DNA of 64,000 nt from contig CAZYDJ010000001.1 of assembly GCA_964646035.1 (NCBI GenBank), positions 7,346 through 71,345 on the forward strand, given 5' to 3'. Within the stretch, counting starts at the first letter, position 1, and the number at the start of each line of letters is the position of its first letter. The notes below the pieces were generated by a model. That model was not told where the DNA came from and did no database searches. It saw only the letters and a program-made list of their open reading frames with translations. This stretch comes from an uncultured Fibrobacteraceae bacterium (GTDB lineage: Bacteria > Krumholzibacteriota > Krumholzibacteriia > LZORAL124-64-63). Of this stretch, positions 1 through 64,000 are shown one piece after another. The translations under genes were made by a program, and so were the position numbers.

Positions 1-163
1 TGAGCTGGATCTTGTAGGGCGACATCTTGCGCCGGCGGATCTGCTGCATCTTGCCGTGCTGGCCGGGGGGATACGGCTTGCGATCCATGTAGCGGTCGGC
101 CTTGGGCGTCAGGGACGTGCCCAGAGCGCGGGACAGCTTCACCTTCGATCCTGTAAACTTCAC
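1..163 (-). CDS. rpsD: 30S ribosomal protein S4 (N-terminal 54 aa; gene runs off the left edge)
   Basis: The minus-strand translation starts at a GTG at 161-163, preceded by a GGGAGGAAG RBS. It reads MKFTGSKVKLSRALGTSLTPKADRYMDRKPYPPGQHGKMQQIRRRKMSPYKIQL. This matches the S4 N-terminus (KLSRR.G...PGQHG...SDYxxQL). Confidence 0.8.
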   Translation of the reverse strand, partial: MKFTGSKVKLSRALGTSLTPKADRYMDRKPYPPGQHGKMQQIRRRKMSPYKIQL

Positions 164-373
164 GGTCTTCCTCCCAGTGGGGCGGTGAACGTCGAGCCGG
201 CCCCTCGCGTCTTCTGGTCGCGAATGGAGGCCATGCCCGGAAATGAAGCGGTTCGCAGCGCACCACGAAGGGGCGGGCGCCGTCTGACCGCAAGTCGCCA
301 AGAATAGGTCCGCGGGACTCGGCTGTCAAGCGCCAGGCCCCGCATCAGGCCCCCGCCCGACGCCGGCGGATGA

Positions 374-2548
374 TCAGCGTTTCGGCAGCAAAGCCTTGAT
401 GCTCAAGGATATACGCTGTCTGGCGATGTCGACCGCGAGCACCTTGACCTTCACCGTCTGCCCGACGTGGAGTTCGTCGGCAGGGTCGGTCACGAAGCGG
501 TTGGCGATCTCGCTGATGTGGACCAGGCCGTCCTGGTGCACTCCGATATCCACGAAGACTCCGAAGCGGGTGAGGTTGGTGACCACGCCCGAAAGCTCCA
601 TGCCCTCGGTCAGATCCTTGACCTCGTTGACCCCTTCGCGAAAATCGACAGCCTCGAATTCCCGGCGCGGATCGCGGCCGGGCTTCGCCAGCTCGGCCAG
701 GATGTCGTCGAGGGTGAACCTGCCCACCTCGTCATCGATATATCTCGAGGCATCGATGCCGGCGACCGCCCGCGCATCACCGACCAAAGACGCGACTTCG
801 AGCCCCAGATCGCCGGCGATCCTCTTGACCAGCTTGTAACGCTCGGGATGCACGGCCGAGTCATCCAGCGGATCGCCGCCCTTCACGCGCAGGAATCCGG
901 CACATTGCTCGTAGGTCTTCGGGCCGAGTCCGGCGACTTTCAGCAGATCGCGGCGTCCCCCGAAAGGTCCCGCCTCATCCCGCCTCGCGACCACCGCCCG
1001 CGCCAACGACGGGCCCAGTCCGGCCACATATCCCAGCAGCGAAGGGGATGCCGTGTTCACATCCACGCCCACCGAGTTCACGCAGCTCTCGACTACCTGG
1101 TCCAATCTCTCCTTCAATTGCTTCTGGTCGACGTCATGCTGGTACTGGCCGACCCCGATGGCCTTGGCGTCGATCTTGACCAGTTCGGCCAGCGGATCCT
1201 GCAGGCGCCGACCGATCGACACCGCTCCGCGAACGGTCACATCCTTGTCCGGCAATTCCTCGCGCGCGATCCCGCTGGCAGAATAGACCGACGCTCCGGA
1301 TTCGTTGACCAGAACCGCGGCGGCCCGTACGTCCTTGTCGGCCATCCATTTCCGGACCACGGCATGAGTCTCGCGCCCCCCCGTGCCGTTGCCGATGGCC
1401 ACGGCCTCCGGCTTGTGGGCGGCGAAGAGACGATCCAGAGCGGCCGCGGTGCCCGCCTCGTCGCTGCGCGGCGGAGTCGGGTAGACCACGGTATCGGCGA
1501 GCAGCCGGCCGGTGGCGTCGAGGACGGCGACCTTGCATCCGGTGCGATAGCCGGGGTCGATGGCCAGGACCGGACGGGCCCCGAAAGGCGGCGCCAGCAA
1601 AAGATCCCGGAGGTTGCGGGCGAAGACGGTGATCGCCTCTTCATCGGCCCGTTTCTTCAGTTCGAGGCGGATGTCGGTTTCGATCTGCACCGAGAGCAGG
1701 CGGTCGTAGGCGTCGTCGGAGGCCGTCCGGGCCTGGCCGTTCCAGATCGACGGTCGCACCGCCACCACCTCCGAGGCCAACAGCGACCGCGCCCTTTCCG
1801 GATCGGGTTGGATCCGATAGGAGAGAAATCCTTCCTTCTCGCCGCGCCTGATGGCCAGCACGCGATGAGACGGCAGATCACGGGCGGGCTGGGTGAATTC
1901 GTAGTAGTCCTCGAACTTGCTGCGCTGGTCCTTCTTGCCCCGGGCCGCGCGACAGATCATATCCCCCTCGCGACGAGTCAAATCACGGATCATGGCTCTC
2001 AGCCCTGCGGTCTCGGCGATTCGCTCGGCAACGATGTCGCGGGCCCCCTGCAACGCGGCCTCCGGGTCGTCGACGCCCTTTTCCGGGTCGACGTATTCCG
2101 CCGCCGCGATCTGCGGATCGCCTGCGGTTTCGAATTGCTCCCACATCCGCTCCGCCAGTGGTTCGAGGCCTTTTTCCCTGGCGATCATGGCGCGCGTGCG
2201 CCGCTTGGGCCGGAACGGCAGATAGAGATCCTCCAGGGCGGTCTTGGTTTCGGCCGCGTTGACGGCTTTTTCCAGCTCCGGAGTCAGCTTGCCCTGTTCG
2301 GCGATGCTCTCCAACACCGCGGCGCGCCTCTCCTCGAGTTCGCGGCGGTACTTCAGCTTTTCCTGGATCCCGGTCAGCGAAACGTCCTCGAGTCCGTCGG
2401 TTGCTTCCTTGCGATAGCGGGCGACGAAGGGAACGGTGTTGCCGGCGTCGAAGAGTTCCACCGCGGCGGTCACCGACCGCAAGGGCAGCGACAGGTCCGA
2501 AGCGACCTGTTCGATGATCCGCGCATTTGTCTGGGCTTCCGTGGTCAT
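374..2548 (-). CDS. tex: Tex-family transcription accessory protein (YqgF/RNase H-like, HhH, C-terminal S1 RNA-binding domain)
   Basis: A 724-aa ORF. The N-terminus has the Tex-like PFVARYRKE motif. The central region has the YqgF-like IDPGYRTGCKVAV motif. The C-terminus has an S1 domain (GVVTNLTRFGVFVDIG). Confidence 0.92.
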   Translation of the reverse strand: MTTEAQTNARIIEQVASDLSLPLRSVTAAVELFDAGNTVPFVARYRKEATDGLEDVSLTGIQEKLKYRRELEERRAAVLESIAEQGKLTPELEKAVNAAETKTALEDLYLPFRPKRRTRAMIAREKGLEPLAERMWEQFETAGDPQIAAAEYVDPEKGVDDPEAALQGARDIVAERIAETAGLRAMIRDLTRREGDMICRAARGKKDQRSKFEDYYEFTQPARDLPSHRVLAIRRGEKEGFLSYRIQPDPERARSLLASEVVAVRPSIWNGQARTASDDAYDRLLSVQIETDIRLELKKRADEEAITVFARNLRDLLLAPPFGARPVLAIDPGYRTGCKVAVLDATGRLLADTVVYPTPPRSDEAGTAAALDRLFAAHKPEAVAIGNGTGGRETHAVVRKWMADKDVRAAAVLVNESGASVYSASGIAREELPDKDVTVRGAVSIGRRLQDPLAELVKIDAKAIGVGQYQHDVDQKQLKERLDQVVESCVNSVGVDVNTASPSLLGYVAGLGPSLARAVVARRDEAGPFGGRRDLLKVAGLGPKTYEQCAGFLRVKGGDPLDDSAVHPERYKLVKRIAGDLGLEVASLVGDARAVAGIDASRYIDDEVGRFTLDDILAELAKPGRDPRREFEAVDFREGVNEVKDLTEGMELSGVVTNLTRFGVFVDIGVHQDGLVHISEIANRFVTDPADELHVGQTVKVKVLAVDIARQRISLSIKALLPKR

Positions 2549-2658
2549 GATTCCTTTCCCGGCGGGATGGCGTTGCCCGGCCCTCCGGAGCTGGAGGGCC
2601 GGGGCGTCAATCTAGGCGACGCGGGCGGGGCTGTCCAGCCATCGCGGTCCCCTAACGG

Positions 2659-2686
2659 GTCCAGGGCGCCTCGGGGCGCCCTGGAC
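2659..2686. terminator. GC-rich perfect hairpin (12-bp stem GTCCAGGGCGCC / GGCGCCCTGGAC, loop TCGG) between the 2715..3653 gene and tex
   Basis: The inverted repeat is read directly from the sequence. There is no clear U-tract, so it may be an attenuator or stabiliser rather than a classic intrinsic terminator. Confidence 0.35.
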
Positions 2687-2714
2687 TCGTGTCGCCGGGT
2701 AGTGGAATGTGGAA

Positions 2715-3653
2715 TCAGTCGGCGTGCTCGACGAGGATACTGACCGAACCGTCCAACTCGGCCCGCAAGTTGGGCCGAACCTGGGTCTCGATCTCGACCT
2801 TGTCGGGAGTGATGATCATTCCCTCGATTACGAAATCCTTCACCTTCTCGGCTCGCCGCAAGGCCAGCACCTCCTCCTCCGCGACCACCAGGACCTTCAG
2901 CGGAGAGTAGGGATGATCGCGACGGACGATGTCCAGGGCTCCGGTCAGCCACGCCAGCCCCTCCTCGTCCAGATCGACCTTCCCCTTGGAGAACAGGCGG
3001 TCTCCGGCGAAGGACAGGCAACGATCGCCCCGCTCGCGGTAGTCGAGAGCCGGGATACGGAAGCTCACGCCGGCATAGTTGTAGGTGTTGGTGCCCTTGT
3101 CGGTGACGCTGTAGAGGTAGCTGTAGGGATACCCCACGTCGAGGACGGAGGCCTGATCATCGCGTCCGTCCCAGTCAACCGTGCGCGGCGGACGCCCCTG
3201 GCCCCTGTACTCGCGGAACGGCGATCCCCGGAAATCGGTGACCGTCAGCTCCCAGGACTCGGCGTCGTGACCCTCGGGATCCTCCGGGAAGAATGTCGCC
3301 ACCGGGGACCCCGACATATCGGGAGCCCAGCAATGAGGCACCTGGTCGCTGCTTAGGCTGCCGGGATTGTTGACCAGCGACCGCAATCCGCCCACCGGGC
3401 TGATGGCCATGACGGCCTCGTCCTCCCGGCTGAAGAATGTGTCAATGATCGCCGCCCCGAGCTCCAGGGAGTAGGTGCTCTTCTGGATGTCCTGGCGAAC
3501 CTGGTTCTCGGCCTCGACCACCATCTCGGGGATGTCGGCGTTGACCTCCCCGTCCTCTTCGGTCCAGGCGAAGGCCGTTGCTGCGCCGAGGCAGAGCCAA
3601 CCCGCCGCGACGAGAATAATGACCGTGATCCTGATGTCGTTGCTGCTGTGCAT
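2715..3653 (-). CDS. secreted hypothetical protein, possible OmpA-like C-terminal region
   Basis: The N-terminal signal peptide reads MHSSNDIRITVIILVAAGWLCLGAATAFA. The C-terminus (LVVAEEEVLALRRAEKVKDFV) resembles an OmpA-like peptidoglycan-binding motif. It is co-directional with and immediately downstream of tonB. Confidence 0.45.
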   Translation of the reverse strand: MHSSNDIRITVIILVAAGWLCLGAATAFAWTEEDGEVNADIPEMVVEAENQVRQDIQKSTYSLELGAAIIDTFFSREDEAVMAISPVGGLRSLVNNPGSLSSDQVPHCWAPDMSGSPVATFFPEDPEGHDAESWELTVTDFRGSPFREYRGQGRPPRTVDWDGRDDQASVLDVGYPYSYLYSVTDKGTNTYNYAGVSFRIPALDYRERGDRCLSFAGDRLFSKGKVDLDEEGLAWLTGALDIVRRDHPYSPLKVLVVAEEEVLALRRAEKVKDFVIEGMIITPDKVEIETQVRPNLRAELDGSVSILVEHAD

Positions 3654-3723
3654 GATGCTTTCCTTTTGACTCAGGGCCTTTCCCTTTGTCTATCCGGCCC
3701 GTTCTCTTATCTCCGCAGACCGC

Positions 3724-5037
3724 CTAGTTGAGGCGGAAGACGATGGTGATCACCCCCCACTGCTCGGTCTTGGGCTGACCGTCCGGCAGCGGCTCGAAGC
3801 GGAATTCCCTGATGGCCGCCATCGCTGATCTGTTCAGATCCCGATGCGCCGCCGTCTGATCGAAATAGAGGTTGTCCTTCACCCTGCCGTCGGGCATCAC
3901 GGTGAAGTGGACCGCGACTACGCCTTCCCATCCGTTGCGGCGCGCAGTCTCGGTGTATTCCAACTGCGGTGCGTGCAGGATGTCACGTCCGACAATCTGC
4001 CCGCTGACGGTCATCGAGACACCGTTGCCTCCCAGGGCCGCCGCCGCCTCGACCGGGGCCGAGCGGCTGTCCGCTGAAGCCGCCTTCTCCACGATCGGCC
4101 CGGCAGAAGGGGCTTCCTTCAGGGACGACTTGCGGCCCGACAGGGCCCCGCTGCCGCCACCGCCGCCGGCGCCGTAATCGAGGATGGTCCGGCGGCCGGT
4201 GCGATTGCCGCCCGCCGCTGTCGCCGCCGCGGCGATATCCACTTCCGCCGGCGCCTGACGAGCCTCTTTCTTGAAGCCGCTCGCGGGGATCAATGACGAC
4301 ACCGTTCCCTGGTAGACTTCCTTGCCTTCCTCGAGCTGTCCGCCGACCAGGCCGGCGTTGCCGCCCTCGACTCCTCCGGAGGGAAGCTGCAGGGCCATTC
4401 GACCGCTGCCGCCGCCGTCACCGACCTCGAAATCCACCTCGTCGAGATTCAGCTTGCTCTTGCGGCCCACCAGCGACTGGGTATCGGCGTTGAATTTCGC
4501 CTGGGGCTGGCGCGAACTGAGCGCGGGCGCTCCGACATCTGCTGCGAGCGCCTGCTTGTTGCGCAGGTTCTCCAGCCCGGCCACCGGAGCCTGGGTGTCC
4601 GCGAACCGGCGCGAATTCAGCCGGCTGGCCGTCTGCAACTGCGTGCGGGGCTCGGTCGCCATCTTCAGATCGGGCGTCTTGACGTCCATCCGCATCTTCT
4701 GCCGCTTGAGGACCGGCTTGGTCATCGGCAAGGTCCGCTGCTTGAGAACCGGCTTGCTTTCCACGTGGGAATCGTCGACAGCCTTCTCCGGCTCCGCCTT
4801 GCGCTCCACCGGCGCCGGAGCCGGCCGGGTCTTCAAGCGCACCTTCTCGGCTACGTCTTCCCCGTAGCGGGATTCGATGTAGGCGATTTCGGTCAGCTCA
4901 TCGACCATCTCGCTGACACCGGTGGCGCCGATGCGCATCATGAACAGCAGCAGCAGCAGCAGCGCCGCATGGACGCCGAAGCTGACACCGAACCCGCCGC
5001 TGGTGGCGGCGCGACGGCTGACGGCGGCTTTCATCAT
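3724..5037 (-). CDS. tonB: energy transducer TonB (N-terminal TM anchor, Pro/Ala/Lys-rich spacer, C-terminal TonB domain)
   Basis: A 437-aa ORF with an N-terminal TM helix, a long proline-rich low-complexity region, and a C-terminal TonB-like fold (VVAVHFTVMPDGRVKD...AIREFRFEP). Its start overlaps the exbD stop (ATGA). Confidence 0.82.
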   Translation of the reverse strand: MMKAAVSRRAATSGGFGVSFGVHAALLLLLLFMMRIGATGVSEMVDELTEIAYIESRYGEDVAEKVRLKTRPAPAPVERKAEPEKAVDDSHVESKPVLKQRTLPMTKPVLKRQKMRMDVKTPDLKMATEPRTQLQTASRLNSRRFADTQAPVAGLENLRNKQALAADVGAPALSSRQPQAKFNADTQSLVGRKSKLNLDEVDFEVGDGGGSGRMALQLPSGGVEGGNAGLVGGQLEEGKEVYQGTVSSLIPASGFKKEARQAPAEVDIAAAATAAGGNRTGRRTILDYGAGGGGGSGALSGRKSSLKEAPSAGPIVEKAASADSRSAPVEAAAALGGNGVSMTVSGQIVGRDILHAPQLEYTETARRNGWEGVVAVHFTVMPDGRVKDNLYFDQTAAHRDLNRSAMAAIREFRFEPLPDGQPKTEQWGVITIVFRLN

Positions 5038-5441
5038 GGCGCCGCCTCCTCGGGCTTCTTCCCGGTCGCGATGGCGATGCGCGGCGCCTGGGCCGCCTCG
5101 ACCTCGGCGATCAGCTTCTCGACATCGCCGTAGAGCAGATCCTTGTCCGCCTTGACCACGGCGACCGCGTCCGGATTACCCTCGAACAGGGGAGTCAGCC
5201 GCGAACGCACTTCGTCGAGAGCAAGCTCCTCCTCGCCGAGATAGATTCGGCCGTCGATGGTGAAGATGATCTCGGTCTTCTCGGTATCGTCCATCTGATG
5301 GGCGCGCGCTTCCGGCAACGCCACATCGTGTTCGGTCTCGTTCAGGAACGGTGAGATTATCATCAGCGTCAGCACGACCACCAACGACACGTTGATCACC
5401 GGCACGACATCGATCTTGCTGCTGTAGCGGTATACCTTCAT
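5034..5441 (-). CDS. exbD: biopolymer transport protein ExbD/TolR
   Basis: A 135-aa ORF with a single N-terminal TM helix (INVSLVVVLTLMIISPF). Its size and topology are typical of ExbD. It is adjacent to exbB and tonB. Confidence 0.82.
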   Translation of the reverse strand: MKVYRYSSKIDVVPVINVSLVVVLTLMIISPFLNETEHDVALPEARAHQMDDTEKTEIIFTIDGRIYLGEEELALDEVRSRLTPLFEGNPDAVAVVKADKDLLYGDVEKLIAEVEAAQAPRIAIATGKKPEEAAP

Positions 5442-5872
5442 CGCGCCCCCTCTTCACGTTTGTTGAGGAGGGCGAGGCTTTTCGCTCCGCCGGCCTTGGC
5501 CGCGTCAAGCACGAACACGACTTCGTCCAGCTTCACGAAATCGCTGGGGATGATGACGACGGTCTTTTCGATGCGGCCCGACAGGTTGTCCCGCAGGGCT
5601 CCTTCGAGATCCGCGGACTCTACCGGATCGCCGTTGAGAAAAAGTCCGTCGGTCGTCACCGAAACCATCACCAATTCGTCCTTCTGGTCGGCGCTGGTGC
5701 TGACAACGGTAGCACTGGCCTCCGCTCGGGTCGCGTTGACCTGGATGCCGTTGCCGAGAATGGCCGGCATAGTGATGAGGAACACCACGATCAGGGTGGT
5801 CGTCACGTCCGCCAGCGGAGTGATGTTGGCATCGTTCTGGCCACGCATGGCCGATCTTTTCACGCCGGACAT
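5438..5872 (-). CDS. exbD: biopolymer transport protein ExbD/TolR (second copy)
   Basis: A 144-aa ORF with the ExbD N-terminal motif (ITPLADVTTTLIVVFLITMP). It forms a 4-nt ATGA overlap with the downstream exbD. Confidence 0.82.
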   Translation of the reverse strand: MSGVKRSAMRGQNDANITPLADVTTTLIVVFLITMPAILGNGIQVNATRAEASATVVSTSADQKDELVMVSVTTDGLFLNGDPVESADLEGALRDNLSGRIEKTVVIIPSDFVKLDEVVFVLDAAKAGGAKSLALLNKREEGAR

Positions 5873-5887
5873 CTTGAACTCCCGCCT

Positions 5888-6622
5888 CTAGTAGTTGCTG
5901 GCGACCGGCTCACGCTCGGCCTTTTGTTCCTCGACCGATTCGTAGATCGGATCCGAACTGGCGACCGCGGCCGCGGGGCGAGGCTCGGCCTGGCGCTCGC
6001 GAACGACGGGGATGACGCGGGTCATCAGGAAGAATTCCTCGCGTACGTCCTCGAGCTCGATGATCCGGGTGCGGATCCGACGCACGAAAACGTTGAAGAA
6101 CACTGTCGCGATGACAGCCACGACGATACCCGCGGCGGTGGTCAACAAGGCCTCCGAAACGCCCATGGCGACAACGGCGCTGCCGCCGGCCCCGGTGCGG
6201 GCGATGTCGGCGAAAGCCCTGATGATGCCGATCACCGTGCCGAACAGTCCGAGCAGGGGCGCGATGTTGCTCATCGTGCCCAGCACGCTGAGATTGCGCT
6301 CCATCTCCACCTGTTCGACCTCGATGGCGGTGTTGAATCGCTGCTGCATCTCGCTCGGCTTGAGATCCAGGTGCTCCAGGCAGTGCCCCAGCACGCGGGC
6401 CGCGGATCCATTCTGGCGATTGCAGTAATCGACCGCTCCAGGCAGATCCTGCTTGGTCATGTAGCCGGCGAGGCCTTTCATGAACTTGGTGACATCGGTG
6501 CGTGTCCTCAGAAAATACAGCCCCCGCTCGAAGGCGTAGCTGACGGTGATGATCGAGCAGATAAGCAGGACGACCATCGTCGGCGAACCGATGAACAGAT
6601 CGGTCAGAGACATACCCAACAT
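5888..6622 (-). CDS. exbB: MotA/TolQ/ExbB proton channel
   Basis: A 244-aa ORF with three TM segments and the ExbB signature region (LGTMSNIAPLLGLFGTVIGIIRAF). Confidence 0.86.
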   Translation of the reverse strand: MLGMSLTDLFIGSPTMVVLLICSIITVSYAFERGLYFLRTRTDVTKFMKGLAGYMTKQDLPGAVDYCNRQNGSAARVLGHCLEHLDLKPSEMQQRFNTAIEVEQVEMERNLSVLGTMSNIAPLLGLFGTVIGIIRAFADIARTGAGGSAVVAMGVSEALLTTAAGIVVAVIATVFFNVFVRRIRTRIIELEDVREEFFLMTRVIPVVRERQAEPRPAAAVASSDPIYESVEEQKAEREPVASNY

Positions 6623-6651
6623 GATGTGCCTTTCCCCTCCGTTGGAGCCGG

Positions 6652-9600
6652 TCAGTTGCCGGCAGGTTGATTTGCCTGGATTTCAGCGATCCGGCCCTGG
6701 GCCATCTCCGTCCATTCAGGCTTTCCGTTCGCGTTGATTATTCTCTGATAGGCCTGGATCGCCCCCGGCCAGTCCGACCGTCCTTCACAGATTTGGCCGA
6801 TCTGGGCAAGGCTGGCGATCCTGAACGGAGCCGACGCTGATCCCGCGCTGGCCGAGATCTCGTAACAGGACAGGGCCAGATCCATGCGCCCCATCTTCTC
6901 GTAGCATTCTCCGCGGCGGAAACCGATCTCGTCGGGATCCACGTCTCCGGCCGCCTCGGCCTTGTCGTAGGATTCCAGGGCGTGCTGGTAATCGCCCATC
7001 TCCTCCTGGTAAAGCGAGGCCACCTGATACCACAGCCCCTTGGCGTTCTCGTGCTCGGGGAAATCGGCCATGATCCACATCATCGTGCCTATCGCCGACG
7101 GCCAGTCCTCGAGTTCCTGGTAGCTGAGAGCGGCGTTGTAGAGAGCCATCGGCGCGTACTCGCTGCCGGGCTCCTGCTCCGCGAGCAGTTCGTAGGTCGT
7201 CGAGGCCTTCTCGTATTCCTCCTGCTTGAACAGCACGGTCCCGGCCCGGAATCGCGACAACGCCGCGAGATCGTGATCGGGATGCGTCTTGGCGAAGTTG
7301 CGGAACCCCGCGAGTGCCTGGTCCAGTTGTTCCATGCGGTAGTAACTCTCTGCCAGGTAGTAGAGCGCGCCGGGGCTGCTCTCGCTGTCTGCGAATTCAA
7401 GGGTGACTTTCTCGAAAGCCTTGGCTGCCGTCTCGTATTTACCTTCGGCGAAGGATTCCTGACCTTTAGTCCAGTAATAGTCGGCAGCCATCGGGCTGTC
7501 CGGACGCAACGCGACATACTCCTCTATGTCCCTGCCGCTGCGGTAGAAGCAGGATTGGATGCCGAGCTCGGCGTCCTCGACCCGCGCATCATCCGGGAAG
7601 GTTTCGAGGAAGGATCCGAAGGCGGCGATGGCCGCGTCGTCGTTCTGCTCGTTGTAATGGCAGTTGGCGACTCCGAAAGCGGCGTCGGCCGCGTGTTGGC
7701 CTTCGGGATTTCGGCGCAGCAGATCGGAATAGCTGCTGCGGGCCCCGGCGAAGTCGCCGAGACCGAACTTGGTGTCGGCCACGCGATAGCGCGCTTCTTC
7801 GGCTTCAGTCGATTCCGGGTGGTCGGACAGGAGTTTCTGCCATGTCGCCACGGCCTGTTCGTAGTACTGCAGACGGTAGTAGCAATCGCCCTGGTTCAGC
7901 ATCGCCGACGGAGCTTCGTCGCCGCTCGGGTTCTTGGCCAGGAAATCGGTGAAGTGCTGCAGCGCCTCTTCGTATTTGTGCTGGTTGAAGTAGAGCGAAC
8001 CCACCGCCAGCGAATTCTCACCTTCCTCGCTGTCGGCGTTGGCCAGCGCGAGCATGAATTTTTCCTGTTCCTCGAGGGCGAGATCGTATTCGTCGATCTG
8101 GCTGTATCCGGCGACCATCCCCTGCAGGCTGGCCACTGCCACGTTGCTGCGGGGGTAACCGGTCAACACCAGGCGGTACATCCCCACAGCCTCGCGGAAG
8201 AGACCCTGCGAATAGTAGGCCTCGCCGAGGTAGTAGTAGGTCCGCGCGCGCCAGTCGCTGGGAGTGGGCAGCAGGCGGTTGGCGATGAAGTGGTAATTGG
8301 TGATCAGACGGTCGAACTGGGCGAGGTCGAAGTAGGCGACCGTGGCCAAAAACAGCGCCCGCTCGCCGACGTCGGTGTTGACGTACTGGTCCATCACGTT
8401 CTGGAAATCCCGGATGGCCAGATCGTATTCCTCGAGACGGTAGTGGCTGAATCCCTTCAGCACCCTCACCCGCGCCGCCAGGTGGTCGCCCGAATACTGC
8501 TGGAAGAACTGTTCGGCCATCAGGACGGCCTGGTCATAGTTCTGCTCGGCGGTATAGGCGTAGACGATCTTGTGCAGGGCGGCGCTGGCGACCGGGTTCT
8601 CGGGATGCCGCTTGAACACCTCGGTGAACGAGAAGATCGCGTTGGAAGGCCGCTCGAGCGCCATATAGGACAGGCCGGCCAGATAATCGGCCTCGGCGCA
8701 GATATGGGCATCGGGATGGGCCTCGACCAGATCCTCGACCTGCCGGATGCAGTCGTTGTAGGCGCTTTCCCGATAGGCGATGCAGGCCAGCTTGTACAGA
8801 GCCACCGGAACGTGGCGGCTTTCGGGATTCTCTTCGATGAAACCCTTGTAGCTGCGCCGCGCGATCCGGTCCTGGCCGCTGTTGTAGAAAGCGTCGGCGA
8901 TGCTGAAAGCGATATCCTCGGCCAGAGGGCTGTCCGGGAAACGGCGTTGGGCCTGGCGATAACGCTGAATGGCCAGGATGAACTGGCCGGTCGCCTCGTA
9001 GCATCGACCCAGGAAATAGAGACCGCGGTCGGTCTTGACGTCCTCGAAAAGAGTGATCGCCTCATCGAACCGATCGGCTTGGTAGGCAAGCACGCCGAGG
9101 GCGAACTTTACCGCCGGCAGATCACGGTAACCCGGCCGGGCCTCCAGCAGTTTCTCGTAGACCCTCTCCAACCCCTCCCAGTTGCCGGTGATGACATAGG
9201 TCTGTCCGAGGTCGAAAAGCGTCTCGCCCTCGAGGAAGGTCTCGGAGTGATCGGCCAACAACCGGTCGAACATCGCGACGGACTCGTCGAAGCGTTCCAG
9301 GTTGAAGAGGCACTCGCCGCTGCGCAGCAGAACACTGGCCGCGAGATAGGAATCGAAGCCGTTGTGATCGCCGACCTTCTCGTATTCGTTCAGGGCGCCG
9401 TGGCTGTCGCCCGTCTTGAAGTAGCACTCGCCCAACATGAACCTGGCCTTCGCCGCGCGGGACGATTTGCCGTATTCGTTGAGGTAGAGCTGGTACTGCT
9501 GCATCGCCGCGGCCTTGTCCTCACTCCCGGTGAACGACTTGCCGGCGGTGATCCACAGTTCATCCTCGCTCGGGACGAGTTTCTCCTCGTCCCCGGCGAA

Positions 9601-9657
9601 AAGCGCTACCGGCGCCAGAAGCAGCAGCGCGATGGTGATGGCGCGGATTCGTCTCAT
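6652..9657 (-). CDS. large secreted tetratricopeptide-repeat (TPR) protein associated with the TonB/ExbBD cluster
   Basis: About 1000 aa. A signal peptide (MRRIRAITIALLLLAPVALFA) is followed by many 34-aa TPR-like repeats (A..Y..A..Y.). The start at 9655-9657 overlaps the upstream gene's stop in a TGATG junction. The six-frame ORF extension to 9768 is not believed. Confidence 0.78.
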   Translation of the reverse strand: MRRIRAITIALLLLAPVALFAGDEEKLVPSEDELWITAGKSFTGSEDKAAAMQQYQLYLNEYGKSSRAAKARFMLGECYFKTGDSHGALNEYEKVGDHNGFDSYLAASVLLRSGECLFNLERFDESVAMFDRLLADHSETFLEGETLFDLGQTYVITGNWEGLERVYEKLLEARPGYRDLPAVKFALGVLAYQADRFDEAITLFEDVKTDRGLYFLGRCYEATGQFILAIQRYRQAQRRFPDSPLAEDIAFSIADAFYNSGQDRIARRSYKGFIEENPESRHVPVALYKLACIAYRESAYNDCIRQVEDLVEAHPDAHICAEADYLAGLSYMALERPSNAIFSFTEVFKRHPENPVASAALHKIVYAYTAEQNYDQAVLMAEQFFQQYSGDHLAARVRVLKGFSHYRLEEYDLAIRDFQNVMDQYVNTDVGERALFLATVAYFDLAQFDRLITNYHFIANRLLPTPSDWRARTYYYLGEAYYSQGLFREAVGMYRLVLTGYPRSNVAVASLQGMVAGYSQIDEYDLALEEQEKFMLALANADSEEGENSLAVGSLYFNQHKYEEALQHFTDFLAKNPSGDEAPSAMLNQGDCYYRLQYYEQAVATWQKLLSDHPESTEAEEARYRVADTKFGLGDFAGARSSYSDLLRRNPEGQHAADAAFGVANCHYNEQNDDAAIAAFGSFLETFPDDARVEDAELGIQSCFYRSGRDIEEYVALRPDSPMAADYYWTKGQESFAEGKYETAAKAFEKVTLEFADSESSPGALYYLAESYYRMEQLDQALAGFRNFAKTHPDHDLAALSRFRAGTVLFKQEEYEKASTTYELLAEQEPGSEYAPMALYNAALSYQELEDWPSAIGTMMWIMADFPEHENAKGLWYQVASLYQEEMGDYQHALESYDKAEAAGDVDPDEIGFRRGECYEKMGRMDLALSCYEISASAGSASAPFRIASLAQIGQICEGRSDWPGAIQAYQRIINANGKPEWTEMAQGRIAEIQANQPAGN

Positions 9658-11009
9658 CAATCTTCTCCCCCGTTCTTCCGGTCGCCGGAACCGCTGATGT
9701 CGATCCGGATGGGTGTCCGGGTCCGGTTCCGGAAGCTCAGGATCTCGACGTTCACCGAGTGATCCCACAACTGGTCCAGTTCATCGACGATCTCCATGGT
9801 CGCGGTGTAGCGACCGTCGCCGACGAGACGTCCGTTCTCGTCCTCGCCGCCCCAGGTGATGGATTCCGCGGGAGCGCCCTTGCCGCTCAGGGCCCTGACC
9901 AGGGCTCCCTGCCCGTCCAGGATCTCCAGGCGCCAGGACTTCACCTTGCCGTTGACCGCGGTGCTGACGTCGAAGGTCACATTGCGATCCTGTCCGGCGG
10001 GGCTGAAGCGTTCGCGATCGGCCTGGATCCGGATGCCGTCGGGGACTCCGAACCTCATCGTGGCGCTCATGACGCTGGTTCCGCCCAGTTCATGACCCAC
10101 GTAGGCGTAATCGAGCTGCCAGTTCTGGTATCGGACGCCGGCGCCGTAACTGTATTGCTCACGCAGGGAATCGTAGCCGCCGCGCAAAACCACGTTGCGG
10201 GCGACCCAGCCCTCGGCTCCCGCCTGGACCTTGGCGTCCATGTACTCCGTCTTCATCAGGTCGGTGATCAGCATCAGACGGTTGTTGAAGAAACGCAGGG
10301 ATGCGCCGCCGCGGACGGTGCGGGCCAGCTTCTCGGGCTCCGTGTTCAGCGTGATCTCGGGCGCCACCAGGTTCTGGACCGAAACGCCGACTCCGAGATG
10401 CTTGTTCGGGCGCATGTAGAATCCCGCATCCAGGCCCATCCCGCTGCCGGAGTAGCCGTCGATGTCCTGGGAGACCGATTTTCCGGTCAGGCCCCAGCCC
10501 ATCCGGCTGTTGCCGAAGGCGTAGCTGATCGAAACCACGCCCTCCTTCTCGCTGAACTCCTCGCCCGTATCGTCGAAGATGCTGGTTCTTTCGAAGTCCC
10601 CGCTGTGCACGAAAGTGCCGCTGAAGGCGAACGTGCCCATGCTCGTGGTGGGCATTCCCAGCGAGAAGAAGGAGTACTTGGTGTCCTCGAAGAGCGTAGC
10701 GCCCATCGCGGTCAACTCCATCGTGCGCAGCTGAGAAAGCCCCGCCGGGTTCCAGTACGCTGTGGCGACATCGTCGCCGGCGGCGACACCGGCTCCGCCG
10801 AGCGCGAGGCTGCGGGCGCTGCTGCCGAAGCGCAGATAGGCTCCCGGAGCTCCGGCGTCATACGACGCGAACGCGCTGCGGGCTAAAACCGCCATCAGGA
10901 CCAGCAGCAGCAACGTCACCGCGAATCGCAGCAGACGGCAGACTGGTGAGCCGAAACGGCGGGCTCCGCTGTCGAGCGGGTTGTCATGGCTGGTGGCGTG
11001 GATACCCAT
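9657..11009 (-). CDS. outer-membrane beta-barrel protein, PorV/PorQ/FadL-like, with a C-terminal FlgD-Ig-like domain
   Basis: A signal peptide is followed by the motif GAGVAAGDDVATAYWNPAGL, which is characteristic of PorV/FadL-like barrels. The C-terminal segment ITWGGEDENGRLVGDGRYTATMEIVD resembles the FlgD Ig-like / T9SS-CTD fold. It starts 9 nt after the giant adhesin gene stop. Confidence 0.55.
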   Translation of the reverse strand: MGIHATSHDNPLDSGARRFGSPVCRLLRFAVTLLLLVLMAVLARSAFASYDAGAPGAYLRFGSSARSLALGGAGVAAGDDVATAYWNPAGLSQLRTMELTAMGATLFEDTKYSFFSLGMPTTSMGTFAFSGTFVHSGDFERTSIFDDTGEEFSEKEGVVSISYAFGNSRMGWGLTGKSVSQDIDGYSGSGMGLDAGFYMRPNKHLGVGVSVQNLVAPEITLNTEPEKLARTVRGGASLRFFNNRLMLITDLMKTEYMDAKVQAGAEGWVARNVVLRGGYDSLREQYSYGAGVRYQNWQLDYAYVGHELGGTSVMSATMRFGVPDGIRIQADRERFSPAGQDRNVTFDVSTAVNGKVKSWRLEILDGQGALVRALSGKGAPAESITWGGEDENGRLVGDGRYTATMEIVDELDQLWDHSVNVEILSFRNRTRTPIRIDISGSGDRKNGGED

Positions 11010-11018
11010 TGCCGTCTC

Positions 11019-14000
11019 CTATTTCACCACCGCGATCTTGCGGCGGATGTCATAACCCGTGCCGGTGATCCGGCAGATGTAGCCTCCGTTGGCGACAATG
11101 TCGCCGTCGCCGTCGCAGCCGTTCCAGGTGAACTGGTTGGTGACTCCGGCCCGGGCATCGATGCTCATGGTCAGGACCGAGGCACCGTAGAGGTCATAGA
11201 TGATCATCTTGGCCGGCCCGTCGGCGGGCGGATTGAAGAGGATCAACGTCGACTCGTCGCCGGCTCGGAACGGGTTCGGGCGGTTGGTGATGGGCTTGCC
11301 TACTCCCAAAGCCGCCGTCGTGTACAGATTCACCGACTGGACAACCTCGCGGACCCCGCTCACTTCCTCGGCGAAGAAGCGCAGCACGTGCAGTCCGGTG
11401 TCGGCGGGGATCAGTTCGGCGAGAGAGAAGGGACCGCTGTACGCCGTCGTCGGCAGGGTGCCGTCCGAACCGTCGATATCCATGAACACGGCCCTGATCC
11501 CGTCGGGAGCCTCGGTCTGCGGAGTCAGTGTGATCCGCGTGTCGAAGGTGATGTACTTGCCGTCCTCGTAATCGGAGGCCACGCCCTCGTAGCTGATCTC
11601 AGTCGCCGGCGGTCCTGCCACCAGCAGTTCCCGCAGCTCCGGCGCCATGCCCAGGCACGAGACCTGAAGCAAGATGTCTTCGGTGGCGTCGTAATCAGCC
11701 CTCAAAGAGACGACCGCATGACCGTCGGCGCTGGTGACGACCAGAATTTCAGGCTGGCCGGCCGGTCCGACCGTACCGTCGCCCTCGAGAACCTCGAAAT
11801 CGATGTCCAGGCCGGGAATGGCGTTGCCCGCTGCATCGTCGACTTCGGCGATGACCGTCACGACGTCGTTCGGGCGCATGACACCGGAGAACGCTCCGCC
11901 GTCTCCGTCCTGCAGACTGACCACGAAACTGTTCGCAGCCCCGGGCAGGACCGTTATCTGGCTGCTGATCGAAGAGCCGCCCTCGCTATCCTCGACGCGC
12001 AGGTAGATGACCTCGGCGCGGTCGTAGGACTGGTAGGCGAAGGAGGCGATCCCGCCCTCGGTCGAACCCATCTGGTAGGCCAGGGTGCCGGCGGGACTGA
12101 GCGAGATGTCGGGCCGGATATCGCCGGTCCAGGCATGGAATACCGTGACCGTGAACGCAACGTCGGCCGAGGTGACTAATTCACCGGTGTCGCCGTCGAC
12201 GCGGCCGATGGTCATCGGCCAGGTGGCTCCGGCTATGACCGTGTCCGGAACCGAGATATCGTATTCCACGCTGGCCGGGACGACGGTCAGCACGCCGCTA
12301 TAACCCTCACGGCCGTATGCGTCGACTGCACGGATCACGATCTGCTCGCTGATGCCGTATGTCTGGTGGTCGATGACAGCCACTCCCGCGACCAGGCTGC
12401 CGCCGGCGACTCCCAGTTCGGCGGTGGCCGCCGACCAGTTCGGCTTCAGTGCGCTGATGGTGAAGTCGCCGCCGGCCGGTATGGGCGTGCCGTCCTGGGT
12501 GTCGATCAGGCGCAGGCCGAGTTGGAACGTCGAAGGAGGCCCGGTAATCACGATCGCCGGATCCGGCAGATCGATCGCGTACGTCACGTCGCGCACCTGG
12601 ACATCCACCACGCCGCCGATCGCGTCCGGAGCATCGGCATCCGCCGCGTAGATCGAGACCTGTCCGGTTCCAGCGAGAATCACGTCTATGGTGCGGGATC
12701 CGTTGATGAACGCGGCGCCGGCTGCGGCGGGATCGGAGAGCATGAGCCACCCGGCGACCGAGCACGTCACGTCGATCGATCCCGAGTTCAGGGTGGTGAG
12801 CCTGTTGTAGTACTGGTCCACGGCCTGAACCGTGAGCGGGAACGCCACGCCGACATGTTGCGGCAGCGGCTCACCGGTCTTGCCCGCGGTATCGATCGAT
12901 CCGGGAACTGCGGTTTCGCCCGGAGCCAGGACCAGGACCTGCTTGAATCCGTCGGGAAGCATCCGGCAGGTGTTGCTGACTCCGACTACTCCGTCGATGT
13001 CGCTGACCCTGATGAAGATCTCCTCGGCCAGGGTGTAGCTCTGTTCGATCAGGCAGTAGCCGCTGTTGTAGGTCTGCTGGTGGATGCCGTAGTTGCCGGT
13101 CACCGGCATTCCGGTCACCGCGCTGAGGATCTCGATGTCGAGCATGCCGCCTTGCGTGGTGACCCTTTCCCCGGTGTTGGAGTCCATCAGTTCGACTTCG
13201 AGCGGGAATGTCGACGGGCCGCCGACGGTGGCGTTCTCGGGAATCGAGACGGCGTAGTAGAGCCCGCCGGTCTGCATGTCGATGACGTCGCTGACAATCT
13301 GCCGGCCGTAGTCGTCGACCATGCGGACAACCAGGTTCTCGAGAGCGCTGTAGCTCTGGTTGTTGATCACGGCGACGCCGTTGACCAGGGCCCCTGAAGT
13401 CACGCCCAGGCTGCCGGTGCCCGCCGAGAGATCGGCGCGCAGGGGCTCGAGCGTGAAGTGGTTGAAGGCCGACGGCATGGGGAATCCGGTCAGCGGATCC
13501 ATCAGCCTGATGGTCATCGCGAAGCCGGGGATCGGCCCGGTGGAGGCCGCTGCCGGCACGTCGATCTCGTAGTAGTAGGGATCGACCAGGGTAACGGTCG
13601 TGGTCTGGGGGGTCCGCGCGGGATCGTCCAGATCGGACGCCGTGACGCTGACCGGACCGGCCTGGGTCAGGAACGACGAGAACGTCCGGGCCCCGTTGAT
13701 GAAGGACTGGTCGTTGACGTCGGGATTGCCGACGATGGCGAACGAGCCGTCGGAGGCTTCCAGATGTACGGTGCCGACCGCAGTCGTGTCCGCCACGTTC
13801 CAGTACTGGTCGACGGCGTAGACATCGATCGGGAACGGCTCGCCGGGCCTCTGGGAATCCGGATCGCCGTCCTTGCCGGTCAGCGAATAGGCGGGATCTC
13901 CGGGATGGGCCGTCTCGCCGGGGGCCAGAATCTGCAGGTGCTTGTACCCGTCGTGATCGACGCTGAACAGCGGGCTGTAGCCGACCAGGCCGGTATCATC

Positions 14001-17000
14001 CCATATCCTCAGATAGATGTTCTCGGCGCGGGTGTAGCTCTGCTCGAAATCGAGAACGCCGTGCTCGAGTCGCTGCAGGATAGTTCCGACCGCGCCCACG
14101 GCCTGCACGCCTGTCTCGTCATAGATCTCGATGTTGAACAGGCGGCCGTCGTCGATCACCGTTCGCGTTTCACGGTCGCGCAGCGAAACGGAAACCGGGA
14201 ACGTGGCCGGGGGCCCCACCCGGGGAGCGGGGTCGGTCTGGACGGTTACGATGTACTCGACTCCGTTGTCGAGCATGGTGATCGGCGTGGAATAGCCCTT
14301 CCGCCCGGAGATGTCGGAAACCTCGATCACGATCGGCTCGACGGTGTCATAGGCCTGTGCCGGGACCGCAAGCTGTCCGTCGGCCAGATGACCGTCTGTA
14401 ACCAGCAGGGTCCCGTCGGCGGGCTGCAGGTCGGTGCCGAGAGCGCGGATCGTGACGTCGGTCTGGGCGGTATCGATGATGTTGCCGTCGCCGTCGACCA
14501 GATGGACGGACATCGCGAAAGTGCTCGGCGGCCCGACCTGGGCGTTGCCGGGCACGCTGATGACGTACTGGGCCCCTTCCTCCACTAGGAAGATCACTGA
14601 CTGGTCCGCGATTGCCGGATCATCCTCGTTCGAAGCGGTGACCGTCACGTAGCCAACCGAAGTCAATGAGATCGGGAAGATGATGTCGCCGTCGACCAGG
14701 GGATTGCCGTTGTTCAGGGGATTGGTGTCGTTGAGCGACGCATCATCGCTGACCAATCGGATCACGCCGCCGTCATGGGAGACGGGATTCCAGAACCGAT
14801 CGACCGCCTGGACGGTCACCGGGAACTGGAGGGCCGCGATGCGGGGATCGGGAAGGCCGATCTTGCCGTCTGCCTCGTAGCCGCCGGGCAGAGGGGTCTC
14901 GCCGGGGGCCACGATCTGCAACTGGATGAATTCGCCCGGGTCCACCTGCACCCGGCTCGAGTCGGCGCGCTCCGGAGAGGCGAGATCGAAGGCCGTCAGA
15001 GTGCGCAGGCCGGCGGTGCGGAAGTAGAGATCGAAATCGCCGGTCCCGTCCGCCGCCAGGGGCGAGTTGTTCAGGGAAACCATCTCGAAGAATTCATCGC
15101 ATTGGATACGGACGATCGGTTCGGCCGCAACCGGGTTCCAGAAAGCGTCCACTGCCTGGATGTGGGCCGTGACGGTGTCGCCGGCGGCCACCGGCAAGGG
15201 CACGCCGATCTTACCGGGAGCCTCTCCCGGGCTCGCCGTTTCGCCGTCGAGCAGGACCTGCAGATTCTCGTAGGGACCGGCGAAGACCGTGAAGTCGTTG
15301 CTCGATCCGGTGCGTCCGTAGACGTCCTCGCGGGCTTCGAGATGAACGTCGACGCCGACCCGGGTGATCTGGATCTGGTTGCGCCACACGCCCACGAACG
15401 AACCCGAGCCGAAGCCGTCGGACATGTCGATCCTGACCGGGGTCATGATGTCGGCGCCGTGGCTGACCGAGAGGGAGATCTCATCGGTGTAATTGGTGAT
15501 GTGGTTGCCGAAGAAGTCGCGGGCGATGACCGTCACGTTGGGCAGCCAGGAACCCGCCTGATGATCCGGAACCGGCTGCAGGATGTCGCCCGGGTCGGGA
15601 TTGGTCTGGTTGTTGATGCCGATGTCGAAATGGTCGATCACGCCGGGGGAAACCGGGATGATCGCGGTGCCGGCGGCGCCGCTGACCGAATCCGTCGCCT
15701 GCACGGTCTGCTCGTTGGGCTCGGCCAGGGTCTGCAGCGTGGCCGGGAACAGGGCCGTAGGCGTGAGCAGGGTCTGCGGCGATGCCGGCAGGACGGCCGC
15801 CGCGTCGGTGCTGCTGAAGTCCAGCGTGCGGGGCAAGGAGGGCGAAGAGGTCGCGATCGGGTTCCAATAGGCGTCGGCGGCGATGACCGTGACGTTGAAC
15901 GGAACTCCCGCATCCTGGGAAGTGGGGGTGCCGATCTTGCCGTCGCTCTCGATCGAATCGAAAATACCCGGCTCGAGCTGTTCGCCCGGAGCCTCGACCA
16001 CGATCCGCTTGTAGACGTTGGGAATGACCGGCACGGAGCTCGACAGGCTGGTGCCGATGCCGCCGATATCACCCTGCAGCACCTGGCCGCCGTGGGTCCT
16101 GAAGATGACCCGGATATCGGTGGGGCTGCTCAACACCATCATGTTGTCGGAATACTCCGGCAACAGCATATAACCGGTGGGGCAGCTTAGCGTCACGGTC
16201 CGCGATCCGGAAACCAGGTTCCCGTAGCGGTCGACGGGACGCAGCGTGACCGGCTCGATCACGTTGCCCGCCACCAGGCCGTTGGGCACGCCCAGATTGC
16301 CGCTGAAAGCCGGGTCGTTGAGACCCGGCAGCCAGGTCTCGCCCGGGTAGGTGAAGAGGATGCGGTCCAGGGGCCCCGCATTCACCTGGAAACCGCCGGA
16401 TACCCCGACAACTCCGCCGTTGCTGTCGATGATCAGGTTGGCGCTGAAAGCCCGCTTGGTGACCTGGGCGTGCGCATCCAGGACGCCGTTGACGAACGTC
16501 GCCGTATCGGTGATCAGGAAATCGGCGCTCTCGTCGGTCTCGCCGATCTTGACGCGCATCGAAACCGCGCCGTTGAACGGAAACAGGTTGTCGTTGATAT
16601 CCATGGCCCTGACCCGGACCAGGAACGGAATCGTAGTCACCTGGGCCACCGTCGTATCCCAGACGGCGTAATCGAAGACGAAGTGGTCCAGGCCCTGGGG
16701 GTTCACTTCGACCCAGCTCTCGCTGAAGGAGCCGCCGGTGCCGGTGGCCGCCACCTCTATCCTCGTGGTTCCGGACTGGATCAGGGTCATGTCCAGGTCC
16801 TGCTCGACGCTGCTGGTCATGTCCAGATCGAAGGGAAGGACCACGCCCGCGCTGGGGTCGTTGCAGGTCCATGTCAGATGGGGATAGGGACCCACCTCAA
16901 TCGGATTCCAGTATTCGTCGGTGGCGTAGACGTCCACGCCGTTGAAAACCGCGCCCGAGATCTGCGCCAGGGGCGTGCCGGCCTTGCCTGGATACACTCC

Positions 17001-17789
17001 GGGGGTCAGGATCTCGCCCGGAAGCAGAAGCACGATGGTGGCGAGGTTGCCGGGATGCAGCGGCGTCACCAGGACCTGGCCGGAAGCCGGGAAGGCCTGG
17101 CCGGGATAGATGACGCTGCCGGTGGCGCTGAGGTTGTTGTCGCGGGTCACGGGATCGGTGCCGAGCAGGGTCACCGAAGTGGTCAGTGTTCCGAAGCTGA
17201 AGGAGGCCCCGGGCAGAGTGATTGTCGGGCCGGAGTCGAAGTTGCCGATGGCCGCCTGCAGCAACACGTTGTCGGCGAAGTTACGCACCGCGTTTCCCAG
17301 GGCGTCCTCGGCCGTGATAGTGATGGAGATGGACTGGCCCACGTATTTGTCGCCGGCGGGCACATTGATGACGATGTGGTCCACGGGGTTGTAGCAGTTC
17401 ATCAGGATCTCGGCCACGGGCACCGAGGGATCGTCATAGTCGCCGACCTGCAGACGAAGCGGCTGTCCGGGCGCCAGGAAAGTGATGTCGTCGAATTGAC
17501 GCTCGCCGTTCTGGAGATACGCCCGCGCAGGCAAGGTGGTCGGAACGTCCGGTGACCGGAGGTCGGCGTTGATGAAGTCGGCCGCGGTGTCGGTCGTGCC
17601 GTCGGCGTTGACCGCCCGCACCCTGACGCTGAAACCAGCGCCGGATGTCGCCGCCGGATAGCCGTCGACGATGTTCGGATCGGTGACCGTGAGTTCGAGA
17701 TGATCGAAAGCGGCCGCCAATCCCGGCAAGGCCGAAAGAATGACGGTGGCCATGATGATCCGGAATATCAGTGCAGTCTTGATTCGCAT
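11019..17789 (-). CDS. giant (2256 aa) secreted repeat adhesin-like protein with tandem Ig-like domains and a T9SS (Por) C-terminal sorting domain
   Basis: The signal peptide MRIKTALIFRIIMATVILSALPGLAAA starts from the ATG at 17787-17789. The body is made of two families of beta-sandwich repeats (..VGPPSTF..D..G.. and ..PG..DGK.G.P....F.VTV.AVD.YWNPV) arranged as higher-order super-repeats. The C-terminus NPFRAGDESTLILFNP...IIYDLYGASV...FTWNGCDGDGDIVANGGYICRI matches the T9SS type-A CTD. Confidence 0.8.
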   Translation of the reverse strand: MRIKTALIFRIIMATVILSALPGLAAAFDHLELTVTDPNIVDGYPAATSGAGFSVRVRAVNADGTTDTAADFINADLRSPDVPTTLPARAYLQNGERQFDDITFLAPGQPLRLQVGDYDDPSVPVAEILMNCYNPVDHIVINVPAGDKYVGQSISITITAEDALGNAVRNFADNVLLQAAIGNFDSGPTITLPGASFSFGTLTTSVTLLGTDPVTRDNNLSATGSVIYPGQAFPASGQVLVTPLHPGNLATIVLLLPGEILTPGVYPGKAGTPLAQISGAVFNGVDVYATDEYWNPIEVGPYPHLTWTCNDPSAGVVLPFDLDMTSSVEQDLDMTLIQSGTTRIEVAATGTGGSFSESWVEVNPQGLDHFVFDYAVWDTTVAQVTTIPFLVRVRAMDINDNLFPFNGAVSMRVKIGETDESADFLITDTATFVNGVLDAHAQVTKRAFSANLIIDSNGGVVGVSGGFQVNAGPLDRILFTYPGETWLPGLNDPAFSGNLGVPNGLVAGNVIEPVTLRPVDRYGNLVSGSRTVTLSCPTGYMLLPEYSDNMMVLSSPTDIRVIFRTHGGQVLQGDIGGIGTSLSSSVPVIPNVYKRIVVEAPGEQLEPGIFDSIESDGKIGTPTSQDAGVPFNVTVIAADAYWNPIATSSPSLPRTLDFSSTDAAAVLPASPQTLLTPTALFPATLQTLAEPNEQTVQATDSVSGAAGTAIIPVSPGVIDHFDIGINNQTNPDPGDILQPVPDHQAGSWLPNVTVIARDFFGNHITNYTDEISLSVSHGADIMTPVRIDMSDGFGSGSFVGVWRNQIQITRVGVDVHLEAREDVYGRTGSSNDFTVFAGPYENLQVLLDGETASPGEAPGKIGVPLPVAAGDTVTAHIQAVDAFWNPVAAEPIVRIQCDEFFEMVSLNNSPLAADGTGDFDLYFRTAGLRTLTAFDLASPERADSSRVQVDPGEFIQLQIVAPGETPLPGGYEADGKIGLPDPRIAALQFPVTVQAVDRFWNPVSHDGGVIRLVSDDASLNDTNPLNNGNPLVDGDIIFPISLTSVGYVTVTASNEDDPAIADQSVIFLVEEGAQYVISVPGNAQVGPPSTFAMSVHLVDGDGNIIDTAQTDVTIRALGTDLQPADGTLLVTDGHLADGQLAVPAQAYDTVEPIVIEVSDISGRKGYSTPITMLDNGVEYIVTVQTDPAPRVGPPATFPVSVSLRDRETRTVIDDGRLFNIEIYDETGVQAVGAVGTILQRLEHGVLDFEQSYTRAENIYLRIWDDTGLVGYSPLFSVDHDGYKHLQILAPGETAHPGDPAYSLTGKDGDPDSQRPGEPFPIDVYAVDQYWNVADTTAVGTVHLEASDGSFAIVGNPDVNDQSFINGARTFSSFLTQAGPVSVTASDLDDPARTPQTTTVTLVDPYYYEIDVPAAASTGPIPGFAMTIRLMDPLTGFPMPSAFNHFTLEPLRADLSAGTGSLGVTSGALVNGVAVINNQSYSALENLVVRMVDDYGRQIVSDVIDMQTGGLYYAVSIPENATVGGPSTFPLEVELMDSNTGERVTTQGGMLDIEILSAVTGMPVTGNYGIHQQTYNSGYCLIEQSYTLAEEIFIRVSDIDGVVGVSNTCRMLPDGFKQVLVLAPGETAVPGSIDTAGKTGEPLPQHVGVAFPLTVQAVDQYYNRLTTLNSGSIDVTCSVAGWLMLSDPAAAGAAFINGSRTIDVILAGTGQVSIYAADADAPDAIGGVVDVQVRDVTYAIDLPDPAIVITGPPSTFQLGLRLIDTQDGTPIPAGGDFTISALKPNWSAATAELGVAGGSLVAGVAVIDHQTYGISEQIVIRAVDAYGREGYSGVLTVVPASVEYDISVPDTVIAGATWPMTIGRVDGDTGELVTSADVAFTVTVFHAWTGDIRPDISLSPAGTLAYQMGSTEGGIASFAYQSYDRAEVIYLRVEDSEGGSSISSQITVLPGAANSFVVSLQDGDGGAFSGVMRPNDVVTVIAEVDDAAGNAIPGLDIDFEVLEGDGTVGPAGQPEILVVTSADGHAVVSLRADYDATEDILLQVSCLGMAPELRELLVAGPPATEISYEGVASDYEDGKYITFDTRITLTPQTEAPDGIRAVFMDIDGSDGTLPTTAYSGPFSLAELIPADTGLHVLRFFAEEVSGVREVVQSVNLYTTAALGVGKPITNRPNPFRAGDESTLILFNPPADGPAKMIIYDLYGASVLTMSIDARAGVTNQFTWNGCDGDGDIVANGGYICRITGTGYDIRRKIAVVK

Positions 17790-18250
17790 GACAATCCTGC
17801 CGCTGCTGGGTGGAAAAAACGTCTTCCAATGGGTTGGGTCATGCAGAATGCACGGCGGCGGCGCCCTGGAGCCCATTCCGGGAGACCCGAGACGGGAAGC
17901 CAGCAAGTGATATGCCATGGAAAACAATGGCTTATGCTTCCCAATGATGCCCTTTGATTCCTGTTTAAAACCCGATCCCCCGACACGCCCGCAGAAGCGT
18001 CGGGTAACGGGCGGAAACTCCAGGGCATAGATGGAGATTGCAGGACGCTACAGGGCGCGACAGGACGCGATGACCCTGCCCGGGGCACTCTCGACGACGA
18101 CGGGGAATTCCACTCCAGCGACCGGTTGGGAATAATTCCCCGGCCCGTTTCCGGCGGACGAATAAATGGGATTGTGGGGCGGGCGAACGAGGATTATCGT
18201 TCCCGTCAGAAAACCGAGCGATACGCGATCCTCGAAGGAGAAATTCCAGC

Positions 18251-19045
18251 ATGAGCGCATTGACCGCTAGCAAGGCCGACAAGCATTGGCTCTATGAGAA
18301 CTCGGTCCAGAATCCCGAGGCCGAAGTCCAGTTCATCGACCGCGTATTCCGGTCCGAATTCAAGCGCCGGCCCTCCTTCCTGCGCGAGGATTTCTGCGGC
18401 ACCGCCAACCTGAGCAGTTGTTGGGTTTCCCTCCGCAAAGGGAACACCGCGCTGGGGGTCGACAACCATCTGCCGACGCTGAACTGGGGCCGCCGCCATA
18501 ATCTGGCCCCTCTCGGAGACCGCGCGGCTTCCGTGGAACTGGTCCACGCCGATGTCCGCGCAGTAACCGCGCCGAAAGCCGATGTTCTCGCCGCGACCAA
18601 CTTCTCCTGGTGGGGATTCCACACCCGCCCGGAACTGCTGGAATATTTCAACGTCTGTCACGAATCCCTCAAGGACGAGGGCATGCTGATGCTGGACATC
18701 TACGGCGGCCCCGAGGCCCAGGTGCTCCAGTTCGAGGAACGGGAATGTGAAGGGTTCACCTACGTCTGGGATCAGGACGTCTTCAACCCGATCACACACG
18801 AATACCGCTGCCGGATCCATTTCCAGTTCCCCGACGGCAGCGAGATGAAAAACGCGTTCCGCTATCATTGGCGCTTGTGGTCCATCCCGGAAGCCTGCGA
18901 GATCCTGGCCGAGGCCGGTTTCCGCAAGTCGGTCGTATACTGGGAGGGCGCGGACAAGAAGGGTAATCCCAACGGAATATTCCGTCACAGCGTGCGTGGC
19001 GATCAATCACCGGCTTGGATCGCCTACATAGTTGCTTTTCGCTGA
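18251..19045 (+). CDS. class I SAM-dependent methyltransferase (hypothetical)
   Basis: A 264-aa ORF with a GAAGGAGA RBS. A motif-I-like segment (LREDFCGTANLS) is followed by an acidic loop. Confidence 0.55.
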   Translation: MSALTASKADKHWLYENSVQNPEAEVQFIDRVFRSEFKRRPSFLREDFCGTANLSSCWVSLRKGNTALGVDNHLPTLNWGRRHNLAPLGDRAASVELVHADVRAVTAPKADVLAATNFSWWGFHTRPELLEYFNVCHESLKDEGMLMLDIYGGPEAQVLQFEERECEGFTYVWDQDVFNPITHEYRCRIHFQFPDGSEMKNAFRYHWRLWSIPEACEILAEAGFRKSVVYWEGADKKGNPNGIFRHSVRGDQSPAWIAYIVAFR

Positions 19046-19090
19046 TTCAAGGCTGCCCATTTCAGCCTGCCGATCGGGAGGATCGTGACC

Positions 19091-19354
19091 ATGGACATGA
19101 GTGTATGCTCTCTTTGCGGCTCGGATTTGGACGAGACGCCCATCATTTACCAGGGAATGGCGTTCTGCTCGGAAGACTGTCGGGATGACTGGCGCCGTGA
19201 CCTTGACGACGAGGATGATTTCGAGATCGGGGAAACCGGCGCAGAGGAGGATTCTTTGGACGATCTCCTGCTGGATAACGACGATCTGGAAGTTGATCTG
19301 GACGACGATGTCGACGATACCTTGTCCGCGGACCTGGCCGACGACCTCTATTGA
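19091..19354 (+). CDS. small Cys4 zinc-ribbon / TRASH-like protein with a poly-acidic C-terminal tail
   Basis: A GGGAGGA RBS sits 10 nt before the ATG at 19091. The protein has a CSLCGSD...x16...CSEDC motif (C-x2-C-x16-C-x3-C). The C-terminal half is about 50% Asp/Glu. The six-frame ORF begins at a GTG at 19085, which lies too close to the RBS. Confidence 0.5.
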   Translation: MDMSVCSLCGSDLDETPIIYQGMAFCSEDCRDDWRRDLDDEDDFEIGETGAEEDSLDDLLLDNDDLEVDLDDDVDDTLSADLADDLY

Positions 19355-19381
19355 ATCCGGTCGCCTAAGCCATCAACAAGA

Positions 19382-19409
19382 AACGAGGAGAGCCTCAGCT
19401 CCCCTCGTT
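19382..19409. terminator. bidirectional intrinsic terminator hairpin between the convergent genes 19091..19354(+) and 19440..19799(-)
   Basis: The inverted repeat is AACGAGGAGAGC-CTCA-GCTCCCCTCGTT, with one A/C mismatch. It is flanked by AAA on the + side and TTT-rich sequence on the - side. Confidence 0.55.
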
Positions 19410-19439
19410 TGATCCGATCAGCTGTTCGCGTCGGTGCGA

Positions 19440-19799
19440 TCAGTTGCAGTCGCAACTCCCGCAGCCGCCTTCGCCGCACTCGCCGGCGTTGCCGATCTGA
19501 ACCGTATATCCCTTGCGGAAACCGTCATCGACGAAGTCGATCGACACTCCACCGCCCTGGGTGACCATGGATTCCACTTCGGGCTCCATGATGAACGTCC
19601 AGTCCTGGAGCTTGAATTCCCGATCCTGTTCCTTGGGCTCGTCCAGAGCCATGCCCACAGAGGGCCCGCCTCAGCCAAAACCCTGGAAATATACCCTGAT
19701 CGTCTGCGGTCCTTCCTTGGCGGAGATGTCCAGATCACCGAGAGCCTGGGCCGCCGCAGGAGAGATCCTGATCAAATCGGTTTGATTCACTTCCACCAT
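19440..19799 (-). CDS. HesB/IscA-like (A-type Fe-S cluster carrier family) selenoprotein; in-frame TGA = Sec at 19671-19673
   Basis: The annotated 72-aa ORF (19440..19658) matches only the C-terminal two-thirds of IscA: IDFVDDGFRKGYTV...ECGEGGCGSC versus E. coli LDFVKEGLNEGFKFTNPN..ECGCGESF. Translating the same frame upstream through one TGA gives MVEVNQTDLIRISPAAAQALGDLDISAKEGPQTIRVYFQGFG-U-GGPSVGMALDEP. This aligns to the IscA N-terminus (...[24 protein letters not shown]). The TGA falls exactly on the conserved Cys of the GCSG motif. A stem-loop GGCUC-UGGAC-GAGCC with a GG in the apical loop begins about 20 nt after the UGA, at SECIS-like spacing. The full gene is 119 codons. Confidence 0.7.
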
Positions 19800-19902
19800 C
19801 CCGTGACGTGAGAGACCGTGTTTTGTTGACTTCTCCAACAATAATCAAGCGATGTCGAATCTGCAAACCTTCTAATACTAAATCGGCCTATTCGGTCTTG
19901 TA

Positions 19903-22900
19903 TCATGCCTTCCCCGGTCCTTCGTTGTTCGAGGTCAATCCCAGCAACCGCTTGGCGTCCTCCATCAGCAGATATCCCACCGGAACCAGAACCAAGGTGA
20001 TCACGGTCGCGAAAAGAACACCGAACCCCAGGCTGATGGCCATCGGGATCAGGAAACGCGCCTGCAGGCTTTTCTCCAGCAGCATCGGCGTCAAGCCGGC
20101 GAAAGTCGTCAGGGAGGTCAGGACAATGGGTCGGAAACGGCGGACTCCGCTGGCCAGCACGGCCTCGTTCAACCCCATGCCTTCGGCGCGGCACCTGTTG
20201 ATGAAATCGATCATGATCAACGAGTCGTTCACCACGACTCCGGTCAGCGCTACGACTCCGAACATGCTCAACAAAGTCAGATCCCATCCCATCAGCACGT
20301 GGCCGAGGACGGCGCCGACGAATCCGAAAGGAATCGCGGACATGATGATCACCGGCTGGGCGTAGGATCGGAAAAGCACCGCCAACAGGGCATAGATGGC
20401 CAGCAGGGCCACCAGGAATCCCTGGCGCATGCTTTCGAGGGACTCCGCGCGATCCCGCTCTTCCCCCTCGAAAGAGACCCTCAGGCCCGGGAACTCGGCC
20501 AGCAGATCAGGCAATGCCTGCTTCTGCATATCGGCCAGCACCTCGCCCGCGTTGGTGACGTTCTGGTCCACATCCGCCTCGACATTGACGATGCGGCGAC
20601 GGTCGACCCTGTCGACGGAGGCGTAGCCGCGGCCGGTCTCGACAATCGCGACCCGGCGAAACGGTATCTCGGTCCCGGCCGGAGTCCGGATCATCATATT
20701 CTCCAGATCCCCGACAGAACGACGTTCTCCACGCGGATAGCGGACCATGACCCTGACATCGTCGCGTCCGCGCTGGATGCGCATCGCCTCGTCGCCATAG
20801 AATCCCTGCCTCACCTGGCGGGCCATGTCCTGCAGGGTGAGGCCCAAAGTCCTGGCCTCGGGCAACAGTGAAAGCTTCAGCTCGACCTTGCCCTCTTCAT
20901 AGCTGTCCCTGATGTCCTGCACTCCGGGATACTCTTCGAGGATCTCCTCGAGCCTGGCGGCCGCTGCGGTCAGCCGGCCGGAATCCTCGCTCGACAACTG
21001 CAGCTGCAGCGCCGCGCTGCCGTGAAAGAGATTCGAGGTGAACGTCACCGATTTCGCCCCGGTCAGCGGCCCGGTCAGTTCACGCCAGCGGGTGACCAGT
21101 TCGTTGCTCGATATGCTGCGTTTCTCGCCGGCAAGCAATTCGACGTTGATCTCCGCCTTGTGCGATCCGAGGAATGTCGTCTCGGCGGCGGTTCCCGGCC
21201 GATTGGCCCCGCCGCCTCGCGGCTGGAAGCCGATTGTCGATAGGACATGGCGGATGATGGGCTCTTCCGCGTCGTCGCGACCGCCATCGACATCCGACCG
21301 CAGTTCTTCCAGCGCCGCCTCGATCCGGCCCACCACCTTGTCGGTCTGGGCGAGGGTCGTCCCGGCGGGCATGTCGATCACGCAGAGCATGTTGTCGGAA
21401 TCGATCTTGGGCATGAACGTGAAGCGGATATGACCGCCCCCGACGAAACCCGCCAACAGCAGGATGATCGCCACCGCCGCCGCCAGCACGACTCCGCGGT
21501 GATGAGCGGCGTATTCGAGCGTCGGCCGGTAGGAGCGGTCGATAAAGAACTTGAAGCTGCGGCTGAAGCGTCCCTGCAGACCGCCGATGCTCCACCGGCT
21601 GCGTTCATCCTTCGAATCGTCGAGGTGCAGAGCGGACCTGGGGATGGTCGAAAGGTGGGCGGGGAGGATGAACAGGGCCTCCACCAGCGACACCACGAGA
21701 ACGGCGATCACCACCACGGGGACCTGCCCCATGAACTTGCCCATCATCCCTTCGACCTGCGAAAGCGGAAAGAAGGCGAAGATGGTGGTCAGAATGGCGA
21801 TGATCACCGGGGCGGCCACCTCCCGGGTTCCGATCACGCTGGCCCGCAGCCCGGTCTCGCCCTTCTCGCGATGAGTGAAGATGTTCTCGCCCACCACTAT
21901 CGCGTCGTCGACCACCAGTCCCAGAACGATGATCAGCGCGAACATCGAAATCATGTTCAGGGAGGCTCCGAAACCGGGAATTATCCAGAAGCCGCCGAGG
22001 AAGGAAATGGGAATGCCCAGGGCGACCCAGAACGCCAGCCGCGGCTGGAGGAAAAGGGATAGGCAGAAGAACACCAGCACCAGTCCGATCGCTCCGTTCT
22101 TGAGCATCAGGTTCATCCGGCCCCGGTAGATGTCGGAACGATCCGCCCAAACGCCTATTTCCACACCTTCGGGCATCGAATCGCTCTTGTTCCGGACGTA
22201 CTCGTGCACCGAGTCGGTGACCTCGAGTATTCCCTGCTCGGAAACGCGGTAGACCGACACCACCGATGCCGGACTGCCGTCGAACCACGTGCGCGTATCG
22301 ACATCCTGGAAATCGTCGCGGATGTCGGCGACCTCGCCCAGGGTCAGCCGCGTACCGTCGGGGCGGGTCAGGACGGCGATCCCGGCGAATTCATCGCCGC
22401 TGTAGCGCTGGCCCTTGGTTCGAACCAGGATTTCGCCGGCGTCGGTCTTGACGCTGCCGCCGGGCATATCGAGGCTGCCGCGACGAACCGCGTCGGTCAC
22501 CGCGTCGAAAGAGAGTCCGTAACGGCGCAGCGAATCCTCGCCGATCTCGATCGAGATCTCGTAGGGGCGGGTGCCGACGAGCTGGGCCTGGGTCACCACG
22601 CCGTCCGCGAGCAGATCGTCGCGAACCCGGTCGGCAAGCACCTTCAGCGTCTTTTCGTCCGCGTCGCCGTGGATGACGATGTCGATTGCCTGCTCGGAAG
22701 ACTCCATCAGGTTGATGACCGGTCTCTCGGTCTCCTCGGGGAAAGTGATGATCTGGTCGACGGCCTGTTTGATGTCGTCGAGGACCTTTTCGGCGTCGGC
22801 GTCGGTGTTGATCTCGGCCATCACCATTCCGGACCCCTCGACCGACAGGGAGGTGATCCGCTTGATGCCGTCGATGCTCTCGATGGCCTCCTCGACCCGG

Positions 22901-23097
22901 ATGCAGACCGATTCCTCTACTTCCTCGGGGCTGGCCCCGAGGTAGACGATGCTGACCGAGACCATGTCCAGATCGATCTCGGGGAAAAGCTCCTGCTTGA
23001 TCGTGAGCGCCGAGATGATCCCGGCCAGAACCAGGAAGATCATCAGGAGATTCGCTGCCACATGGTTGTCGGCGAACCAGTCGATCAATCCCTTCAC
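19903..23097 (-). CDS. RND family efflux transporter, inner-membrane permease (AcrB/HAE1-like)
   Basis: A 1064-aa ORF with 12 TM segments and two large periplasmic loops, typical of AcrB-like pumps. It has the LIDWFADNHV N-terminus and duplicated halves. Confidence 0.92.
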   Translation of the reverse strand: MKGLIDWFADNHVAANLLMIFLVLAGIISALTIKQELFPEIDLDMVSVSIVYLGASPEEVEESVCIRVEEAIESIDGIKRITSLSVEGSGMVMAEINTDADAEKVLDDIKQAVDQIITFPEETERPVINLMESSEQAIDIVIHGDADEKTLKVLADRVRDDLLADGVVTQAQLVGTRPYEISIEIGEDSLRRYGLSFDAVTDAVRRGSLDMPGGSVKTDAGEILVRTKGQRYSGDEFAGIAVLTRPDGTRLTLGEVADIRDDFQDVDTRTWFDGSPASVVSVYRVSEQGILEVTDSVHEYVRNKSDSMPEGVEIGVWADRSDIYRGRMNLMLKNGAIGLVLVFFCLSLFLQPRLAFWVALGIPISFLGGFWIIPGFGASLNMISMFALIIVLGLVVDDAIVVGENIFTHREKGETGLRASVIGTREVAAPVIIAILTTIFAFFPLSQVEGMMGKFMGQVPVVVIAVLVVSLVEALFILPAHLSTIPRSALHLDDSKDERSRWSIGGLQGRFSRSFKFFIDRSYRPTLEYAAHHRGVVLAAAVAIILLLAGFVGGGHIRFTFMPKIDSDNMLCVIDMPAGTTLAQTDKVVGRIEAALEELRSDVDGGRDDAEEPIIRHVLSTIGFQPRGGGANRPGTAAETTFLGSHKAEINVELLAGEKRSISSNELVTRWRELTGPLTGAKSVTFTSNLFHGSAALQLQLSSEDSGRLTAAAARLEEILEEYPGVQDIRDSYEEGKVELKLSLLPEARTLGLTLQDMARQVRQGFYGDEAMRIQRGRDDVRVMVRYPRGERRSVGDLENMMIRTPAGTEIPFRRVAIVETGRGYASVDRVDRRRIVNVEADVDQNVTNAGEVLADMQKQALPDLLAEFPGLRVSFEGEERDRAESLESMRQGFLVALLAIYALLAVLFRSYAQPVIIMSAIPFGFVGAVLGHVLMGWDLTLLSMFGVVALTGVVVNDSLIMIDFINRCRAEGMGLNEAVLASGVRRFRPIVLTSLTTFAGLTPMLLEKSLQARFLIPMAISLGFGVLFATVITLVLVPVGYLLMEDAKRLLGLTSNNEGPGKA

Positions 23098-24260
23098 TGA
23101 TTCCCACCTCCGGCGACCCGCACCTTCATCCCCTCGGTCACGACGTCCAACTGCGAGACGACGACTCTTTCACCGGGCTCGATATCGCTGAGGATCAGCG
23201 CCTCTTCGCGGTCCATCCGCACGATATCGACAGCCTGGATGCGGAGCAGATCCTGATCGTCGACGGTCCAGACCGTCCCGTCCGGGCGCAGCCCGGAACG
23301 CGGTATGCCTCTCGCTCCGGGAACGGTGCGCCCCTCGATCGCCGCGGATACGAACATCCCGTCCAGAAGCCGGGCGCCGGCCGCCGCCTCGCCCTCGCCG
23401 TCGACAGCTATGATCACGTCGACCATGCGGGAGCGTTCGTCCAGGACGCCGCCGACGCGGACGATCCTCCCCGACCAGCGTCGCTCGCTGCCGGCGAAGT
23501 CCGTCGAGATCTCGACCCGGGCGCCCGGCCCGTCTCCGGGCAGGTCGAAGAACGCCAGATCCGCATCGGAAAGCGGCACGGTCACCTCGGCCGTTTCGGC
23601 GGCGTAGATCGAAGCCAGCTCGGAACCGGCGCGGACGTACTGTCCGACATCCACCGATTCTTGCACTACGCGACCGGCGAAAGGAGCCGTGATGGTGCAG
23701 CGTTCGAGGTCGAGCCTGGCCTTGGCCAATCCGGCCCCGGCGGAAGCCAGATCGGCTCGCGCGAGGTGGAGTTGCGGCTCGTGCCTGACCAGAGAGTTCG
23801 GCTCCGGAAGCGGTTTGGCGGCGCCTTCCTTCACCTGGATCCACTCGCGCAGGGCGATTTCCGCCTCCTGCTCCGCCCGCGCCATTTCGTATTCTCCGCG
23901 AGCGACCTGGGCCGCCGCCATTTCCACGGCCAGCTCATAGTCCGCGGTATCGATCCGCAACAGGGTATCGCCGGCCGCGAACGATCCGCCGGAGGCCAAT
24001 GCGGGAGACTTGCCGAGCACCACTCCGGAAACCTGGGGCACGATCGAGATCCGTTCGCGGGCCGCGACATTGCCGTAACCGGTCACCACTACCCGGGGCG
24101 TCTCGTCGGTGACCGTGAAGATTTCGACCACCGGCAGCACTGGCGAGGCCGGACGCTTGGGAGGGCTCGGCCGCAGCGCGATCATGGCCACTGCTCCGAT
24201 CAGGCCGACAGCGACAATGGCCAGCGGCAGCACTCCCCGGGGCAAACTCATTCGGCTCAT
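23094..24260 (-). CDS. RND efflux periplasmic adaptor / membrane fusion protein (HlyD/AcrA family)
   Basis: A 388-aa ORF with an N-terminal TM/signal anchor, a coiled-coil region, and lipoyl/beta-barrel-like segments. It forms an ATGA overlap with the RND pump gene. Confidence 0.85.
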   Translation of the reverse strand: MSRMSLPRGVLPLAIVAVGLIGAVAMIALRPSPPKRPASPVLPVVEIFTVTDETPRVVVTGYGNVAARERISIVPQVSGVVLGKSPALASGGSFAAGDTLLRIDTADYELAVEMAAAQVARGEYEMARAEQEAEIALREWIQVKEGAAKPLPEPNSLVRHEPQLHLARADLASAGAGLAKARLDLERCTITAPFAGRVVQESVDVGQYVRAGSELASIYAAETAEVTVPLSDADLAFFDLPGDGPGARVEISTDFAGSERRWSGRIVRVGGVLDERSRMVDVIIAVDGEGEAAAGARLLDGMFVSAAIEGRTVPGARGIPRSGLRPDGTVWTVDDQDLLRIQAVDIVRMDREEALILSDIEPGERVVVSQLDVVTEGMKVRVAGGGNQ

Positions 24261-24275
24261 CAGCCAGCTCCTAGA

Positions 24276-25766
24276 TCAGTTGCGCGGCGCATCCGCGACA
24301 TCGGTTCTTGTTCCCGCGGCGGAATCCTGATCCGGCCGCACATCCCACGGACCGCCCAGGGCCTGGATCAGGTCCACCCGCACTCTTCTGACCAGCCCCT
24401 CGGCCCGCAAAAGTTCACTTTCCGCCAGATGCAACTGACGCCGCGCATCCAGTACTGTCAGATAGGGATCCAGGCCTTGCCGGTATCGATCCCGGGCAAC
24501 GTCCAGCGACCGCTCGGCGTGGCCGACGCTTTCGCGCAGGAAGCCGCGGCGAATGTCCTGGAGCCGGCCCGCGGTCAGGGCAGCCTCGACATCCCGGAAT
24601 CCGTTGAGCAGCACTCCGGCATAGGCGGCCCGCGCCTGCTCGGCCCTTCCTTCGGCCGCGTCGACTTGGGCGGTGCGGGCGCCGCGGTTCAGCAACGGCA
24701 TGGTCAGATTACCGACCAGACTCCATACCGAGGCTCCGTCGGTGATCAGATTATCCAGTTCGGGCGATGAATATCCTGCGTTTCCGGTCAGTGACAGGCG
24801 CGGGAAAAGATCGGCCTTCGCGGCGCCGATCCTTTCGCCGGCCGCCCGCAACGACATCTCGGCGGCGACAACGTCGGGACGACGCCCGAGCAGATTCGCC
24901 GGCAGACCGGCCGGGACCGGCTTCAATTCGGGCAACTGGGCCAGCGCCTCCCCCTCGGCGGCGATCCGGCCCGCGGGATACCTGCCCACGAGAATCTCCA
25001 ACGCCCTTCTGGCCACAGCCAGATCCTCTTCCCACTGCACCCTGCGGGCCCGGGCCGACGCCAGCGCCTGCCGGGACTGATGCACATCCAGCGAAGCCGA
25101 GACGCCTCCGGCATATCGATCCTCGACCATATCCAGGCTGGACGCCCAGCTCTCTTCGGTGCGAACACTCAGGTCCCTCTGACCTTCCGCCTCGCTCACC
25201 ATCAGCCAAGCCCGCACCACATCCGCCGCCAGTCCCTGCCTGACCGCGATCCTGTTCGCCTCGACGGCCATCAGATCCGCCCAGCCGGCGCGACGCGTGC
25301 GGGAGAGACGACCCCAGAGATCGAGTTCCCAGGACGCATTCGCCGAGGCGTCGTAAAGAGTGCTGTAGATCGAGCCGCGCCCACCGAAACGGGCCATCGT
25401 GAGCTTGCTCCGACTGGCGCTACCCCCGATCTCGACCGAAGGCAGGCTGTTCGACCCGGCGGCCTTCAACTGCGCGCGGGCCTCGGTCACCCTGCCCGCC
25501 GCGGCCATCAGATCGGGGCTCGCCGCGAAAGCTTCCTCGACCAGCGAATCCAGGCGGGCGGAGCCGAAATCACGCCACCATCCGTAGGCCGGATCATCGC
25601 CGACAACGCTATCGGCGGCATGATCGGCAACGTATCCGCCCGGCACCGGCACGTCCGCGGGACGCACGTAATCCGGACCCACCGCACATCCCGCCGCGGC
25701 GATCAGCGCGGCCAGCGCGACCGGCGCGACGACGCCTCCGATCACCGTTTTCAGGCTGAGGTTCAA
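24276..25766 (-). CDS. efflux outer-membrane factor lipoprotein (TolC/NodT family)
   Basis: A 496-aa ORF with lipobox LIAAAGC and two tandem TolC-like coiled-coil/barrel repeats. Confidence 0.85.
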   Translation of the reverse strand: MNLSLKTVIGGVVAPVALAALIAAAGCAVGPDYVRPADVPVPGGYVADHAADSVVGDDPAYGWWRDFGSARLDSLVEEAFAASPDLMAAAGRVTEARAQLKAAGSNSLPSVEIGGSASRSKLTMARFGGRGSIYSTLYDASANASWELDLWGRLSRTRRAGWADLMAVEANRIAVRQGLAADVVRAWLMVSEAEGQRDLSVRTEESWASSLDMVEDRYAGGVSASLDVHQSRQALASARARRVQWEEDLAVARRALEILVGRYPAGRIAAEGEALAQLPELKPVPAGLPANLLGRRPDVVAAEMSLRAAGERIGAAKADLFPRLSLTGNAGYSSPELDNLITDGASVWSLVGNLTMPLLNRGARTAQVDAAEGRAEQARAAYAGVLLNGFRDVEAALTAGRLQDIRRGFLRESVGHAERSLDVARDRYRQGLDPYLTVLDARRQLHLAESELLRAEGLVRRVRVDLIQALGGPWDVRPDQDSAAGTRTDVADAPRN

Positions 25767-26443
25767 GATCCTACCCCTTGTTCCGTCTCGCCGGCGAATG
25801 CCTCGGCTCCGGTTGCGCTGAGCCGCGAGACGTGATCGACAACCATTTCGATGAATTCCTCGTGATCATCGGGGAAGATGCCGGCTGAAATCGCGTCCAC
25901 GTCCACGCCCAGGCCCGTCCGCCGCGCATACCAGCGCATCATGAAGAAGAGCAGTTGTCCGATGGCGCTCATCACGATCCAGCCCATGCGCCTGGGCAGG
26001 ATGTCGGGCCGGGCTTCGGCCAGGATCTCCATCATGATCCGCTGGACCGGTTGGATCAATTCGGCCTGCAGAATACCTGACGCGTGCCCCTGGGTATGGG
26101 CTTCGCGTGCGAAAAGCCGCAGCGAGGTCTCCCAATGCGAGGGGTCGAGGGTGTCGCGGATGTGGGCGTCGATCACGGCGCGGATAATCGCTTCGAGATC
26201 GGGCGTTTCGCTGCGGGCGCGCAGTTCCTCCAGCGAAGAAATGATGCGGTCGCGCTTGGGCGCCATTCTGCGCCGGATGACCTCCTCGTAGAGGCCTTCC
26301 TTGCCCCGGAAGTGATAGTTGACGGCGGCCAGATTGGCCTCCGCCTCGCCGGCGATTTCACGAACGGATACTCCGTCCAGTCCTCTTTCGGCGAAGAGCC
26401 TTTCGCCGACATCGAGCAACCGTTCCCGTGTCGATTCCTTCAT
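25763..26443 (-). CDS. TetR/AcrR family transcriptional regulator
   Basis: It has an N-terminal HTH (RERLLDVGERLFAERGLDGVSVREIAGEAEANLAAVNYHFRGKEGL). Its stop overlaps the outer-membrane-factor start (ATGA). The start is assigned to MKESTRE; the ORF track starts 10 codons earlier. Confidence 0.8.
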   Translation of the reverse strand: MKESTRERLLDVGERLFAERGLDGVSVREIAGEAEANLAAVNYHFRGKEGLYEEVIRRRMAPKRDRIISSLEELRARSETPDLEAIIRAVIDAHIRDTLDPSHWETSLRLFAREAHTQGHASGILQAELIQPVQRIMMEILAEARPDILPRRMGWIVMSAIGQLLFFMMRWYARRTGLGVDVDAISAGIFPDDHEEFIEMVVDHVSRLSATGAEAFAGETEQGVGS

Positions 26444-26482
26444 CTGGAACATCCCCCGCGGCCTGAGAATCACATCAATATA

Positions 26483-26517
26483 AATTCGAACGTTAACTTA
26501 AAACGTACGTTTGAATT
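26483..26517. promoter_or_regulatory. AT-rich inverted repeat (AATTCGAACGT-N13-ACGTTTGAATT) immediately upstream of the tetR-RND operon; putative TetR operator
   Basis: A near-perfect palindrome in a locally AT-rich intergenic region, 40-75 bp upstream of the TetR start on the minus strand. Confidence 0.4.
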
Positions 26518-26581
26518 CGTCCAGCATAAAAACATGTAAATCAGGATCGCGCCCGTCCGCCACCCGCAAATACCGATGGAT

Positions 26582-27067
26582 CTACTGGTTATCGTAGGAT
26601 TCGATCGAGTCTTCGCTGACATCGAGCTCGACGCCGGCCTGGGCGAACATCTCGCGGGTCTCGGCCCCGGCGTGATATCGCTTCCGGGCGACCACCCGTT
26701 TGATGCCGACGTTGATGATCAGCATGGCGCAGATGCGACAAGGCTCCATGCTGCAGTAGAGGGTCGATCCGTCGAGGGAGATTCCGTAGCGGGCCGCCTG
26801 GCAGACGGCGTTCTGCTCGGCGTGGATGGTGCGCATGCAGTGGACGCTTTCCGCGCCCTGGTCGTCGATAACCTTTTTCAGCAGATGTCCGACCTCGTCG
26901 CAATGGGGCAGCCCGGCGGGGGATCCGACGTAGCCGGTGGCCACGATGCGCCGGTCCTTGACGATGATGCAACCGCTCATGCCGCGGTCACAGGTGGCTC
27001 GCTTGGCCACCTCGGCCGTCAGGCCCAGGAAATACTCGTCCCAGCTCGGCCGGCTGTGAATTCCCAT
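26582..27067 (-). CDS. deoxycytidylate (dCMP) deaminase, zinc-dependent
   Basis: A 161-aa ORF with a SWDEYF N-terminus, HAEQNA and PCxxC zinc-binding motifs. Confidence 0.85.
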   Translation of the reverse strand: MGIHSRPSWDEYFLGLTAEVAKRATCDRGMSGCIIVKDRRIVATGYVGSPAGLPHCDEVGHLLKKVIDDQGAESVHCMRTIHAEQNAVCQAARYGISLDGSTLYCSMEPCRICAMLIINVGIKRVVARKRYHAGAETREMFAQAGVELDVSEDSIESYDNQ

Positions 27068-27153
27068 GTCCCCTCCGTTGCGATGCTCCGGACCGGCGCC
27101 AGCCGCCGGTCTTCAAGGCGATCACGTTAGTCCCGCACGGCCGCGCAGACCAG

Positions 27154-27187
27154 AAAAAAGCCCCGGGAGGAAGATTCCCCCCGGGGC
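27154..27187 (-). terminator. intrinsic terminator for the 27222..29192 gene (hairpin GCCCCGGG...CCCGGGGC followed by a T-tract on the minus strand)
   Basis: The + strand reads AAAAAAGCCCCGGGAGGAAGATTCCCCCCGGGGC. The minus-strand reading is a hairpin followed by TTTTTTCT. Confidence 0.6.
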
Positions 27188-27221
27188 CGTGTCGCCGAGC
27201 CTACGCTCGTAAGCAGCAGTG

Positions 27222-29192
27222 CTACTTCACGAGAGACAGCTTGCGAACCTGGTATACCTCGGAGCCGATACGCAGGCGCGCGAAGTACGTGCCGCTGGCC
27301 AGCTGCTGGCCCGCGGAGTTGCGGCCGTCCCAAGTCATGGCGTATTCGCCGGCCTCAAGAGTGCCGTTGTGCAGGGAGGTGATCATCTCGCCCTTGATGT
27401 TGTAGATGTTGAGCTGGGCAAGATTCGACCGCGTGAGGACGAACTTGATCTCCGTCTGCGGGTTGAACGGGTTCGGAGCGATGGACTGCAGGCCGCCCGC
27501 GGGCAGCACGCTGGGCAGTTCGTCGCCGATGCCCGTGATCGGGGCCAGGACATGGTCGTCACGATACGGGGTGATCTGGAAATCGCCGTACTCGTAATCC
27601 ATGAATCCGGTGACCGACACGAAGTCGCCGATGGTCGGCTGATAAGTCAGCTCGATGTTCGGATCGACACAGACGCTGTCCGCGCGGACATGGGTGTCGG
27701 AGATGATGTACTCACCGTAGCCCAGTGTGTCCATGACCGTCGAGATGACGGTGCGGACCCAGACGCTCTCGTAGGCTTCGCCGTAGACGCTGTCGCCGTC
27801 TTCCAGGGTATCGTCGCGCAGATAGCGCGTCGCGACCTTGGCCGCCCGGGGCATCGTATTGTTGTAGGAAACGATGTTCACGGCTGCGGAACCGGCCGAG
27901 GAGTGCGGGGCCATCTCGGTCAGGCCGTAGTACTCGTCGATGTAGCCGCCGACCTCTACCAGGTCGCCCTGGTAGACGGAGCCGTAGGCGCCGGAGCCAT
28001 CATAGACGAGGAGGCCGGAGAACTGGCCTTCGCCGTCCTGCATGATGAACTTGCTGACCGTTCCCGCGTCGCCGGTGCCGGCGGTAACCACGCCGCGCAC
28101 GTTGACGACCTTGCCGTAGTAGGACGAACTCTGGGAAAGGCTGTCCGGATGGGCGTACTGGACGTCGTAGATCGGAGTGAAGCCTACCGCGATCTCGTAC
28201 CAGCCGCCGGGGGCCGCGCCGGGATTGTTCACGGTCTGAGCGGCTGTGTCGGTGGCCTGCACGTAGTAGTCGATCTGAACGCCGGTGTGGGTTGCCGGGA
28301 TCGTGCCGGACCAGAGGTTGCCGCCGACGTTGGCCATGGCCACCGAGTTGAAGATGCCGGTGCTGTCGCCGGCGTCGTCGCGGTAGTACAACATGGCCGA
28401 AGTGATGCCGGCGTCGTCGGTGATCGTCGCGGAGACGGTGACCACGTCGCTGGCCTCAGGCGTCCAGTTATCGCAAAAGACGCCGTCGATGATCGGAGCG
28501 GTGTCGCCCAGAGGATTCTCGATGATGTCGCTCTGGCGGCGGGGCTTGAGCTCGATCAGCCCGTTGTAGCTCACGCAGATGCCGGAGGCGAGATACTCGT
28601 CGCCGTCGGCCATGGTGCCCAAGTCGATGCCGGTGTCCTTGTCGATGTAGACAAGAATGGTGTCTGTGCCGACGAAGAGCTTGAAATCACCGCTCGCGGT
28701 GGGAGACGTCCAGTTCTTCTCCACCACGGTGCCGATCACACCGATCAGGGAGCCGACGCTCTCGTAATCGGCCAGAACCGCGTCGATGCCGAGGATCGCG
28801 GGATCGTATTCGGTCTCGAGACCCATGGGAACGAAGTTGAAAGGAGGCTGCAGCTGGATCTCGCCGCTGTAGGCGCCGACGGTGCCGGTGATCTGGACGC
28901 GATCGCCGTACACGAAGGTGTAGCCGGCGGTGGAGGTGTCATAGAAGCCGACGCCGCCTGTGTCGTCCTGGATGTAGTGGGTGCCGGTGTTGTAGACGCC
29001 CTTGGGCGAGGTGATCTTGCCCTCGATAGTCACGACTTGGCCGTAATAGGTAGCCGTCGCATCGGGCGTGCCGTCCAGGTTATAAACCTGGATGTCGTCA
29101 ATGTCGACGGTCTGGGCGGAGGCCGCCCCGGTAAGCGCCAGCAGGAAGAGGGCTGCCAGCGCCACATTCACTAACTTCTTCATTCTTGCCAT
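27222..29192 (-). CDS. secreted T9SS cargo protein with three tandem OB-fold (YhcR/ExeM-N-terminal-like) domains and a type-A Por C-terminal sorting domain
   Basis: The signal peptide is MARMKKLVNVALAALFLLALTGAASA. A module is repeated three times (YYGqVVtieGkvT....yIQDdtGG....ge.q.). The C-terminus NPFNPQTEIKFVL...LNIYNIKGEMI...MTWDGRNSAGQQLASGTYFARL..VRKLSLVK is a textbook T9SS CTD. Confidence 0.75.
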   Translation of the reverse strand: MARMKKLVNVALAALFLLALTGAASAQTVDIDDIQVYNLDGTPDATATYYGQVVTIEGKITSPKGVYNTGTHYIQDDTGGVGFYDTSTAGYTFVYGDRVQITGTVGAYSGEIQLQPPFNFVPMGLETEYDPAILGIDAVLADYESVGSLIGVIGTVVEKNWTSPTASGDFKLFVGTDTILVYIDKDTGIDLGTMADGDEYLASGICVSYNGLIELKPRRQSDIIENPLGDTAPIIDGVFCDNWTPEASDVVTVSATITDDAGITSAMLYYRDDAGDSTGIFNSVAMANVGGNLWSGTIPATHTGVQIDYYVQATDTAAQTVNNPGAAPGGWYEIAVGFTPIYDVQYAHPDSLSQSSSYYGKVVNVRGVVTAGTGDAGTVSKFIMQDGEGQFSGLLVYDGSGAYGSVYQGDLVEVGGYIDEYYGLTEMAPHSSAGSAAVNIVSYNNTMPRAAKVATRYLRDDTLEDGDSVYGEAYESVWVRTVISTVMDTLGYGEYIISDTHVRADSVCVDPNIELTYQPTIGDFVSVTGFMDYEYGDFQITPYRDDHVLAPITGIGDELPSVLPAGGLQSIAPNPFNPQTEIKFVLTRSNLAQLNIYNIKGEMITSLHNGTLEAGEYAMTWDGRNSAGQQLASGTYFARLRIGSEVYQVRKLSLVK

Positions 29193-29462
29193 CTCCTCTG
29201 CCAGAGGGGCGAATCAACTTTGCTTAGGAACAGTGCGTTCACAAGCCCGCGGAGTCAGTGTCAAGTTTGGACTATCGCAGAAGAGCGGAACGCAGTCGTT
29301 GCGCAGGGTTCTCGCGTGAAACCTCTGCATCCTAACTTGGTATCATATCACCTGATTGCAAGCATGTCCACGGATTAGCAAAAAAATCGGCCTAGACCGA
29401 AAAAACCGCCGGTGACGGCCCAAACCCCTTCAGAACGACTCCAAATACCCAAAAGGGGCAAT

Positions 29463-31040
29463 TCAGGACTCGGATATGACTGAGCGGCCGCTCATCTGCT
29501 CCGGTTTGGCCAGCTCCAAAAGGTCCAGAATCGTGGGCGCGATGTCCCGCAATCCGAAACTTCCCGCGGCGATCACGTCATTGCGGCCGGCGAATTTCTC
29601 GGCCACCAGAATCAAAGGCACTTCATTGAGGGTGTGATTGGTCAGCACCCGGCCGCTTTCGTCGATCATCTCCTCGCAGTTGCCGTGGTCGGCGGTAACC
29701 AGCATGGCGCCGCCGCGGTCCAGGACATCGGACACGATCCCGGCCAGAAGCCCGTCGAGGGTCTTGATCGCCGACACGGCCGCATCGAGTACACCGGTAT
29801 GACCGACCATGTCCCCGTTGGCGAAGTTGACGACGATCAGATCGTGCTCGCCGGCGGCCACGGCCTCGCGCACGACGGCGGCGACGGCCGGGGCGCTCAT
29901 CTCCGGCTGGAGATCGTAAGTGGCCACCTGCGGCGACGGGACCAGGCGCCGGTCCTCGCCGGGAAAAGGCTCCTCGCGTCCGCCGTTGAGGAAATAAGTC
30001 ACGTGGGCGTATTTTTCGGTTTCAGCGGTGCGCAGGTTGCGCAGGCCGTTGGCCTCCAGAACGTCGGCCAGGATTCCCTGATGCACCTGGGGCGGGAAGA
30101 GCACCGGCAGATCGAGGTTCTCGTCGTAGAGGGTCATGCAGAGATATGCGACCGACGGCCGCAAAGGGCGGTCGAAGCCGTCGAAATCATCTTTGTTGAA
30201 GGCCCAGGTCAGTTCGCGGGCCCGGTCGGCCCGGAAGTTCCAGAAGAAGACGCCGTCGCCGTCTTCGATCACTGCCAGCGGGGATCCGTCCGCGCCGACG
30301 ATGACGTGGGGCTCGACGAACTCGTCGGTGATTCCCGCGGCGTAGGAATCGCGGACCGCCTGCTCGGCGTCGCCGGCCTTTTCGCCTTCGCCGTGAACCA
30401 GGGCGCGCCAGGCCTTCTCCACCCGGGCCCATCTCTTGTCGCGATCCATGCCCCAGTAGCGGCCGCCGACCGATACGATCCGGCCGGCGCCCAGGCGATC
30501 GAGTTCCGCCTGCAATTCGCCCAGATAACGAAGTCCGCTTTCCGGGTCGGTATCGCGGCCGTCGAGGAATGCGTGTACGCAGATGTCGGCGATGCCGGCG
30601 TCCCTGGCCTCGCGCACGATGCCGTAGAGATGTTCGGTGTGGGAATGGACTCCGCCCGGAGAGACCAGCCCCAGCAGGTGCAGTCTGCCTTCCTTCCGCC
30701 GTACCGCGGATACGAAATCGCGCCAGGCCGGCACCTCGGACAGGCCGCCGGCCGCCATTACCCGGCTGACCCGGTTGAGGTCCTGGTCGATCACCCGGCC
30801 GGATCCGATGGTCAGATGGCCCACTTCGCTGTTGCCCATCTGCCCCTCGGGCAGACCCACGGCGGGGCCGCAGCAGACAAGGCTGGTCCAGGGATAATCC
30901 ACGAAGAGCGACTCGAAACAGGCGGGGCGGGCAAGCGCCACCGCGTTGCCCCGGTCGTGTCCGGGACCCTCCGGACGCAGGCCGACGCCGTCGAGGATGC
31001 AGAGCACCAGTGGTTTGCGCGTCGATCCGTCAGACATCAT
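29463..31040 (-). CDS. gpmI: 2,3-bisphosphoglycerate-independent phosphoglycerate mutase
   Basis: A 525-aa ORF with LCILDGVG, GNSEVGHLT and TADHGN motifs of the iPGM family. Confidence 0.92.
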   Translation of the reverse strand: MMSDGSTRKPLVLCILDGVGLRPEGPGHDRGNAVALARPACFESLFVDYPWTSLVCCGPAVGLPEGQMGNSEVGHLTIGSGRVIDQDLNRVSRVMAAGGLSEVPAWRDFVSAVRRKEGRLHLLGLVSPGGVHSHTEHLYGIVREARDAGIADICVHAFLDGRDTDPESGLRYLGELQAELDRLGAGRIVSVGGRYWGMDRDKRWARVEKAWRALVHGEGEKAGDAEQAVRDSYAAGITDEFVEPHVIVGADGSPLAVIEDGDGVFFWNFRADRARELTWAFNKDDFDGFDRPLRPSVAYLCMTLYDENLDLPVLFPPQVHQGILADVLEANGLRNLRTAETEKYAHVTYFLNGGREEPFPGEDRRLVPSPQVATYDLQPEMSAPAVAAVVREAVAAGEHDLIVVNFANGDMVGHTGVLDAAVSAIKTLDGLLAGIVSDVLDRGGAMLVTADHGNCEEMIDESGRVLTNHTLNEVPLILVAEKFAGRNDVIAAGSFGLRDIAPTILDLLELAKPEQMSGRSVISES

Positions 31041-31443
31041 GCCTCCTGAGTGTACCGGCGGGCAGGACCCACAGATCGGTCCTGCCGAGAGCCATCACGA
31101 GCATCCGGTCCAGGGGAAATACGTTGCGGCGTTCCGGACCGGGGGCCGAGTCGTTCGATTCCGGTTCCGCAGTCGAACGGGCCACAAGATATGAACCGGC
31201 CTGCAGTACCGCACGGCAGACTTCTCGCCCGTCCGGCAGGAATTCCGAGATGCGCAGCCGGCCGAGCCGGATCACGACCTCTAGGCCGGGTTCGGGGCGA
31301 AAGATCTGATTGGCGGCCAAGGGAACGACCCGGGCCTCACGTCCCAGACTGCGGCTGAGCCCCGGTCTGCCCGAGAAGATCCTGGCAGCCCGGCCCAACG
31401 CCAGTTCACCAGCGCCGGCGGACTGCGGCATATCCGTCTTCAA
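31030..31443 (-). CDS. small protein with a cyclic-nucleotide-binding-like (CAP effector domain-like) beta-roll; hypothetical
   Basis: A 137-aa ORF. Its segment GRLRISEFLPDGREVCRAVLQAGSYLV resembles a cNMP-binding domain core. It overlaps the gpmI start by 11 nt. Confidence 0.35.
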   Translation of the reverse strand: MKTDMPQSAGAGELALGRAARIFSGRPGLSRSLGREARVVPLAANQIFRPEPGLEVVIRLGRLRISEFLPDGREVCRAVLQAGSYLVARSTAEPESNDSAPGPERRNVFPLDRMLVMALGRTDLWVLPAGTLRRHDV

Positions 31444-31519
31444 TCGCCATCCCTCCTATGTCTTGCGATCTGCGATCGACGGTAACATACGCCGTTGGCC
31501 CCCGCCAGCCCACCGGTTC

Positions 31520-31548
31520 TTGACATGCACCGGGGTCGACTCTAACGT
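31520..31548 (+). promoter_or_regulatory. sigma70-like promoter (TTGACA-17 bp-TAACGT) driving the TPP-riboswitch transcript
   Basis: TTGACA is at 31520-31525 and TAACGT at 31543-31548. They sit just upstream of the riboswitch P1. Confidence 0.4.
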
Positions 31549-31554
31549 AGCCGC

Positions 31555-31635
31555 ATATCCGTTAGGGGTGGTCGCAAGACCTGAGAGATACCCTTGGAAC
31601 CTGAACCGGGTCATTCCGGCGTAGGGAAACGTGAT
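31555..31635 (+). promoter_or_regulatory. TPP (thiamine pyrophosphate) riboswitch, THI element
   Basis: The sequence is cgttaGGGGTGgtcgcaagaCCTGAGAgatACCCttgGAACCTGAaCcGGgTcATtCCgGCGTAGGGAAacg. It matches the conserved THI-box cores (GGGGUG, CUGAGA, ACCC..GAACCUGAUC.GG.UAAU.CC.GCGUAGGGAA). The expression platform contains the hairpin AGGGGCCGG-N9-CCGGCCCCT and an AGGAGG SD before the ATG at 31730. Confidence 0.85.
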
Positions 31636-31729
31636 GAGAACCACGCGACCCACACGTGCCGGCTTCCTGGGAGGGGCCGGTTTTCTGATGCCGGCCCCTG
31701 TAAGACCGTCCTTACAGGAGGCTCTCGTA

Positions 31730-34309
31730 ATGCTGTCCCAGTCCTTTCTCCGGCGAAGCCGCACCGGTGGATTCGTCGCTCCCCTGTTGATCCTGCCGAG
31801 CGCCCTGCTGCTGATCCTGTTGACGAGTTACGCCGCCTTCAGCGCCGAAACCGGGGAAAGCACGGTCCTGCTCGGGCGCGTGGCCGACGCCGCCAGCGGC
31901 GCGCCGCTGGCCAACGCCAACGTTTCGGTCCAGGGCTCGACCGCGGGCACCATGACCACGAACGACGGCTGGTTCTCCCTGCGCGGAGCGCCGGACAGAC
32001 CCTATACCCTGGTCGTCTCCTTCATCGGATACGAAACGTTGCTGCTGGCCGTGGATCCCGCCTCGATCGCGCCGGGCGAGTTCCTGGAGCTGGCTCTCCA
32101 GCCCACCGTCTACGCGACGGAACAGATCGTCGTGACGGCTTCTCGCTACGGATCGGACCTGCACCTCAGCCAGACGAACATCCCCCGCGAGGAACTGCAG
32201 AGAAGAATCGCCGACACCGATATCCCGCTGCTGCTCGAGGACACGCCCGGGCTGTACGCCAGCAGTGATGCGGGCAACGGCATCGGCTACACGTACCTGA
32301 AGATCCGCGGCTTCGACCAGCGGCGCGTCGGCGTGATGGTCAACGGCATCCCCCTGAACGATCCCGAGGACCACCAGGTCTACTGGGTTGATCTGCCCGA
32401 CCTCGCATCCTCGCTCGAGGACGTCCAGGTGCAGCGCGGGGTCACCAACTCCCTGGGCGGGATGACAGCCATCGGCGGAACAGTCAACCTGGTGACCGAC
32501 ATCCTCTCGGTGGAGCCCCGGGCCAGGGCCGCCGCCTACGCCGGAAGCTACGGCACGGCCAAGCAGTCGCTGCTCTACAACACCGGGCTGGTCAACGACC
32601 GGTTCAGTTCGGCGATGCGCATCAGCCATCTCGAGAGCGACGGCTACCGCGACCGGTCGGGCAGCGACCAGTGGGCCGTGTTCTGGAGCGGCCGCTACCA
32701 GACCCCGAACAGCGCCACCCAGATCAACATCTACACCGGACGCGAAAAGACCCTGCACGCCTGGGACGCGATCGACGAGGACACTCTCGAAAACGACCGC
32801 ACATACAATCCCGAAACCTACGCCAACGCCGTCGACGACTTTCGGCAGCCCCATTACGAGCTGCACCACCGCTGGAACGTGGGCGACAACCTCATGCTGA
32901 AGAACTCGGCCTTCGTCATCCACGGCGAGGGATTCTACGAGAACTTCAAGGATGACCGGCAGGCCGGCGATTTCGGTCTCGACCGCTCCGACTTCCTGGG
33001 TCTCGATCCCGAGGCCGAAGTCGATCTGGTGCGGCGCAAGTGGGTCCGCAAGGATCAGGTGGGTTGGGTGCCCCAGCTGATGATGGACCATTCCGGCGGC
33101 CGAACCGTGATCGGAGGCGACGTCTACACCTTCCACAGCAATCATTGGGGAGATGTGATCTCGGTCGAGGGCTTCACCCCCGACGACATGGTCGGAGGGC
33201 TGAAGTACCACGAGTACACCGGCGACAAGGTCGCGTGGTCGGCCTATGTGAACGAACGCTGGGAGGCCCTACCCGGATTCACCCTGATGGCCGACCTGCA
33301 GTTCCAGCATAAGCGCTACGAATTCATGCAGGAACCGGCGGGCAATTTCCAGGGCGATCTGCGCAACGCCTACACCGTCGATTATGACTTCTTCAATCCC
33401 AAGGGCGGCTTCTTCTGGGATCTGCCGCGCGATCTGCTCGGCGGCGACACGGGGCTCTACGGTCACGTCGGACAGACCCATCGCGAACCCGCCGACAGCG
33501 ATCTCTTCGACACCTGGGACGGCCCGGACGACCTGGGCGTCCAGCCGTTGTTCAGCCGTTCCGAGCCGGTGGACGAGAACGGCGACGGCAGCGTCGACTA
33601 CGTGCGGTGGTACGATCCGCAGGTGCGGCAGGAGAAGGTGCTTAACTGGGAAGGCGGATTCAGCTGGCGTACGCGGGCGGTGTCCCTGACCGTCAACGGC
33701 TATTGGATGGATTTCGAGGACGAAATCGTTCCCTACGGCGCAGTGGACGATGACGGCCTCGCCATCCGCGGCAACGCCGACAAGACCCTGCACCGGGGAA
33801 TCGAAATGGGGCTGGCGGCGCAGATCACGCCGGTCCACCGGCTGCGCCTGGCCGCGTCGAAGAGCTGGGACGAGTACGATCGGTTCAGCGTTTTCGAGGA
33901 TGTCTGGGACTGGGATACCGGGGAATACCTGGGAACCACCGAGACGGACTACTCCGGCAATCCCATCCCGCTGTTCCCGGACCACCTGCTGAGCGCGACC
34001 GTGGAATCGGATCTCGGCCCCCTGGACACCAGCGTTCGCCTGCGTCGAGTCGGCAGGCAGCATCTCGACAATACCGGTCGAGACAATCGGGTCATCGACG
34101 CCTACACTACCGTGGATCTGGGCCTGAGCGCCGATCTGGCCGCCCTGGGCGGCGAGTCGCTTTCCGGAGCGTTTTTCGATTTTCGCCTGCGCAACCTGTT
34201 TGATGTGGAGTACGAGACCAACGGATATTACGATCCTTGGGCTGGAGGGAACATGAGGATTCCCGCCGCCAAACGTAATTTCCTGGCTGGGATCAGGGCT
34301 GCTTTCTGA
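31730..34309 (+). CDS. TonB-dependent outer-membrane receptor (CarboxypepD_reg-like N-domain, plug, 22-strand barrel); predicted thiamine/TPP-precursor uptake
   Basis: The start was chosen at the ATG with an AGGAGG RBS (signal peptide MLSQSFLRRSRTGGFVAPLLILPSALLLILLTSYAAFSA). The ORF track begins 33 codons earlier, inside the riboswitch. A TonB-box-like region and plug motifs are present (IVVTASR, GIPLND). It lies directly downstream of the TPP riboswitch. Confidence 0.85.
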   Translation: MLSQSFLRRSRTGGFVAPLLILPSALLLILLTSYAAFSAETGESTVLLGRVADAASGAPLANANVSVQGSTAGTMTTNDGWFSLRGAPDRPYTLVVSFIGYETLLLAVDPASIAPGEFLELALQPTVYATEQIVVTASRYGSDLHLSQTNIPREELQRRIADTDIPLLLEDTPGLYASSDAGNGIGYTYLKIRGFDQRRVGVMVNGIPLNDPEDHQVYWVDLPDLASSLEDVQVQRGVTNSLGGMTAIGGTVNLVTDILSVEPRARAAAYAGSYGTAKQSLLYNTGLVNDRFSSAMRISHLESDGYRDRSGSDQWAVFWSGRYQTPNSATQINIYTGREKTLHAWDAIDEDTLENDRTYNPETYANAVDDFRQPHYELHHRWNVGDNLMLKNSAFVIHGEGFYENFKDDRQAGDFGLDRSDFLGLDPEAEVDLVRRKWVRKDQVGWVPQLMMDHSGGRTVIGGDVYTFHSNHWGDVISVEGFTPDDMVGGLKYHEYTGDKVAWSAYVNERWEALPGFTLMADLQFQHKRYEFMQEPAGNFQGDLRNAYTVDYDFFNPKGGFFWDLPRDLLGGDTGLYGHVGQTHREPADSDLFDTWDGPDDLGVQPLFSRSEPVDENGDGSVDYVRWYDPQVRQEKVLNWEGGFSWRTRAVSLTVNGYWMDFEDEIVPYGAVDDDGLAIRGNADKTLHRGIEMGLAAQITPVHRLRLAASKSWDEYDRFSVFEDVWDWDTGEYLGTTETDYSGNPIPLFPDHLLSATVESDLGPLDTSVRLRRVGRQHLDNTGRDNRVIDAYTTVDLGLSADLAALGGESLSGAFFDFRLRNLFDVEYETNGYYDPWAGGNMRIPAAKRNFLAGIRAAF

Positions 34310-34322
34310 TGGAAGGAAAAGC

Positions 34323-35027
34323 ATGAAAGAGAGAGGAGCCAGTTCTCTCATCTTTCCGATCGGCGGGCGCCGGGCTGTCGTGCTGTGCGACGGCCCCCTG
34401 CCTCCGTCCCCCCTGATCGAATATTGGCTCGACGGAGCCGAAATGTTCATCTGCGCCGACGGGGCCGGATATCCTTATGATGAGATTCCCCGGCCGCCGG
34501 ACATCGTCATCGGCGATTTCGACTCCCTGAGCGGCCATTTGTTGTCGGGACGTTCCGGGCCCCGCTATCTGCAGTCGACCGACCAGGACACCACCGACTC
34601 CGAGAAGGCCCTGGTCTTCTGCGCCGGCGAAGGCGTCGCTGAAGTTGTGCTGCTCGGCGCCACCGGCTGGCTGATCGACCACACCCTGTACAACGTCTCG
34701 CTCCTCGAGAAATTCGCCGACCGGCTGCGGATCTGCCTTTCGGATCGCTTCAGCAGCACGGTGCGTATAGGGCCCGGGGAATCGACGCACTGGCATCTTC
34801 CGGCCGGGACGCCGTTCTCTCTCAGCCCGCTGACCGGCAATGCGAAAGGCGTCACCATCGCCGGCGCCGAGTTTTCGCGGCGCGAGTTCGACATCGACGG
34901 CAAAGGTCCGGCCACGATCTCCAATACCGTCGCCGAGCCTCCCCTCTTCCTTGAAATCACTTCCGGATCGCTGCTGTTCACCGTGCGCCACGATCTCTCG
35001 GAGCAGGGCCATACGGTGGTCCCCTGA
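34323..35027 (+). CDS. thiamine pyrophosphokinase (thiamin diphosphokinase)
   Basis: A 234-aa ORF with the TPK motifs ICADGAG, IGDFDSL and DQDTTDSEKAL. It lies in the riboswitch-controlled operon. Confidence 0.75.
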   Translation: MKERGASSLIFPIGGRRAVVLCDGPLPPSPLIEYWLDGAEMFICADGAGYPYDEIPRPPDIVIGDFDSLSGHLLSGRSGPRYLQSTDQDTTDSEKALVFCAGEGVAEVVLLGATGWLIDHTLYNVSLLEKFADRLRICLSDRFSSTVRIGPGESTHWHLPAGTPFSLSPLTGNAKGVTIAGAEFSRREFDIDGKGPATISNTVAEPPLFLEITSGSLLFTVRHDLSEQGHTVVP

Positions 35028-36400
35028 TGACCGCGCTCTCCGTCTACATCATCTTCCTGGTCTACGCGGTTCTGCGCCTCTTCCGCTCCCCTTCCCGCAA
35101 CGCCGCCGACTACATTGTCGCCGGCCGCCGCCTGACCCTGCCCGCGTTCATCGCCACGATGGTCGCGTCCTGGTACGGCGGCATCCTCGGAGTGGGCGAA
35201 TACGCCTGGAGCTACGGAATCAGCAATTGGCTCGTCTTCGGAGTGCCCTACTATCTCTACGCCGGCGTCTTCGCCCTCTTCCTGGCCGCCCGGGCACGCC
35301 GCAGCCGGGTCCTGACTCTGCCCGACCTCCTGGAACAACGCTACGGCCGGCCCGCCGCCCTGGTCGGCGCCGGCACGCTCTTCGTGATGACGGTCCCGGC
35401 CGCCTATGTGCTGATGCTCGGAGTACTGCTGCGGCTGGCCACCGGCTGGCCGGTATGGGTCGGCGTCCTGGTCGGGACGACGTTCTCGGTCAGCTACGTT
35501 TTCCGCGGCGGCCTGAAGGCGGTCGTCGGAACCGACGCGGTCCAGTTCGTCCTGATGTTCCTGGGATTCGCCGTCCTGGTGCCGGCCTGTGTCCTGAAAT
35601 ACGGAGGATGGGAATTCCTGGGCTCCGCCCTGCCCGCGAAACATCTGGTCTGGGACGGCGGACGCGGAGCCCAGGCCGTCGCAGTCTGGTACTTCATCGC
35701 CCTGTCCACACTGATCGAACCGGCCTTCTACCAACGATGCTACGCTGCGCGCAGCGAAGGCGTCGCCCGCCGCGGCATCCTCATCTCGATCCTCTGCTGG
35801 ATGTTCTTCGACCTGCTGACCACGACGGCCGGACTCTACGCCCGGGCCGTCATCCCCGACCTGGCCGATCCGGTGACGGCTTTCCCCGCACTCGCAGCCC
35901 GCACCCTGACTCCGTTCTGGGAGGGAGTCTTCACCGTCGGGCTGCTGGCCACCATCATGTCGACCGTGGACACCAACGCCCTGCTCGCCGCGGTGACCGG
36001 CGGCCGCGACATCCTGTTGCGCAGCCGGGGCGACGAAGCGGCCATGGCCGAGAACGCGCCCGCCTCCCTCTCGATAATCCGCTGGAGCCTGCTGGCCGCG
36101 GCCGTCCTGGCCTCGGGGATGGCGATCTGGTCCGGTTCGGTGGTCAAGCTCTGGCATCACCTCGGCAGCGTGGGCACTCCGGTGCTGCTGCTGCCGGTGG
36201 CGCTGGCCCACTCTTCGGTCCGGGTTCCGCGCAAAGGGATCCCGTTGGCGATGACGCTCGCCGGCGGAGTCAGTCTGGGCTGGCTGTTGTTGGGCGGCGG
36301 GGAGAACTGGCTGGGAATCGAGCCGATCTTTCCCGGCCTGGCCACATCGGTCGTCTCGATGTCAGCGATAATGATCCGGGATCGCCGGGGATCCGCCTGA
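35027..36400 (+). CDS. sodium:solute symporter family (SSF) transporter, predicted thiamine (ThiV-like) importer
   Basis: A 457-aa ORF with about 13 TM helices and SSF-like N-terminal motifs. Its start overlaps the TPK stop (TGATG). Confidence 0.75.
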   Translation: MTALSVYIIFLVYAVLRLFRSPSRNAADYIVAGRRLTLPAFIATMVASWYGGILGVGEYAWSYGISNWLVFGVPYYLYAGVFALFLAARARRSRVLTLPDLLEQRYGRPAALVGAGTLFVMTVPAAYVLMLGVLLRLATGWPVWVGVLVGTTFSVSYVFRGGLKAVVGTDAVQFVLMFLGFAVLVPACVLKYGGWEFLGSALPAKHLVWDGGRGAQAVAVWYFIALSTLIEPAFYQRCYAARSEGVARRGILISILCWMFFDLLTTTAGLYARAVIPDLADPVTAFPALAARTLTPFWEGVFTVGLLATIMSTVDTNALLAAVTGGRDILLRSRGDEAAMAENAPASLSIIRWSLLAAAVLASGMAIWSGSVVKLWHHLGSVGTPVLLLPVALAHSSVRVPRKGIPLAMTLAGGVSLGWLLLGGGENWLGIEPIFPGLATSVVSMSAIMIRDRRGSA

Positions 36401-36484
36401 GACATCCCGCCGTCGGTTCAGCGGAACATCACCCTGATCCCACAAACTCCGGTTCCCGGCGGGATCAGCAACGATGAGGAACTG

Positions 36485-37450
36485 TCATTTGCGCAGGAAA
36501 CTTCCGTTCGAGCCGGTCGCATTTTCGGGGGAATCGGATTCGAGCCAGCTCTCGGCCCGGGGGATGTCGCTGAGATGGTCGTCGAGGAACGCGATCATGG
36601 TCTGAAGGGTAAGTTCATGACGTTCGCCGCCGATCGTCCGCCACCAGCGACCGGGCCGACTCGGCAGCTCTTCGCCGCATTCGGCGCCGCGCAGGCTCAA
36701 ATGGTATTTATGGCCGTCCGGCAGATTCATGAAAGGGATGCATCCCCATCCTTCAGACTGACCTTCGGAGCTCCGGGGAGGCTCGCCGCCGACGGTCAGC
36801 ACCGGGATGCGGACCCTGTCCCACGACCAGCCCGCGGCGGCTGCGGTATCGGCCGGCGGGGGCGCCACCGCCACCGCCGCACGCACGCGCATATCCCTTA
36901 GACTCGACCATTTGCCGCCTTCGACGGCGGCCACCTGGCCGGCCATGTCCAGCACGGCTCCCGCGCCGCAGCCGCAGCCGGCGACCCCGACGTTGATCCG
37001 GTCGACCCTGCCTCGCAGCAGGGCAATTCCCTGATCTCGGGCCAGCAGATTATCCAAGGCGAAGGAAAGGTCTCCGGAGCGGAGCGTACGGCATTCGTTC
37101 GGGTCTTTCGGCATGTCGGGATGCCCGACGACGGCGCAGATATAGCCATGGGCGCTCAGATATTGAACGACGTCACCGAGGGATCCTTCGCGGCCTTCCT
37201 TATCCGGGGAAAAGACGACGACGGGGCAGAGAGGATATTCCGAAGCATCGACCGGAACATGGATCCGGACCGGCACATCGCGCCCGCGAACCTCGTCACG
37301 CCATTCCACGTCGGCGATGACCGTGGATACCGCCTTCCGGGAAGGCTCGTAGGAGTAATCGCCGCCGGCGCGGGCATCACGGCATAACCCGACCGAGAGC
37401 AGCACTGCCCCCAGAGCGATAATGGTCAGGATGCGGCGAGCCGGCGCCAT
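36485..37450 (-). CDS. secreted alpha/beta-hydrolase fold protein (dienelactone hydrolase/chlorophyllase-like), hypothetical
   Basis: It has a signal peptide (MAPARRILTIIALGAVLLSVGLC), a nucleophile-elbow-like GHSxG variant (VVGHPDM) and a DGHKYH motif. The start is taken at M17 of the listed ORF. Confidence 0.5.
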   Translation of the reverse strand: MAPARRILTIIALGAVLLSVGLCRDARAGGDYSYEPSRKAVSTVIADVEWRDEVRGRDVPVRIHVPVDASEYPLCPVVVFSPDKEGREGSLGDVVQYLSAHGYICAVVGHPDMPKDPNECRTLRSGDLSFALDNLLARDQGIALLRGRVDRINVGVAGCGCGAGAVLDMAGQVAAVEGGKWSSLRDMRVRAAVAVAPPPADTAAAAGWSWDRVRIPVLTVGGEPPRSSEGQSEGWGCIPFMNLPDGHKYHLSLRGAECGEELPSRPGRWWRTIGGERHELTLQTMIAFLDDHLSDIPRAESWLESDSPENATGSNGSFLRK

Positions 37451-37611
37451 TGGACCCCCTTCACTATCCATTCCCCCACAACGCGTCCCTTCCGTCAAGG
37501 CAGGTGTTGCAAGTTGCGGACCCCGTTTTCGTTGCTTTGCGACTATGGCCGGAAACTGTAACCTCTGGCCGAACCCGTCGTCTCAGGATGCGGAGACCCA
37601 AGGAGGGAGCC

Positions 37612-38229
37612 GTGACCGACCAGGACAGCGCCGTCATCCAGTCCGTTCTCGACGGTAACGTCGAGGCCTTCCGCCATCTGGTGGCGAGGCATCAGGGCCG
37701 GTTGTTCACCATCCTGCTGAGGATGGTCGGCGACGAGCAGGAAGCCGAGGACCTGGCCCAGGCGACATTCGTCAAGGCCTACCGATCGCTGGCCTCCTTC
37801 CGCGGCGACTCGTCCTTCGGCACCTGGCTGGTCCAGATCGGGATCCACGCCTGCCGGGATTGTCTGCGCCGCCGGATGCGCGATAAGGAGCGGGGAACAG
37901 TCTCCCTGGATTCGGTGATCGACCGGAGGGGCGATGCCGCGGAGCCGGCCGATCCCGGCACCACCGGCGACGCCAGGCCGGAAATCGAGAGGCGGGAGGA
38001 CGCAGCGCTGCTGCGAGACGCGATGGCGGAACTGCCTCCGGAATACCGGCTGGTGCTGGTGTTGAAGCACCTGGAGGAATGGCCCTTCTCCCGGATCGCC
38101 GAGTTCACCGGCGACAGCGTCGGCACGCTGAAGGTCAGAGCGCATCGGGCCAGACGAATGCTGCGGGAAAAGCTCGTGGCAATTGGTCCTGAAGATGGGA
38201 ATCGGGAAACGGAGAACCATCATGAATGA
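37612..38229 (+). CDS. RNA polymerase sigma-70 factor, ECF subfamily
   Basis: The GTG start has a strong AAGGAGGGAG RBS. Sigma region 2 (FRHLVARHQGRLFTILLRMVGDEQEAEDLAQATFVKAY) and region 4 (LPPEYRLVLVLKHLEEWPFSRIAEFTGDSVGTLKVRAHRAR) are present. Confidence 0.85.
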   Translation: MTDQDSAVIQSVLDGNVEAFRHLVARHQGRLFTILLRMVGDEQEAEDLAQATFVKAYRSLASFRGDSSFGTWLVQIGIHACRDCLRRRMRDKERGTVSLDSVIDRRGDAAEPADPGTTGDARPEIERREDAALLRDAMAELPPEYRLVLVLKHLEEWPFSRIAEFTGDSVGTLKVRAHRARRMLREKLVAIGPEDGNRETENHHE

Positions 38230-38896
38230 CGAAAAACTGATCTCCCGCTACCTGGACGGCGAACTCGGAACCGAAGAGGCGGAACTCCTTTTCGAAAGAA
38301 TCGAGAGCGACCCGTCCCTCGAGCGGAAGCTGCGGTCATTCGAACGGATCCTGGCCGAAGTCGGACGCGAATCCTCCCCCCCGGAAGGATTCACCGACAG
38401 GGTCATGGCCGAAGTGCGCGGCGCCGCCCTGGCCGACAAGAACCGCAGGCTGTCCTGGTCACTCCGAGTGGCCATCGCGGCTTCGATCGCGATCGTATTC
38501 GGCTTGGGCTGGATCAGCGGCCGGTCCGGACCTCCCCGGGACACGGCTTCCGGGATGGATTCGCCGGTCGCCATGCGCCTCTCCGCCCCCGGCGTGACGC
38601 CCGCGGGATTCACCGGCAGCGGCGAAGGCATGCACCTGGTGCGCCTGGTCTATCTGCCCCGCGGCGAGGATGTCCAGCAGGTCGCCGTGGCCGGATCCTT
38701 CAACGGATGGAACCCCGAAAATTCGCCGATGCGGCAGGAAGGCGGGGCCTGGGTGGCCATGATTCCGCTGCCGACCGCAGTGCACGAGTATATGTTCGTG
38801 GTGGATGGAGCCTCGTGGGTCGCCGACCCTCTGGCGGCCCAGCAAAGGAATGATGGATTTGGCAACACGAACTCGGTCATCGATCTCACGCTGTAG
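38222..38896 (+). CDS. anti-sigma factor (N-terminal anti-sigma helix, one TM, periplasmic CBM48/AMPK-glycogen-binding-like domain)
   Basis: It starts MNDEKLISRYLDGELGTEEAELLFERIESDP and overlaps the ECF sigma stop by 8 nt. It has a TM segment AIAASIAIVFGLGWI. The C-terminus VAVAGSFNGWNPENSPMRQEGGAWVAMIPLPTAVHEYMFVVDGASWVADP matches the CBM48/E-set glycogen-binding signature. Confidence 0.7.
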   Translation: MNDEKLISRYLDGELGTEEAELLFERIESDPSLERKLRSFERILAEVGRESSPPEGFTDRVMAEVRGAALADKNRRLSWSLRVAIAASIAIVFGLGWISGRSGPPRDTASGMDSPVAMRLSAPGVTPAGFTGSGEGMHLVRLVYLPRGEDVQQVAVAGSFNGWNPENSPMRQEGGAWVAMIPLPTAVHEYMFVVDGASWVADPLAAQQRNDGFGNTNSVIDLTL

Positions 38897-38930
38897 GACC
38901 AGGCGCCGTTCATTCTGCTACCGTACCTCC

Positions 38931-40157
38931 ATGGGCTCTTTGGCGGTCGCGATTTTGTTCTTGAGCGGCGCCGCTCCTTGTCCGGCCTCCGAGTGGCGGC
39001 CCTGGATTTCGGTAGGCGGCGGGCACGAAAGCGATATCATCCTTACCGGGACGCCCGATCGCGCGGTCGTGGCCGGGGGCTCGTTTTCCGATATCTCGGG
39101 CGGCTTCACGATCGACGAGGAACTCTCCCCCGCCGTGGATTTCACCGGCGGCGCCCGTTCATTCCTGGAAAAATTCTTCAACGCCGACGGCAGGCTGATG
39201 CACGGCGAAAGCATCTGGGCCGAGACCCGATTCGCGGGTCGCGGCGCCTTCCGGATGCGGCTATCCGGAGGCGGCGATTTCTTCAATGATTCGCAGCGGC
39301 CGCAGTCCCGGCGATTGGGCGGCCATCTCGGCGCAGCCGTCGGGGCCGGAGGCGCGGGCTGGCGGCTGGAGACCTTCGGCGGCCTGGAGGGACGACGCTA
39401 TCCGCGGCTGGATTCCAACGATGAATCCGGCGCGACCGGCACCTATACCGAAAACGGCTGGAACGCCGGCGTTTCGGGAATGGCGCGGCCGGTCGCCGCA
39501 ACCTATGTCCGGGCCACCTTCACCCACAGCGATGTGGATGCCCGGGATCCCTGGTACGACTCCGGCGGCAACACCGCTTCCGCCGACGCCTGGTTTCGGG
39601 TTCGCGACGGTTTCTGGCTGAGCTGCCGGGGCCTCTATCAACGACGTGAATTCGACCAGAGACCGGCAGGCGTCGATACCGACGACTACCTGCTGGCCGG
39701 ATGCGGCATCGAGACTTCGCCCGCCGCCGGTCTGCGCCTCTCGCTGCGCTACGCGTTCTCACGCTACGAACCGACCGCCGGCGACGATGTGGACAGCCAC
39801 CGTTTCGCCGCCGCCCTGACCTGGCGGCCCCGGCTCGAAGCTCCCGCTCCCATCGAAAGATTCGAGCCCCTCGTCCGCCCCCGCGCCGGTTCAGCTCATC
39901 TGTTCCGTCTGCACGCTCCGGGAGCCGGGCGCGTGTCGGTGGCCGGATCCTTCAACGGATGGGACGCGGAGGCCGATCCCATGACCCGGACCGCCGGCGG
40001 CTGGTGGGAAACAGCCATTCCGCTGGCCGCCGGATCACATCAATACATCTATGTCGTCGACGGTCAGGCAACGATTCCACCCGAGGCCGAAGCCGTTACC
40101 GATGACGGATTCGGCGGCGAAAACGGCGTCCTGCACGTTCTGCCGGCGGAGCTGTAA
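38931..40157 (+). CDS. secreted/outer-membrane hypothetical protein ending in a second CBM48/AMPK-GBD-like domain
   Basis: It has a signal peptide (MGSLAVAILFLSGAAPCPASEW). The central region has beta-strand-rich alternating hydrophobicity. The C-terminus VSVAGSFNGWDAEADPMTRTAGGWWETAIPLAAGSHQYIYVVDG is homologous to the anti-sigma C-terminal domain. Confidence 0.5.
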   Translation: MGSLAVAILFLSGAAPCPASEWRPWISVGGGHESDIILTGTPDRAVVAGGSFSDISGGFTIDEELSPAVDFTGGARSFLEKFFNADGRLMHGESIWAETRFAGRGAFRMRLSGGGDFFNDSQRPQSRRLGGHLGAAVGAGGAGWRLETFGGLEGRRYPRLDSNDESGATGTYTENGWNAGVSGMARPVAATYVRATFTHSDVDARDPWYDSGGNTASADAWFRVRDGFWLSCRGLYQRREFDQRPAGVDTDDYLLAGCGIETSPAAGLRLSLRYAFSRYEPTAGDDVDSHRFAAALTWRPRLEAPAPIERFEPLVRPRAGSAHLFRLHAPGAGRVSVAGSFNGWDAEADPMTRTAGGWWETAIPLAAGSHQYIYVVDGQATIPPEAEAVTDDGFGGENGVLHVLPAEL

Positions 40158-40245
40158 CCTAAGGTCCCGGCCGGCGTCTCAGGTGATGTTCACGGGAAGA
40201 CTGTCGAGCCCTCGGCTTCCCTACAAAAAACACGGAGGAGTTCCG

Positions 40246-41310
40246 ATGAAAACCATCATCAGCAAGAAGTTCTTCCTGGCCGTAATGCTCGTGGGAATGG
40301 CCGCAATGGCCCTCTCGATCCCCACGGCCGCAATGGCCCAGGACACCCCCGACGATCCCGATCAGACCCGGACCCGTCTGCGTTCACACCTTATGGAATG
40401 CATCGAAGGCGACCAGGCGCTACAGAACCAGGAACGGATTCGGATGCGTGAGAACCTCGAACAGGGGTTGGAATGCGGGTTGAGCGGCGCCGATCTCGAA
40501 ACGCTGTTCGGCGAAGGCGAGCTGACCAAGCTGCAGACCAAGACCAGACTACGTATCCAGGAACGGATCATCCAATCGGCCGCTGAAGATCTTCCGGTGG
40601 AGCCGGTGATGGACAAGCTGCGTGAAGGAGCCATGAAGGGCGCCGGCGACCAGGCTCTCGAAAACGCCTGCGAGCGGATGGAGAATCACGTCCGGACCGC
40701 CAACAAGGTGATGACAGGAATCGCGGCGGACGGCGTCGAAGCTCCCGCCGATCCCGAACAGGCCCGCAAGATCGTGCGCGAAACGGCCCGCAACATGTGG
40801 CGGGGACTGGGCGAAGACAGCCTCGATCAGCTTTGCGAACAGGCGCGCAAAAGGGCGCGCGACCAGAGCTGCACCCAGGAAGATCTGGCTGCGGCCTGCG
40901 AGACTGCGACCCAGTTGCAGGAGCGCGGCGTGAACAGCGAACGGGCCGTGAACATGGCCGGCGAGGCTCTGCGCAACGGATATTCCGTCCAGCAGATGAG
41001 TCAGATCCGGGCCTCGGTGGCTACCCAGGCCATGAGCGGTCGCGATGTCGATGAATTGGCCGGCGAGATGGAACGCTGCATCAACGAAGGCATGGGCGCC
41101 GGCGAAATGATTCAGCACATGGTCCAGTCCGGCTGGATGGGACCCGAAGGCGCGATGGGACCCGGCGGTCATAACCCCATCGACGACATCGGCGGCGGCC
41201 CCGGCGACGGCGGCATCGGTGACGGCGGCTCCGGCGACATGGGCGGCGGCTCCGGCGACGGCTCCGGCGACGGCTCCGGTGACGGCGGCCCCGGCTCCGG
41301 CAATCAGTAG
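40246..41310 (+). CDS. secreted alpha-helical hypothetical protein with a Gly/Asp/Ser-rich low-complexity C-terminal tail
   Basis: An ACGGAGGAG RBS precedes the signal peptide MKTIISKKFFLAVMLVGMAAMALSIPTAAMA. The C-terminus is GDGGIGDGGSGDMGGGSGDGSGDGSGDGGPGSGNQ. Confidence 0.5.
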   Translation: MKTIISKKFFLAVMLVGMAAMALSIPTAAMAQDTPDDPDQTRTRLRSHLMECIEGDQALQNQERIRMRENLEQGLECGLSGADLETLFGEGELTKLQTKTRLRIQERIIQSAAEDLPVEPVMDKLREGAMKGAGDQALENACERMENHVRTANKVMTGIAADGVEAPADPEQARKIVRETARNMWRGLGEDSLDQLCEQARKRARDQSCTQEDLAAACETATQLQERGVNSERAVNMAGEALRNGYSVQQMSQIRASVATQAMSGRDVDELAGEMERCINEGMGAGEMIQHMVQSGWMGPEGAMGPGGHNPIDDIGGGPGDGGIGDGGSGDMGGGSGDGSGDGSGDGGPGSGNQ

Positions 41311-41341
41311 CTCCTGTTCCCTATCGGAACCCGAGTCAAAA

Positions 41342-41369
41342 ACGGCCCTCCCGATATCGGGAGGGCCGT
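41342..41369. terminator. bidirectional intrinsic terminator (perfect 14-bp palindromic hairpin ACGGCCCTCCCGAT/ATCGGGAGGGCCGT flanked by A-run and T-run)
   Basis: It lies between the convergent genes 40246..41310(+) and mscS(-). The inverted repeat was read directly. Confidence 0.65.
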
Positions 41370-41399
41370 CTTCATTTGCGCGAGGCTTCAGCGAAAGAT

Positions 41400-42215
41400 C
41401 TAATCCACGGAGGGCTGATGGACCATGATCTGCGGGAACGGGATCTCGACGCCCTCGCGGTCGAACGCCTCCTTGACCGCCCGGGTGAATTCGAACTTCA
41501 GGGCCCAGTAATCGGCCTTGTTCACCCAGGGACGCACAACGAGATTCACGCTCGAGTCGGCCAGCTCGCTGACGGCTATCTGCGGGGCCGGATCCTTCAG
41601 CACGCGCTGATCCGAATCCAGCAACTCCTGCATGATCCTCACCGCGCTCCCGATATCCGAGCCGTATCCGATTCCGATCACCATATCGACCCGGCGGGTA
41701 TCCTCGGCGGTGATGTTCTTGATGGTGTCGCCGAAGATCTTCCCGTTGGGCACCATCACCCTGATGTTGTCCGGGGTCATCATGACGGTCGTGAAGAGGT
41801 TCAGCTCGCGCACCGTGCCGGCGGCTCCTCCCGCCTCGATGAAATCACCGACCCGGAAAGGCCGGAACAGCAGCAGCATCACGCCGGCCGCGAAGTTGGA
41901 CAGGGAGCCCTGGAGAGCGAATCCGACCGCGAAACCCGCGGCGCCGAGAACCGCCACCAGCGACGCCGTCTCCACCCCGAAGTTGCCCAAAGCCGACATG
42001 ATGGCGAAGATCAGGATCAGCCAGTAGGCCAGACTGGCGACGAAGCTGATGATCGCCTGATCCGTGTCCCTTTTGCCCAGCACCCTGCGCACCATGCTCC
42101 GGGCCCATCCGGCGACCATGCGGCCGATGATCAGTACGACAATCGCCCCGACCACCTTGATGCCGTATCCGGTCGCGAAATCTATCAGCGCCTGCATCAG
42201 ATTATCCAATGTCAT
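41400..42215 (-). CDS. mscS: small-conductance mechanosensitive channel
   Basis: A 271-aa ORF with three TM helices and the MscS beta-domain motifs (GTVRELNLFTTVMMTPDNIRVMVPNGKIF). Confidence 0.88.
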   Translation of the reverse strand: MTLDNLMQALIDFATGYGIKVVGAIVVLIIGRMVAGWARSMVRRVLGKRDTDQAIISFVASLAYWLILIFAIMSALGNFGVETASLVAVLGAAGFAVGFALQGSLSNFAAGVMLLLFRPFRVGDFIEAGGAAGTVRELNLFTTVMMTPDNIRVMVPNGKIFGDTIKNITAEDTRRVDMVIGIGYGSDIGSAVRIMQELLDSDQRVLKDPAPQIAVSELADSSVNLVVRPWVNKADYWALKFEFTRAVKEAFDREGVEIPFPQIMVHQPSVD

Positions 42216-42221
42216 CCTCCC

Positions 42222-43082
42222 CTAGAACAGCTTGTAGGTAACTCCCAGGCCCAGCGCTTGGCGATAGCGGCCTTGGCGCGTGATTTCCTCGTCGTATAGG
42301 AATTCCACGAAAAGAGTGGTCTGGATGTATTTCGAGATGGACGCCGAAAGGGTGGTTTCCCAGGCGACATCCGTACTCTGCCAGTAATCCTCGTTGACCA
42401 GTCCCTCCAGCTCGTCCGAGACGGAGCTGAAGAAGGCCTGGAAGACCCTGAGCTTGGATTCCACTTTCAGGTCCCCGTCCGCGCCGAAAGTGCGACTGAA
42501 ATCAGTCACCCATTCGAGTCCGCCGGAGGTCCTGCCCTTGACCCGATACGCCAGGTCCTGGCGCAGGGCGAAGCCGATGCGGGTGAACAACTCGCCCAGG
42601 TCGTCCTTCATTATCTGATGGCCGGCGCCCAGCGATTCGGTGATCGTGGCGGGAGTCAGCGGGTTGTTATCGCCGTCGTGGAACTGGCTGTCGAAAGTCA
42701 GCGCGGCGTACGGCTCGACGAACTTCTTCATGTCGAAGCGCAGCAACGATTCGAGGAAGATGCGGTCGGTGGATTTGACGGGTCCGGCCCAGTACTTGTC
42801 GCCGGCGGCGTCTATCTTTTCCTGGTGGGTCTGGCCGTAGGAAAGCTTGATCTCGTTCTTCCAGCCGATGGTCGCGGAAATGTTTTTCTCGGCGGTGATG
42901 TTGGTGATGGCCGTCCAGTTCATCGTTCCCAGTTCATCCCCCGCCCAGGAGTCGCTATAACTGCTCTGGTTGAAGTTCAGCCCCATGTCGGCGGACTTCT
43001 TCCACTCTGCGGCCCCGGCCACGCCGACGACAGTCAGAGACAACATCAAAACCATCAGGAACGCCTTGATACCAAGTCGCAT
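42222..43082 (-). CDS. DUF3078-like outer-membrane beta-barrel hypothetical protein
   Basis: It has a signal peptide (MRLGIKAFLMVLMLSLTVVGVAGA), alternating beta-strand pattern and a terminal aromatic residue (YKLF), typical of OM barrels. Confidence 0.5.
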   Translation of the reverse strand: MRLGIKAFLMVLMLSLTVVGVAGAAEWKKSADMGLNFNQSSYSDSWAGDELGTMNWTAITNITAEKNISATIGWKNEIKLSYGQTHQEKIDAAGDKYWAGPVKSTDRIFLESLLRFDMKKFVEPYAALTFDSQFHDGDNNPLTPATITESLGAGHQIMKDDLGELFTRIGFALRQDLAYRVKGRTSGGLEWVTDFSRTFGADGDLKVESKLRVFQAFFSSVSDELEGLVNEDYWQSTDVAWETTLSASISKYIQTTLFVEFLYDEEITRQGRYRQALGLGVTYKLF

Positions 43083-43318
43083 TTTCTTCCCTTTCTTCCG
43101 CAGTACTATCCCCATCGATTTGGGATCAGGAATGCGAAACGATAATGATCGATGGAAATTCAGGACGAGGTTCGGCGCCGCATATAGCGGATGAACACCC
43201 GGTTCGCCTAACCCATGGCGAACGGTGACATCCTATATGCTCTGCTGTTCGACGGCAAGAGCAGGTGATCGGGGCAGCGGGGAGGAGGCCGATCAACGCC
43301 AGCCCCCTCCCGGCGGAT

Positions 43319-43873
43319 CTAGTACATGGCCTTGATGCGGCCCCAGGTCGAATCCTGGTTCTCCACCAGCGTGTTGCCGATCAGACGGATCGCCCAGATA
43401 CCGGCTTCCTGCGCCGAGATCGCCAATCTGTCCGCTTCCGGCGGAGCGCTCAACGTGATCGTCTGGGCCAGCGTGGTCGTGCTCGAGGCGCTGCCGGACG
43501 GGGTCGCGCCGGTATAGAGAAACGCCCGGGTGCTGCCCGCCATGTGGGCCTCGTAGACGTCTATCTCCACCGAAGTGATCCCTTCGATGTTCGTGAGATC
43601 GACTTCGATGCGTCCGCCCATCACGTACGGCCCGGTCCCGGCGGAGACATCGACCCAGGTGACGATGCAGTAGCCGGCCCCGACCGCGTCCTCGGCCGTA
43701 GTGCTGACGTAGCACAGCATGCAATTGCCCTGTTGCCAGTCGACATCGCATACCGGCGGGTTCGGGCTCTGTGACAGATCGATGGTGATTGTCTCAGCCA
43801 GAGCGGGAACCGCCAAGGATGCCGACATCAGGACAATGACCAAGATCCCTGCCCATAAACGATTTGCAGACAT
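43319..43873 (-). CDS. secreted hypothetical protein
   Basis: A strong GGGGGAGG RBS precedes the signal peptide MSANRLWAGILVIVLMSASLAVPALA. The mature domain is Cys-containing. Confidence 0.5.
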   Translation of the reverse strand: MSANRLWAGILVIVLMSASLAVPALAETITIDLSQSPNPPVCDVDWQQGNCMLCYVSTTAEDAVGAGYCIVTWVDVSAGTGPYVMGGRIEVDLTNIEGITSVEIDVYEAHMAGSTRAFLYTGATPSGSASSTTTLAQTITLSAPPEADRLAISAQEAGIWAIRLIGNTLVENQDSTWGRIKAMY

Positions 43874-43996
43874 GACCTCCCCCTTCGGAAAATTAATCCG
43901 GAACCCAACGGTCATGTTCGGATGATATCACAAAATCAGATGGAATTTATAGATTATCAAAACCGACTGCAGCGACGACATCCGGCCGGAACGGAT

Positions 43997-45124
43997 TCAG
44001 ATCCCTCCGGTCTCCTTGCTGCGCCAGATATACCAGGTCGCCAGGGAACGGTAGGGACGCCACTTTTCGGCGGCTTTCTCGATGGTCGCGGTGTCCGGTT
44101 CGGCCGCCAGCCCGTAAAGCGCCTGGAATCCCTGTCGTAAGCCCAGATCGCCGACCGGCAACACGTCCAGGCGACCGAGATGGAAGATCAGGAACATCTC
44201 GGCCGACCAGCGGCCCAGGCCGCGCACCGCGGTCAACGATTCGATCACGGCCTCGTCGTCGAGGCGGGACAGCCGGGGCAGGTCCAGCCTGCCGTCGCCC
44301 ACCCGGGACGCCAGATCCCGCAAGTAGGAGATCTTGGGGAAGGATAGGCCGACGGAGCGCAGGTCGGTATCGGAGAGCGAATCCAATTCGCCGGGCGCGG
44401 GAAAACCGGGACCGGAGGTAAGAGAGATCACCCGGCCGGCTATGGTCGCCGCCGCCTTCATCGAAAGCTGCTGGTGAACGATGGATTCGACCAGAACGTC
44501 ATAGGGGTCGCCGGGAGGGCCCACCCGGGGCAGATAAGGCCCGGCCAGGTCGATGACCTGCCGCAAACGGCGATCGCATTGCCTGAGCTGGGCGATGCCG
44601 GCGGCGTGATCCGGATTCAGGACCACCCCCTCGGCGAAGAGCATCCTGGCCTTGAGCCGCGGACCGCCGGACGCTGAAAAACCGCCGAGGAATCTTTGCG
44701 CGGTGATCACGCGATGGCAGGGAACCACCATCGGCACCGGATTGGCCCCCATGGCCCCGCCGACGGCCCTGGCGGCGCCCGGGCTCCGACAGCGGGAAGC
44801 CAGTTCGCCGTATGTCGTCACTTCGCCGGGGTCGACGCGCCTCAGGGCGCGATAGACGCGGCGATAAAATGCGGGACAGCCGGAAAGGTCAACCGGGACG
44901 TCGCGCAGGTCGTCGGGACGGCCCGATAGATGGGCGACCACCCGGCGGATCAGCCGGCGGGCGGGCAACGGCGTACGTGGCGTCGCTTCCAGCCGCTCGG
45001 AAATCCTGGCGCGATCGTCCCCGGGCAGCAGGAACACGTCGATGCCGCCGCGGGTCCAGGCGAAAGCGCAACCGCCGATAGGCGTGTCGAAGACACAGGC
45101 TCCGGGCTTCTCTTGGCTGAACAT
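43997..45124 (-). CDS. bifunctional methylated-DNA-protein-cysteine methyltransferase (Ogt-like) / DNA-3-methyladenine glycosylase II (AlkA-like, HhH-GPD)
   Basis: The N-terminal half carries the MGMT active site PCHRV. The C-terminal half carries HhH-GPD-like motifs (LRSVGLSFPKISYLRDLA...GLGRWSAEMFL). Confidence 0.78.
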   Translation of the reverse strand: MFSQEKPGACVFDTPIGGCAFAWTRGGIDVFLLPGDDRARISERLEATPRTPLPARRLIRRVVAHLSGRPDDLRDVPVDLSGCPAFYRRVYRALRRVDPGEVTTYGELASRCRSPGAARAVGGAMGANPVPMVVPCHRVITAQRFLGGFSASGGPRLKARMLFAEGVVLNPDHAAGIAQLRQCDRRLRQVIDLAGPYLPRVGPPGDPYDVLVESIVHQQLSMKAAATIAGRVISLTSGPGFPAPGELDSLSDTDLRSVGLSFPKISYLRDLASRVGDGRLDLPRLSRLDDEAVIESLTAVRGLGRWSAEMFLIFHLGRLDVLPVGDLGLRQGFQALYGLAAEPDTATIEKAAEKWRPYRSLATWYIWRSKETGGI

Positions 45125-45304
45125 CGAACTCCCCGGGAAAACGCCCCGCCAAGGGGCCGTGATTCGTAGCTGGCATTATATCCGTCGGCCGCAATGAAGC
45201 CAATTTGTTGTTCAACGACAACGGCGAACATCCTATGATGGCGGGGATCGATCGCTCGCGACCTGGCGGGCAAATTCCATCTCGAATCCGACCGGAGAAC
45301 CGAA

Positions 45305-47551
45305 TTGATGAACTTATCGCCCCGCCGGTTTTCGCCCGCCGCAATCGCCGTCGCGTCAGGCCTTCTCTGTGTCCTGTTCGCCTCTCCCTCTTCCGCCGCA
45401 ACCGACGAATCGCCCCTGAACGTGCCGCTCGTCTCTTCGGGGGTGGACGTGGACGGCGTGCTCGACGAACCCGTCTGGAGCCGGGCCCGGCGGCTGGAGC
45501 TCACCTACGAAGTCGAACCCGGCGACAACATCCCGCCCCCGGTCAAAACCGCGGTATTGATCGCCTACGACACCAACCGCCTGCTGGTGGCCTTCGTCGC
45601 CGACGATCCCGATCCGGGCTCGATCAGGGCGCGCATTTCGGATCGGGACGGGCTATATGACGACGACTGGGTGTCGATCGTGCTGGACACCTTCAACGAT
45701 CAGCGGCGCTCGTTCACTTTCTTCTGCAATCCCCTCGGCGTTCAGGCCGACGGCGTCGAGACCTCGACATCGGGAGTGGACATCTCCTGGGACGCCATCT
45801 GGGAATCGGCGGGACGGATCACGGCCGAGGGATACGTCGTGGAGATGGCGATTCCGTTCTGTTCCCTGCGCTTCCAACAAAGCGAAGGGGATCAGATCTG
45901 GGGATTCGACGCTGTGCGCCTCTGGCCGCGGCAGGATCGGCACAAGATCGGGCTCGTTCCCCGCGACCGGGACAACGACTGTTATCTCTGCCAGACGGCC
46001 GCCATAGTCGGTTTCTCGGGCGCTGCTCCCGGCCATAACCTGGAGATCGATCCCACGTTTTCGATGCTGTGGACCGATCAGCGGTATCCCTTCCCCGGGG
46101 GCGACTTCCACCAGATCGAGCGGCGGAGGGAGCCGGGCATCACCGCGCGCTGGGGATTCACTCCGAATCTGACCCTGGCCGCAACCGCAAACCCGGATTT
46201 TTCCCAGGTCGAGGCCGACGCCGCCCAGCTCGAAGTGAATACTCCGTTCACGCTCTTCTACCCGGAAAAACGACCGTTCTTCATGGAGGGCGCCGATTAC
46301 TTCACATCCCGCCTGCGCGCCGTCCATACCCGCACCCTGCTCGACCCCGTCTGGGGAACGAAGGTGGCCGGCAAGGAGGGGGCCGACGCCGTCGGGGCGT
46401 TCTTCGTCCGCGACGACAAGACCCGGCTGCTTTTTCCCGGTCCTGAATCATCGAGCGTGCGGGATCTGGACCGTCAATCATCCAACGCCGCCGTACGTTG
46501 GCGGCGCGACCTCGGCGGAGCGTCCCAGGTAGGACTGATCGCCACCGACCGCGAGTCGGGAAACTACTCGAACCGGATGGCCGGAGCCGATGCTTCGATC
46601 CGACTGACCCGCAGCGACCGGCTGCAGGTGCAGTGGTTGGCGTCACGCACCGATTATCCCGAAGACATCTCCCGCGCCTTCGGCCAATCCGCCGAGCCCT
46701 TCAGCGGCCAGGTCGTCGATGTCCTGTTCAACCACGGCACCCGCGACCTGGATGTCTACGGCGTCTTCCGGGACGTCGACGACGAGTTCAGGGCCGACCT
46801 GGGGTTCATGCCCCAGGTGGGACATCGATTCTGGGAAGGCGGAGCGGACTGGACCTGGCGCCGGCGCAGCGGTTCCTGGTTCAATCTGCTTTCGCTCGGC
46901 GCCGCCGGATTCCGCCAGGAAAAGAGCGGCGGCGAAATGCTGCTGGAGGCGGGAGTCTTCGAGATGAACTACCGCGGCCCCAGCCAGTCCTACTGCTGGG
47001 TCTCGGCCAACTTGGGCCGGCGGGGGTTCCGCGGCCGGGAATTCGACGACGACCACGTCGAGTTCGAGGCGGGGATCCTGCCCAACGGCTGGCTGGCCCT
47101 GTCCGTGGAAGGCGATATCGGCGACGGCATCGATGTGGAAAACGTGGAGCAGGGCAACCGCATCATGTTGCGGCCGATGATCGAGGCCCGCCTGGGCCGG
47201 CATCTATCGGTTGTCCTGGACCACGCCTACGAGCGGATGCGCGAGAACGGTGAGCATCTCTACACCGACAACCTGAGCCAGGCCCGGTTGGTCTGGCAGC
47301 TGGATCGCCGCACTTTCCTGCGCGCCATCCTCCAATACGAGGATCTGGATCGTAATCCATCCCTCTACCCGGATTATTTCGAAGAAAAACAAAAGGCGCT
47401 GTTCACGCAGTTGCTCTTTTCCTACAAACTGAATCCCCAGACCGTGTTTTTCCTGGGATATTCGGATAATCGATACGGCGACCAGGATATCGACTTGACC
47501 AGGGGCGATAGAACCATATTCATGAAGATCGGTTACGCTTGGATGATCTAG
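45305..47551 (+). CDS. secreted DUF5916/CBM9-like domain protein with a large beta-rich C-terminal region
   Basis: It has a signal peptide and an N-terminal carbohydrate-binding-family-9-like motif region (VDGVLDEPVWSRA...YDTNRLLVAF..). A long beta-strand-rich body follows. Confidence 0.55.
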   Translation: MMNLSPRRFSPAAIAVASGLLCVLFASPSSAATDESPLNVPLVSSGVDVDGVLDEPVWSRARRLELTYEVEPGDNIPPPVKTAVLIAYDTNRLLVAFVADDPDPGSIRARISDRDGLYDDDWVSIVLDTFNDQRRSFTFFCNPLGVQADGVETSTSGVDISWDAIWESAGRITAEGYVVEMAIPFCSLRFQQSEGDQIWGFDAVRLWPRQDRHKIGLVPRDRDNDCYLCQTAAIVGFSGAAPGHNLEIDPTFSMLWTDQRYPFPGGDFHQIERRREPGITARWGFTPNLTLAATANPDFSQVEADAAQLEVNTPFTLFYPEKRPFFMEGADYFTSRLRAVHTRTLLDPVWGTKVAGKEGADAVGAFFVRDDKTRLLFPGPESSSVRDLDRQSSNAAVRWRRDLGGASQVGLIATDRESGNYSNRMAGADASIRLTRSDRLQVQWLASRTDYPEDISRAFGQSAEPFSGQVVDVLFNHGTRDLDVYGVFRDVDDEFRADLGFMPQVGHRFWEGGADWTWRRRSGSWFNLLSLGAAGFRQEKSGGEMLLEAGVFEMNYRGPSQSYCWVSANLGRRGFRGREFDDDHVEFEAGILPNGWLALSVEGDIGDGIDVENVEQGNRIMLRPMIEARLGRHLSVVLDHAYERMRENGEHLYTDNLSQARLVWQLDRRTFLRAILQYEDLDRNPSLYPDYFEEKQKALFTQLLFSYKLNPQTVFFLGYSDNRYGDQDIDLTRGDRTIFMKIGYAWMI

Positions 47552-47707
47552 GCCTTTCCAGGGCAACAAAAACGGCTAAATCCCGTAGTTTCAGCCGTTG
47601 CGTTTCCTGGAATGACCGCCGACCCATCACACCATATCCGGCGCCTTCCGCAATCAGCGTCTCCCGCCGACGCGTCGATCGGATGCAACGCCGCTCGGGA
47701 GCCGTCC

Positions 47708-50700
47708 ATGAATAACCATCCGATTCCAGCCTCCGGCAGGGCTCTGTCTGCCCTCGCGGTAGTCCTCATCGCCGTCCTGGCGATAGGCGCCGCCGCCACC
47801 GCCTCCCCCGCCGACAACAGCAAGCCGCTTTGGATGCGCGAGCCCGCCATCTCGCCGGACGGACAGACCATCGTCTTCCGCTATCTGGGCGATCTGTGGC
47901 GGGTGCCGAGCGAAGGAGGCGAAGCCGTCCGGCTGACGGTGAACGCAGCCTTCGACACCAGCCCCGTCTGGTCGCCCGACGGAAGCCTGTTGGCCTTCGC
48001 ATCCGACCGCTACGGCAATTTCGATGTCTTCCTGATGCCGGCCGCCGGGGGAAGCGCCACCCGGCTGACTTTCAATTCCGCCGCCGACGCCCCGACCAGC
48101 TTCACCTCCGACGGCGGGAACGTGCTCTTTTCCTCGACCCGGGTGGATGATCCGGCCAACATCGAGTATCCCCACCCGCGAGCCCTGCCCGAACTGTATT
48201 CGGTGCCGGTCTCCGGAGGGCGGCCCACTCAGGTGCTGACGACTCCGGCCGCCGACGCCGTCTACGACCGCGCCGGCAAGAGGATGGCCTACACCGACCG
48301 CAAGGGCCTGGAGGATCTCTATCGCAAGCATCACCGTTCTTCCTTCGCCCTGGACGTTTGGCTTTACGATGTCGCTTCCGGCGAGCACGCCAAACTGACC
48401 GGCTTCGACGGCGAGGATCGCGAACCGGTGTGGACGCCCGATCAGAAAGGGCTGTTCTTCCTCAGCGAACGCGACGGCACCTTCAACGTCTGGCGGATGG
48501 ACCTCGCCGATCCCGACGGCCCGGTCCAGTTGACCCGACATACCCGCCATCCCGCCCGCTCCCTGAGCGGCAGCGATGCGGGAGACCTCTGCTACAGCCA
48601 GGACGGCGAGATCTGGCTGCTCGCATCCGGAACTTCCGAACCGCGGAAACTCGAGATATCGATCATCGCCGGCGACCGCGAAAATCCGGCCGAGTATCTG
48701 GCGTTGAACAAGCGGATCACGGAGATCTCGATCTCGCCGGCCGGCAAGGAGATGGCCTTCGTGGCCCGCGGCGAGGTCTTCGTCTGCTCGATCGAGCACG
48801 GCCTCACCCGCCGCATCACCGACACTCCGCAACAGGAACGGTCCGTCGACTTCAGCCCCGACGGCAGGTCGTTGATCTACGCCGGCGAACGCGGCGGCAG
48901 CTGGAACCTCTATCGGGCCGACATCGCCCGCGACGAGGATCCGTTCTTCTACAACGCGACGATCGTCGACGAGACGCCGGTCCTCGAATCGGGCCATGAA
49001 ACGTTCCAGCCCAGCTGGTCGCCCGACGGCGGCGAAGTCGCCTTCATCGAGGACCGCACCGTGTTGCGCGTCATAAACCTGGATTCGGGCGAGATCCGCA
49101 CCGTGCTGCCCGGCGACCGCAACTATTCCTACGCCGACGGCGATCAGTGGTACGACTGGTCTCCCGACGGCAAGTGGTTCCTCGTCACATTCCTCAGCCC
49201 CAAGCGCTGGTCGGAAGATGTGGGCCTGGCTCCCTCCTCCGGAAAGGGCGAGCTGATCAACCTCACCTTCAGCGGCTACGAGGACTCGGCTCCGCGCTGG
49301 GCCATGAAGGGCGAGATGATGTTCTGGTTCTCCGACCGCAACGGGCTGCGCCGTCACGGCGGCGGCGGCTCGCAGCACGACGTTTTCGCATCATTCTTCA
49401 CCGAGAAGGCCTGGGACCGGTTCCGGCTGAGCGAAGCGGAGCTCGAGCTCGCCAAGTTGGCCGAGGATAACGCGGAAAAGGCCGAGAAGGACGACGACAA
49501 GGGTAAGAAGGACGAGAAGGGCGAGAAGGACGGCGACAAGAAGGCCAAGAAGCTGCCGAGCGGCTTCACGCCTCCCGAGCCGATGGATCCGGTCAAGCTG
49601 GATCTCGACCGCATCGAGGATCGCACCCTGCGCCTGACCACCCACTCCGCCCGCATGGCCGACGCCGTGCTCACCCCGGACGGCGAGCAGTTGCTCTACC
49701 TCGCCCAGTTCGAGGAGGGCTTCGATCTCTGGAGCTACAAGCACCGCGAGAAGGAGATCAAACGTCTGGTCAAGCTGGACGCGGAACGGGCCGGCGACCT
49801 GATCATGGGCCCCGAGGGCAAGAAGGTCTACCTGCTGGCCGACGGCAAGCCGATCGGCGTGGAAATCGAGTCGGGCAAGATGAAGCCGGTGGGATTCGAC
49901 GCCCACATGAACCTGGACCGCTCCGCCGAGCGGGAATACCTCTTCGAGCACGTCTGGCGCCAGATCCACCAGAAATTCTACCAGCAGGATATGCACGGCG
50001 TGGACTGGAAACGCTACAAGGCTGATTACGCCGGCTTCCTGCCCCACATCAACAACAACTACGACTTCTCCGAACTGCTCGACGAGATGCTGGGCGAGTT
50101 GAACGCTTCGCATACCGGGGCCGGCTACGTTCCCGACGGGGAAGGCGGCGACAAAACGGCGGCGCTGGGCGCCTTCTTCGATCCCGATCACGGCGGAGAC
50201 GGACTGAAAATCGCCGAAATCATGCCCAAGAGCCCGTTGCTGAGGGACGGCACGCGGATCGAGCCGGGAGTTATCATCGAGAAGATCGACGGCATGACCG
50301 TCAAGCGGGGCGAAAACTACTTCCCGCTGCTGAACCACAAGGCCGGCAAGGCGGTGCTGCTGTCGTTGCGCGAGGCCGACGGCAAGGACCGGTGGGAAGA
50401 AACGGTCAAGCCCATATCCCGCTCCCGGCAGAACGCATTGCTCTACGAACGCTGGATCGAATCCCGCCGCGCCGAAGTCGAACGCATCTCCGGCGGCAGA
50501 TTGGGCTACGCGCATATCGCCACGATGAGCGACCGGTATTATCGCGAAGCGTTCTCCCAGATCCTCGGACGCTACAGCGACAAGGAAGGCCTGGTGGTAG
50601 ACACCCGATTCAACAACGGCGGCAACCTGACCGAAGTGCTCTGCACTTTCCTCAGCGGCAAACGTTTCTCGCGAAACGTTCCCCGCGGCCAGCAGATAGG

Positions 50701-51058
50701 CGAAGAGCCCTGGTCCCGCTGGCATCGGCCGTCGATCGTCCTGATGAACGAGGGCAACTACTCCGACGCCCACTATTTCCCGTGGGCCTATCGAGAGCTG
50801 GGTATCGGCAAACTGGTCGGGATGCCGGTTGCCGGAACCGCGACCGCGGTCTGGTGGGAGAGCCTCCAGGATCGCTCGCTCTACTTCGGGATGCCGATGG
50901 TGGGAGTGATGGACAACCAGGGCCGACTGCTGGAAAACCGGCAGCTCGAACCCGATTTCCTGGTGGACAACGATCCTGTCTCGGCGGCCGCCGGCCGGGA
51001 TCTCCAGTTGGAAAAGGCAGTGCAGGAACTGCTGGCCGAGATCGACGCCGCGAAGTAG
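47708..51058 (+). CDS. tricorn protease homolog (TolB-like beta-propellers, PDZ, C-terminal S41 peptidase domain)
   Basis: A GGGAG RBS precedes a signal peptide. Repeated PxxSPDG propeller blades are present (ISPDGQTIVF, WSPDGSLLAF, FSPDGRSLIY, WSPDGGEVAF). A PDZ domain lies around KIAEIMPKSPL. The S41 core has TRFNNGGN...Y. There is an internal K/D/E-rich insert EDNAEKAEKDDDKGKKDEKGEKDGDKKAKK. Confidence 0.8.
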   Translation: MNNHPIPASGRALSALAVVLIAVLAIGAAATASPADNSKPLWMREPAISPDGQTIVFRYLGDLWRVPSEGGEAVRLTVNAAFDTSPVWSPDGSLLAFASDRYGNFDVFLMPAAGGSATRLTFNSAADAPTSFTSDGGNVLFSSTRVDDPANIEYPHPRALPELYSVPVSGGRPTQVLTTPAADAVYDRAGKRMAYTDRKGLEDLYRKHHRSSFALDVWLYDVASGEHAKLTGFDGEDREPVWTPDQKGLFFLSERDGTFNVWRMDLADPDGPVQLTRHTRHPARSLSGSDAGDLCYSQDGEIWLLASGTSEPRKLEISIIAGDRENPAEYLALNKRITEISISPAGKEMAFVARGEVFVCSIEHGLTRRITDTPQQERSVDFSPDGRSLIYAGERGGSWNLYRADIARDEDPFFYNATIVDETPVLESGHETFQPSWSPDGGEVAFIEDRTVLRVINLDSGEIRTVLPGDRNYSYADGDQWYDWSPDGKWFLVTFLSPKRWSEDVGLAPSSGKGELINLTFSGYEDSAPRWAMKGEMMFWFSDRNGLRRHGGGGSQHDVFASFFTEKAWDRFRLSEAELELAKLAEDNAEKAEKDDDKGKKDEKGEKDGDKKAKKLPSGFTPPEPMDPVKLDLDRIEDRTLRLTTHSARMADAVLTPDGEQLLYLAQFEEGFDLWSYKHREKEIKRLVKLDAERAGDLIMGPEGKKVYLLADGKPIGVEIESGKMKPVGFDAHMNLDRSAEREYLFEHVWRQIHQKFYQQDMHGVDWKRYKADYAGFLPHINNNYDFSELLDEMLGELNASHTGAGYVPDGEGGDKTAALGAFFDPDHGGDGLKIAEIMPKSPLLRDGTRIEPGVIIEKIDGMTVKRGENYFPLLNHKAGKAVLLSLREADGKDRWEETVKPISRSRQNALLYERWIESRRAEVERISGGRLGYAHIATMSDRYYREAFSQILGRYSDKEGLVVDTRFNNGGNLTEVLCTFLSGKRFSRNVPRGQQIGEEPWSRWHRPSIVLMNEGNYSDAHYFPWAYRELGIGKLVGMPVAGTATAVWWESLQDRSLYFGMPMVGVMDNQGRLLENRQLEPDFLVDNDPVSAAAGRDLQLEKAVQELLAEIDAAK

Positions 51059-51127
51059 GCGGATCGATTCCCCGGTCGCCGGCCGATGCCGGAGCCGGAA
51101 CCGGAGCCGGAACCGGACAAGACAGAA

Positions 51128-51151
51128 GCCCCGCCGCTGATGCGGCGGGGC
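51128..51151. terminator. bidirectional intrinsic terminator (10-bp perfect stem GCCCCGCCGC/GCGGCGGGGC, loop TGAT) between tricorn (+) and the RRM gene (-)
   Basis: T-rich flanks are present on both strands. Confidence 0.65.
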
Positions 51152-51176
51152 TTCATTCTCTCAGTCCCGAAAGACC

Positions 51177-51458
51177 CTACCAGCGAGGGCCGCGATCTCC
51201 GCGATCTCCACGCGGAGGACGGGGACGGGCTTCGTTCACCGTCAGGTTCCTGCCCTCCCAGGCCTGACCGTCCAGAGCCGTGATGGCGGCCCTGGCCTCG
51301 TTCTCTTCCGGCATCTCGACAAAACCGAAACCGCGAGAGCGGCCGGTCTCCCGATCAGTGACGATGGAAGCATTGTCGACCTTGCCATGCTCGGAGAAGA
51401 GCTGGCTCATGCCTTCGTCGGTGGACTGGAAGCTCAGGTTTCCAACATAGATTCTCAC
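51177..51458 (-). CDS. RRM-type RNA-binding protein (glycine/arginine-rich C-terminus)
   Basis: RNP-2 (IYVGNL) and RNP-1 (RGFGFVEM) motifs are present. The GTG start at 51456-51458 gives a 93-aa product with an RGD/RG-rich tail. The annotated ORF extends a further 42 codons upstream, which I do not believe. Confidence 0.72.
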
Positions 51459-51638
51459 AGCGGGCTCGTCCTTCTGTCTTCGGGCAGCCGTTTGTCCCAA
51501 CTCAGCTCGACTGGGACGCATCCGGCCTGATCCCGACTTGATACACACCGGCCCCCGGCCGGATAGCAATTTTATAGTACTCAAATCCGGAAAAATCCAA
51601 GGGAATCCGCCTGAATCATCAATTTTGAATTACGCAAA

Positions 51639-51662
51639 ACGGGGGCCCTTGCAGGCCCCCGT
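51639..51662 (-). terminator. intrinsic terminator for the 51683..52219 gene (9-bp stem ACGGGGGCC/GGCCCCCGT, loop CTTGCA, followed by TTTTG... on the minus strand)
   Basis: Read directly from the sequence. Confidence 0.6.
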
Positions 51663-51682
51663 TGATGCTGAAAAAACCGGAA

Positions 51683-52219
51683 TCAGACTGTCTTCTGCTT
51701 TTCCTTGCGGCCCTTCACCACCAGCCAGGCGCCGCCGACAATGATCAGCACCGACCACCAATCCTCGATCCACTCCATCGAAACGTCGAATTTCGATTCC
51801 AGCAGGATGAGCGTTCCGATGATGATCAATACGCTTCCGCCGGCGATGGTGCCGCCCCGGCCCGGCATGAGGAATCCCTCGGGAATGATCGCCGGTTTAC
51901 CTTCGGCCATGGCCTGGTTGACCAGGCTCGCCCGACGTACCGCGTCGATGATGTTATAGAGGCAGAAGAATCCCAGGAAGATGCCCAGCAACGGCTCCAG
52001 CCCCACCACGCCCATGCTCAGGGCCGTAACCGTGACGGCGAAGATCGCCATGTGGATGAAACCGAGCTGGTAGTACCCCAGGTAGATCTGCCCCAGTCCG
52101 GGCATCAGCGAGAGGAACCCCGCCAGCGTCGGCGACTTGGCGGTGAAGTAAGGGTTGTGCCTCGTGCCGTCTCCGGCGCCTATTTTCTGCTGATCCTGCG
52201 AATCGTAGTTGGTGTTCAT
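51683..52219 (-). CDS. TM2-domain-like small membrane protein, hypothetical
   Basis: A 178-aa ORF. The first TM pair carries the motif LSLMPGLGQIYLGYYQLGF. A second TM pair is present. Confidence 0.45.
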   Translation of the reverse strand: MNTNYDSQDQQKIGAGDGTRHNPYFTAKSPTLAGFLSLMPGLGQIYLGYYQLGFIHMAIFAVTVTALSMGVVGLEPLLGIFLGFFCLYNIIDAVRRASLVNQAMAEGKPAIIPEGFLMPGRGGTIAGGSVLIIIGTLILLESKFDVSMEWIEDWWSVLIIVGGAWLVVKGRKEKQKTV

Positions 52220-52264
52220 GACTGCCTCCTCGTTCTATCTGCGATTGTTCTTCGAATCCAATTT

Positions 52265-53260
52265 CTACTCTTTATCCGAAACGGCCTGAGCGGACGATTC
52301 ATCGACCGGATCGAGCCACCATTGCTGCCAAGCCAAGGCAAAATCCTTCCTCATCCCATCGAAGCAGGTCGAGGCCAGAACGAAGTCTCCGTTACCGATG
52401 GCGCTGACCAGGGCGCCGCCGTCGCGCTCCAGATCGTCCCGCGCCGGCCGCGACCTTTCCCTGCGGGCCGAGATATCCGCCTCGGCCGTGGCCGCGGTCT
52501 CGGATATCCCGTTGTATAGGCTGATGCAGGCGGCCTGGCCGAGAATGAATGCGTGCCCCGGCAGGGTCTGCTCCAGCCTGACGCCACCGCCGAACAGGGC
52601 CGTCGGTCCGGCCTGGATCGCGGCCAAGGCCTTCGGCGGAGCGTTCTTCAAGGGCGAAATCGGAGTGCCGCAGAGCAGCACGATCATCAGGGTGCCGACA
52701 TAGGCCGCCTCGAAACTGAAGCGGGGCCTGGCCATCTGACGCCTGAGCCACTCGCCGGCTCTATCCACCCAGACGGTCAGGCGGTCCATCGCGACCGTCA
52801 CGGGCGGAGCTTCCGGAGCCGACGGAATCGTCGCCGCCATGACGCCCAGGGTGAAGTCCTCGCCGGGATCCAGGTCGCCGAGTTGGATCAGAATCGGGGC
52901 CGCCCAGGCCAACGCGTCGGCCAAGGCATCGCAATCGGGGCAATGCTCCAGATGCGCTTTCAGCAGGGACTGATCGGTCTGCGCCAGGGTCCCGTCCACC
53001 ATGCCCGGCAGCAGCTGATGGGCCCGGCCGCAGGCGGATCCGGACGTGCGGGCCAGGATCGCCGCGGTCTGATCCGGGACTTCGGCTGAACCGGCATCGA
53101 TCCGGCTGCCCAGAGCCGTCGCGAAGAGTTCGCTGCAGTCGGCGCAGGTATCGAGATGGGACTCGACCAGCTGCCGGCGCTTCTGGTCCAGGGTCCCGGC
53201 CAGCATCGCATCCAACAAGACCTCGCAGTCCCGGCAATCCAATTTCTGGTTCCGGTTCAT
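52265..53260 (-). CDS. anti-sigma factor with two zf-HC2 zinc-finger motifs and a TM segment
   Basis: It has CRDCEVLLDAM...HLDTCADC and a second HLEHCPDCDAL. Its start overlaps the stop of the ECF sigma gene (ATGA). Confidence 0.6.
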   Translation of the reverse strand: MNRNQKLDCRDCEVLLDAMLAGTLDQKRRQLVESHLDTCADCSELFATALGSRIDAGSAEVPDQTAAILARTSGSACGRAHQLLPGMVDGTLAQTDQSLLKAHLEHCPDCDALADALAWAAPILIQLGDLDPGEDFTLGVMAATIPSAPEAPPVTVAMDRLTVWVDRAGEWLRRQMARPRFSFEAAYVGTLMIVLLCGTPISPLKNAPPKALAAIQAGPTALFGGGVRLEQTLPGHAFILGQAACISLYNGISETAATAEADISARRERSRPARDDLERDGGALVSAIGNGDFVLASTCFDGMRKDFALAWQQWWLDPVDESSAQAVSDKE

Positions 53261-53829
53261 ATCGTGGCCTCCATCCTCGATCCGCCGCCGAGATCGATAA
53301 CCGCCCGGGCCAACTCGATCCGCGCCCGGCTGGAACGCGATTTGGCCGTACCCAAGGGGATCTCGAGCATCTCGGATATATCTTCCAGCGCCATTCCCTG
53401 CATGTCCTTCAACATGATGATCTCTCGATTTATCGAACTGAGGGATTGCAGCGCCTTGTGCACGAGCATCCGTTTCGACTCCGATTCCATGATCTGATCC
53501 GGCCGCGGGGAACTGTCCGTCAGGCCGATCGCCTCTTCGGCCGGGATGTCCCTGGCCGGGGGCCGCGCCTTGCGCCGACGCAGATGGTCGAGGCAGGCGT
53601 TGCGGGAGAGGCGGATCAACCAGGCCAGGAAACGATCATCATCGCGGCAGCTCTCAAGGCGCTTGTAGACGCGGACGAATATGTCCTGGGAGATGTCCCG
53701 GGCCTCGTCCGGATCGCCGACATAGGTCATGGCGATCCCGAAGACCCGGCCCTGGTGCTGTCTGACCAGGGCCTCCCAGGCCAGCTCGTCGCCTTTCCTG
53801 CAGCGTTTGAGCAATGTGGCCGTTTCCAT
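53257..53829 (-). CDS. RNA polymerase sigma-70 factor, ECF subfamily
   Basis: The start METATLLKRCRKGDELAWEALVRQHQGRVFGIAMTYVGDPDEARDISQDIFVRVYKRL has a GGAAGGA RBS. Region 4 is LKDMQGMALEDISEMLEIPLGTAKSRSSRAR. The 72-codon upstream ORF extension is rejected. Confidence 0.8.
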   Translation of the reverse strand: METATLLKRCRKGDELAWEALVRQHQGRVFGIAMTYVGDPDEARDISQDIFVRVYKRLESCRDDDRFLAWLIRLSRNACLDHLRRRKARPPARDIPAEEAIGLTDSSPRPDQIMESESKRMLVHKALQSLSSINREIIMLKDMQGMALEDISEMLEIPLGTAKSRSSRARIELARAVIDLGGGSRMEATI

Positions 53830-54158
53830 CGGATTCCTTCCGATCTGCCGGTTAATCCGTCGTCGCCTACCGCGGCGGCGGTCTTGGTCTGCCCCAAAGA
53901 GACGCAGCGGACCCGCCCCGGGTTCGCCGCCGGGAAAGATTTTTTTCTGATTCCAGACTAGCATCCCCCCGATCGGCCTGGAAGCGAAGTCCCGGGCAAC
54001 CTCTCCGGCGCGGACGGCGTAGATGACAAACGGGGGCTTTTTCATCTGATCAGCAATTTCATGATAGGATCGGCTGGGGTATCCCCCGCACCGTCAGCGA
54101 TTCTGAGCGGATCGCCAGCGTTGACGATCCGCCACCGATCGAAGCGAGGAGGGGGACG

Positions 54159-54464
54159 ATGCCGATCTTTATCCTGATGACCAAGCTGACTCCCGAGGGG
54201 ATGGAAAACGGAGGCGAACGCAAGGCCCGCGGCAAGGCCTGGCTCAACAAGGTCCGGAAGGTCTGCCCCCAGGTGATGTGGATCGCCCATTATTCTCTGC
54301 TCGGACGCTACGACTTCATGGACATCTACGAGGCTCCCGACATCGAGACCGCTCATCTGGTGGCGCTGATATCGCGCTCGGCGGGCGCCTTGTCCGCGGA
54401 GAGCTGGCCCGCGATTCCCTACGACGACTACCTGGGCCAGTTGGACAAATTGCCCCACGACTAG
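54159..54464 (+). CDS. GYD domain-containing protein
   Basis: A 101-aa ORF with the GYD-family pattern (ARGKAWLNKVRK...GRYDFMDIYEAPDIETAHLVALIS). It has a GAGGAGGGGG RBS. Confidence 0.65.
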   Translation: MPIFILMTKLTPEGMENGGERKARGKAWLNKVRKVCPQVMWIAHYSLLGRYDFMDIYEAPDIETAHLVALISRSAGALSAESWPAIPYDDYLGQLDKLPHD

Positions 54465-54625
54465 CTTCGGCGACCCGGGTCCGCCGCCGGGCCCGGGTCG
54501 GGCTCATCTTCCGGTAATCCGCCATATCATCTGACTGGAAGCCCGACTTCCCCTATATTCGTCGGGTCCGGAGCGGGCTGACGCTCCGGCGTCCCGCGCT
54601 CCTCATTCCATAGCGAGGTTCGTCA

Positions 54626-56635
54626 ATGAGTTTCCGGTTCATGATCCGATGCCTGGGCTTCGTGGCGCTGCTGGCCGCGACGCCGTGTCCGGCTTCCCCG
54701 CCCGCCGCGGCGGACGACGCTCAAGCAGTAATCGATCTGATCGCGGCCGCCGGCGACGCGGCCGATCATCCCGAGGCGAACTCGGTGGTCGTATTCGATC
54801 GCACCGACGTGACGATGGAGGACTCCGGATTGTCCCACGTCACCAATCATGTCCTGACCAAGATCCTGACGCCGGACGGGGCCATCGACCAGTCCTGCCA
54901 GTATTTCGAGTACGACCCGGCCACCCAGCTGATCGAGCTGCGCCGGGTGGCGGTGTATCGCCGCGACGGCGTCGTGGACGAGATAGACGCCTCGCAGCTG
55001 GTGGACGTGACCGCTCCGGCCCATGCGATCTACTGGGGGATGCACATGGTCGCGGTCGAGGTGCCGAATCTCGGGGTCGGCGACGCGGTCGAGGTCGAAA
55101 CCTATCGCAAAGGCTTCCAGATAGCCTATCTGGGTGAAGACGAGGCCGCGCAGGACGAATCGAAATACATCCCGCCCATGGCCGGTCATTTCTATGATGT
55201 CGTGCTCTTCCAGGGCGGCTCTCCCATCGTCGAGAAGACCTATACCCTGCGCACTCCCCTGGACAAGCCGGTGCAGTACTCGTCGTACAACGGCGATGTG
55301 TCGGCCTCCCAGACCTACGACGACGAGAATTTCACCTACGTCTTCGCCAAGCGGGACGTGCCCGCGGCCCCGCACGAGTGGCGGCGGGCGGCGCTGACGG
55401 ACATCGCGCCCAAGGTCGTGCTGGCCACGGTCCAGGACTGGCAGGAGAAATCGCGCTGGTTCTTCGCGACCAACGACTGGGTCTTCGCCGACAACGCGGA
55501 TATCAAGGCCAAGGTGCGGGAGCTGGTCGACGGGCTGGACTCGGATGACGAACGGGTGGCGGCGATCAATCACTGGGTGGCCCAGAACATCCGCTACTGC
55601 GGCCTGAACATGGGCGAAGGCGAGGGCTACACGATCCATCCCGGCGAGATGATCTTCCGCGAGCGCAGCGGGGTATGCAAGGACATCGCCGGCATGACGA
55701 TCACGATGCTGCGCAGCGCCGGCTACGAGGTTTATCCCGCCATGACGATGGCCGGAGCCAGGGTCGAAGCGATCCCGGCCGACCAGTTCAACCACTGCGT
55801 GGCCGCCATGCGCCTCGACGACGGTTCCTTCCGGATGCTCGATCCGACCTGGATCCCCTTCTCCCGCTACGACTGGTCGCGGGCCGAGGGCGAACAGCAT
55901 TATGTGATCGGCACGCCGGAGGGCGAGACCTTGACCACGACTCCGGTCTACGGCCCCGATCATAACCGGGCCGAATTCGTGATCCGCGGCGGGATCGATG
56001 AGAACGGCGACCTCACCGGCCGGATCTCGATCAAGGGAGACGGCTACATCGACACCCGCATCCGCAGGGCCAAGGGCTCGGCCGCGATCTCCACGGTCGT
56101 TCCCGCCCTCGAGCGCTGGTTGTCCTCCCTCTCGGCCGGAGCCGAACTGGTCTCCTGCGAATTCGGCGATCCCGCCGATTTCTCCCGCACCTGCGGGCTC
56201 GAACTGGAATTCCGCGCTCCCGGTTACGCCATGGTCGGCCGCCGGACAGCCACCTGGCTGCCGGTTGCGCCGAGTCTGATCCTGGCCAACTACGCCGGCA
56301 CATCCCGATTCCCGGATCGCGATCTGCCCGAGGAGCGCGAGACGCCGGCCATGCTCTGGTTCTCTTCCTCATGGGATGTGGACGAACTTATTTCACCGCC
56401 CCGGGGATATAGCGCCGAGTCGCCTGACGGATCCTGGACCGCCGGCGAGGCCGGCGACGCGGCCTGGTGCGATCTGGACTGCAAGGCGGGACGGGGCGGG
56501 ATTCGTCTCGACGGCGAATTGGCCGTCCGCGACCGCATCGTTCAGCCCGCCGACTGGCCCGAGTTCCGTGCCACCGTCGAGACCCTGCGCGAACTGGGCG
56601 GGACCAGGTTGGTCGCCCGCCGGAAGGGGCAATGA
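54626..56635 (+). CDS. DUF3857 + transglutaminase-like cysteine protease domain protein (secreted)
   Basis: A signal peptide is followed by a DUF3857-like N-domain. The transglutaminase-core catalytic triad context is ERSGVCKDIAGMTITMLRSAGY (Cys), FNHCVAAM (His) and MLDPTW (Asp). Confidence 0.7.
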   Translation: MSFRFMIRCLGFVALLAATPCPASPPAAADDAQAVIDLIAAAGDAADHPEANSVVVFDRTDVTMEDSGLSHVTNHVLTKILTPDGAIDQSCQYFEYDPATQLIELRRVAVYRRDGVVDEIDASQLVDVTAPAHAIYWGMHMVAVEVPNLGVGDAVEVETYRKGFQIAYLGEDEAAQDESKYIPPMAGHFYDVVLFQGGSPIVEKTYTLRTPLDKPVQYSSYNGDVSASQTYDDENFTYVFAKRDVPAAPHEWRRAALTDIAPKVVLATVQDWQEKSRWFFATNDWVFADNADIKAKVRELVDGLDSDDERVAAINHWVAQNIRYCGLNMGEGEGYTIHPGEMIFRERSGVCKDIAGMTITMLRSAGYEVYPAMTMAGARVEAIPADQFNHCVAAMRLDDGSFRMLDPTWIPFSRYDWSRAEGEQHYVIGTPEGETLTTTPVYGPDHNRAEFVIRGGIDENGDLTGRISIKGDGYIDTRIRRAKGSAAISTVVPALERWLSSLSAGAELVSCEFGDPADFSRTCGLELEFRAPGYAMVGRRTATWLPVAPSLILANYAGTSRFPDRDLPEERETPAMLWFSSSWDVDELISPPRGYSAESPDGSWTAGEAGDAAWCDLDCKAGRGGIRLDGELAVRDRIVQPADWPEFRATVETLRELGGTRLVARRKGQ

Positions 56636-56637
56636 TC

Positions 56638-58539
56638 ATGAAACGAACGAGCATCTTGTTCTGCAGCCTGATTCTGCTGTTCTGCGCCGTGTCCGCCCCG
56701 GCGACCGCCGTCGACACCGTGGATCTGATCGCCGCCGCCCCCTCGGCCGCGGATCATCCCGGCAGCGACGCGATCGTGCTTCTCGAGGAGGTCGGCTACG
56801 AAGTTGACGCCGGGGGACTGATGACGCACCGGGTGCGCACCGTGACCAAGCTGCTGACCGACTGGTCGGTGAGAAACCTCACCGATCCCCGCATCGACTG
56901 GGATTCATCGCGCCAGGAACTGATCATCCATACGGCCAGATCCTTCATGCGCGACGGCTCCGAGGTCCCGACTCCGGAAAACGGATTCAACGAGGTGACC
57001 GCGGACGCCGTCCGGAAATTCGCTTCCGGGCTTTCGTACCGGGAAATGGTCGTCAGCCATGTCGGCGCCGAAATCGACGGCGTGATCGAGTTGGACTATG
57101 AGATCCGCGATCTGCGCCCCGGCCCCCTGCCGGCCGGCGGCAAGGAGGAACTGGCCGGTCCCTGGCCCATCCTGCGCAAGACGGTGACCGTGAACGCAGT
57201 CTCCGGAGCCTCCGCCGAGATCGCCGGCGCCGGATTGCTGCAGAATCCGCCGGTCGTGACGGAATCCGCGGCCGATGACCACGTCTCGGTCTGGACCGTG
57301 AGCGACGTTCCCGCTTTCCCGCTCGACGGCTCCAACGACCGCCGCGGCGATCTCAGGCCGGCCTTGTATTTCTCCACCGTGGGCGATTGGCGCGAGCTTG
57401 CCCTGCGGATGCGGATCCTGGGCGACCAGGCCGTGGTCGCGGACGGTTTGCTGCAGAGTTGGGTGGACCATCCGTTGAACGACGCAGGCGAATCCTCGCC
57501 CGACCTCTCGCCGCTCGACACCGTGCAGCGGATTGCGGATCTGGTCGGCAACCGTATCCGGACCGTGCGTCCGGAGCCGGATTGGAGCAGGCCTCCTCGC
57601 GCCACGACCGCGGTTTTCGCCGGTCTGAAGGGCACACCGTGGGAGAAGGCGGTCCTGGCCGAATCCCTGCTGAAAGCAGCCGGGTTATCGGCGGAGATCG
57701 GCTTCTTCGGCCCCGGCCTCGGCTTCCCGGTCGACGCCGCCACGCAGCATGCGTTCACGGATGTGCGCGTGGCCGTTCGCGTCGATGACCGCAACTGGTG
57801 GCTGGATCCCGATTCCGGCCGCTCCTTCCCCGGCCGCTGCGATCTGGTGGGCCGAACCGGGTTCTTCCTCGAGGATTCAACCGCGGCCTTCCGACGCTAC
57901 ATAGTGTCGGGACTGCCCGGCGGTTCCGACCTTCTGGTGGATATCGAAGCCGCAACTGACGAAGACTGGCGAGCGGAAGTGGAATTCGAGGCCGGCGGCG
58001 CCCTGTGGGAGATGGATCCCGACGACACCCCCGACAGTCTTGCCGAGCGTCTGGCCGGCGACTTGCTGGCCGAAGCCGTGGTCGAAAATCTGGAAATCCT
58101 GGATTGGTCGCCGTTCAAGGTCCATCTGCGCTTCTCCGCGACCGGATCGCCGCCCGCGGTCGAGAACGGCCTGATCGTGATCGATGTGCCACGGCCGCCC
58201 ATCGTCGTCGCCGACGTTCTGCCACCAGGGTTCCGGGCCAACGCCTCCCGGCGGTCGGCGGATCTGCTGATCGACCTCGATCTGGTCGAAAACGTCCGGC
58301 TGCGATTGAGTCCGTCCCCGGGAATGCTCATCGACCACCTGCCGGCCGCCGCCGATCTCGTTTTCGGCGACAACCGGCTCCGGATCGACAGCAGCGAGCA
58401 GGACGGCGTTGTCGTCATCGAAAGAAGCCTGGCCATCGCGGCCGGCAGGGTTCCCGCGACCGATCATCAGGCGTTCCGCAGCCTGGTCGCAGCCGCAGAG
58501 AGGCCGGATTCCCGGTCCCTGGTACTGAGCGCCGAGTAG
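56638..58539 (+). CDS. DUF3857/transglutaminase-like paralog with the catalytic Cys replaced (predicted inactive)
   Basis: It has the same architecture as the upstream gene. The equivalent core reads FAGLKGTPWEKAVLAESLLKAAGL, with no Cys. The His and Asp contexts are retained (QHAFTDVRVAV, WLDPD). It starts 3 nt after the upstream stop. Confidence 0.62.
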   Translation: MKRTSILFCSLILLFCAVSAPATAVDTVDLIAAAPSAADHPGSDAIVLLEEVGYEVDAGGLMTHRVRTVTKLLTDWSVRNLTDPRIDWDSSRQELIIHTARSFMRDGSEVPTPENGFNEVTADAVRKFASGLSYREMVVSHVGAEIDGVIELDYEIRDLRPGPLPAGGKEELAGPWPILRKTVTVNAVSGASAEIAGAGLLQNPPVVTESAADDHVSVWTVSDVPAFPLDGSNDRRGDLRPALYFSTVGDWRELALRMRILGDQAVVADGLLQSWVDHPLNDAGESSPDLSPLDTVQRIADLVGNRIRTVRPEPDWSRPPRATTAVFAGLKGTPWEKAVLAESLLKAAGLSAEIGFFGPGLGFPVDAATQHAFTDVRVAVRVDDRNWWLDPDSGRSFPGRCDLVGRTGFFLEDSTAAFRRYIVSGLPGGSDLLVDIEAATDEDWRAEVEFEAGGALWEMDPDDTPDSLAERLAGDLLAEAVVENLEILDWSPFKVHLRFSATGSPPAVENGLIVIDVPRPPIVVADVLPPGFRANASRRSADLLIDLDLVENVRLRLSPSPGMLIDHLPAAADLVFGDNRLRIDSSEQDGVVVIERSLAIAAGRVPATDHQAFRSLVAAAERPDSRSLVLSAE

Positions 58540-58552
58540 AGCCCGGAGGTCG

Positions 58553-60358
58553 ATGTTGGCATTGCTGACCCTGAAGGATATCAGTCTCGCCCTGGGCGGA
58601 CCGCACCTCATGGCGGGTGTCGATCTGCGCATCGAGAAAGGTGAACGAATCTGCCTGATCGGCCGTAACGGCGAGGGCAAGACCACCTTGTTGAGACTGA
58701 TGGGCGGCGAATTATCTCCCGACTCGGGCGAGATGATCCGCCTGCCGGGCATGAGGGTTGCCACGCTGCCGCAATCGGTTCCCGCGGACCGTTCGGGATC
58801 CGCCCTGGACGTTGCGCGGGAGCCCGGCCCCGATGTCGCCCCCGACGGCGATGCGCCGGCGGAACACGTCGCAACCCGCACGTTGACCATGCTCGGCATG
58901 GATCCCACCGCCGATTTTTCGTCCCTTTCCACCGGCGGCCGCCGTCGCGTCCTGCTGGCCGGGGCCCTGGCCCGCGAACCGGATCTGCTGCTGCTCGACG
59001 AACCAACCAACCACCTGGACATCGCTGCGATATCCTGGCTCGAGGATCATCTGGCCCGGTCCCATTCCACGATGATGTTCGTGACCCACGACCGGGCCAT
59101 GGTCCGCCGCCTCGCCACGCGCATCCTGGAACTGGATCGAGGGCGGCTCTTCGACTGGCCGTCCGACTACGACACCTTCGTCAAGCGTCGGGACGAAGCT
59201 CTCGAAGCCGAGGCCTCGGCCAACGCCGAGTTCGACAAGCGCCTGGCCCGCGAGGAAGTCTGGATCCGACGCGGAGTCCGCGAGAGACGCACCCGCAACG
59301 AGGGCCGTGTCCGTCGTCTGCAGGAGATGCGCGAGATCCACGGAAGCCGCCGCAATGTTCCCGGGCGCGTCAGGATGAAGGCGGAGGAATCGGGCCGCTC
59401 CGGCAAGCGGGTCATCGAGGCCCGCGGCGTCGATTTCGCCTGGGGCGACAACCGTATAATCAGGGATCTGGACATCGATGTCATGCGCGGCGACCGCGTG
59501 GGCATCATCGGACCGAACGGTTCCGGCAAGACGACGCTGCTGCGCCTGTTGCTGGGCGAAATCGTCCCCGATCACGGAGAAATCAAATTGGGCACGGGCC
59601 TGCGGGAGGCCTATTTCGACCAGCGCCGGGAGGTTCTCGACGAGAACGCCACAGTGCGCGAAAACGTGGCCGACGGAGCGGATACGATGCACCTCGGCAG
59701 CGGCGACCGCCACGTCATGAGCTACCTGCAGGATTTCCTCTTCACACCCGACAGGGCCCACGCCCCGATCACCGCCCTTTCCGGCGGTGAGCGCAACCGT
59801 CTGCTGCTGGCCCGCATCTTCGCCAAGCCGTCGAACCTGATGGTCCTCGACGAGCCGACCAATGATCTGGATATCGAAACCCTGGAACTGCTCGAGGAAC
59901 TGCTGCTGGATTATAACGGCACGGTTCTGGTGGTGAGCCACGACCGCGCCTTTCTGGACAACGTCGTGACCAGCACGCTGGCTCTGGAGGGAGACGGCAG
60001 GGTAGTCGAATACGCCGGCGGCCACAGCGATTGGGAACGTGTCCGGGCCGCGGCGGCCTCCGGACGGGAGCCGCGTCGCCGCGAAGGCGGCGGCGGCAGG
60101 AAACGGCCCGACCGCCGGCCCAAGGACCTGACCTGGAAGGAAGAACGGGAGTTGGAAACTCTCCCCGGCCGGATCGAGGACCTGGAGCTCGAACTGTCCG
60201 GCCTGCAGCAGGAACTGTCCGATCCGGAACTCTATCGCAAGGAAGGCTCTTTCGTTGCCGCCCGGAAGGCCGAATTGGCCGCCAAGGAAGCGGATCTGGC
60301 TTCGACGTACGCCCGCTGGGAGGAATTGGAATCGAAGCGCGACCTGCTCCGGGAATGA
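58553..60358 (+). CDS. ABC-F family ATPase (two ABC cassettes, no TMD; Uup/YheS/EttA-like translation factor)
   Basis: Two Walker A motifs (GRNGEGKTT, GPNGSGKTT), two ABC signatures (LSTGGRRRV, LSGGERNRL), a basic inter-domain linker and a C-terminal coiled-coil. Confidence 0.9.
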   Translation: MLALLTLKDISLALGGPHLMAGVDLRIEKGERICLIGRNGEGKTTLLRLMGGELSPDSGEMIRLPGMRVATLPQSVPADRSGSALDVAREPGPDVAPDGDAPAEHVATRTLTMLGMDPTADFSSLSTGGRRRVLLAGALAREPDLLLLDEPTNHLDIAAISWLEDHLARSHSTMMFVTHDRAMVRRLATRILELDRGRLFDWPSDYDTFVKRRDEALEAEASANAEFDKRLAREEVWIRRGVRERRTRNEGRVRRLQEMREIHGSRRNVPGRVRMKAEESGRSGKRVIEARGVDFAWGDNRIIRDLDIDVMRGDRVGIIGPNGSGKTTLLRLLLGEIVPDHGEIKLGTGLREAYFDQRREVLDENATVRENVADGADTMHLGSGDRHVMSYLQDFLFTPDRAHAPITALSGGERNRLLLARIFAKPSNLMVLDEPTNDLDIETLELLEELLLDYNGTVLVVSHDRAFLDNVVTSTLALEGDGRVVEYAGGHSDWERVRAAAASGREPRRREGGGGRKRPDRRPKDLTWKEERELETLPGRIEDLELELSGLQQELSDPELYRKEGSFVAARKAELAAKEADLASTYARWEELESKRDLLRE

Positions 60359-60448
60359 TCGCTGCGTATTGACGCTCTCCCCGATCGTGTTTTTCCTGGG
60401 TCCGTCCCGAACAAGGTCAAAAGCGAATTCAATGCCGGAGGTTCCTTA

Positions 60449-61066
60449 ATGGATGTCACCACCGCCATCAATACACGCCGGGCAGTGAAGCACTTCGATC
60501 CCGACCATCGGATGAGCCAAGAGCAGACCGATCGGATCCTCTCGCTGGCCATGCTCTCGCCGACCGCCTTCAACATCCAGAACTGGCGCTTCGTAGTCGT
60601 GAAGGATCCCGAACTGCGCGGCCGGATCCGGGAGAAGTCCTTCAATCAGGCCCAGGTCACCGACGCGTCGCTGCTGGTGGTCATGTGCGCCGATCTGCGT
60701 TCCTGGGACAAGGATCCCGACCGTTACTGGTGCAACGCCCCCGACGATGTCCGCTGCCAACTCGTCGGCATGCTGCGCGGTTTCTACAAGGACAACGAGC
60801 AACTCCAGCGTGACGAGGCCATGCGCTCCTGCGGCTTGGCCGCGATGACCCTGATGCTCGCCGCCCGCGAGATGGGATATGATTCCTGTCCGATGGACGG
60901 TTTCGATTTCGACGCCGTCGGAGAATTGATCGGCCTGCCCGAAGATCACGTCATCTCGATGTTCGTCGCCATCGGCAAAGCGCTGCAGCCGGCCCGGGAA
61001 CGGCCCGGACAATTGCCGGCGGCAGAAGTGGTCATCAGCGACGGTTTCCCGGCGGAGGCGGAATGA
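60449..61066 (+). CDS. nitroreductase family protein
   Basis: TRRAVKHFD, NIQNWRFVVV and CPMDGFD motifs. It has a GGAGG RBS. Confidence 0.82.
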   Translation: MDVTTAINTRRAVKHFDPDHRMSQEQTDRILSLAMLSPTAFNIQNWRFVVVKDPELRGRIREKSFNQAQVTDASLLVVMCADLRSWDKDPDRYWCNAPDDVRCQLVGMLRGFYKDNEQLQRDEAMRSCGLAAMTLMLAAREMGYDSCPMDGFDFDAVGELIGLPEDHVISMFVAIGKALQPARERPGQLPAAEVVISDGFPAEAE

Positions 61067-62019
61067 CGATTCCCGAACCGGTTTTCCAGGATGTCCTCGA
61101 CGCCCATTCCCGCATCCGCAGCCTGGTGCACTGGACCCCGGTGCTCACCTGCGGCTCCCTGGATCGGATCGCCGGTTGTGAGATCCATTTCAAATGCGAG
61201 AATCTGCAGAAAGTGGGCGCCTTCAAGATCAGGGGCGCAACCAACGCCGTGCTCTCGCTGACCGAAGCCGAAGCGGCCCGCGGAGTAGCCACGCACTCGT
61301 CGGGAAACCACGCCGCGGCTCTGGCCCAGGCCGCAGCCTGGCGCGATATCCCGGCCTATGTCGTCATGCCCGAGAATTCACCGCGGGTGAAGGTGGCGGC
61401 CGTCCGGGGATACGGCGCCGAAATCACTTTCTGCGCTGCGAATCTGCCTGCCCGCGAGGAGGGCCTGGCTAATGTCGCAGCCGTCACCGGCGCCACGGTC
61501 ATCCACCCCTACAACGACCCGCGCGTCATCGCGGGACAAGGCACCGCCGCTCTCGAATTATGCGAGGATGTTCCCGGACTGGATGCTGTCCTGGCTCCCG
61601 TCGGCGGCGGCGGGCTGGTCGGCGGAACTTCGATCGCGGTCGGCGGCGCCAGGCCGGAGGCCCGGGTCTACGCCTGCGAGCCGGCCAACGCCGACGACGC
61701 ACTGCGCTCCTTCCGCGCCGGCCGGATCATCCCGGTGGGCGAGACGGACACGATCGCCGACGGGCTGCGCACTTCCCTGGGGTCGATGACCTTCCCGCTG
61801 CTGCGGGACAACGTGACCGATGTGCTGACCGTTTCCGAGAAGGATATCATCAAGGCGATGCGCCTCGTCTGGGAGCGGATGAAGATCCTGGTCGAGCCTT
61901 CGTCGGCAGTGCCCCTGGCGGCCCTGCTGGCCAACCCGGATATTTTCGCCGGACTGCGGGTGGGTATCATTATTTCCGGAGGCAACGTGGACCTAGATCG
62001 GCTCCCCTGGACCGGCTGA
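61063..62019 (+). CDS. PLP-dependent serine/threonine dehydratase family enzyme (serine racemase / threonine ammonia-lyase-like)
   Basis: The PLP-lysine motif is FKCENLQKVGAFKIRGA. HSSGNHA and a Gly-rich GGGGL loop are present. It forms an ATGA overlap with the nitroreductase gene. Confidence 0.85.
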   Translation: MTIPEPVFQDVLDAHSRIRSLVHWTPVLTCGSLDRIAGCEIHFKCENLQKVGAFKIRGATNAVLSLTEAEAARGVATHSSGNHAAALAQAAAWRDIPAYVVMPENSPRVKVAAVRGYGAEITFCAANLPAREEGLANVAAVTGATVIHPYNDPRVIAGQGTAALELCEDVPGLDAVLAPVGGGGLVGGTSIAVGGARPEARVYACEPANADDALRSFRAGRIIPVGETDTIADGLRTSLGSMTFPLLRDNVTDVLTVSEKDIIKAMRLVWERMKILVEPSSAVPLAALLANPDIFAGLRVGIIISGGNVDLDRLPWTG

Positions 62020-63669
62020 CATCCCGACCGGGATCCTGTCCTCGGATTTTCGGTCGGCCACGGTGAAAACGGTGGCGAACCTGCCGTTTCCAGCCGGCAG
62101 GACGGAGACCCGGAAATTGCGGCCGAGGCTCTTGACTTCGTGTTCGAACTCGGTGGCGATGCCTTCGACTCCCACCCGCCCCAGCTTGTCGATCCAGATC
62201 TTCTCGATCCCGGGAATCGCTTCGGTCACCCTCCTGCCGACTACGTCCTCGGCCTGCAATCCGGTCAGTTCGGAGAACGCCGGATTGACTTCCAGGAACA
62301 GCAGATCGACGGGTTCGCCGGCTTCGTTGCAAACCACTTCCTGCAGCGCATGGCCCTCCGGCGACACCGCGAACAGGGCCCGCATCAGGTCCACGCCCTG
62401 GGCCCGCTCGCTCTCCGCGCGCACCCTGTCGGTGATGTCGATGATGAACCCTTCGAGAGCCCCGACACCGTTCTCGTCGGTATCCACGCCGACTCCCTGT
62501 TCCCATACCCATCGTTCATCGCCGCAAGCCGTGTAGAGCCGGTATTCGATCTGGAAGGGTACTCCCCGCTCGACAGCATCTCTGATGGCACTTTGGTTCT
62601 TCAGCCTGTCTTCGGGATGGACCAGTTCGGCGTAGGGCATGCCCCCGCGGCCGACCAGTTCGTTGGGGGCATAGCCGGTCAGTTTCCGGCAGCCGTCGCT
62701 GACGAAAAGCATCGTCCAGTCGTCGTTGTCCAGGCAGCGATAGGCCATTCCCGGCAGATTGGCCATCAGCAGAGCCAGGCGTCGCTCGCTCTCGCAAAGC
62801 GCCAGTTCGGCCTGCTTGCGCTCGGTGATGTCACGGGCCTGCCAGACGAATCCAACGGTTTCGTCGTGTTCGTCGCGCAGCAGGGTGACCATCATGTTCG
62901 TCGGGAACTCGATGCCGTCGCCGCGCATGTGGCCGACCTCGCCCTCCCAGGAACCTCCGGCCATGATCGCTTTGCGGATCGGCAGGATCTCTGCTGCGAT
63001 CTGGGCCTCGGTGTGGAAAATGCCGATATCGCGGCCGAGGATCTGGCGTACGGTCATGTCGTGCATGCGGGCCCAGGCCGGATTGACGTATTCGATCTCG
63101 CCCTGCACGTCGGTCACCACGATTCCGTCGCGGGACTGGATGACTGCGCGTCCGAGCAGGCGCAGCCGGTCCTCGGTGAACCGGCGGGCGGTGATGTCGA
63201 AAAGCACGGCCCGCAGGCCGCAGATCCGGCCCGAGGCCACGATGGGCGCCGCGTGGCACAGGGTGGGAAAGCTCGATCCGGCCCGGGTGAGCACGTCAAT
63301 TTCGAGGGTGATCTGATCGGATCCGCCCCACAAACGCCTGACAGCCAGACGCGCCCGGTCCCGGTCGGCCGGCGCGATCATCTGGTAGACATCGTTATTA
63401 TCCTTCAATTCATCGCGGCTGAAACCCGTCAGCACCGATGCCTGTTCGTTGGCGTAGACCAGCCTCGAATCCAGGTCGACCTCGATGACAATGGCGGGCA
63501 GCAGCTCGGCCAGATTCCGGAAACGGGAATCCGTGGAGTTCTGACAGCCGTCACCGTACCCGCAAAAATTCTCCGGCTCGGGATGGACGCAGGCGACCGC
63601 TCCGCAGAGGCGGCTTTCATGCCGTTGGTCCCGGGAAACCGATTTCAACATTGACCCCCCATAATGCAA
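61993..63669 (-). CDS. multi-PAS/PAC sensor protein (about four PAS domains, no recognisable output domain; Cys-rich N-terminus)
   Basis: Repeated PAS S-box and PAC motifs are present (YANEQASVLTGFSRDELKD; YVNPAWARMHDMTVRQILGRD; FVSDGCRKLTGYAPNELVGR; EVNPAFSELTGLQAEDVVGRR). The N-terminus has CGAVACVHPEPENFCGYGDGC. Confidence 0.72.
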   Translation of the reverse strand: MHYGGSMLKSVSRDQRHESRLCGAVACVHPEPENFCGYGDGCQNSTDSRFRNLAELLPAIVIEVDLDSRLVYANEQASVLTGFSRDELKDNNDVYQMIAPADRDRARLAVRRLWGGSDQITLEIDVLTRAGSSFPTLCHAAPIVASGRICGLRAVLFDITARRFTEDRLRLLGRAVIQSRDGIVVTDVQGEIEYVNPAWARMHDMTVRQILGRDIGIFHTEAQIAAEILPIRKAIMAGGSWEGEVGHMRGDGIEFPTNMMVTLLRDEHDETVGFVWQARDITERKQAELALCESERRLALLMANLPGMAYRCLDNDDWTMLFVSDGCRKLTGYAPNELVGRGGMPYAELVHPEDRLKNQSAIRDAVERGVPFQIEYRLYTACGDERWVWEQGVGVDTDENGVGALEGFIIDITDRVRAESERAQGVDLMRALFAVSPEGHALQEVVCNEAGEPVDLLFLEVNPAFSELTGLQAEDVVGRRVTEAIPGIEKIWIDKLGRVGVEGIATEFEHEVKSLGRNFRVSVLPAGNGRFATVFTVADRKSEDRIPVGMSAGPGEPI

Positions 63670-63743
63670 TTAATGCACAGATTCACTCTCGGCCTTGATC
63701 GACCGGAAGCCATACCCTCTTTAGCAGATAAGTGATGTCGGTT

Positions 63744-64000
63744 TCAGGCTTCTTCCCGCCCCCCGGGCAGGAATTCGCTGAAGGACGCTCCGTAGAGATC
63801 CCAGACCGTTACCAGCAGCGCGGCGACTATCGGACCGATCAGGAATCCGAGGACGCCGAAGAACAGGATACCGCCCACGGTACCCAGGAATATGAGCAGA
63901 TCATGGAGCTTGGTATCACGGCCGACCAGGCGGGGCCGCAGCAGGTTGTCGACGCTGCCGACGATCAATCCGCAGAACAACGCCAGCAACACGCCGCGCA
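63744..64000 (-). CDS. AI-2E family transporter (C-terminal part; gene continues beyond the window end)
   Basis: Its C-terminal TM helices and the motif RPRLVGRDTKLHDLLIFLGTVGGILFFGVLGFLIGP are typical of the PF01594 family. Confidence 0.55.
   Translation of the reverse strand, partial: RGVLLALFCGLIVGSVDNLLRPRLVGRDTKLHDLLIFLGTVGGILFFGVLGFLIGPIVAALLVTVWDLYGASFSEFLPGGREEA

Follow-up and report, generated by a model that had tools for sequence, protein, structure and literature searches.

A strictly conserved eight-gene operon of Krumholzibacteriota that probably encodes an undescribed envelope-spanning machine

Results

Among the open reading frames of the window, i.e. the whole 64-kb stretch of DNA that was analysed, eight genes, all on the minus strand, form one co-directional block at 2715-17789. 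Direct reading confirmed this block and its junctions as described in the original prediction. The genes listed there are all present, but an eighth one (312 aa), inside these coordinates, had been left undescribed. The genes and associated features are the following.

17902..17917, minus strand: sigma-54-type -24/-12 promoter element TGGCATATCACTTGCT, 113 nt upstream of the giant ATG
11019-17789, minus strand: giant protein, 2256 aa counted from ATG
11022..11411, minus strand: C-terminal domain (CTD) of the giant, last 130 aa, a T9SS-type CTD-like beta-sandwich ending in RRKIAVVK
9657-11009, minus strand: PorV/PorQ-family barrel, 450 aa
9741..10034, minus strand: FlgD-Ig-like domain of the barrel protein (Pfam FlgD_ig), aa 326-423
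9660..9740, minus strand: C-terminal tail of the barrel protein (..ILSFRNRTRTPIRIDISG..), conserved and disordered
6652-9657, minus strand: TPR scaffold protein, 1001 aa counted from ATG
5888-6622, minus strand: ExbB/TolQ-type proton-channel subunit, 244 aa
5438-5872, minus strand: ExbD/TolR-type subunit 1, 144 aa
5034-5441, minus strand: ExbD/TolR-type subunit 2, 135 aa
3724-5037, minus strand: TonB-type force transducer, 437 aa
2715-3653, minus strand: eighth gene, secreted Ig/OmpA-like protein, 312 aa
3480..3533, minus strand: 'LPEMVVEAENxVRQxIxK' motif of the 312-aa protein, nearly invariant in alignments
2655..2690, minus strand: GC-rich hairpin, 25 nt past the last stop codon

As read from the sequence, 9 nt separate the giant stop from the barrel ATG, the TPR start overlaps the barrel stop in a TGATG junction, exbB lies 29 nt after the TPR gene, the first exbD 15 nt after exbB, and the 312-aa gene 70 nt after tonB. 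The second exbD is joined on both sides, to the first exbD and to tonB, by ATGA overlaps. The longest reading frame of the giant gene begins at TTG 17927, beyond the ATG at 17789 that was chosen because orthologs are 2244-2276 aa long. An in-frame TTG also lies one codon 5' of the TPR ATG.

The sigma-54-type element is the single match to TGGCAYN5TTGCW in the 64-kb window (0.04 expected) and falls in a block conserved in the alignment with two related loci (L006 and L007). Among related loci, 36 of 46 have the same element at a distance of 118-200 nt upstream of the giant gene, compared with 55 of 1800 random windows. The hairpin past the last gene has 16-nt arms that are 94% complementary and a fold energy of -37.8 kcal/mol (z = -3.4); it has no T-run and likely marks where the transcription unit ends. 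In this window the block appears to be a single transcription unit, which supports what had been predicted.

When gene-order conservation was checked among relatives, the eight genes were found in identical order, with unrelated flanks, in each of the roughly 50 loci that are long enough to cover the module. This order persists in deeply diverged lineages, at 23-39% protein identity and 37-70% GC. Because it recurs in every sufficiently long related locus, the arrangement is far beyond chance, and the module is a strictly conserved operon of the uncultured phylum Krumholzibacteriota. It had been considered unusual, which is wrong for this lineage, where about 50 Krumholzibacteriota-type genomes show it as a rule. 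Across the loci, the median gap is -1 nt for giant/barrel, 4 nt for barrel/TPR, 1 nt for ExbD/ExbD and -4 nt for ExbD/TonB. The loosest junction is TPR-exbB, where the gap has a median of 111 nt and three loci (L023, L025 and L028) carry an insertion of 4.5 kb. It is here that the sub-unit boundary of the module lies, not between the barrel and TPR genes as had been supposed. A terminator-like hairpin and a separate promoter are present between the TPR gene and exbB in about half of the related lineages, so that co-transcription of the module, apparent in the window, is not universal. The second sigma-54-type element, upstream of exbB, is found in 19 of 45 loci; the TPR-exbB gap is at least 86 nt in all 19, and 18 of these have 160 nt or more. 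With both promoters of the sigma-54 type, the giant/barrel/TPR half and the exbB half would stay one regulon even when uncoupled.

The giant protein comprises a Sec signal peptide, an Ig-repeat body and a C-terminal beta-sandwich domain, with seven Big_1-like units of the pattern 'PGE..PG..GK.G.P...AVD.YWN'. Its length is kept at 2244-2276 aa, with about 51% identity phylum-wide, and an exhaustive search yielded 844 cluster representatives. No relatives were found in the PDB except FlgD matches confined to the tail. The CTD reaches 26.3 bits on Pfam FlgD_ig (cut-off 27) and, with the last 130 aa scanned alone, 23.0 bits on TIGR04183 (cut-off 23), so that the proposed status of the giant as a T9SS type-A CTD cargo is only borderline. 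The CTDs of giants from Krumholzibacteriota-type loci score 68-162 bits among one another, against 33 bits between the giant CTD and a generic CTD from the same genome. Judged by these scores, they are a separate subfamily of their own. This subfamily resembles the retained CTDs of PorU and PorZ; distant giant CTDs match the CTD part of the PorU model with 33.7-36.1 bits. The giant is predicted to be located at the cell surface.

The barrel protein scores 120.3 bits on the NCBIfam PorV/PorQ family NF033709 (cut-off 90) and has no Toluene_X match in the Pfam scan. Its AF2 model, of medium confidence (pLDDT 69.5), has perhaps 14-15 strands, and a hatch-like N-terminal segment. Foldseek ranks two PorV chains highest, 8gl6_F (E 2.5e-9) and 6h3i_F (E 1.3e-7), ahead of FadL and TodX. 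HMM and modelled fold agree that the barrel is of the PorV family and not a generic FadL, as had been predicted. Identity with PorV or PorQ themselves was rejected, however, as the equivalog cut-offs are missed (41.8 versus 250 bits for PorV, 86.3 versus 220 for PorQ), and the same holds for all PorP/SprF equivalog and family cut-offs. The Ig domain matches Pfam FlgD_ig over aa 345-406 with 32.0 bits (cut-off 27) and is modelled with a pLDDT of 80-90. It had been thought akin to the giant CTD and able to recognise it, but at 25% identity (E 5e-6) it is closest to the Ig domain of the 312-aa protein, and barrel Ig and giant CTD are not the closest pair (27 versus 37 bits). On this comparison the Ig domains of the barrel and 312-aa proteins are homologous. 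The standard topology rule for outer-membrane barrels would place the barrel Ig domain in the periplasm. The tail that follows this domain has a pLDDT below 50 in the AF2 model. Nevertheless, residues F426, R429, T430, P433, I434 and G440 are invariant in 21 aligned sequences, and an alternating hydrophobic strand pattern persists even in the most distant loci, making the tail a candidate docking strand.

The TPR protein carries a signal peptide and matches TIGR02795 (CpoB/YbgF) with 303 bits in nine stretches, as well as numerous TPR families of Pfam, among them TPR_Slam (36.1 bits, cut-off 35.2). ExbB scores 104.2 bits on MotA_ExbB, above the Pfam cut-off, and its best NCBIfam matches are TolQ (102 bits) and ExbB (89 bits), both under the equivalog cut-offs. 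The two ExbD subunits pass the Pfam ExbD cut-off with 62 and 67.7 bits, respectively, and have TolR as their best NCBIfam match. No protein of the motor module reached a Tol equivalog cut-off in the NCBIfam scan. In TonB, a membrane helix carrying an S-x3-H motif lies at the N terminus and is followed by some 320 aa of linker and then by a TonB_C domain (50.4 bits, Pfam cut-off passed; TIGR01352, 53.6 bits).

The 312-aa gene is found in all complete modules. Its product has no Pfam or NCBIfam match and no lipobox. A profile search of the PDB retrieved YiaD (E 1.6e-4) and OmpA-family proteins, and the profile alignment reveals a 7-residue deletion at the peptidoglycan-binding loop. AF2 predicts two folded domains, one Ig-like and one degenerate OmpA-like, both with pLDDT of about 90; Foldseek matches include OprF, MotB, TssL, Pal and FlgD. 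The LPEMVVEAENxVRQxIxK motif follows directly after the signal peptide, within a predicted disordered region. Its sequence resembles a TonB box or TolA box; for comparison, 'EQIVVTAS' precedes the plug of a TonB-dependent receptor encoded in the same window.

The homologous barrel of Elusimicrobiota carries fused TPR repeats, and genes for a FliG-like protein, MotA and MotB(OmpA) always follow it. Where visible, the gene 5' of the barrel encodes a giant that shares the repeat unit of the Krumholzibacteriota giants and has a related CTD. MotA/MotB and the FliG-like protein thus stand in place of ExbBD-TonB, and the giant/barrel pair has been tied to a 5:2 motor twice, independently. The fusion constitutes Rosetta-stone evidence for a predicted contact between barrel and TPR protein.

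Discussion

We propose that a proton-driven ExbB-ExbD2-TonB motor is mechanically linked, via the TPR and Ig/OmpA-like proteins, to the PorV-like barrel that would anchor the giant, a reading to which we assign a probability of about 0.5. The functional coupling of the motor with the giant and barrel put forward in the original prediction is strongly backed by synteny, the sigma-54-type promoters and the MotAB pairing in Elusimicrobiota. No account of the eight-gene machine was found in the published literature, and the module is probably an undescribed envelope-spanning machine.

In T9SS, cargo and barrel genes are typically clustered and the uncleaved CTD is retained on the barrel (PMC10202324). 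A PorV/PorQ-family barrel beside a large CTD-bearing protein recalls the pairs PorU-PorV, PorZ-PorQ and SprB-SprF/PorP. Unlike in these pairs, the barrel adds an Ig domain and a conserved tail and is not a PorV/PorQ/PorP/SprF ortholog, the giant CTD is only borderline type A and not type B, and the operon holds ExbB-ExbD2-TonB, the 1001-aa TPR protein and the Ig/OmpA-like protein, with GldLM/PorLM not included. The Agl-Glt system of Myxococcus xanthus combines one TolQ-like and two TolR-like motor subunits with TonB-C-terminal-domain transducers that dock onto a large periplasmic TPR protein, outer-membrane barrels attached to a TPR protein via disordered periplasmic segments, and a surface adhesin (PMC11761067). 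The same classes of parts (motor, transducer, TPR, barrel, adhesin) are present here. Orthology is ruled out (GltC 43 bits versus cut-off 450, GltE 27.7 versus 225). There is a PorV-family barrel instead of GltA/B/H, a CTD-bearing Ig-repeat giant instead of the lipoprotein CglB, and 8 genes instead of 17 or more, with cytoplasmic platform genes not in the module. Clusters of the PVC group are ordered TPR gene, tolQ-like, two heterologous tolR-like and a vWA force transducer (PMC12204202). This is the order seen here for TPR, TolQ-like, two different TolR-like subunits and a membrane-anchored transducer, but the latter ends in TonB_C, not vWA, and the module adds the PorV-like barrel, the giant and the Ig/OmpA-like protein.

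The genes could also be two independent neighbours by descent, i.e. a T9SS protein with its PorV-like anchor and TPR chaperone, and a general Ton system for receptors. ExbB, both ExbD and TonB_C are ordinary family members that pass Pfam cut-offs, the TonB helix has S-x3-H, and a partner protein bears a strand resembling a TonB box. The TonB-dependent receptor of the window (31631-34309) has a classical TonB box and needs a TonB system, so that the motor could also have a general role. The loose TPR-exbB junction, with its insertion and the terminator-like hairpins of some lineages, fits this reading too. We nevertheless regard it as unlikely, as adjacency has outlasted both the insertion and divergence to 23-39% identity, and a separated exbB receives a promoter of the same class as that of the giant gene. 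Sigma-54-type control is not usual for housekeeping Ton systems. In contrast to a Ton system, the module is without a TonB-dependent receptor, contains a pair of distinct ExbD paralogs and a TonB whose linker is very long, and offers as candidate partners a PorV-like barrel and a soluble Ig/OmpA-like protein, which would be roleless in a plain Ton system yet is invariably there. Finally, the MotAB and FliG-like proteins beside the giant and barrel of Elusimicrobiota are not known to energise TonB-dependent receptors.

Rather improbable is a dedicated export or assembly pathway, Slam- or two-partner-like and independent of the canonical T9SS, in which motor and TonB would serve biogenesis only, energising outer-membrane translocation or insertion of the giant via barrel and TPR protein. 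As TpsA/TpsB and Slam loci do, the module has its substrate gene directly 5' of that for the barrel, and the TPR and barrel architecture, with its TPR_Slam match, recalls Slam. The giant/barrel pair occurs in Elusimicrobiota too, a phylum that is not known for T9SS. T9SS secretion is itself driven by the proton motive force (PMC10202324). However, a barrel of FadL/PorV size with a hatch-like segment is unlikely to let about twenty Ig-type domains pass, and CTDs like the retained ones of PorU and PorZ point to anchoring rather than transit. Although T9SS core genes were not found in the 64-kb window, the protein at 27222-29192 has a bona fide type-A CTD (TIGR04183, 33.1 bits, cut-off 23), which implies that a T9SS is probably available in the genome. 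Least probable to us is a Tol-Pal-like role in envelope integrity, in which the motor subunits would correspond to TolQ-TolR-TolR, TonB to TolA, the 312-aa protein to Pal/TolB and the TPR protein to CpoB, with barrel and giant as outer-membrane tethers and not as a moving adhesin. The best NCBIfam matches of the motor subunits (TolQ, TolR), the CpoB-type repeats and the OmpA-like fold matching Pal, OprF and MotB agree with it, as does the N-terminal strand motif, positioned comparably to the TolA box of TolB. Moreover, no canonical tol-pal locus is present in Bacteroidetes, where a proposal sees PorE as a CpoB-TolB-Pal fusion, a 'compact Tol-Pal' (PMC12204202) whose C-terminal half likewise has an Ig-like domain ahead of an OmpA-like one. 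Yet the TolB beta-propeller and the Pal lipobox are absent, the peptidoglycan-binding loop is deleted, Tol equivalog cut-offs are never reached, and the TPR and Ig-OmpA parts are separate proteins, unlike in PorE. Sigma-54 control and a link to a 2256-aa Ig-repeat surface protein are foreign to Tol-Pal, and the Elusimicrobiota counterpart has MotAB and a FliG-like protein.

Returning to the motor-linked barrel, we build on what is demonstrated, namely which genes are present, the families and folds of their domains, the unvarying gene order, the shared class of promoter and the MotAB-linked parallel, and from it infer the contacts between the proteins, the surface location of the giant and the function. 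Expressed from a sigma-54 promoter, the eight proteins would form one envelope-spanning machine. The giant would be exported by Sec and then cross the outer membrane, most likely via the T9SS of the cell. Retention of CTD proteins on the surface by cognate PorV-like barrels is established (PMC10202324), and on the model of PorU-PorV, PorZ-PorQ and SprB-SprF the uncleaved CTD of the giant would be held by its own PorV/PorQ-family barrel. In the periplasm, the Ig domain and tail of this barrel would be joined to the inner-membrane ExbB5-ExbD2 proton motor by the 1001-aa TPR scaffold, the 312-aa Ig/OmpA-like protein and the long TonB. In Agl-Glt, disordered segments become strands upon binding (PMC11761067); the conserved barrel tail and N-terminal segment of the 312-aa protein are segments of the same kind and hence docking candidates. 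The C-terminal domain of TonB probably grips one of them, or both. Proton flow would then pull or move the barrel-giant complex, and the likeliest purpose of such a machine may be surface motility or active control of adhesion, comparable to Agl-Glt of Myxococcus and SprB gliding of Flavobacterium.

Gene organisation and conservation of the module

The genes between positions 2715 and 17789 are all encoded on the minus strand and form a compact block. It starts with a gene for a giant secreted protein and is followed by a strong GC-rich hairpin.

Table. Genes of the module (window positions, strand, feature)
11019-17789, minus, giant, 2256-aa secreted protein (from ORF translation)
9657-11009, minus, barrel protein, 450 aa
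6652-9657, minus, TPR protein, 1001 aa
5888-6622, minus, ExbB
5438-5872, minus, ExbD, first of two different proteins
5034-5441, minus, ExbD, second of two different proteins
3724-5037, minus, TonB, 437 aa
2715-3653, minus, 312-aa protein
2655-2690, strong GC-rich hairpin after the last stop codon of the module

The junctions listed in the original prediction are present: 9 nt separate the giant stop from the barrel start, a TGATG junction joins the barrel and TPR genes, and ATGA overlaps join the two exbD genes and exbD to tonB. The gaps ahead of exbB and of the gene for the 312-aa protein, which that prediction had not described, are 29 and 70 nt. The module is flanked downstream by an unrelated Tex-like gene and upstream by 460 nt of intergenic sequence, beyond which a gene is transcribed divergently. 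An ordinary TetR-regulated RND efflux operon is also found upstream of the module (19903-26473, minus strand).

Table. Efflux operon upstream of the module
25763-26473, minus, TetR
24276-25766, minus, outer-membrane factor
23094-24260, minus, membrane fusion protein (translation read by eye only)
19903-23097, minus, RND pump (translation read by eye only)

Gene order across relatives, a check that had been proposed, was examined in species-representative genomes and metagenomes. The eight genes occur in identical order in every related locus long enough to show them (about 50 of about 50), within unrelated flanks. The arrangement, previously regarded as unusual, is therefore the rule in this lineage. 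Full eight-gene modules are found even at 23–39% identity and 45–54% GC (loci L086, L087 and L090). An exhaustive search with residues 1-1200 of the giant returned 844 cluster representatives, and the four with visible neighbours all adjoin a PorV-family barrel and a motor. Junction statistics divide the module into two tight sub-units, giant-barrel-TPR and exbB-exbD-exbD-tonB-312aa, with a looser TPR-exbB joint (median gap 111 nt). In three loci, L023 (14337-18816), L025 and L028, this joint carries a 4.5-kb insertion of unrelated genes; two encode an enoyl-CoA-hydratase-like protein and an Fe-S protein, and one, on the opposite strand, a hybrid histidine kinase. The two halves are still adjacent in these loci, and exbB keeps its own sigma-54-type element.

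Some individual loci show variations. In one distant module (L054), the TPR gene and exbB are separated by an additional 214-aa ORF (14259-14903), and the giant-barrel gap is about 520 nt. Two different giant-barrel pairs belong to a single MAG of 37–41% GC (JBDRMW01, loci L062 and L063), and the module can therefore be duplicated within a genome; the L063 contig ends too early to show a motor beside the second pair. Module-bearing MAGs are deposited under titles as diverse as Fibrobacteraceae, Gemmatimonas, Latescibacterota, Zixibacteriota and Gemmatimonadota (L006-L022, L016, L018, L053, L054), and L053 and L054 are near-identical in sequence under different phylum labels. The deposited taxonomy of many of these records is unreliable, and their titles were left out as taxonomic evidence.

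Regulation

Within the 64 kb of the window, the sigma-54 consensus TGGCAYN5TTGCW occurs once (17902-17917), 113 nt ahead of the giant ATG; by chance, 0.04 matches would be expected. This element lies within a block conserved in two related loci (L006 and L007). More generally, 36 of 46 loci have a sigma-54-type element 118–200 nt ahead of the giant gene, versus 55 of 1800 random windows. Where the TPR-exbB gap is at least about 160 nt, the insertion lineages included, a second such element is located 141–187 nt upstream of exbB, often preceded by a hairpin with a T-run. Loci with gaps of 25–31 nt, among them the window, have no second element, so the module would be one sigma-54 operon in the window and elsewhere two units that share the promoter class. 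An internal promoter or terminator separating the giant and barrel genes from the motor genes had been named as evidence against a common unit; at the motif level, none is found there in the window. Those present in relatives would still point to co-regulation of both halves. A simple scan for sigma-70 promoters and terminators gave counts at chance level, an Rfam scan found no RNA element within or upstream of the module, and no gene for a sigma-54 enhancer-binding protein was seen among the window ORFs scanned. The window also contains two genes for ECF-type sigma factors, one (53257-54045) followed by a zf-HC2 anti-sigma gene (52265-53260), the other (37450-38229) by two CBM48/AMPK-CBM proteins (region 37450-40157).

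The barrel is a PorV/PorQ-family protein

Comparison of the barrel with PorV/PorQ and FadL models had also been proposed. The barrel reaches 120.3 bits on NF033709, the NCBIfam PorV/PorQ family (curated cut-off 90), and the barrels of distant modules 95.5–131.6 bits. It stays below the PorV (NF033710, 41.8 bits versus 250) and PorQ (NF033711, 86.3 versus 220) equivalogs, the PorV2 model (55.1 versus 325) and the PorP/SprF models (PF11751, 19.6 versus 22.3; TIGR03519, 23.4 versus 90.55). An AlphaFold2 model built from 21 homologs (pLDDT 69.5, medium confidence) has about 14–15 strands, an N-terminal segment of low confidence yet highly conserved, a well-predicted Ig domain (aa 326-423) and a C-terminal tail that is disordered yet nearly invariant. 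Pfam FlgD_ig matches residues 345-406 (32.0 bits, cut-off 27). When this model was compared with the PDB using Foldseek, the PorV chains of the solved T9SS translocon came out on top (8gl6_F, E 2.5e-9; 6h3i_F, E 1.3e-7), with FadL and TodX below them; the fold is FadL-like and resembles PorV. A generic FadL transporter is rejected: the barrel passes the PorV family model, its fold matches PorV chains best, and Toluene_X gives no match. Orthology to PorV, PorQ, PorP/SprF, GltC/E or Tol proteins is rejected as well, all equivalog cut-offs being missed. Homologs of the barrel, where named at all, are PorV/PorQ family proteins of Candidatus Krumholzibacteria. A Peptidase_C25 gene adjoining the module in one locus (L001) was considered as a possible PorU and rejected (26 bits, cut-off 420).

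The giant protein and type IX secretion

The giant is built as a series of beta-rich repeats and contains a Big_1-like unit seven times. Searches for relatives of solved structure, with the single sequence and with a 16-sequence profile, found none beyond FlgD matches to the last 70 or so residues. Its C-terminal 130 residues look like a T9SS C-terminal domain (PNPF...RRKIAVVK). As such they are borderline: TIGR04183 gives 23.0 bits against a cut-off of 23 for these residues alone and is not listed in the whole-protein scan, FlgD_ig gives 26.3 bits against 27, PF18962 has no match and no type-B model is listed for the tail. The giant tails form a subfamily of their own, with 68–162 bits among giants of Krumholzibacteriota-type loci versus 33 bits to a generic tail of the same genome. 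Tails of distant giants match the C-terminal part of the PorU model (33.7–36.1 bits) and the PorZ tail too. The C-terminal domains of PorU and PorZ are known to remain uncleaved, bound to PorV and PorQ (PMC10202324). Across the phylum the giant measures 2244–2276 aa at about 51% identity, and such constancy suits what may be a structural component rather than a variable cargo.

A 656-aa protein encoded at 27222-29192 (minus strand) combines an ExeM/NucH-like nuclease region, an OB-fold and a C-terminal domain that clearly passes the type-A model (TIGR04183, 33.1 bits, cut-off 23). By this score, its C-terminal domain is the strongest indication of type IX secretion within the window, and T9SS-type sorting is therefore probable in this organism. 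None of the T9SS core genes (SprA/Sov, PorK/L/M/N, PorU) was seen among the window ORFs scanned.

Motor, TPR and 312-aa proteins

ExbB (MotA_ExbB, 104.2 bits), the two ExbD proteins (62 and 67.7 bits) and TonB (TonB_C, 50.4 bits) all exceed their Pfam cut-offs and provide the domains of a Ton motor. Nine stretches of the TPR protein are of the CpoB/YbgF type (303 bits). The 312-aa protein has no match in Pfam or NCBIfam and no lipobox. A profile of 20 orthologs matches OmpA-like domains in the PDB (YiaD, E 1.6e-4), with a 7-residue deletion exactly at the peptidoglycan-binding loop. Its AlphaFold2 model comprises a disordered stretch (aa 25-114), an Ig domain (aa 119-217) and an OmpA-like domain (aa 230-308, pLDDT about 90), and Foldseek confirmed both folds (OprF, MotB, TssL and Pal for the OmpA-like domain, FlgD for the Ig domain). 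The Ig domains of this protein and of the barrel are homologous (25% identity, E 5e-6) and closer to each other than either is to the giant tail. The fold relation previously claimed between the barrel Ig domain and the giant C-terminal domain thus does not hold in its details. Directly past the signal peptide of the 312-aa protein is a nearly invariant motif, LPEMVVEAENxVRQ, which judging from its residues would appear to resemble the TonB box 'EQIVVTAS' of the TonB-dependent receptor of the window.

No gene for such a receptor lies inside the module in any locus examined. One such gene is found at a distance of 14 kb, behind a TPP riboswitch (Rfam RF00059, 67.5 bits) that directly precedes three genes (31554-36400, plus strand). 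This region is likely a thiamine-uptake operon, and the true start of the receptor must lie downstream of the riboswitch.

Table. Genes behind the TPP riboswitch
31631-34309, plus, TonB-dependent receptor with CarboxypepD_reg domain
34323-35027, plus, thiamin pyrophosphokinase
35027-36400, plus, SSF-family transporter

A Zorya-like anti-phage defence system was also considered and rejected; PADLOC gave just ZorA on ExbB (20.9 bits), and the other seven proteins were without match.

A parallel module in Elusimicrobiota

A homologous barrel (31–37% identity; NF033709, 111.2 bits) exists in Elusimicrobiota, where it is fused at its C-terminus to TPR repeats. In about 20 of about 20 loci (L064-L085 and L088, e.g. 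L083:9944-19104 and L088:113-29633), the barrel-TPR gene is followed by genes for a FliG-like protein, a coiled-coil protein, MotA, MotB(OmpA) and a lipoprotein. The FliG-like protein is membrane-anchored (FliG_M, FliG_C and TPR) and the coiled-coil protein is Pro-rich (786–1090 aa). FlbD is additionally found in L088. A giant of 3108–6506 aa is encoded upstream of the barrel in L081, L083 and L088; where the upstream gene is visible, these giants carry the repeat unit of the window giant and a related C-terminal domain. The giant/barrel/TPR core is therefore tied to a 5:2 ion-driven motor in two ways. The fusion also speaks for contact between the barrel and the TPR protein, which are separate in the window. 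The Elusimicrobiota module seems to put a flagellar-type stator and a FliG-like partner to a non-flagellar use, of which we know no description.

Possible function

Coupling between the motor and the adhesin, as put forward in the original prediction, is supported by synteny, the sigma-54 promoters and the Elusimicrobiota parallel. Gene content, domain identity, synteny and promoter motifs are the established part, and from them we infer a mechanism to which we give about an even chance (roughly 0.5). The giant would be exported and then kept on the surface by its own PorV-like barrel via an uncleaved C-terminal domain. The periplasmic Ig domain and tail of the barrel would connect to the TonB/ExbB-ExbD2 motor via the TPR scaffold and the Ig/OmpA-like protein, and proton flow would pull or move the barrel-giant complex.

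The two sub-units and their looser joint could also mean that two independent units are simply neighbours. This is unlikely in our opinion, as the Elusimicrobiota core with MotAB is hard to square with Ton genes that are a mere housekeeping neighbour. A dedicated export or assembly system for the giant is a still less probable reading. Least probable is a Tol-Pal-like integrity system. TolQ and TolR are indeed the best NCBIfam matches of ExbB and the ExbD proteins, below the equivalog level (102 versus 221 bits and 59 versus 127 bits). The module has no gene for a TolB beta-propeller, and its OmpA-like 312-aa protein has neither the lipobox of Pal nor an intact peptidoglycan-binding loop.

A motor-coupled giant and barrel would have counterparts among known systems. 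The Agl-Glt machinery of Myxococcus has one TolQ-like and two TolR-like subunits, TonB-CTD transducers docking on a big TPR protein, and outer-membrane barrels whose disordered segments bind a TPR protein; a surface adhesin is part of it as well (PMC11761067). The likeness is in classes of parts, not in descent: GltC (43.3 bits versus 450) and GltE (27.7 versus 225) are TPR-only matches. The logic of an adhesin with its cognate barrel is shared with SprB-SprF (PMC10202324), without orthology. A survey of periplasmic force transducers reported TPR-tolQ-tolR-tolR-transducer clusters of unknown function and anticipated that more systems are to be found; it does not describe the eight-gene module (PMC12204202). 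Our literature search found no paper describing the eight-gene set or linking Krumholzibacteriota to T9SS or gliding.

More tentatively, the module and its Elusimicrobiota counterpart could represent a class of proton-driven, envelope-spanning surface machines that has so far gone unrecognised, a further gliding or adhesin-actuation apparatus spread over several uncultured phyla. A core of giant Ig-repeat fibre, PorV-like barrel and TPR repeats would there be combined with interchangeable 5:2 motors, either ExbB-ExbD2-TonB with an Ig/OmpA-like adaptor under sigma-54 control, or MotA-MotB with a membrane-anchored FliG-like protein.

Bacteria are known to transmit energy from the inner membrane to their surface by only a few routes, namely Ton, Tol, the T9SS/gliding motor and Agl-Glt. 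The module would add another, combining T9SS-type parts (a PorV-like barrel and a protein with a C-terminal domain) with a Ton/Tol-type motor, or in its sister version with a flagellar-type stator. Its sharply defined gene set makes it a compact test case for the coupling of 5:2 motors to outer-membrane proteins, and expression studies could start from the sigma-54 promoter. Hundreds of giant genes annotated as hypothetical, and the 312-aa family, gain a function-linked context. Finally, the module bears on the roles of PorV-family barrels outside the canonical T9SS, and on the question of surface movement or attachment in uncultured Krumholzibacteriota and Elusimicrobiota.

Follow-up and report, generated by a model that had tools for sequence, protein, structure and literature searches.

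The locus studied here raises the question of whether an in-frame TGA in a small minus-strand gene, which resembles the HesB/IscA type of iron-sulfur carriers, is an ordinary stop codon or is decoded as selenocysteine (Sec). The window, i.e. the whole 64-kb stretch of DNA that was analysed, shows at this place two open reading frames in the same frame, a 72-aa fragment (19440..19658) and one of 56 aa closed by the TGA (19671..19841). The first-pass annotation had pointed out that the carrier is represented in the ORF track by the 72-aa fragment only, which the ORF listing bears out, and had proposed that the frame continues upstream across a single TGA to give a 119-codon protein. Translation of 19799..19440 agrees with this proposal: MVEVNQTDLIRISPAAAQALGDLDISAKEGPQTIRVYFQGFG is read up to the TGA and GGPSVGMALDEPKEQDREFKLQDWTFIMEPEVESMVTQGGGVSIDFVDDGFRKGYTVQIGNAGECGEGGCGSCDCN from there to the terminal stop, the TGA of codon 43 is the single internal stop, and the peptide spanning residue 43 is VYFQGFG-U-GGPSVGMALDEPK. 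The start of the gene is ambiguous, being the ATG at 19799 or possibly the GTG at 19796, because the L008 orthologue has Lys at the position of Met. In our analysis the region is judged, with a probability of about 90%, to encode one cytoplasmic HesB-like selenoprotein of about 119 residues, a branch of the A-type Fe-S carrier fold, with UGA43 decoded as Sec (Table 1).

Table 1. Coordinates of the predicted selenoprotein gene, its parts and its neighbours in the window
Feature	Position	Strand	Basis or remark
Complete HesB-like gene, predicted selenoprotein	19440..19799	minus	119 codons including Sec43; translation, NF038090/TIGR01911 matches, orthologous read-through frames L001-L092
N-terminal 42 codons, 5' of the in-frame TGA	19674..19799	minus	kept across orthologues; overlooked by gene callers
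UGA codon 43, predicted to be read as selenocysteine, motif G-U-G-G-P (UxGP)	19671..19673	minus	TGA in 83/83 distinct Sec forms
Candidate bacterial SECIS core hairpin	19636..19650	minus	sole RNAalifold consensus helix; codons invariant 83/83
SECIS 5' stem GGCUC	19650..19646	minus	
SECIS loop UGGAC	19645..19641	minus	
SECIS 3' stem GAGCC	19640..19636	minus	
C-terminal Gly/Cys-rich tail GECGEGGCGSCDC, with C108, C113, C116 and C118	19446..19478	minus	alignment A1; presumed remaining cluster ligands
Terminal TGA stop of the HesB-like gene	19442..19440	minus	translation
Terminator-like 13-bp hairpin	19381..19410	minus	30 nt 3' of the stop codon; between the HesB-like and convergent zf-FLZ genes
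TetR-OEP-MFP-RND efflux operon, generic multidrug type	19903..26473	minus	NCBIfam and Pfam annotation
TetR gene	25763..26473	minus	
OEP gene	24276..25766	minus	
MFP gene	23094..24260	minus	
RND gene	19903..23097	minus	
Convergent gene for an 89-aa zf-FLZ C2-C2 zinc-finger protein	19085..19354	plus	

Profile and PDB searches were carried out with a proxy of the read-through protein in which U was replaced by C. The best NCBIfam matches of this proxy were the selenoprotein models NF038090 'IscA_HesB_Se' (E = 1.1e-17, 64.1 bits against a cutoff of 85) and TIGR01911 'HesB_rel_seleno' (E = 2e-10, 41.1 bits against 66.35), followed by the generic A-type carrier models TIGR00049 (E = 3.8e-9), ErpA and IscA, and all these matches lie below the curated cutoffs. 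The proposed identity as an A-type carrier of the HesB-like kind is supported by the matches to the selenoprotein and generic NCBIfam models, whereas the Pfam family PF01521 gave a marginal match which stays under its gathering threshold (14.1 bits against 26.3, E = 0.058). The Desulfobacterota members L046 and L060 pass NF038090 with 120 and 113 bits, and the window protein and all FCB-type members tested score 55-71 bits. Judged by these scores, the window protein is a homologue outside the trusted range of NF038090 and TIGR01911 and not a different family, and its gene is placed in a divergent FCB-type clade of HesB-like selenoproteins, whose members carry the labels Krumholzibacteriia, Latescibacterota, Gemmatimonas and 'Fibrobacteraceae'.

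Among PDB sequences, the proxy matched AQ_1857 (1nwb), T. elongatus IscA (1x0g) and HI1723 (2apn) with E of ~1e-3. Residue 43 aligns with the ligand Cys of these three proteins and with the Cys of the Cys-form homologues, in keeping with the earlier suggestion that the TGA replaces the first ligand Cys of the GCSG motif. A predicted model of the full-length Cys homologue P0008 (32% identical to the window protein, pLDDT 69) was used as a structural proxy. All 9 of its significant PDB matches, which are also its top 9, were A-type carriers (IscA, SufA, HI1723, AQ_1857 and DsrR). In this model the Cys equivalent to residue 43 lies in a beta-turn between two central strands, in the middle of a single domain, so that a protein broken at codon 43 would have this domain cut in two. 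In IscA, HI1723 and AQ_1857 it is the C-terminal CGC region that aligns with the tail of the window protein; in alignment A1 the GGCG motif (C113) of this tail is invariant and C118 is nearly invariant, the spacing being variable and not C-G-C in most orthologues. Moreover, all 83 Sec forms carry U-[G/S/K]-G-P at the UxGP motif.

A scan of species-representative genomes gave 499 relatives, of which 80 loci were kept and counted, together with the earlier loci, at the column of codon 43. TGA was found at this column in 83 distinct sequences and Cys in only 2. The hosts of the TGA form are MAGs labelled Fibrobacteraceae (uncultured), Gemmatimonas, Latescibacterota, Krumholzibacteriia, Zixiibacteriota, Ignavibacteria, Neomarinimicrobiota, Desulfobacterota/Syntrophobacterales and Myxococcota. 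In reply to the question raised at first pass about Cys-containing homologues, Cys occupies the same column in P0008, P0009, L073 and a paralogue at L067.

The alternative that survives best, though it is highly improbable, is that read-through of UGA43 inserts a residue other than Sec, either by a reassigned code (Trp or Gly) or by a near-cognate Trp or Cys tRNA, with the hairpin downstream acting as a generic stimulator. The database relative P0010 has W at the column, which suggests that a pipeline translated the TGA as Trp, and the Sec machinery was not found in the sequence searched, which consisted of the window, taken from a 73.9-kb metagenome scaffold, and the fetched loci. In a tblastn search of the window (64 kb) and of related loci amounting to ~1.4 Mb, E. 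coli SelA, SelB and SelD had no homologue and the RND pump used as a positive control was recovered, and ARAGORN detected no tRNA-Sec in the window or in 60 loci. The sel genes are usually located elsewhere in the genome than selenoprotein genes, and as the search covered the window and these loci only, such absence is uninformative. On the other side, no ordinary stop is more frequent in the window than TGA, which ends 16 of 29 long ORFs including the RND gene and the HesB-like gene itself, and the UGA code is therefore not reassigned. The Cys at the column in non-TGA homologues forms a classic Sec/Cys pair with the TGA, and the hairpin has published SECIS features (PMC1088965) and is identical in L046 and L060, which pass NF038090. 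Further, a member of the family from the archaeon Methanococcus maripaludis, the only one for which incorporation of selenium is shown, has been confirmed as a selenoprotein by mutagenesis and 75Se labelling (PMC11097638). No relevant paper came out of a literature search on the Sec trait in Gemmatimonadetes, Latescibacteria, Fibrobacteres and Zixibacteria. A GC3-filtered scan of the window for other TGA-interrupted frames was also tried and set aside, as its 43 matches were mostly ordinary upstream stops and it missed the N-terminal half of the HesB-like gene itself.

It is still less probable that TGA43 is a genuine stop, leaving a split or decaying pseudogene or two small ORFs with products of 42 aa and 70-72 aa. 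Public gene calls would fit such a reading, because they give only fragments of 70-72 aa, sometimes with a separate ORF of 35-40 aa; the want of Sec machinery in the window and fetched loci would fit it as well. The closest database proteins, P0001-P0007, are all C-terminal fragments of 67-72 aa, and an upstream ORF of 37-40 aa was called separately in L001, L004 and L006. On the contigs of relatives the arrangement is as in the window, with an ORF of 35-40 aa, the TGA and an ORF of ~70 aa, and YFQGFG-TGA-GGPxVGMALDEP is kept. However, 83 distinct sequences belonging to several phyla share the TGA at exactly this column, and their frames have gathered neither further stops nor frameshifts. In nine pairwise comparisons, dN/dS for the 33 codons that precede the TGA was 0.05-0.48, with similar values for the C-terminal half, and an untranslated or decaying upstream half is therefore excluded. 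Instead of split genes or pseudogenes, the orthologues thus display purifying selection upstream of a TGA that is kept. A genuine stop would, moreover, break the protein in the middle of the A-type carrier domain, at the ligand Cys, and would leave the frozen synonymous sites in the hairpin 20 nt downstream to be accounted for.

This hairpin had been proposed at first pass as a SECIS candidate, with a 5-bp stem GGCUC/GAGCC and the loop UGGAC, and it was recovered as described. The element GGCUC-UGGAC-GAGCC starts 20 nt after the UGA, with 25 nt from UGA to loop and a folding energy of -6.9 kcal/mol, and in an RNAalifold analysis of 82 sequences no consensus structure but this one emerged, 99.8% of cells being paired. 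When 19610..19680 was folded alone, the region was found to be no more stable than shuffles (z = +1.17), and the significance of the hairpin is therefore comparative and not thermodynamic. The essential mini-hairpin of fdhF starts about 11 nt after the UGA, and the spacing here is unlike that of fdhF, to which it had been likened. It does fit the general published description of a bacterial SECIS, a stem-loop that follows the UGA and carries a G in its small apical loop (PMC1088965). No SECIS family of Rfam matched the whole window in a gathering scan or 19400..19850 in a permissive scan, the only match being a chance miRNA (E = 0.86). Rfam is without an applicable model. A second upstream helix, NCCC/GGGN over codons +2 to +6, was considered and rejected; its outer pair is unpaired in 42/82 sequences and RNAalifold does not predict it.

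The GMALDEP peptide is fixed after Sec, so that classical covariation is impossible and the choice of codons becomes the informative test. Codons +7 to +9 and +11 were found to be ATG GCT CTG ... GAG in 83/83 Sec forms, from genomes of 33-72% GC, and the background usage in the same genes is 14% of Ala codons for GCT, 37% of Leu codons for CTG and 44% of Glu codons for GAG. The third base of the Ala codon is U because it pairs with the A of GAG, and the third base of the Glu codon is G because it pairs with the C of GCU, while the third base of Leu+9 is the invariant G of the loop. Sites outside this constraint vary freely, namely the third bases of Gly+6, of Asp+10 (the last loop position) and of Pro+12 (just past the stem). 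Eight sequences have Ser (UCN) in place of Pro+12, whereby a G-C pair becomes G-U; the stem is otherwise invariant, shows no double-sided covariation and is only 5 bp long. A single copy of the 17-nt core ATGGCTCTGGAYGAGYC is present in the window, where 0.01 occurrences are expected, and each HesB-Sec locus has exactly one, at the same position of the gene. The SECIS core AUGGCUCUGGAYGAG is nucleotide-identical to that of the Desulfobacterota members which pass the NF038090 cutoff. Among the Cys forms, the Myxococcota L067 paralogue has lost the hairpin, and Syntrophus L073 keeps the stem with the loop G changed, a situation that recalls the SECIS-like 'fossil' described in a HesB-like gene of the Cys form (PMC1794560, Fig. 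4 legend).

That the invariance after the TGA reflects a codon preference in the conserved GMALDEP peptide or a DNA-level signal, and not a SECIS, can scarcely be credited even though Cys forms, too, keep GMALDEP, IscA keeps part of it (DEP) and a stem which never varies offers no compensatory double changes, since with the peptide fixed the pairing permits only GCU for Ala and GAG for Glu, which are seen in every Sec form against the low GCT background, the sites just outside the stem and the last loop position are free to vary, Ser (UCN) for Pro preserves the pairing as G-U, and the L067 Cys paralogue lacks the hairpin. RNA-level constraint on the hairpin, a predicted SECIS, is shown by these data, as are the gene structure, the conservation of the TGA and the assignment to the family. 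The comparative data make a very strong case for the selenoprotein reading, and the overall call made at first pass stands on the TGA shared by 83 sequences, the Cys-form pairs, the frozen hairpin codons and the purifying selection upstream. The invariant 15-nt core may be regarded as an unusually clean case of codon choice fully dictated by an overlapping RNA signal, and it provides a simple DNA probe for members of the family, consisting of TGA, 18 nt and ATGGCTCTGGAYGAG.

Following established bacterial Sec decoding, UGA at codon 43 would be decoded as selenocysteine. With the ribosome on the UGA, SelB-GTP carrying Sec-tRNA(Sec) would bind the G-containing apical loop 25 nt downstream and, bound at the hairpin, would deliver Sec. 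By homology, Sec43 would then take the place of the first cluster-ligating Cys of IscA, and together with C113 and C116/C118 it would presumably form a selenium-containing site for metal or Fe-S binding or a redox-active site. Ligation of an Fe-S cluster or a metal through Sec43 and the C-terminal Cys is thus presumed by analogy with the A-type carriers.

In comparison to IscA, SufA and ErpA (PF01521; 1s98, 1x0g, 2d2a, 2apn), the window protein would have the same fold, to judge by the sequence matches and the proxy model, and presumably the three-ligand architecture with one ligand in a GCSG-like turn and two near the C-terminus. It differs from them in its predicted first ligand, which is Sec and not Cys, in the C-terminal spacing, which is not the canonical C-G-C, in its score below the Pfam gathering threshold and in having no adjoining isc, suf or nif genes. 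The hairpin resembles the SECIS elements of E. coli fdhF and Moorella fdhA in being an intra-coding stem-loop just 3' of the UGA with a small G-containing apical loop. Here, however, conservation is limited to a 5-bp stem without an evident bulged U, the start lies 20 nt after the UGA, and the sequence itself, not only the structure, is invariant across phyla.

The window gene is, on the above comparisons, a predicted member of the known HesB-like family and not a new kind of selenoprotein. The family had been called sparsely documented in the first-pass annotation, a description which does not hold, since it has been known since the mid-2000s and is a standard entry in tables of prokaryotic selenoproteomes (PMC1794560, PMC9312934, PMC13188914). 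By 2006, eleven bacterial HesB-like members with two Sec-to-Cys conversions had been listed, mostly from Deltaproteobacteria and Clostridia (PMC1794560, Tables 1 and 3), and the family is recognised by the signature UxGP and the model TIGR01911 (PMC13188914 Table 1; PMC9312934). For the M. maripaludis member the function was stated to be 'not clear', and a disruption mutant was without a nitrogen-fixation phenotype (PMC11097638). The protein predicted here resembles the described members in having Sec at the conserved first Cys, the UxGP motif (U-G-G-P in this case), a length of ~100-120 residues and a Cys-rich C-terminal tail. The clade to which it belongs differs from them in scoring below the curated cutoffs, in its longer Gly/Cys tail GxCGxGGCGSxxC and in the linkage of many of its members to TetR-RND genes.

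Every public copy of this clade that was retrieved, including the one on the source scaffold (ENA ERZ23495388 scaffold_93, 73.9 kb), is a fragment of 67-72 aa which is unnamed or labelled 'IscA'. Such annotations fit a clade that the curated models do not cover within their trusted range, and the NCBIfam selenoprotein models were found to miss the FCB-type clade by 15-30 bits. With a lower cutoff, or with these sequences added to the models, many uncultured FCB-group genomes would yield a full-length predicted selenoprotein, and their lineages would be marked as Sec users. The value of the finding lies in annotation and in the example of SECIS-imposed codon choice, and knowledge of Sec biology is unaltered by it.

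As had been noted earlier, the gene lies about 100 nt downstream of the RND operon; the distance from the end of the RND gene at 19903 to the HesB-like ATG was measured as 103 nt, and the two genes are co-oriented. The site scan detected no promoter-like or terminator-like site between them, and this short gap without a terminator makes it probable that the HesB-like gene is transcribed together with the TetR-regulated RND operon, as its last gene. The RND and HesB-like genes stand in this order in about 25 related loci, where RND identity is 55 to 72%. Much of the block around the HesB-like gene is simply syntenic. In other clades the neighbours are a secreted FlgD-Ig/T9SS-tail protein, or Ham1, a metallophosphoesterase and a Zn-ribbon protein, and neighbourhood clustering revealed no isc, suf or nif genes near the HesB-like gene in any clade. 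The neighbourhood gives no family-wide functional clue, and the RND linkage is suggestive at most.

For the RND clade of about 25 loci it may be speculated, as an unlikely proposal, that the protein is an accessory of the pump, e.g. a cytoplasmic selenium-based sensor, chaperone or repair factor for an efflux substrate that reacts with thiols or metals, and not a housekeeping Fe-S carrier. As a separate and equally speculative point, the identity of the SECIS core across Desulfobacterota, Myxococcota and FCB phyla could mean that gene and SECIS have travelled together by horizontal transfer.

On the other flank, the convergent tiny Cys4 protein reported earlier was identified as the zf-FLZ C2-C2 zinc-finger protein of Table 1. 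The terminator assumed to be shared in both directions by these two genes is borne out in one of them: the hairpin between the genes scores as terminator-like on the minus strand, but on that strand only.

Among the neighbours of the HesB-like selenoprotein gene, the one conserved most widely is the gene of a 264-aa protein, which accompanies the selenoprotein gene in about 30 loci, always on the opposite strand, and is also present in clades lacking the RND efflux operon. No match to this protein was obtained in the Pfam and NCBIfam searches, and an orthologue has a weak Methyltransf_12 match on record. The 89-aa product of the convergent gene carries a zf-FLZ C2-C2 zinc finger at its N-terminus (Pfam E = 3.8e-6) followed by an extremely acidic, Asp/Glu/Leu-rich C-terminal tail, and its orthologues of 79-87 aa are encoded on related contigs.

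Features of the window considered in this part
Feature	Window position	Strand	Remark
264-aa protein gene	18251-19045	+	neighbour of the selenoprotein gene
89-aa zinc-finger protein gene	19085-19354	+	convergent with the selenoprotein gene
Possible second helix	19655-19664 and 19650-19657 region		columns 15-27 of alignment A2; codons +2 to +6, counted from the TGA
TPP riboswitch RF00059	31554-31644	+	67.5 bits, above gathering score
Giant ORF, ~2300 aa	11019-17927	-

Judging from the aligned nucleotide sequences, codons +2 to +6 downstream of the TGA may fold into a second, weak helix, or into some other structure, 5' of the SECIS hairpin. The Pro+3 codon is CCC in 68 of the 83 Sec-form sequences and is formally complementary to GGG in codons +5/+6, and in a CCA subclade an alternative pairing of CCAU with AUGG is possible. 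The outer pair of this putative helix does not form in half of the aligned sequences.

A tandem pair of HesB-like genes, one Sec-form and one Cys-form, was observed in a Myxococcota MAG (CAXXHC010000003.1, locus L067:10096-10960), where the two copies share one strand at a spacing of about 500 nt and the SECIS hairpin is gone from the Cys-form copy. By analogy with methanogen selenoproteins, in which the use of Sec or Cys isoforms follows selenium supply, the pair may represent isoforms chosen in the same manner.

At the Sec column, Trp is found in P0010, a protein from the databases (SIGWSGP...), and TGA in a similar locus (L083:275-357). This Trp is probably a TGA translated under the wrong genetic code by some pipeline, and such a reading would constitute a second kind of mis-annotation in the HesB-like selenoprotein family.

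Elsewhere in the window, the TPP riboswitch lies just 5' of a long ORF (31625..34309, + strand) and overlaps its start. The product called for the giant ORF in the source record has 2256 aa with faint FlgD_ig matches; more FlgD-Ig-domain proteins are encoded close by, and T9SS-type C-terminal sorting domains were found in loci related to the window.

Follow-up and report, generated by a model that had tools for sequence, protein, structure and literature searches.

Among the closest described systems is the thiamine salvage module of Bacteroides, in which OMthi, PnuT and Tnr3 are regulated by TPP riboswitches and are needed for growth at low thiamine; the genes are BT2390 and BT2396-BT2397 in B. 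thetaiotaomicron and form a single operon in B. uniformis (PMC5613172; bioRxiv 10.1101/867226). B. thetaiotaomicron maintains its module alongside a complete thiamine biosynthesis operon (PMC5613172). SSS-family symporters have also been linked to this vitamin through ThiV, which, as the citing paper relays it, is a PanF-homologous Na+ symporter encoded behind a THI element (Rodionov 2002 as cited in PMC2211319). The SAR11 representative, SAR11_0811, is a proposed HMP symporter that carries HMP and not thiamine, and the ThiV/SSSP proteins are marked by a conserved Phe (254) followed by a His or polar residue in core TM6 (PMC11452348). On the structural side, the high-affinity choline transporter CHT1/SLC5A7 and its bacterial counterpart sfCHT (PDB 8j74, 9rws) carry choline, a quaternary cation (PMC11589582; bioRxiv 10.1101/2025.09.30.678764). 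In the literature on TPP riboswitches with TonB-dependent receptors and symporters, we found no description of an operon that joins a riboswitch, a receptor, an optional thiamine pyrophosphokinase (TPK) and an SSS symporter.

Here we describe such an arrangement within a 64 kb stretch of DNA, the whole of which is referred to below as the window. We read the locus as a three-gene thiamine scavenging operon that is switched off by TPP, and place the probability of this reading at roughly 80%. Its features are the following:

31520..31548, + strand, predicted sigma-70-type promoter: -35 TTGACA (31520-31525), 17-nt spacer, -10 TAACGT (31543-31548)
31554..31644, + strand, TPP riboswitch aptamer (THI element) with a short P3 (Rfam RF00059)
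31658..31687, + strand, terminator-like hairpin H1: GCCGGCUUC (31658-31666) pairs with GGGGCCGGU (31673-31681), followed by UUUUCUG (terminator scan)
31673..31698, + strand, alternative helix H2: GGGGCCGG (31673-31680) pairs with CCGGCCCC (31691-31698) (platform MFE, RNAalifold)
31697..31732, + strand, small hairpin CCUGUAAG/CUUACAGG (31697-31718), Shine-Dalgarno (SD) sequence AGGAGG (31716-31721) and ATG (31730-31732)
31730..34309, + strand, TonB-dependent outer-membrane receptor, 859 aa (Pfam PF13715/PF13620, PF07715, PF00593)
34323..35027, + strand, thiamine pyrophosphokinase, 234 aa (TIGR01378, PF04263)
35027..36400, + strand, SSS-family Na+-coupled symporter, predicted, 457 aa (PF00474)

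The gene trio named in the preliminary description (TonB-dependent receptor, TPK and SSF symporter) was borne out by Pfam and NCBIfam domain matches, and an independent gene caller applied to the source scaffold returned the same three lengths of 859, 234 and 457 aa. The 859-aa call places the receptor start at 31730, as had been argued, and not at the 31631 of the open reading frame track. The receptor stop is separated from the TPK start by 13 nt, and the symporter start overlaps the TPK stop by 1 nt within the TGATG junction reported earlier, which lies at 35025-35029. The flanking genes diverge from or converge on the operon and have no connection to thiamine, and a set of TonB-ExbD-ExbD-ExbB genes lies elsewhere in the window (3724-6622). 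Domain scans of the sizeable ORFs of the 64 kb window returned no thi biosynthesis domain, in agreement with the earlier statement that no de novo thi genes are present there, and thiD, thiE, thiM and tenA were found neither within the operon nor linked to it. The absence of thi genes from the window says nothing about the whole genome, and thiamine auxotrophy, which had been predicted, does not follow from the operon, since B. thetaiotaomicron has both salvage and synthesis.

Inspection of the receptor identified a CarboxypepD_reg domain, a PF07715 plug (58.6 bits) and a PF00593 beta-barrel (87.3 bits). Read by eye, the protein has a hydrophobic N-terminus ending in AFSA, which we take as a signal peptide, a TonB-box-like EQIVVTASR at residues 131-139, before the plug, and a C-terminal Phe (...IRAAF). 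In NCBIfam, where the OMthi family is without a model, the receptor fell below every equivalog cut-off, all matches being partial and far below. It is under direct TPP riboswitch control, one mark of the OMthi/Omr1 receptors, and 62 related loci likewise place it directly 3' of such a riboswitch. By analogy with OMthi/Omr1 it is a predicted thiamine receptor, which would move thiamine, and possibly its phosphates too, across the outer membrane with energy from TonB-ExbBD. The second gene product exceeds the TIGR01378 equivalog cut-off (104.9 versus 76.4 bits), matches TPK_catalytic PF04263 at 64.1 bits and contains the motifs GDFDS and DQDTTDSEKAL; its B1-binding domain is weak (17.2 versus 22). 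TPK accepts only intact thiamine as substrate, and this enzyme would turn imported thiamine into TPP in one step, with the TPP feeding back on the riboswitch.

Within the FCB superphylum, confirmed relatives of the symporter are present in the representatives of at least 587 GTDB species, distributed across Krumholzibacteriota, Latescibacterota, Gemmatimonadota, Zixibacteria, Ignavibacteriales, Eisenbacteria and other lineages. We fetched 80 loci among these relatives, and in the 69 that were informative the neighbourhood comparison revealed a TPP riboswitch in 64 and the order riboswitch-receptor-(TPK)-symporter in 62, with TPK between receptor and symporter in 32 related loci. A THI-box regular expression missed the riboswitches of loci L031, L043 and L064, all three of which Rfam recovered, and an Rfam cross-check of regex positives confirmed nine of nine. 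Zixibacteria and Ignavibacteriales, which form the distant half of the family at about 50% identity, keep riboswitch, receptor and symporter with no TPK in the operon. The argument for thiamine as substrate is weaker in this TPK-less half. In the TPK-less clade, no TPK or other thiamine gene was found 3' of the symporter; the ORF that recurs at that position is greA, which we judged to reflect housekeeping synteny. At five informative loci the symporter resides in an unrelated context with no riboswitch, next to genes for an acyltransferase, RNase HII, a response regulator, an FG-GAP protein and a xanthine-dehydrogenase-like protein, and a check of these five loci for divergent TPK or receptor genes found none hidden.

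Turning to the leader, a THI-box had been claimed at 31555-31635, and the RF00059 covariance model matched 31554-31644 over its full length (model 1-105) with 67.5 bits, above the gathering score of 54.3 (E 4.1e-11), the sole Rfam match in the 64 kb window. The motifs CUGAGA and AACCUGA...GCGUAGGGA are present, and the covariance score together with the position in the leader identifies the element as a TPP riboswitch that is predicted to bind TPP. The TTGACA-17-TAACGT promoter of the preliminary description is likewise present, and the transcription start predicted from it, at about 31555, coincides with the 5' edge of the aptamer. A sigma-70 consensus scan passed over this site, as its -10 element matches at only three of six positions; we overruled the scan because phylogenetic footprinting shows both hexamers to be invariant, CTTGAC and CTAnnnT being retained at fixed spacing across 13 related loci in upstream DNA that is otherwise 55% identical. 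The GC hairpin and AGGAGG SD that had also been noted correspond to 31658-31681 and 31716-31721, the SD lying 8 nt 5' of the receptor ATG at 31730.

The terminator scan gives H1 nine pairs, six of them G-C, and its 5' arm holds a C-rich switching segment, CUUCCUG (31663-31669). Across 13 close leaders the H1 helix is paired in 90.6% of cells, compared with 26-54% when the partner is slid, and its support is mainly conservation, with one covarying pair. H1 and H2 are mutually exclusive, with the U-tract in the loop of H2, and H2 appears in the RNAalifold consensus of the 13 leaders with eight pairs, two of which show compensatory changes; the energy of the corresponding B:C duplex is -21.6 kcal/mol. 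RNAalifold also pairs the GGGG of the aptamer with the C-rich segment. The C-rich stretch at 31662-31669 is able to pair with the SD as well (A:SD duplex z -2.5 relative to shuffles), and in the platform MFE GCUUCCUG is paired with CAGGAGGC. Strong A:SD pairing is seen in the window, L001, L002, L024 and L014, but roughly half of the close relatives pair only weakly here. The MFE of the full leader is no more stable than that of shuffled sequence (z -0.89) and is uninformative alone.

Together, these features suggest a switch in which transcription from the conserved sigma-70-type promoter would enter the TPP aptamer directly. When TPP is scarce, we infer that the G-rich P2 strand of the aptamer pairs with the C-rich segment at 31663-31669, which would block the terminator hairpin, leave the SD free and allow the operon to be expressed. 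With TPP bound, the aptamer would close and free the C-rich segment, which could then complete the terminator hairpin (31658-31681 plus the U-run) and turn expression off; in transcripts that read through, the freed segment would instead pair with the SD while H2 forms, again with expression off. Regulation is probably achieved via the conserved terminator, plus SD sequestration in the window.

The third gene product matches PF00474 SSF at 90.1 bits against a gathering threshold of 22.8, and its AlphaFold model (pLDDT 82.9, pTM 0.83) has the SSS/LeuT fold. A Foldseek search with this model returned human CHT1 (8j74) as top match, with TM-scores of 0.82-0.85 to CHT1 and SGLT2; CHT1 and SGLT2 being about equal by TM-score, the structure search does not discriminate substrates. 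Residues S312/T313 of the Na2 site (TM8) do not vary within the family and correspond in the alignment to S340/T341 of PutP and the MST/MSS of PanF/CHT. Also invariant are W49, Y75 and W376, which occupy the alignment positions of W62, Y91 and W406, three essential cation-pi residues of CHT1; E58 falls at the position of E73. The retention of three of the five cation-pi residues of the choline transporters fits a cationic substrate such as thiamine, and the invariance of the candidate site residues across the TPK and non-TPK clades suggests one substrate throughout. Given that TPK takes only intact thiamine, that thiD, thiE, thiM and tenA are missing from the operon and that the protein is neither PanF nor PutP, we predict from its sequence and setting that the symporter is an inner-membrane thiamine transporter, which would bring free thiamine into the cytoplasm together with Na+. 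The operon is real and its logic is ordinary for thiamine salvage, while the symporter prediction is made at the level of the family. We regard as evenly balanced the fuller proposal that this unnamed SSS subfamily is the dedicated inner-membrane thiamine transporter of its lineages, recruited independently of PnuT and ThiV/SSSP, and that it binds the thiazolium in a partly CHT-like cation-pi site (W49, Y75, W376) that is enlarged by the loss of two Trp and supplemented by the invariant acidic residues E58, E231 and D262.

A different cargo would leave the operon thiamine-related if the symporter imported a moiety or breakdown product (HMP, AmMP, FAMP or thiazole) and not intact thiamine. SAR11 ThiV provides the precedent, being an SSS protein behind a TPP riboswitch whose whole-cell uptake is HMP-specific (PMC11452348). 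The window symporter has the QRxYAA and STVDT motifs in common with SAR11 ThiV, and about half of the family operons are without TPK. We nonetheless consider such a cargo unlikely, as the symporter is adjacent to or translationally coupled with TPK in the window and in the 32 related loci, TPK takes only the intact vitamin, and neither thiD, thiE, thiM nor tenA is linked; moreover, similarity to ThiV does not exceed that to PanF, the Phe-His signature of HMP/thiamin SSS proteins is absent, and the candidate site is invariant whether or not TPK is present. It is far less probable still that the symporter is an ordinary carrier of pantothenate, proline, choline or another compound that merely sits beside a regulon made up of receptor and TPK only. 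Its best characterised sequence relative is indeed E. coli PanF (26% identity at 88 bits, and 96 bits with the profile), and five family members occur in unrelated contexts, but this account conflicts with the overlap of the symporter start codon with the TPK stop, with an adjacency kept in 62 of 69 informative loci from at least eight candidate phyla at identities down to 47-50%, with a riboswitch directly 5' of the symporter in L074, and with scores far under the equivalog cut-offs for both PanF (TIGR02119, 84.2 versus 328) and PutP (TIGR02121, 65.2 versus 515.5). On these scores we rejected orthology to either protein.

How the riboswitch acts is a separate matter, and the alternative to be weighed against combined control is that regulation is solely translational, with the GC hairpin and its short U-run forming no working terminator and the switch only hiding the SD. 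The U-run of the window is just UUUU followed by CUG, the SD is sequestered in the platform MFE with an A:SD duplex of -16.3 kcal/mol, and the transport riboswitches BtTPP2 and BtTPP3 of Bacteroides act at translation with mRNA levels unchanged (bioRxiv 10.1101/867226). Zixibacteria and Ignavibacteria leaders, in which there is no U-run, keep a conserved AAUCUUGC...GCGAGGUU anti-SD/SD pair. Nevertheless, a hairpin with a U-run occupies the same position in 22 of 30 TPK-clade leaders, many with six to eight U, H1 is paired at the frequency given above, and the TPK-clade hairpin lies 44-57 nt 5' of the start codon, too distant to mask the SD alone. A solely translational switch thus strikes us as possible but doubtful, and we favor the terminator, complemented in the window by SD sequestration.

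The riboswitch and the salvage logic are textbook; the inner-membrane transporter family is unnamed and widespread. If the thiamine assignment is correct, many entries now listed as "sodium:solute symporter family protein", from uncultured soil, sediment and marine bacteria of the FCB group, could become annotated thiamine transporters, and models of vitamin B1 auxotrophy and cross-feeding, which now track thiB, thiT, pnuT, thiV and omr1, would improve. It would also be the second, independent instance in which the SSS fold was adapted to a cation related to thiamine, one for which the choline transporters supply a structural hypothesis.

Comparison with characterised SSS proteins sets the family apart from each of them. 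PanF, the Na+/pantothenate carrier of E. coli, is the best-scoring characterised sequence relative, the 26% identity extending over 443 aa, and the fold and Na2 motif are common to PanF, the Na+/proline carrier PutP and the symporter, whereas TM1 of the symporter has WYGG in place of their motifs. The label "ThiV-like" used in the preliminary description holds in the loose operational sense of a PanF-like SSS gene behind a THI element, but not as membership of the SAR11 ThiV/SSSP subfamily, which we rejected both on the scores (61 bits, with 25% identity across 271 aa, as opposed to 88 bits for PanF) and on the Phe-His site described below. Consistent with this, the symporter family profile scores ThiV at 52.7 bits and PanF at 96.3, while SAR11 ThiV scores 132 bits against eukaryotic SSSP proteins. 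At the Phe254-His site a MAFFT alignment, uncertain in this loop, places Ile-Glu in the symporter (LIEPAF versus LFHQGN). SAR11 ThiV served as the ThiV reference for these comparisons; the original ThiV proteins are those of Methylobacillus and haloarchaea (Halobacterium). ThiV and the symporter have in common the SSS family, TPP riboswitch control, a predicted uptake of thiamine or a vitamer and, for SAR11 ThiV, the two motifs named above; in contrast to ThiV, the present family invariably has a TonB receptor as its partner, and in many cases TPK as well.

By profile, sfCHT (76.7 bits) and hCHT1 are the closest solved relatives. Besides the W49/Y75/W376 and E58 correspondences, the symporter and CHT have the TM8 MSxxD motif and the Na2 site in common. 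They differ at W141, which is V/A123 in the symporter family (V123 in the window), and at W254, which is E231 or a gap, and the Cl--binding GGGY joint loop (VGGGY) is two residues shorter in the symporter; identity is about 19-20%, and the neighbouring genes concern thiamine rather than choline. With three of the five cage residues (W62, Y91, W141, W254, W406) retained and the Cl- loop shortened, we rejected membership of the CHT family. The likeness to CHT is modest, PanF scoring higher by profile (96 bits) and SGLT2 equally by TM-score.

The preliminary description had recognized a Bacteroides-type logic with an SSS protein replacing PnuT, and this agrees with the domain matches and with the riboswitch found in 64 of the 69 related loci. 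No PnuC-family domain was found in the scanned ORFs of the window, the third operon gene encoding the SSS protein. The locus thus differs from the Bacteroides module in having an SSS Na+ symporter of about 13 helices where Bacteroides has the small, channel-like PnuT, a non-homologous replacement, and also in its gene order of receptor, TPK and transporter and in its promoter of the TTGACA/TAnnnT type. What the two systems have in common is a TPP riboswitch in front of a TonB-dependent receptor gene, with genes for inner-membrane transport and for thiamine pyrophosphokinase behind it, an origin in the FCB superphylum, and a predicted route that leads from outer-membrane uptake through inner-membrane uptake to TPP in one step.

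A TPP riboswitch (RF00059) was recovered by an Rfam covariance-model scan of the whole window, covering the full model at 67.5 bits (E 4.1e-11) against a gathering score of 54.3, where the preliminary description had placed a THI-box; the scan returned no other above-threshold match. The elements of the operon, all on the plus strand, are as follows.

31520-31525, +: TTGACA promoter hexamer, upstream of the aptamer
31543-31548, +: TAACGT promoter hexamer, after a 17-nt spacer
31554-31644, +: TPP riboswitch aptamer
31658-31681, +: terminator-like hairpin H1, nine pairs, then UUUUCUG
31663-31669, +: C-rich segment CUUCCUG, in the 5' arm of H1
31673-31698, +: alternative helix H2, in which the H1 3' arm pairs with 31691-31698
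31697-31718, +: small hairpin
31716-31721, +: Shine-Dalgarno sequence (SD)
31730-34309, +: TonB-dependent receptor
34323-35027, +: thiamine pyrophosphokinase (TPK)
35027-36400, +: sodium:solute symporter (SSS)

The three gene identities proposed from the sequence, and the TPK motifs, were borne out by domain matches: the first product carries CarboxypepD_reg, Plug and TonB-dependent beta-barrel domains, the second matches TIGR01378 at 104.9 bits (NCBIfam equivalog cut-off 76.4) and contains GDFDS and DQDTTDSEKAL, and the third belongs to PF00474. An independent gene caller, applied to the metagenome scaffold of origin (MUDA16-1 scaffold_93), gave products of 859, 234 and 457 aa and therefore confirms the proposed relocation of the receptor start to ATG 31730, which has AGGAGG 8 nt upstream. 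Thirteen nucleotides separate the receptor stop from the TPK start, and the TPK stop and symporter start overlap in the predicted TGATG. The operon is flanked by genes unrelated to thiamine, a divergent 137-aa hypothetical protein and cofactor-independent phosphoglycerate mutase on one side and a convergent 321-337-aa hypothetical protein on the other. The divergent pair (29463-31443, minus strand) is transcribed away from the riboswitch promoter region and is syntenic in 11-12 of the closest among the related loci fetched around relatives of the window symporter (L001, L002, L003, L005, L007, L010, L014, L021, L024, L037 and L075); the 137-aa protein had no Pfam match.

The promoter of the preliminary description, TTGACA-17-TAACGT, was not called by a simple consensus scan because its -10 hexamer agrees with TATAAT at three positions only. 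When 13 related upstream regions were aligned, CTTGAC and CTAnnnT were invariant at constant spacing, with a mean identity of only 55%, and this good footprinting evidence points to a real promoter from which the transcript would start at the edge of the aptamer. The Krumholzibacteriota-like MAGs of alignment A3 have, at this operon, a promoter of the classical TTGACA/TAnnnT kind with a spacer of 17-18 nt, unlike the TAnnTTTG type of Bacteroidetes.

Elsewhere in the window, a TonB-ExbD-ExbD-ExbB cluster (3724-6622, minus strand; the TonB has a TonB_C domain and 437 aa) lies 25 kb from the thiamine receptor and is likely its energising system, so the receptor can be energised. Beside this cluster is a 1038-aa TPR/YfiO-like protein (6652-9768). 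A 2302-aa ORF (11019-17927, minus strand) has a coding-like GC3 of 0.84 and, as its sole Pfam signal, a weak C-terminal FlgD_ig-like domain; the same domain closes a 653-656-aa neighbour (27222-29192, minus strand) and an FG-GAP protein of related locus L040, and could serve this lineage as a C-terminal tag for sorting or secretion. An RND efflux operon (19903-26473, minus strand) encodes a TetR regulator, an outer-membrane factor (OEP), an HlyD-family adaptor and an AcrB-family pump.

The preliminary description had proposed comparing gene neighbourhoods in related genomes. Thousands of proteins are homologous to the window symporter, and all of them bear no more specific annotation than 'sodium:solute symporter family protein'. 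When a single genome from each GTDB species was scanned, 587 relatives were confirmed, the best 80 of which all fall in the FCB superphylum (Krumholzibacteriota, Latescibacterota, Gemmatimonadales, Zixibacteria, Ignavibacteriales, Eisenbacteria, KSB1, Fermentibacteria and unnamed MAGs). Family members are also encoded on the complete chromosomes OY843751.1 and OZ245046.1. We fetched these 80 loci and queried them with the three window proteins and a THI-box pattern, applying Rfam to pattern-negative loci; Rfam also confirmed 9/9 pattern-positive control loci. Eleven loci were truncated upstream and uninformative. A TPP riboswitch was present in 64 of the 69 informative loci, and in 62 loci the riboswitch was followed by receptor, (TPK) and symporter in that order; 32 loci had TPK between the two transport genes. 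TPK holds this position in every member at least 56% identical to the window symporter, as well as in L045 and L046, and in a more distant clade (~50% identity) the symporter directly follows the receptor. At L074 (Eisenbacteria, 1501-5362) the order is riboswitch-symporter-receptor, with the riboswitch immediately 5' of the symporter, and at L029 the symporter is 5.5 kb away from riboswitch and receptor, which are encoded on the other strand (134-1481 and 7001-8257). With few exceptions the subfamily is linked to both a TPP riboswitch and a TonB receptor, and it is mainly because this linkage persists across phyla, down to 47-50% protein identity, that we assign the symporter to thiamine uptake.

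At five loci (L028, L040, L042, L057 and L061) the symporter (~7001-8350) stands in an unrelated context, with neither riboswitch nor receptor found inside 7 kb; its neighbours include an acyltransferase, RNase HII, a response regulator and an FG-GAP protein. These five symporters retain every candidate substrate-site residue, and may be constitutive thiamine importers or otherwise regulated members. In the distant clade (Zixibacteria/Ignavibacteriales, no TPK in the operon), the symporter is immediately followed, in the same orientation, by greA, which in some loci overlaps the symporter stop codon (L041 8388-8864, L044 7483-7959, L050 8345-8821, L056 4123-4617, and L031, L053, L066 and L077). 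This adjacency is probably conserved housekeeping synteny, the alternative being co-transcription behind the TPP riboswitch.

Turning to family placement, the window symporter was rejected as PanF (84 bits, equivalog cut-off 328) and as PutP (65 bits, cut-off 515). Using SAR11 ThiV and reference SSS sequences from the supplement of PMC11452348, we found 25% identity to SAR11 ThiV over 271 residues (61 bits) and 26% to E. coli PanF over 443 residues (88 bits); this ThiV comparison covers the SAR11 sequence. SAR11 ThiV groups with eukaryotic SSSP proteins (132 bits), and placement of the window symporter in that group was rejected, as its match is no closer than to PanF and the reported Phe-His signature is absent. 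The motifs QRxYAA and STVDT are common to both proteins. Given these scores and the missing signature, the label 'ThiV-like' is correct only in its original operational sense, a symporter resembling PanF and preceded by a THI element (PMC2211319), and does not extend to the SAR11 ThiV/SSSP group.

A family profile searched against all PDB sequences matched choline transporters best (bacterial sfCHT 9rws, 76.7 bits over the full length; human hCHT1, 52 bits), with SGLT, SMVT, SMCT and NIS ranking below the high-affinity choline transporters. hCHT1 was likewise the top Foldseek match of the AlphaFold model (pLDDT 82.9, pTM 0.83), with an equal TM-score for SGLT2. The choline cage of CHT1 consists of W62, Y67, Y91, W141, W254 and W406, and E73 holds the second quaternary nitrogen of hemicholinium (PMC11589582). 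Residues were mapped by HMMER alignment and equivalences from the sfCHT preprint.

Correspondence between CHT1 and the window symporter
CHT1 W62: W49
CHT1 Y91: Y75
CHT1 W406: W376
CHT1 E73: E58
CHT1 W141: V123
CHT1 W254: gap or E231
CHT1 GGGY loop: 2 residues shorter

All 79 family members examined, riboswitch-less ones included, show practically no variation at W49, Y75, W376, E58, E231, D262 and D315. From the alignment we infer a putative cation-pi site that would be widened to accommodate a larger organic cation, consistent with thiamine. Na+ coupling is likely, because S312 and T313, the Ser-Thr pair of the Na2 site, do not vary in the family.

Closer inspection of the leader suggests how the aptamer may control expression. 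A hairpin with a U-run occurs at the position matching H1 in 22 of 30 TPK-clade leaders, often with 6-8 U, and in only 10 of 29 from the other clade. When the 13 closest leaders are aligned, 90.6% of the H1 cells are paired versus 26-54% for slid controls, with one covarying pair only, and RNAalifold returned H2 with two compensatory pairs and a long-range pairing of the aptamer's invariant GGGG(U) with the C-rich segment, a plausible anti-terminator. We infer a switch in which TPP binding would release the C-rich segment, which would then complete the terminator or, after read-through, mask the SD. A switch acting on translation alone is a serious competitor to this model: in the minimum free energy fold of the platform alone, the C-rich segment pairs with the SD and H2 nests within, and this pairing reaches ~-16 kcal/mol (z ~-2.5) in the window and its nearest relatives and is weak in others. 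H2 joins the H1 3' arm to a second copy of the 5' arm, conserved and located further downstream, and holds the terminator U-tract in its loop (alignment A2, columns 134-167); this unusual layout, with the terminator's competitor transcribed after the U-tract, suggests that translation is a second point of decision. Zixibacteria/Ignavibacteria leaders (alignment A4: L041, L049, L051, L053, L056, L059, L060, L062, L065, L069, L071 and L077) are 78% identical overall, lack the U-run and share the element CAGGACGGAAUCUUGC, which is conserved and complementary to their Shine-Dalgarno region, GCGAGGUU. They appear to carry a conserved AAUCUUGC/GCGAGGUU anti-SD pair in place of the terminator. Their expression platform differs, with aptamer and operon unchanged.

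Collectively, the salvage operon is real and its initial interpretation essentially right, except for the prediction of thiamine auxotrophy, which does not follow from the operon because B. thetaiotaomicron combines full thiamine biosynthesis with its salvage module (PMC5613172). A domain search of the window's sizeable ORFs agreed that they contain no thi biosynthesis domain, a result for the window with no bearing on the whole genome. The riboswitch and salvage logic are already well known: the Bacteroides OMthi-PnuT-Tnr3 components are TPP-riboswitch regulated and needed for low-thiamine growth (PMC5613172; bioRxiv 10.1101/867226), and TPP control is known for TonB receptors (omr/Omr1) and, separately, for SSS transporters (thiV) (PMC2211319; PMC12442306). 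Among the papers searched we found no description of such receptors and transporters joined with TPK in a single operon, or of the combination in these phyla. The addition is modest but concrete: a large and coherent SSS subfamily, so far without a name, that is distinct from PnuT and SAR11-type ThiV and brings a testable binding-site hypothesis. Compared with Bacteroides OMthi-PnuT-Tnr3, the closest system and the parallel originally drawn, the window operon shares the logic but has at the inner membrane an SSS protein that is not homologous to PnuT.
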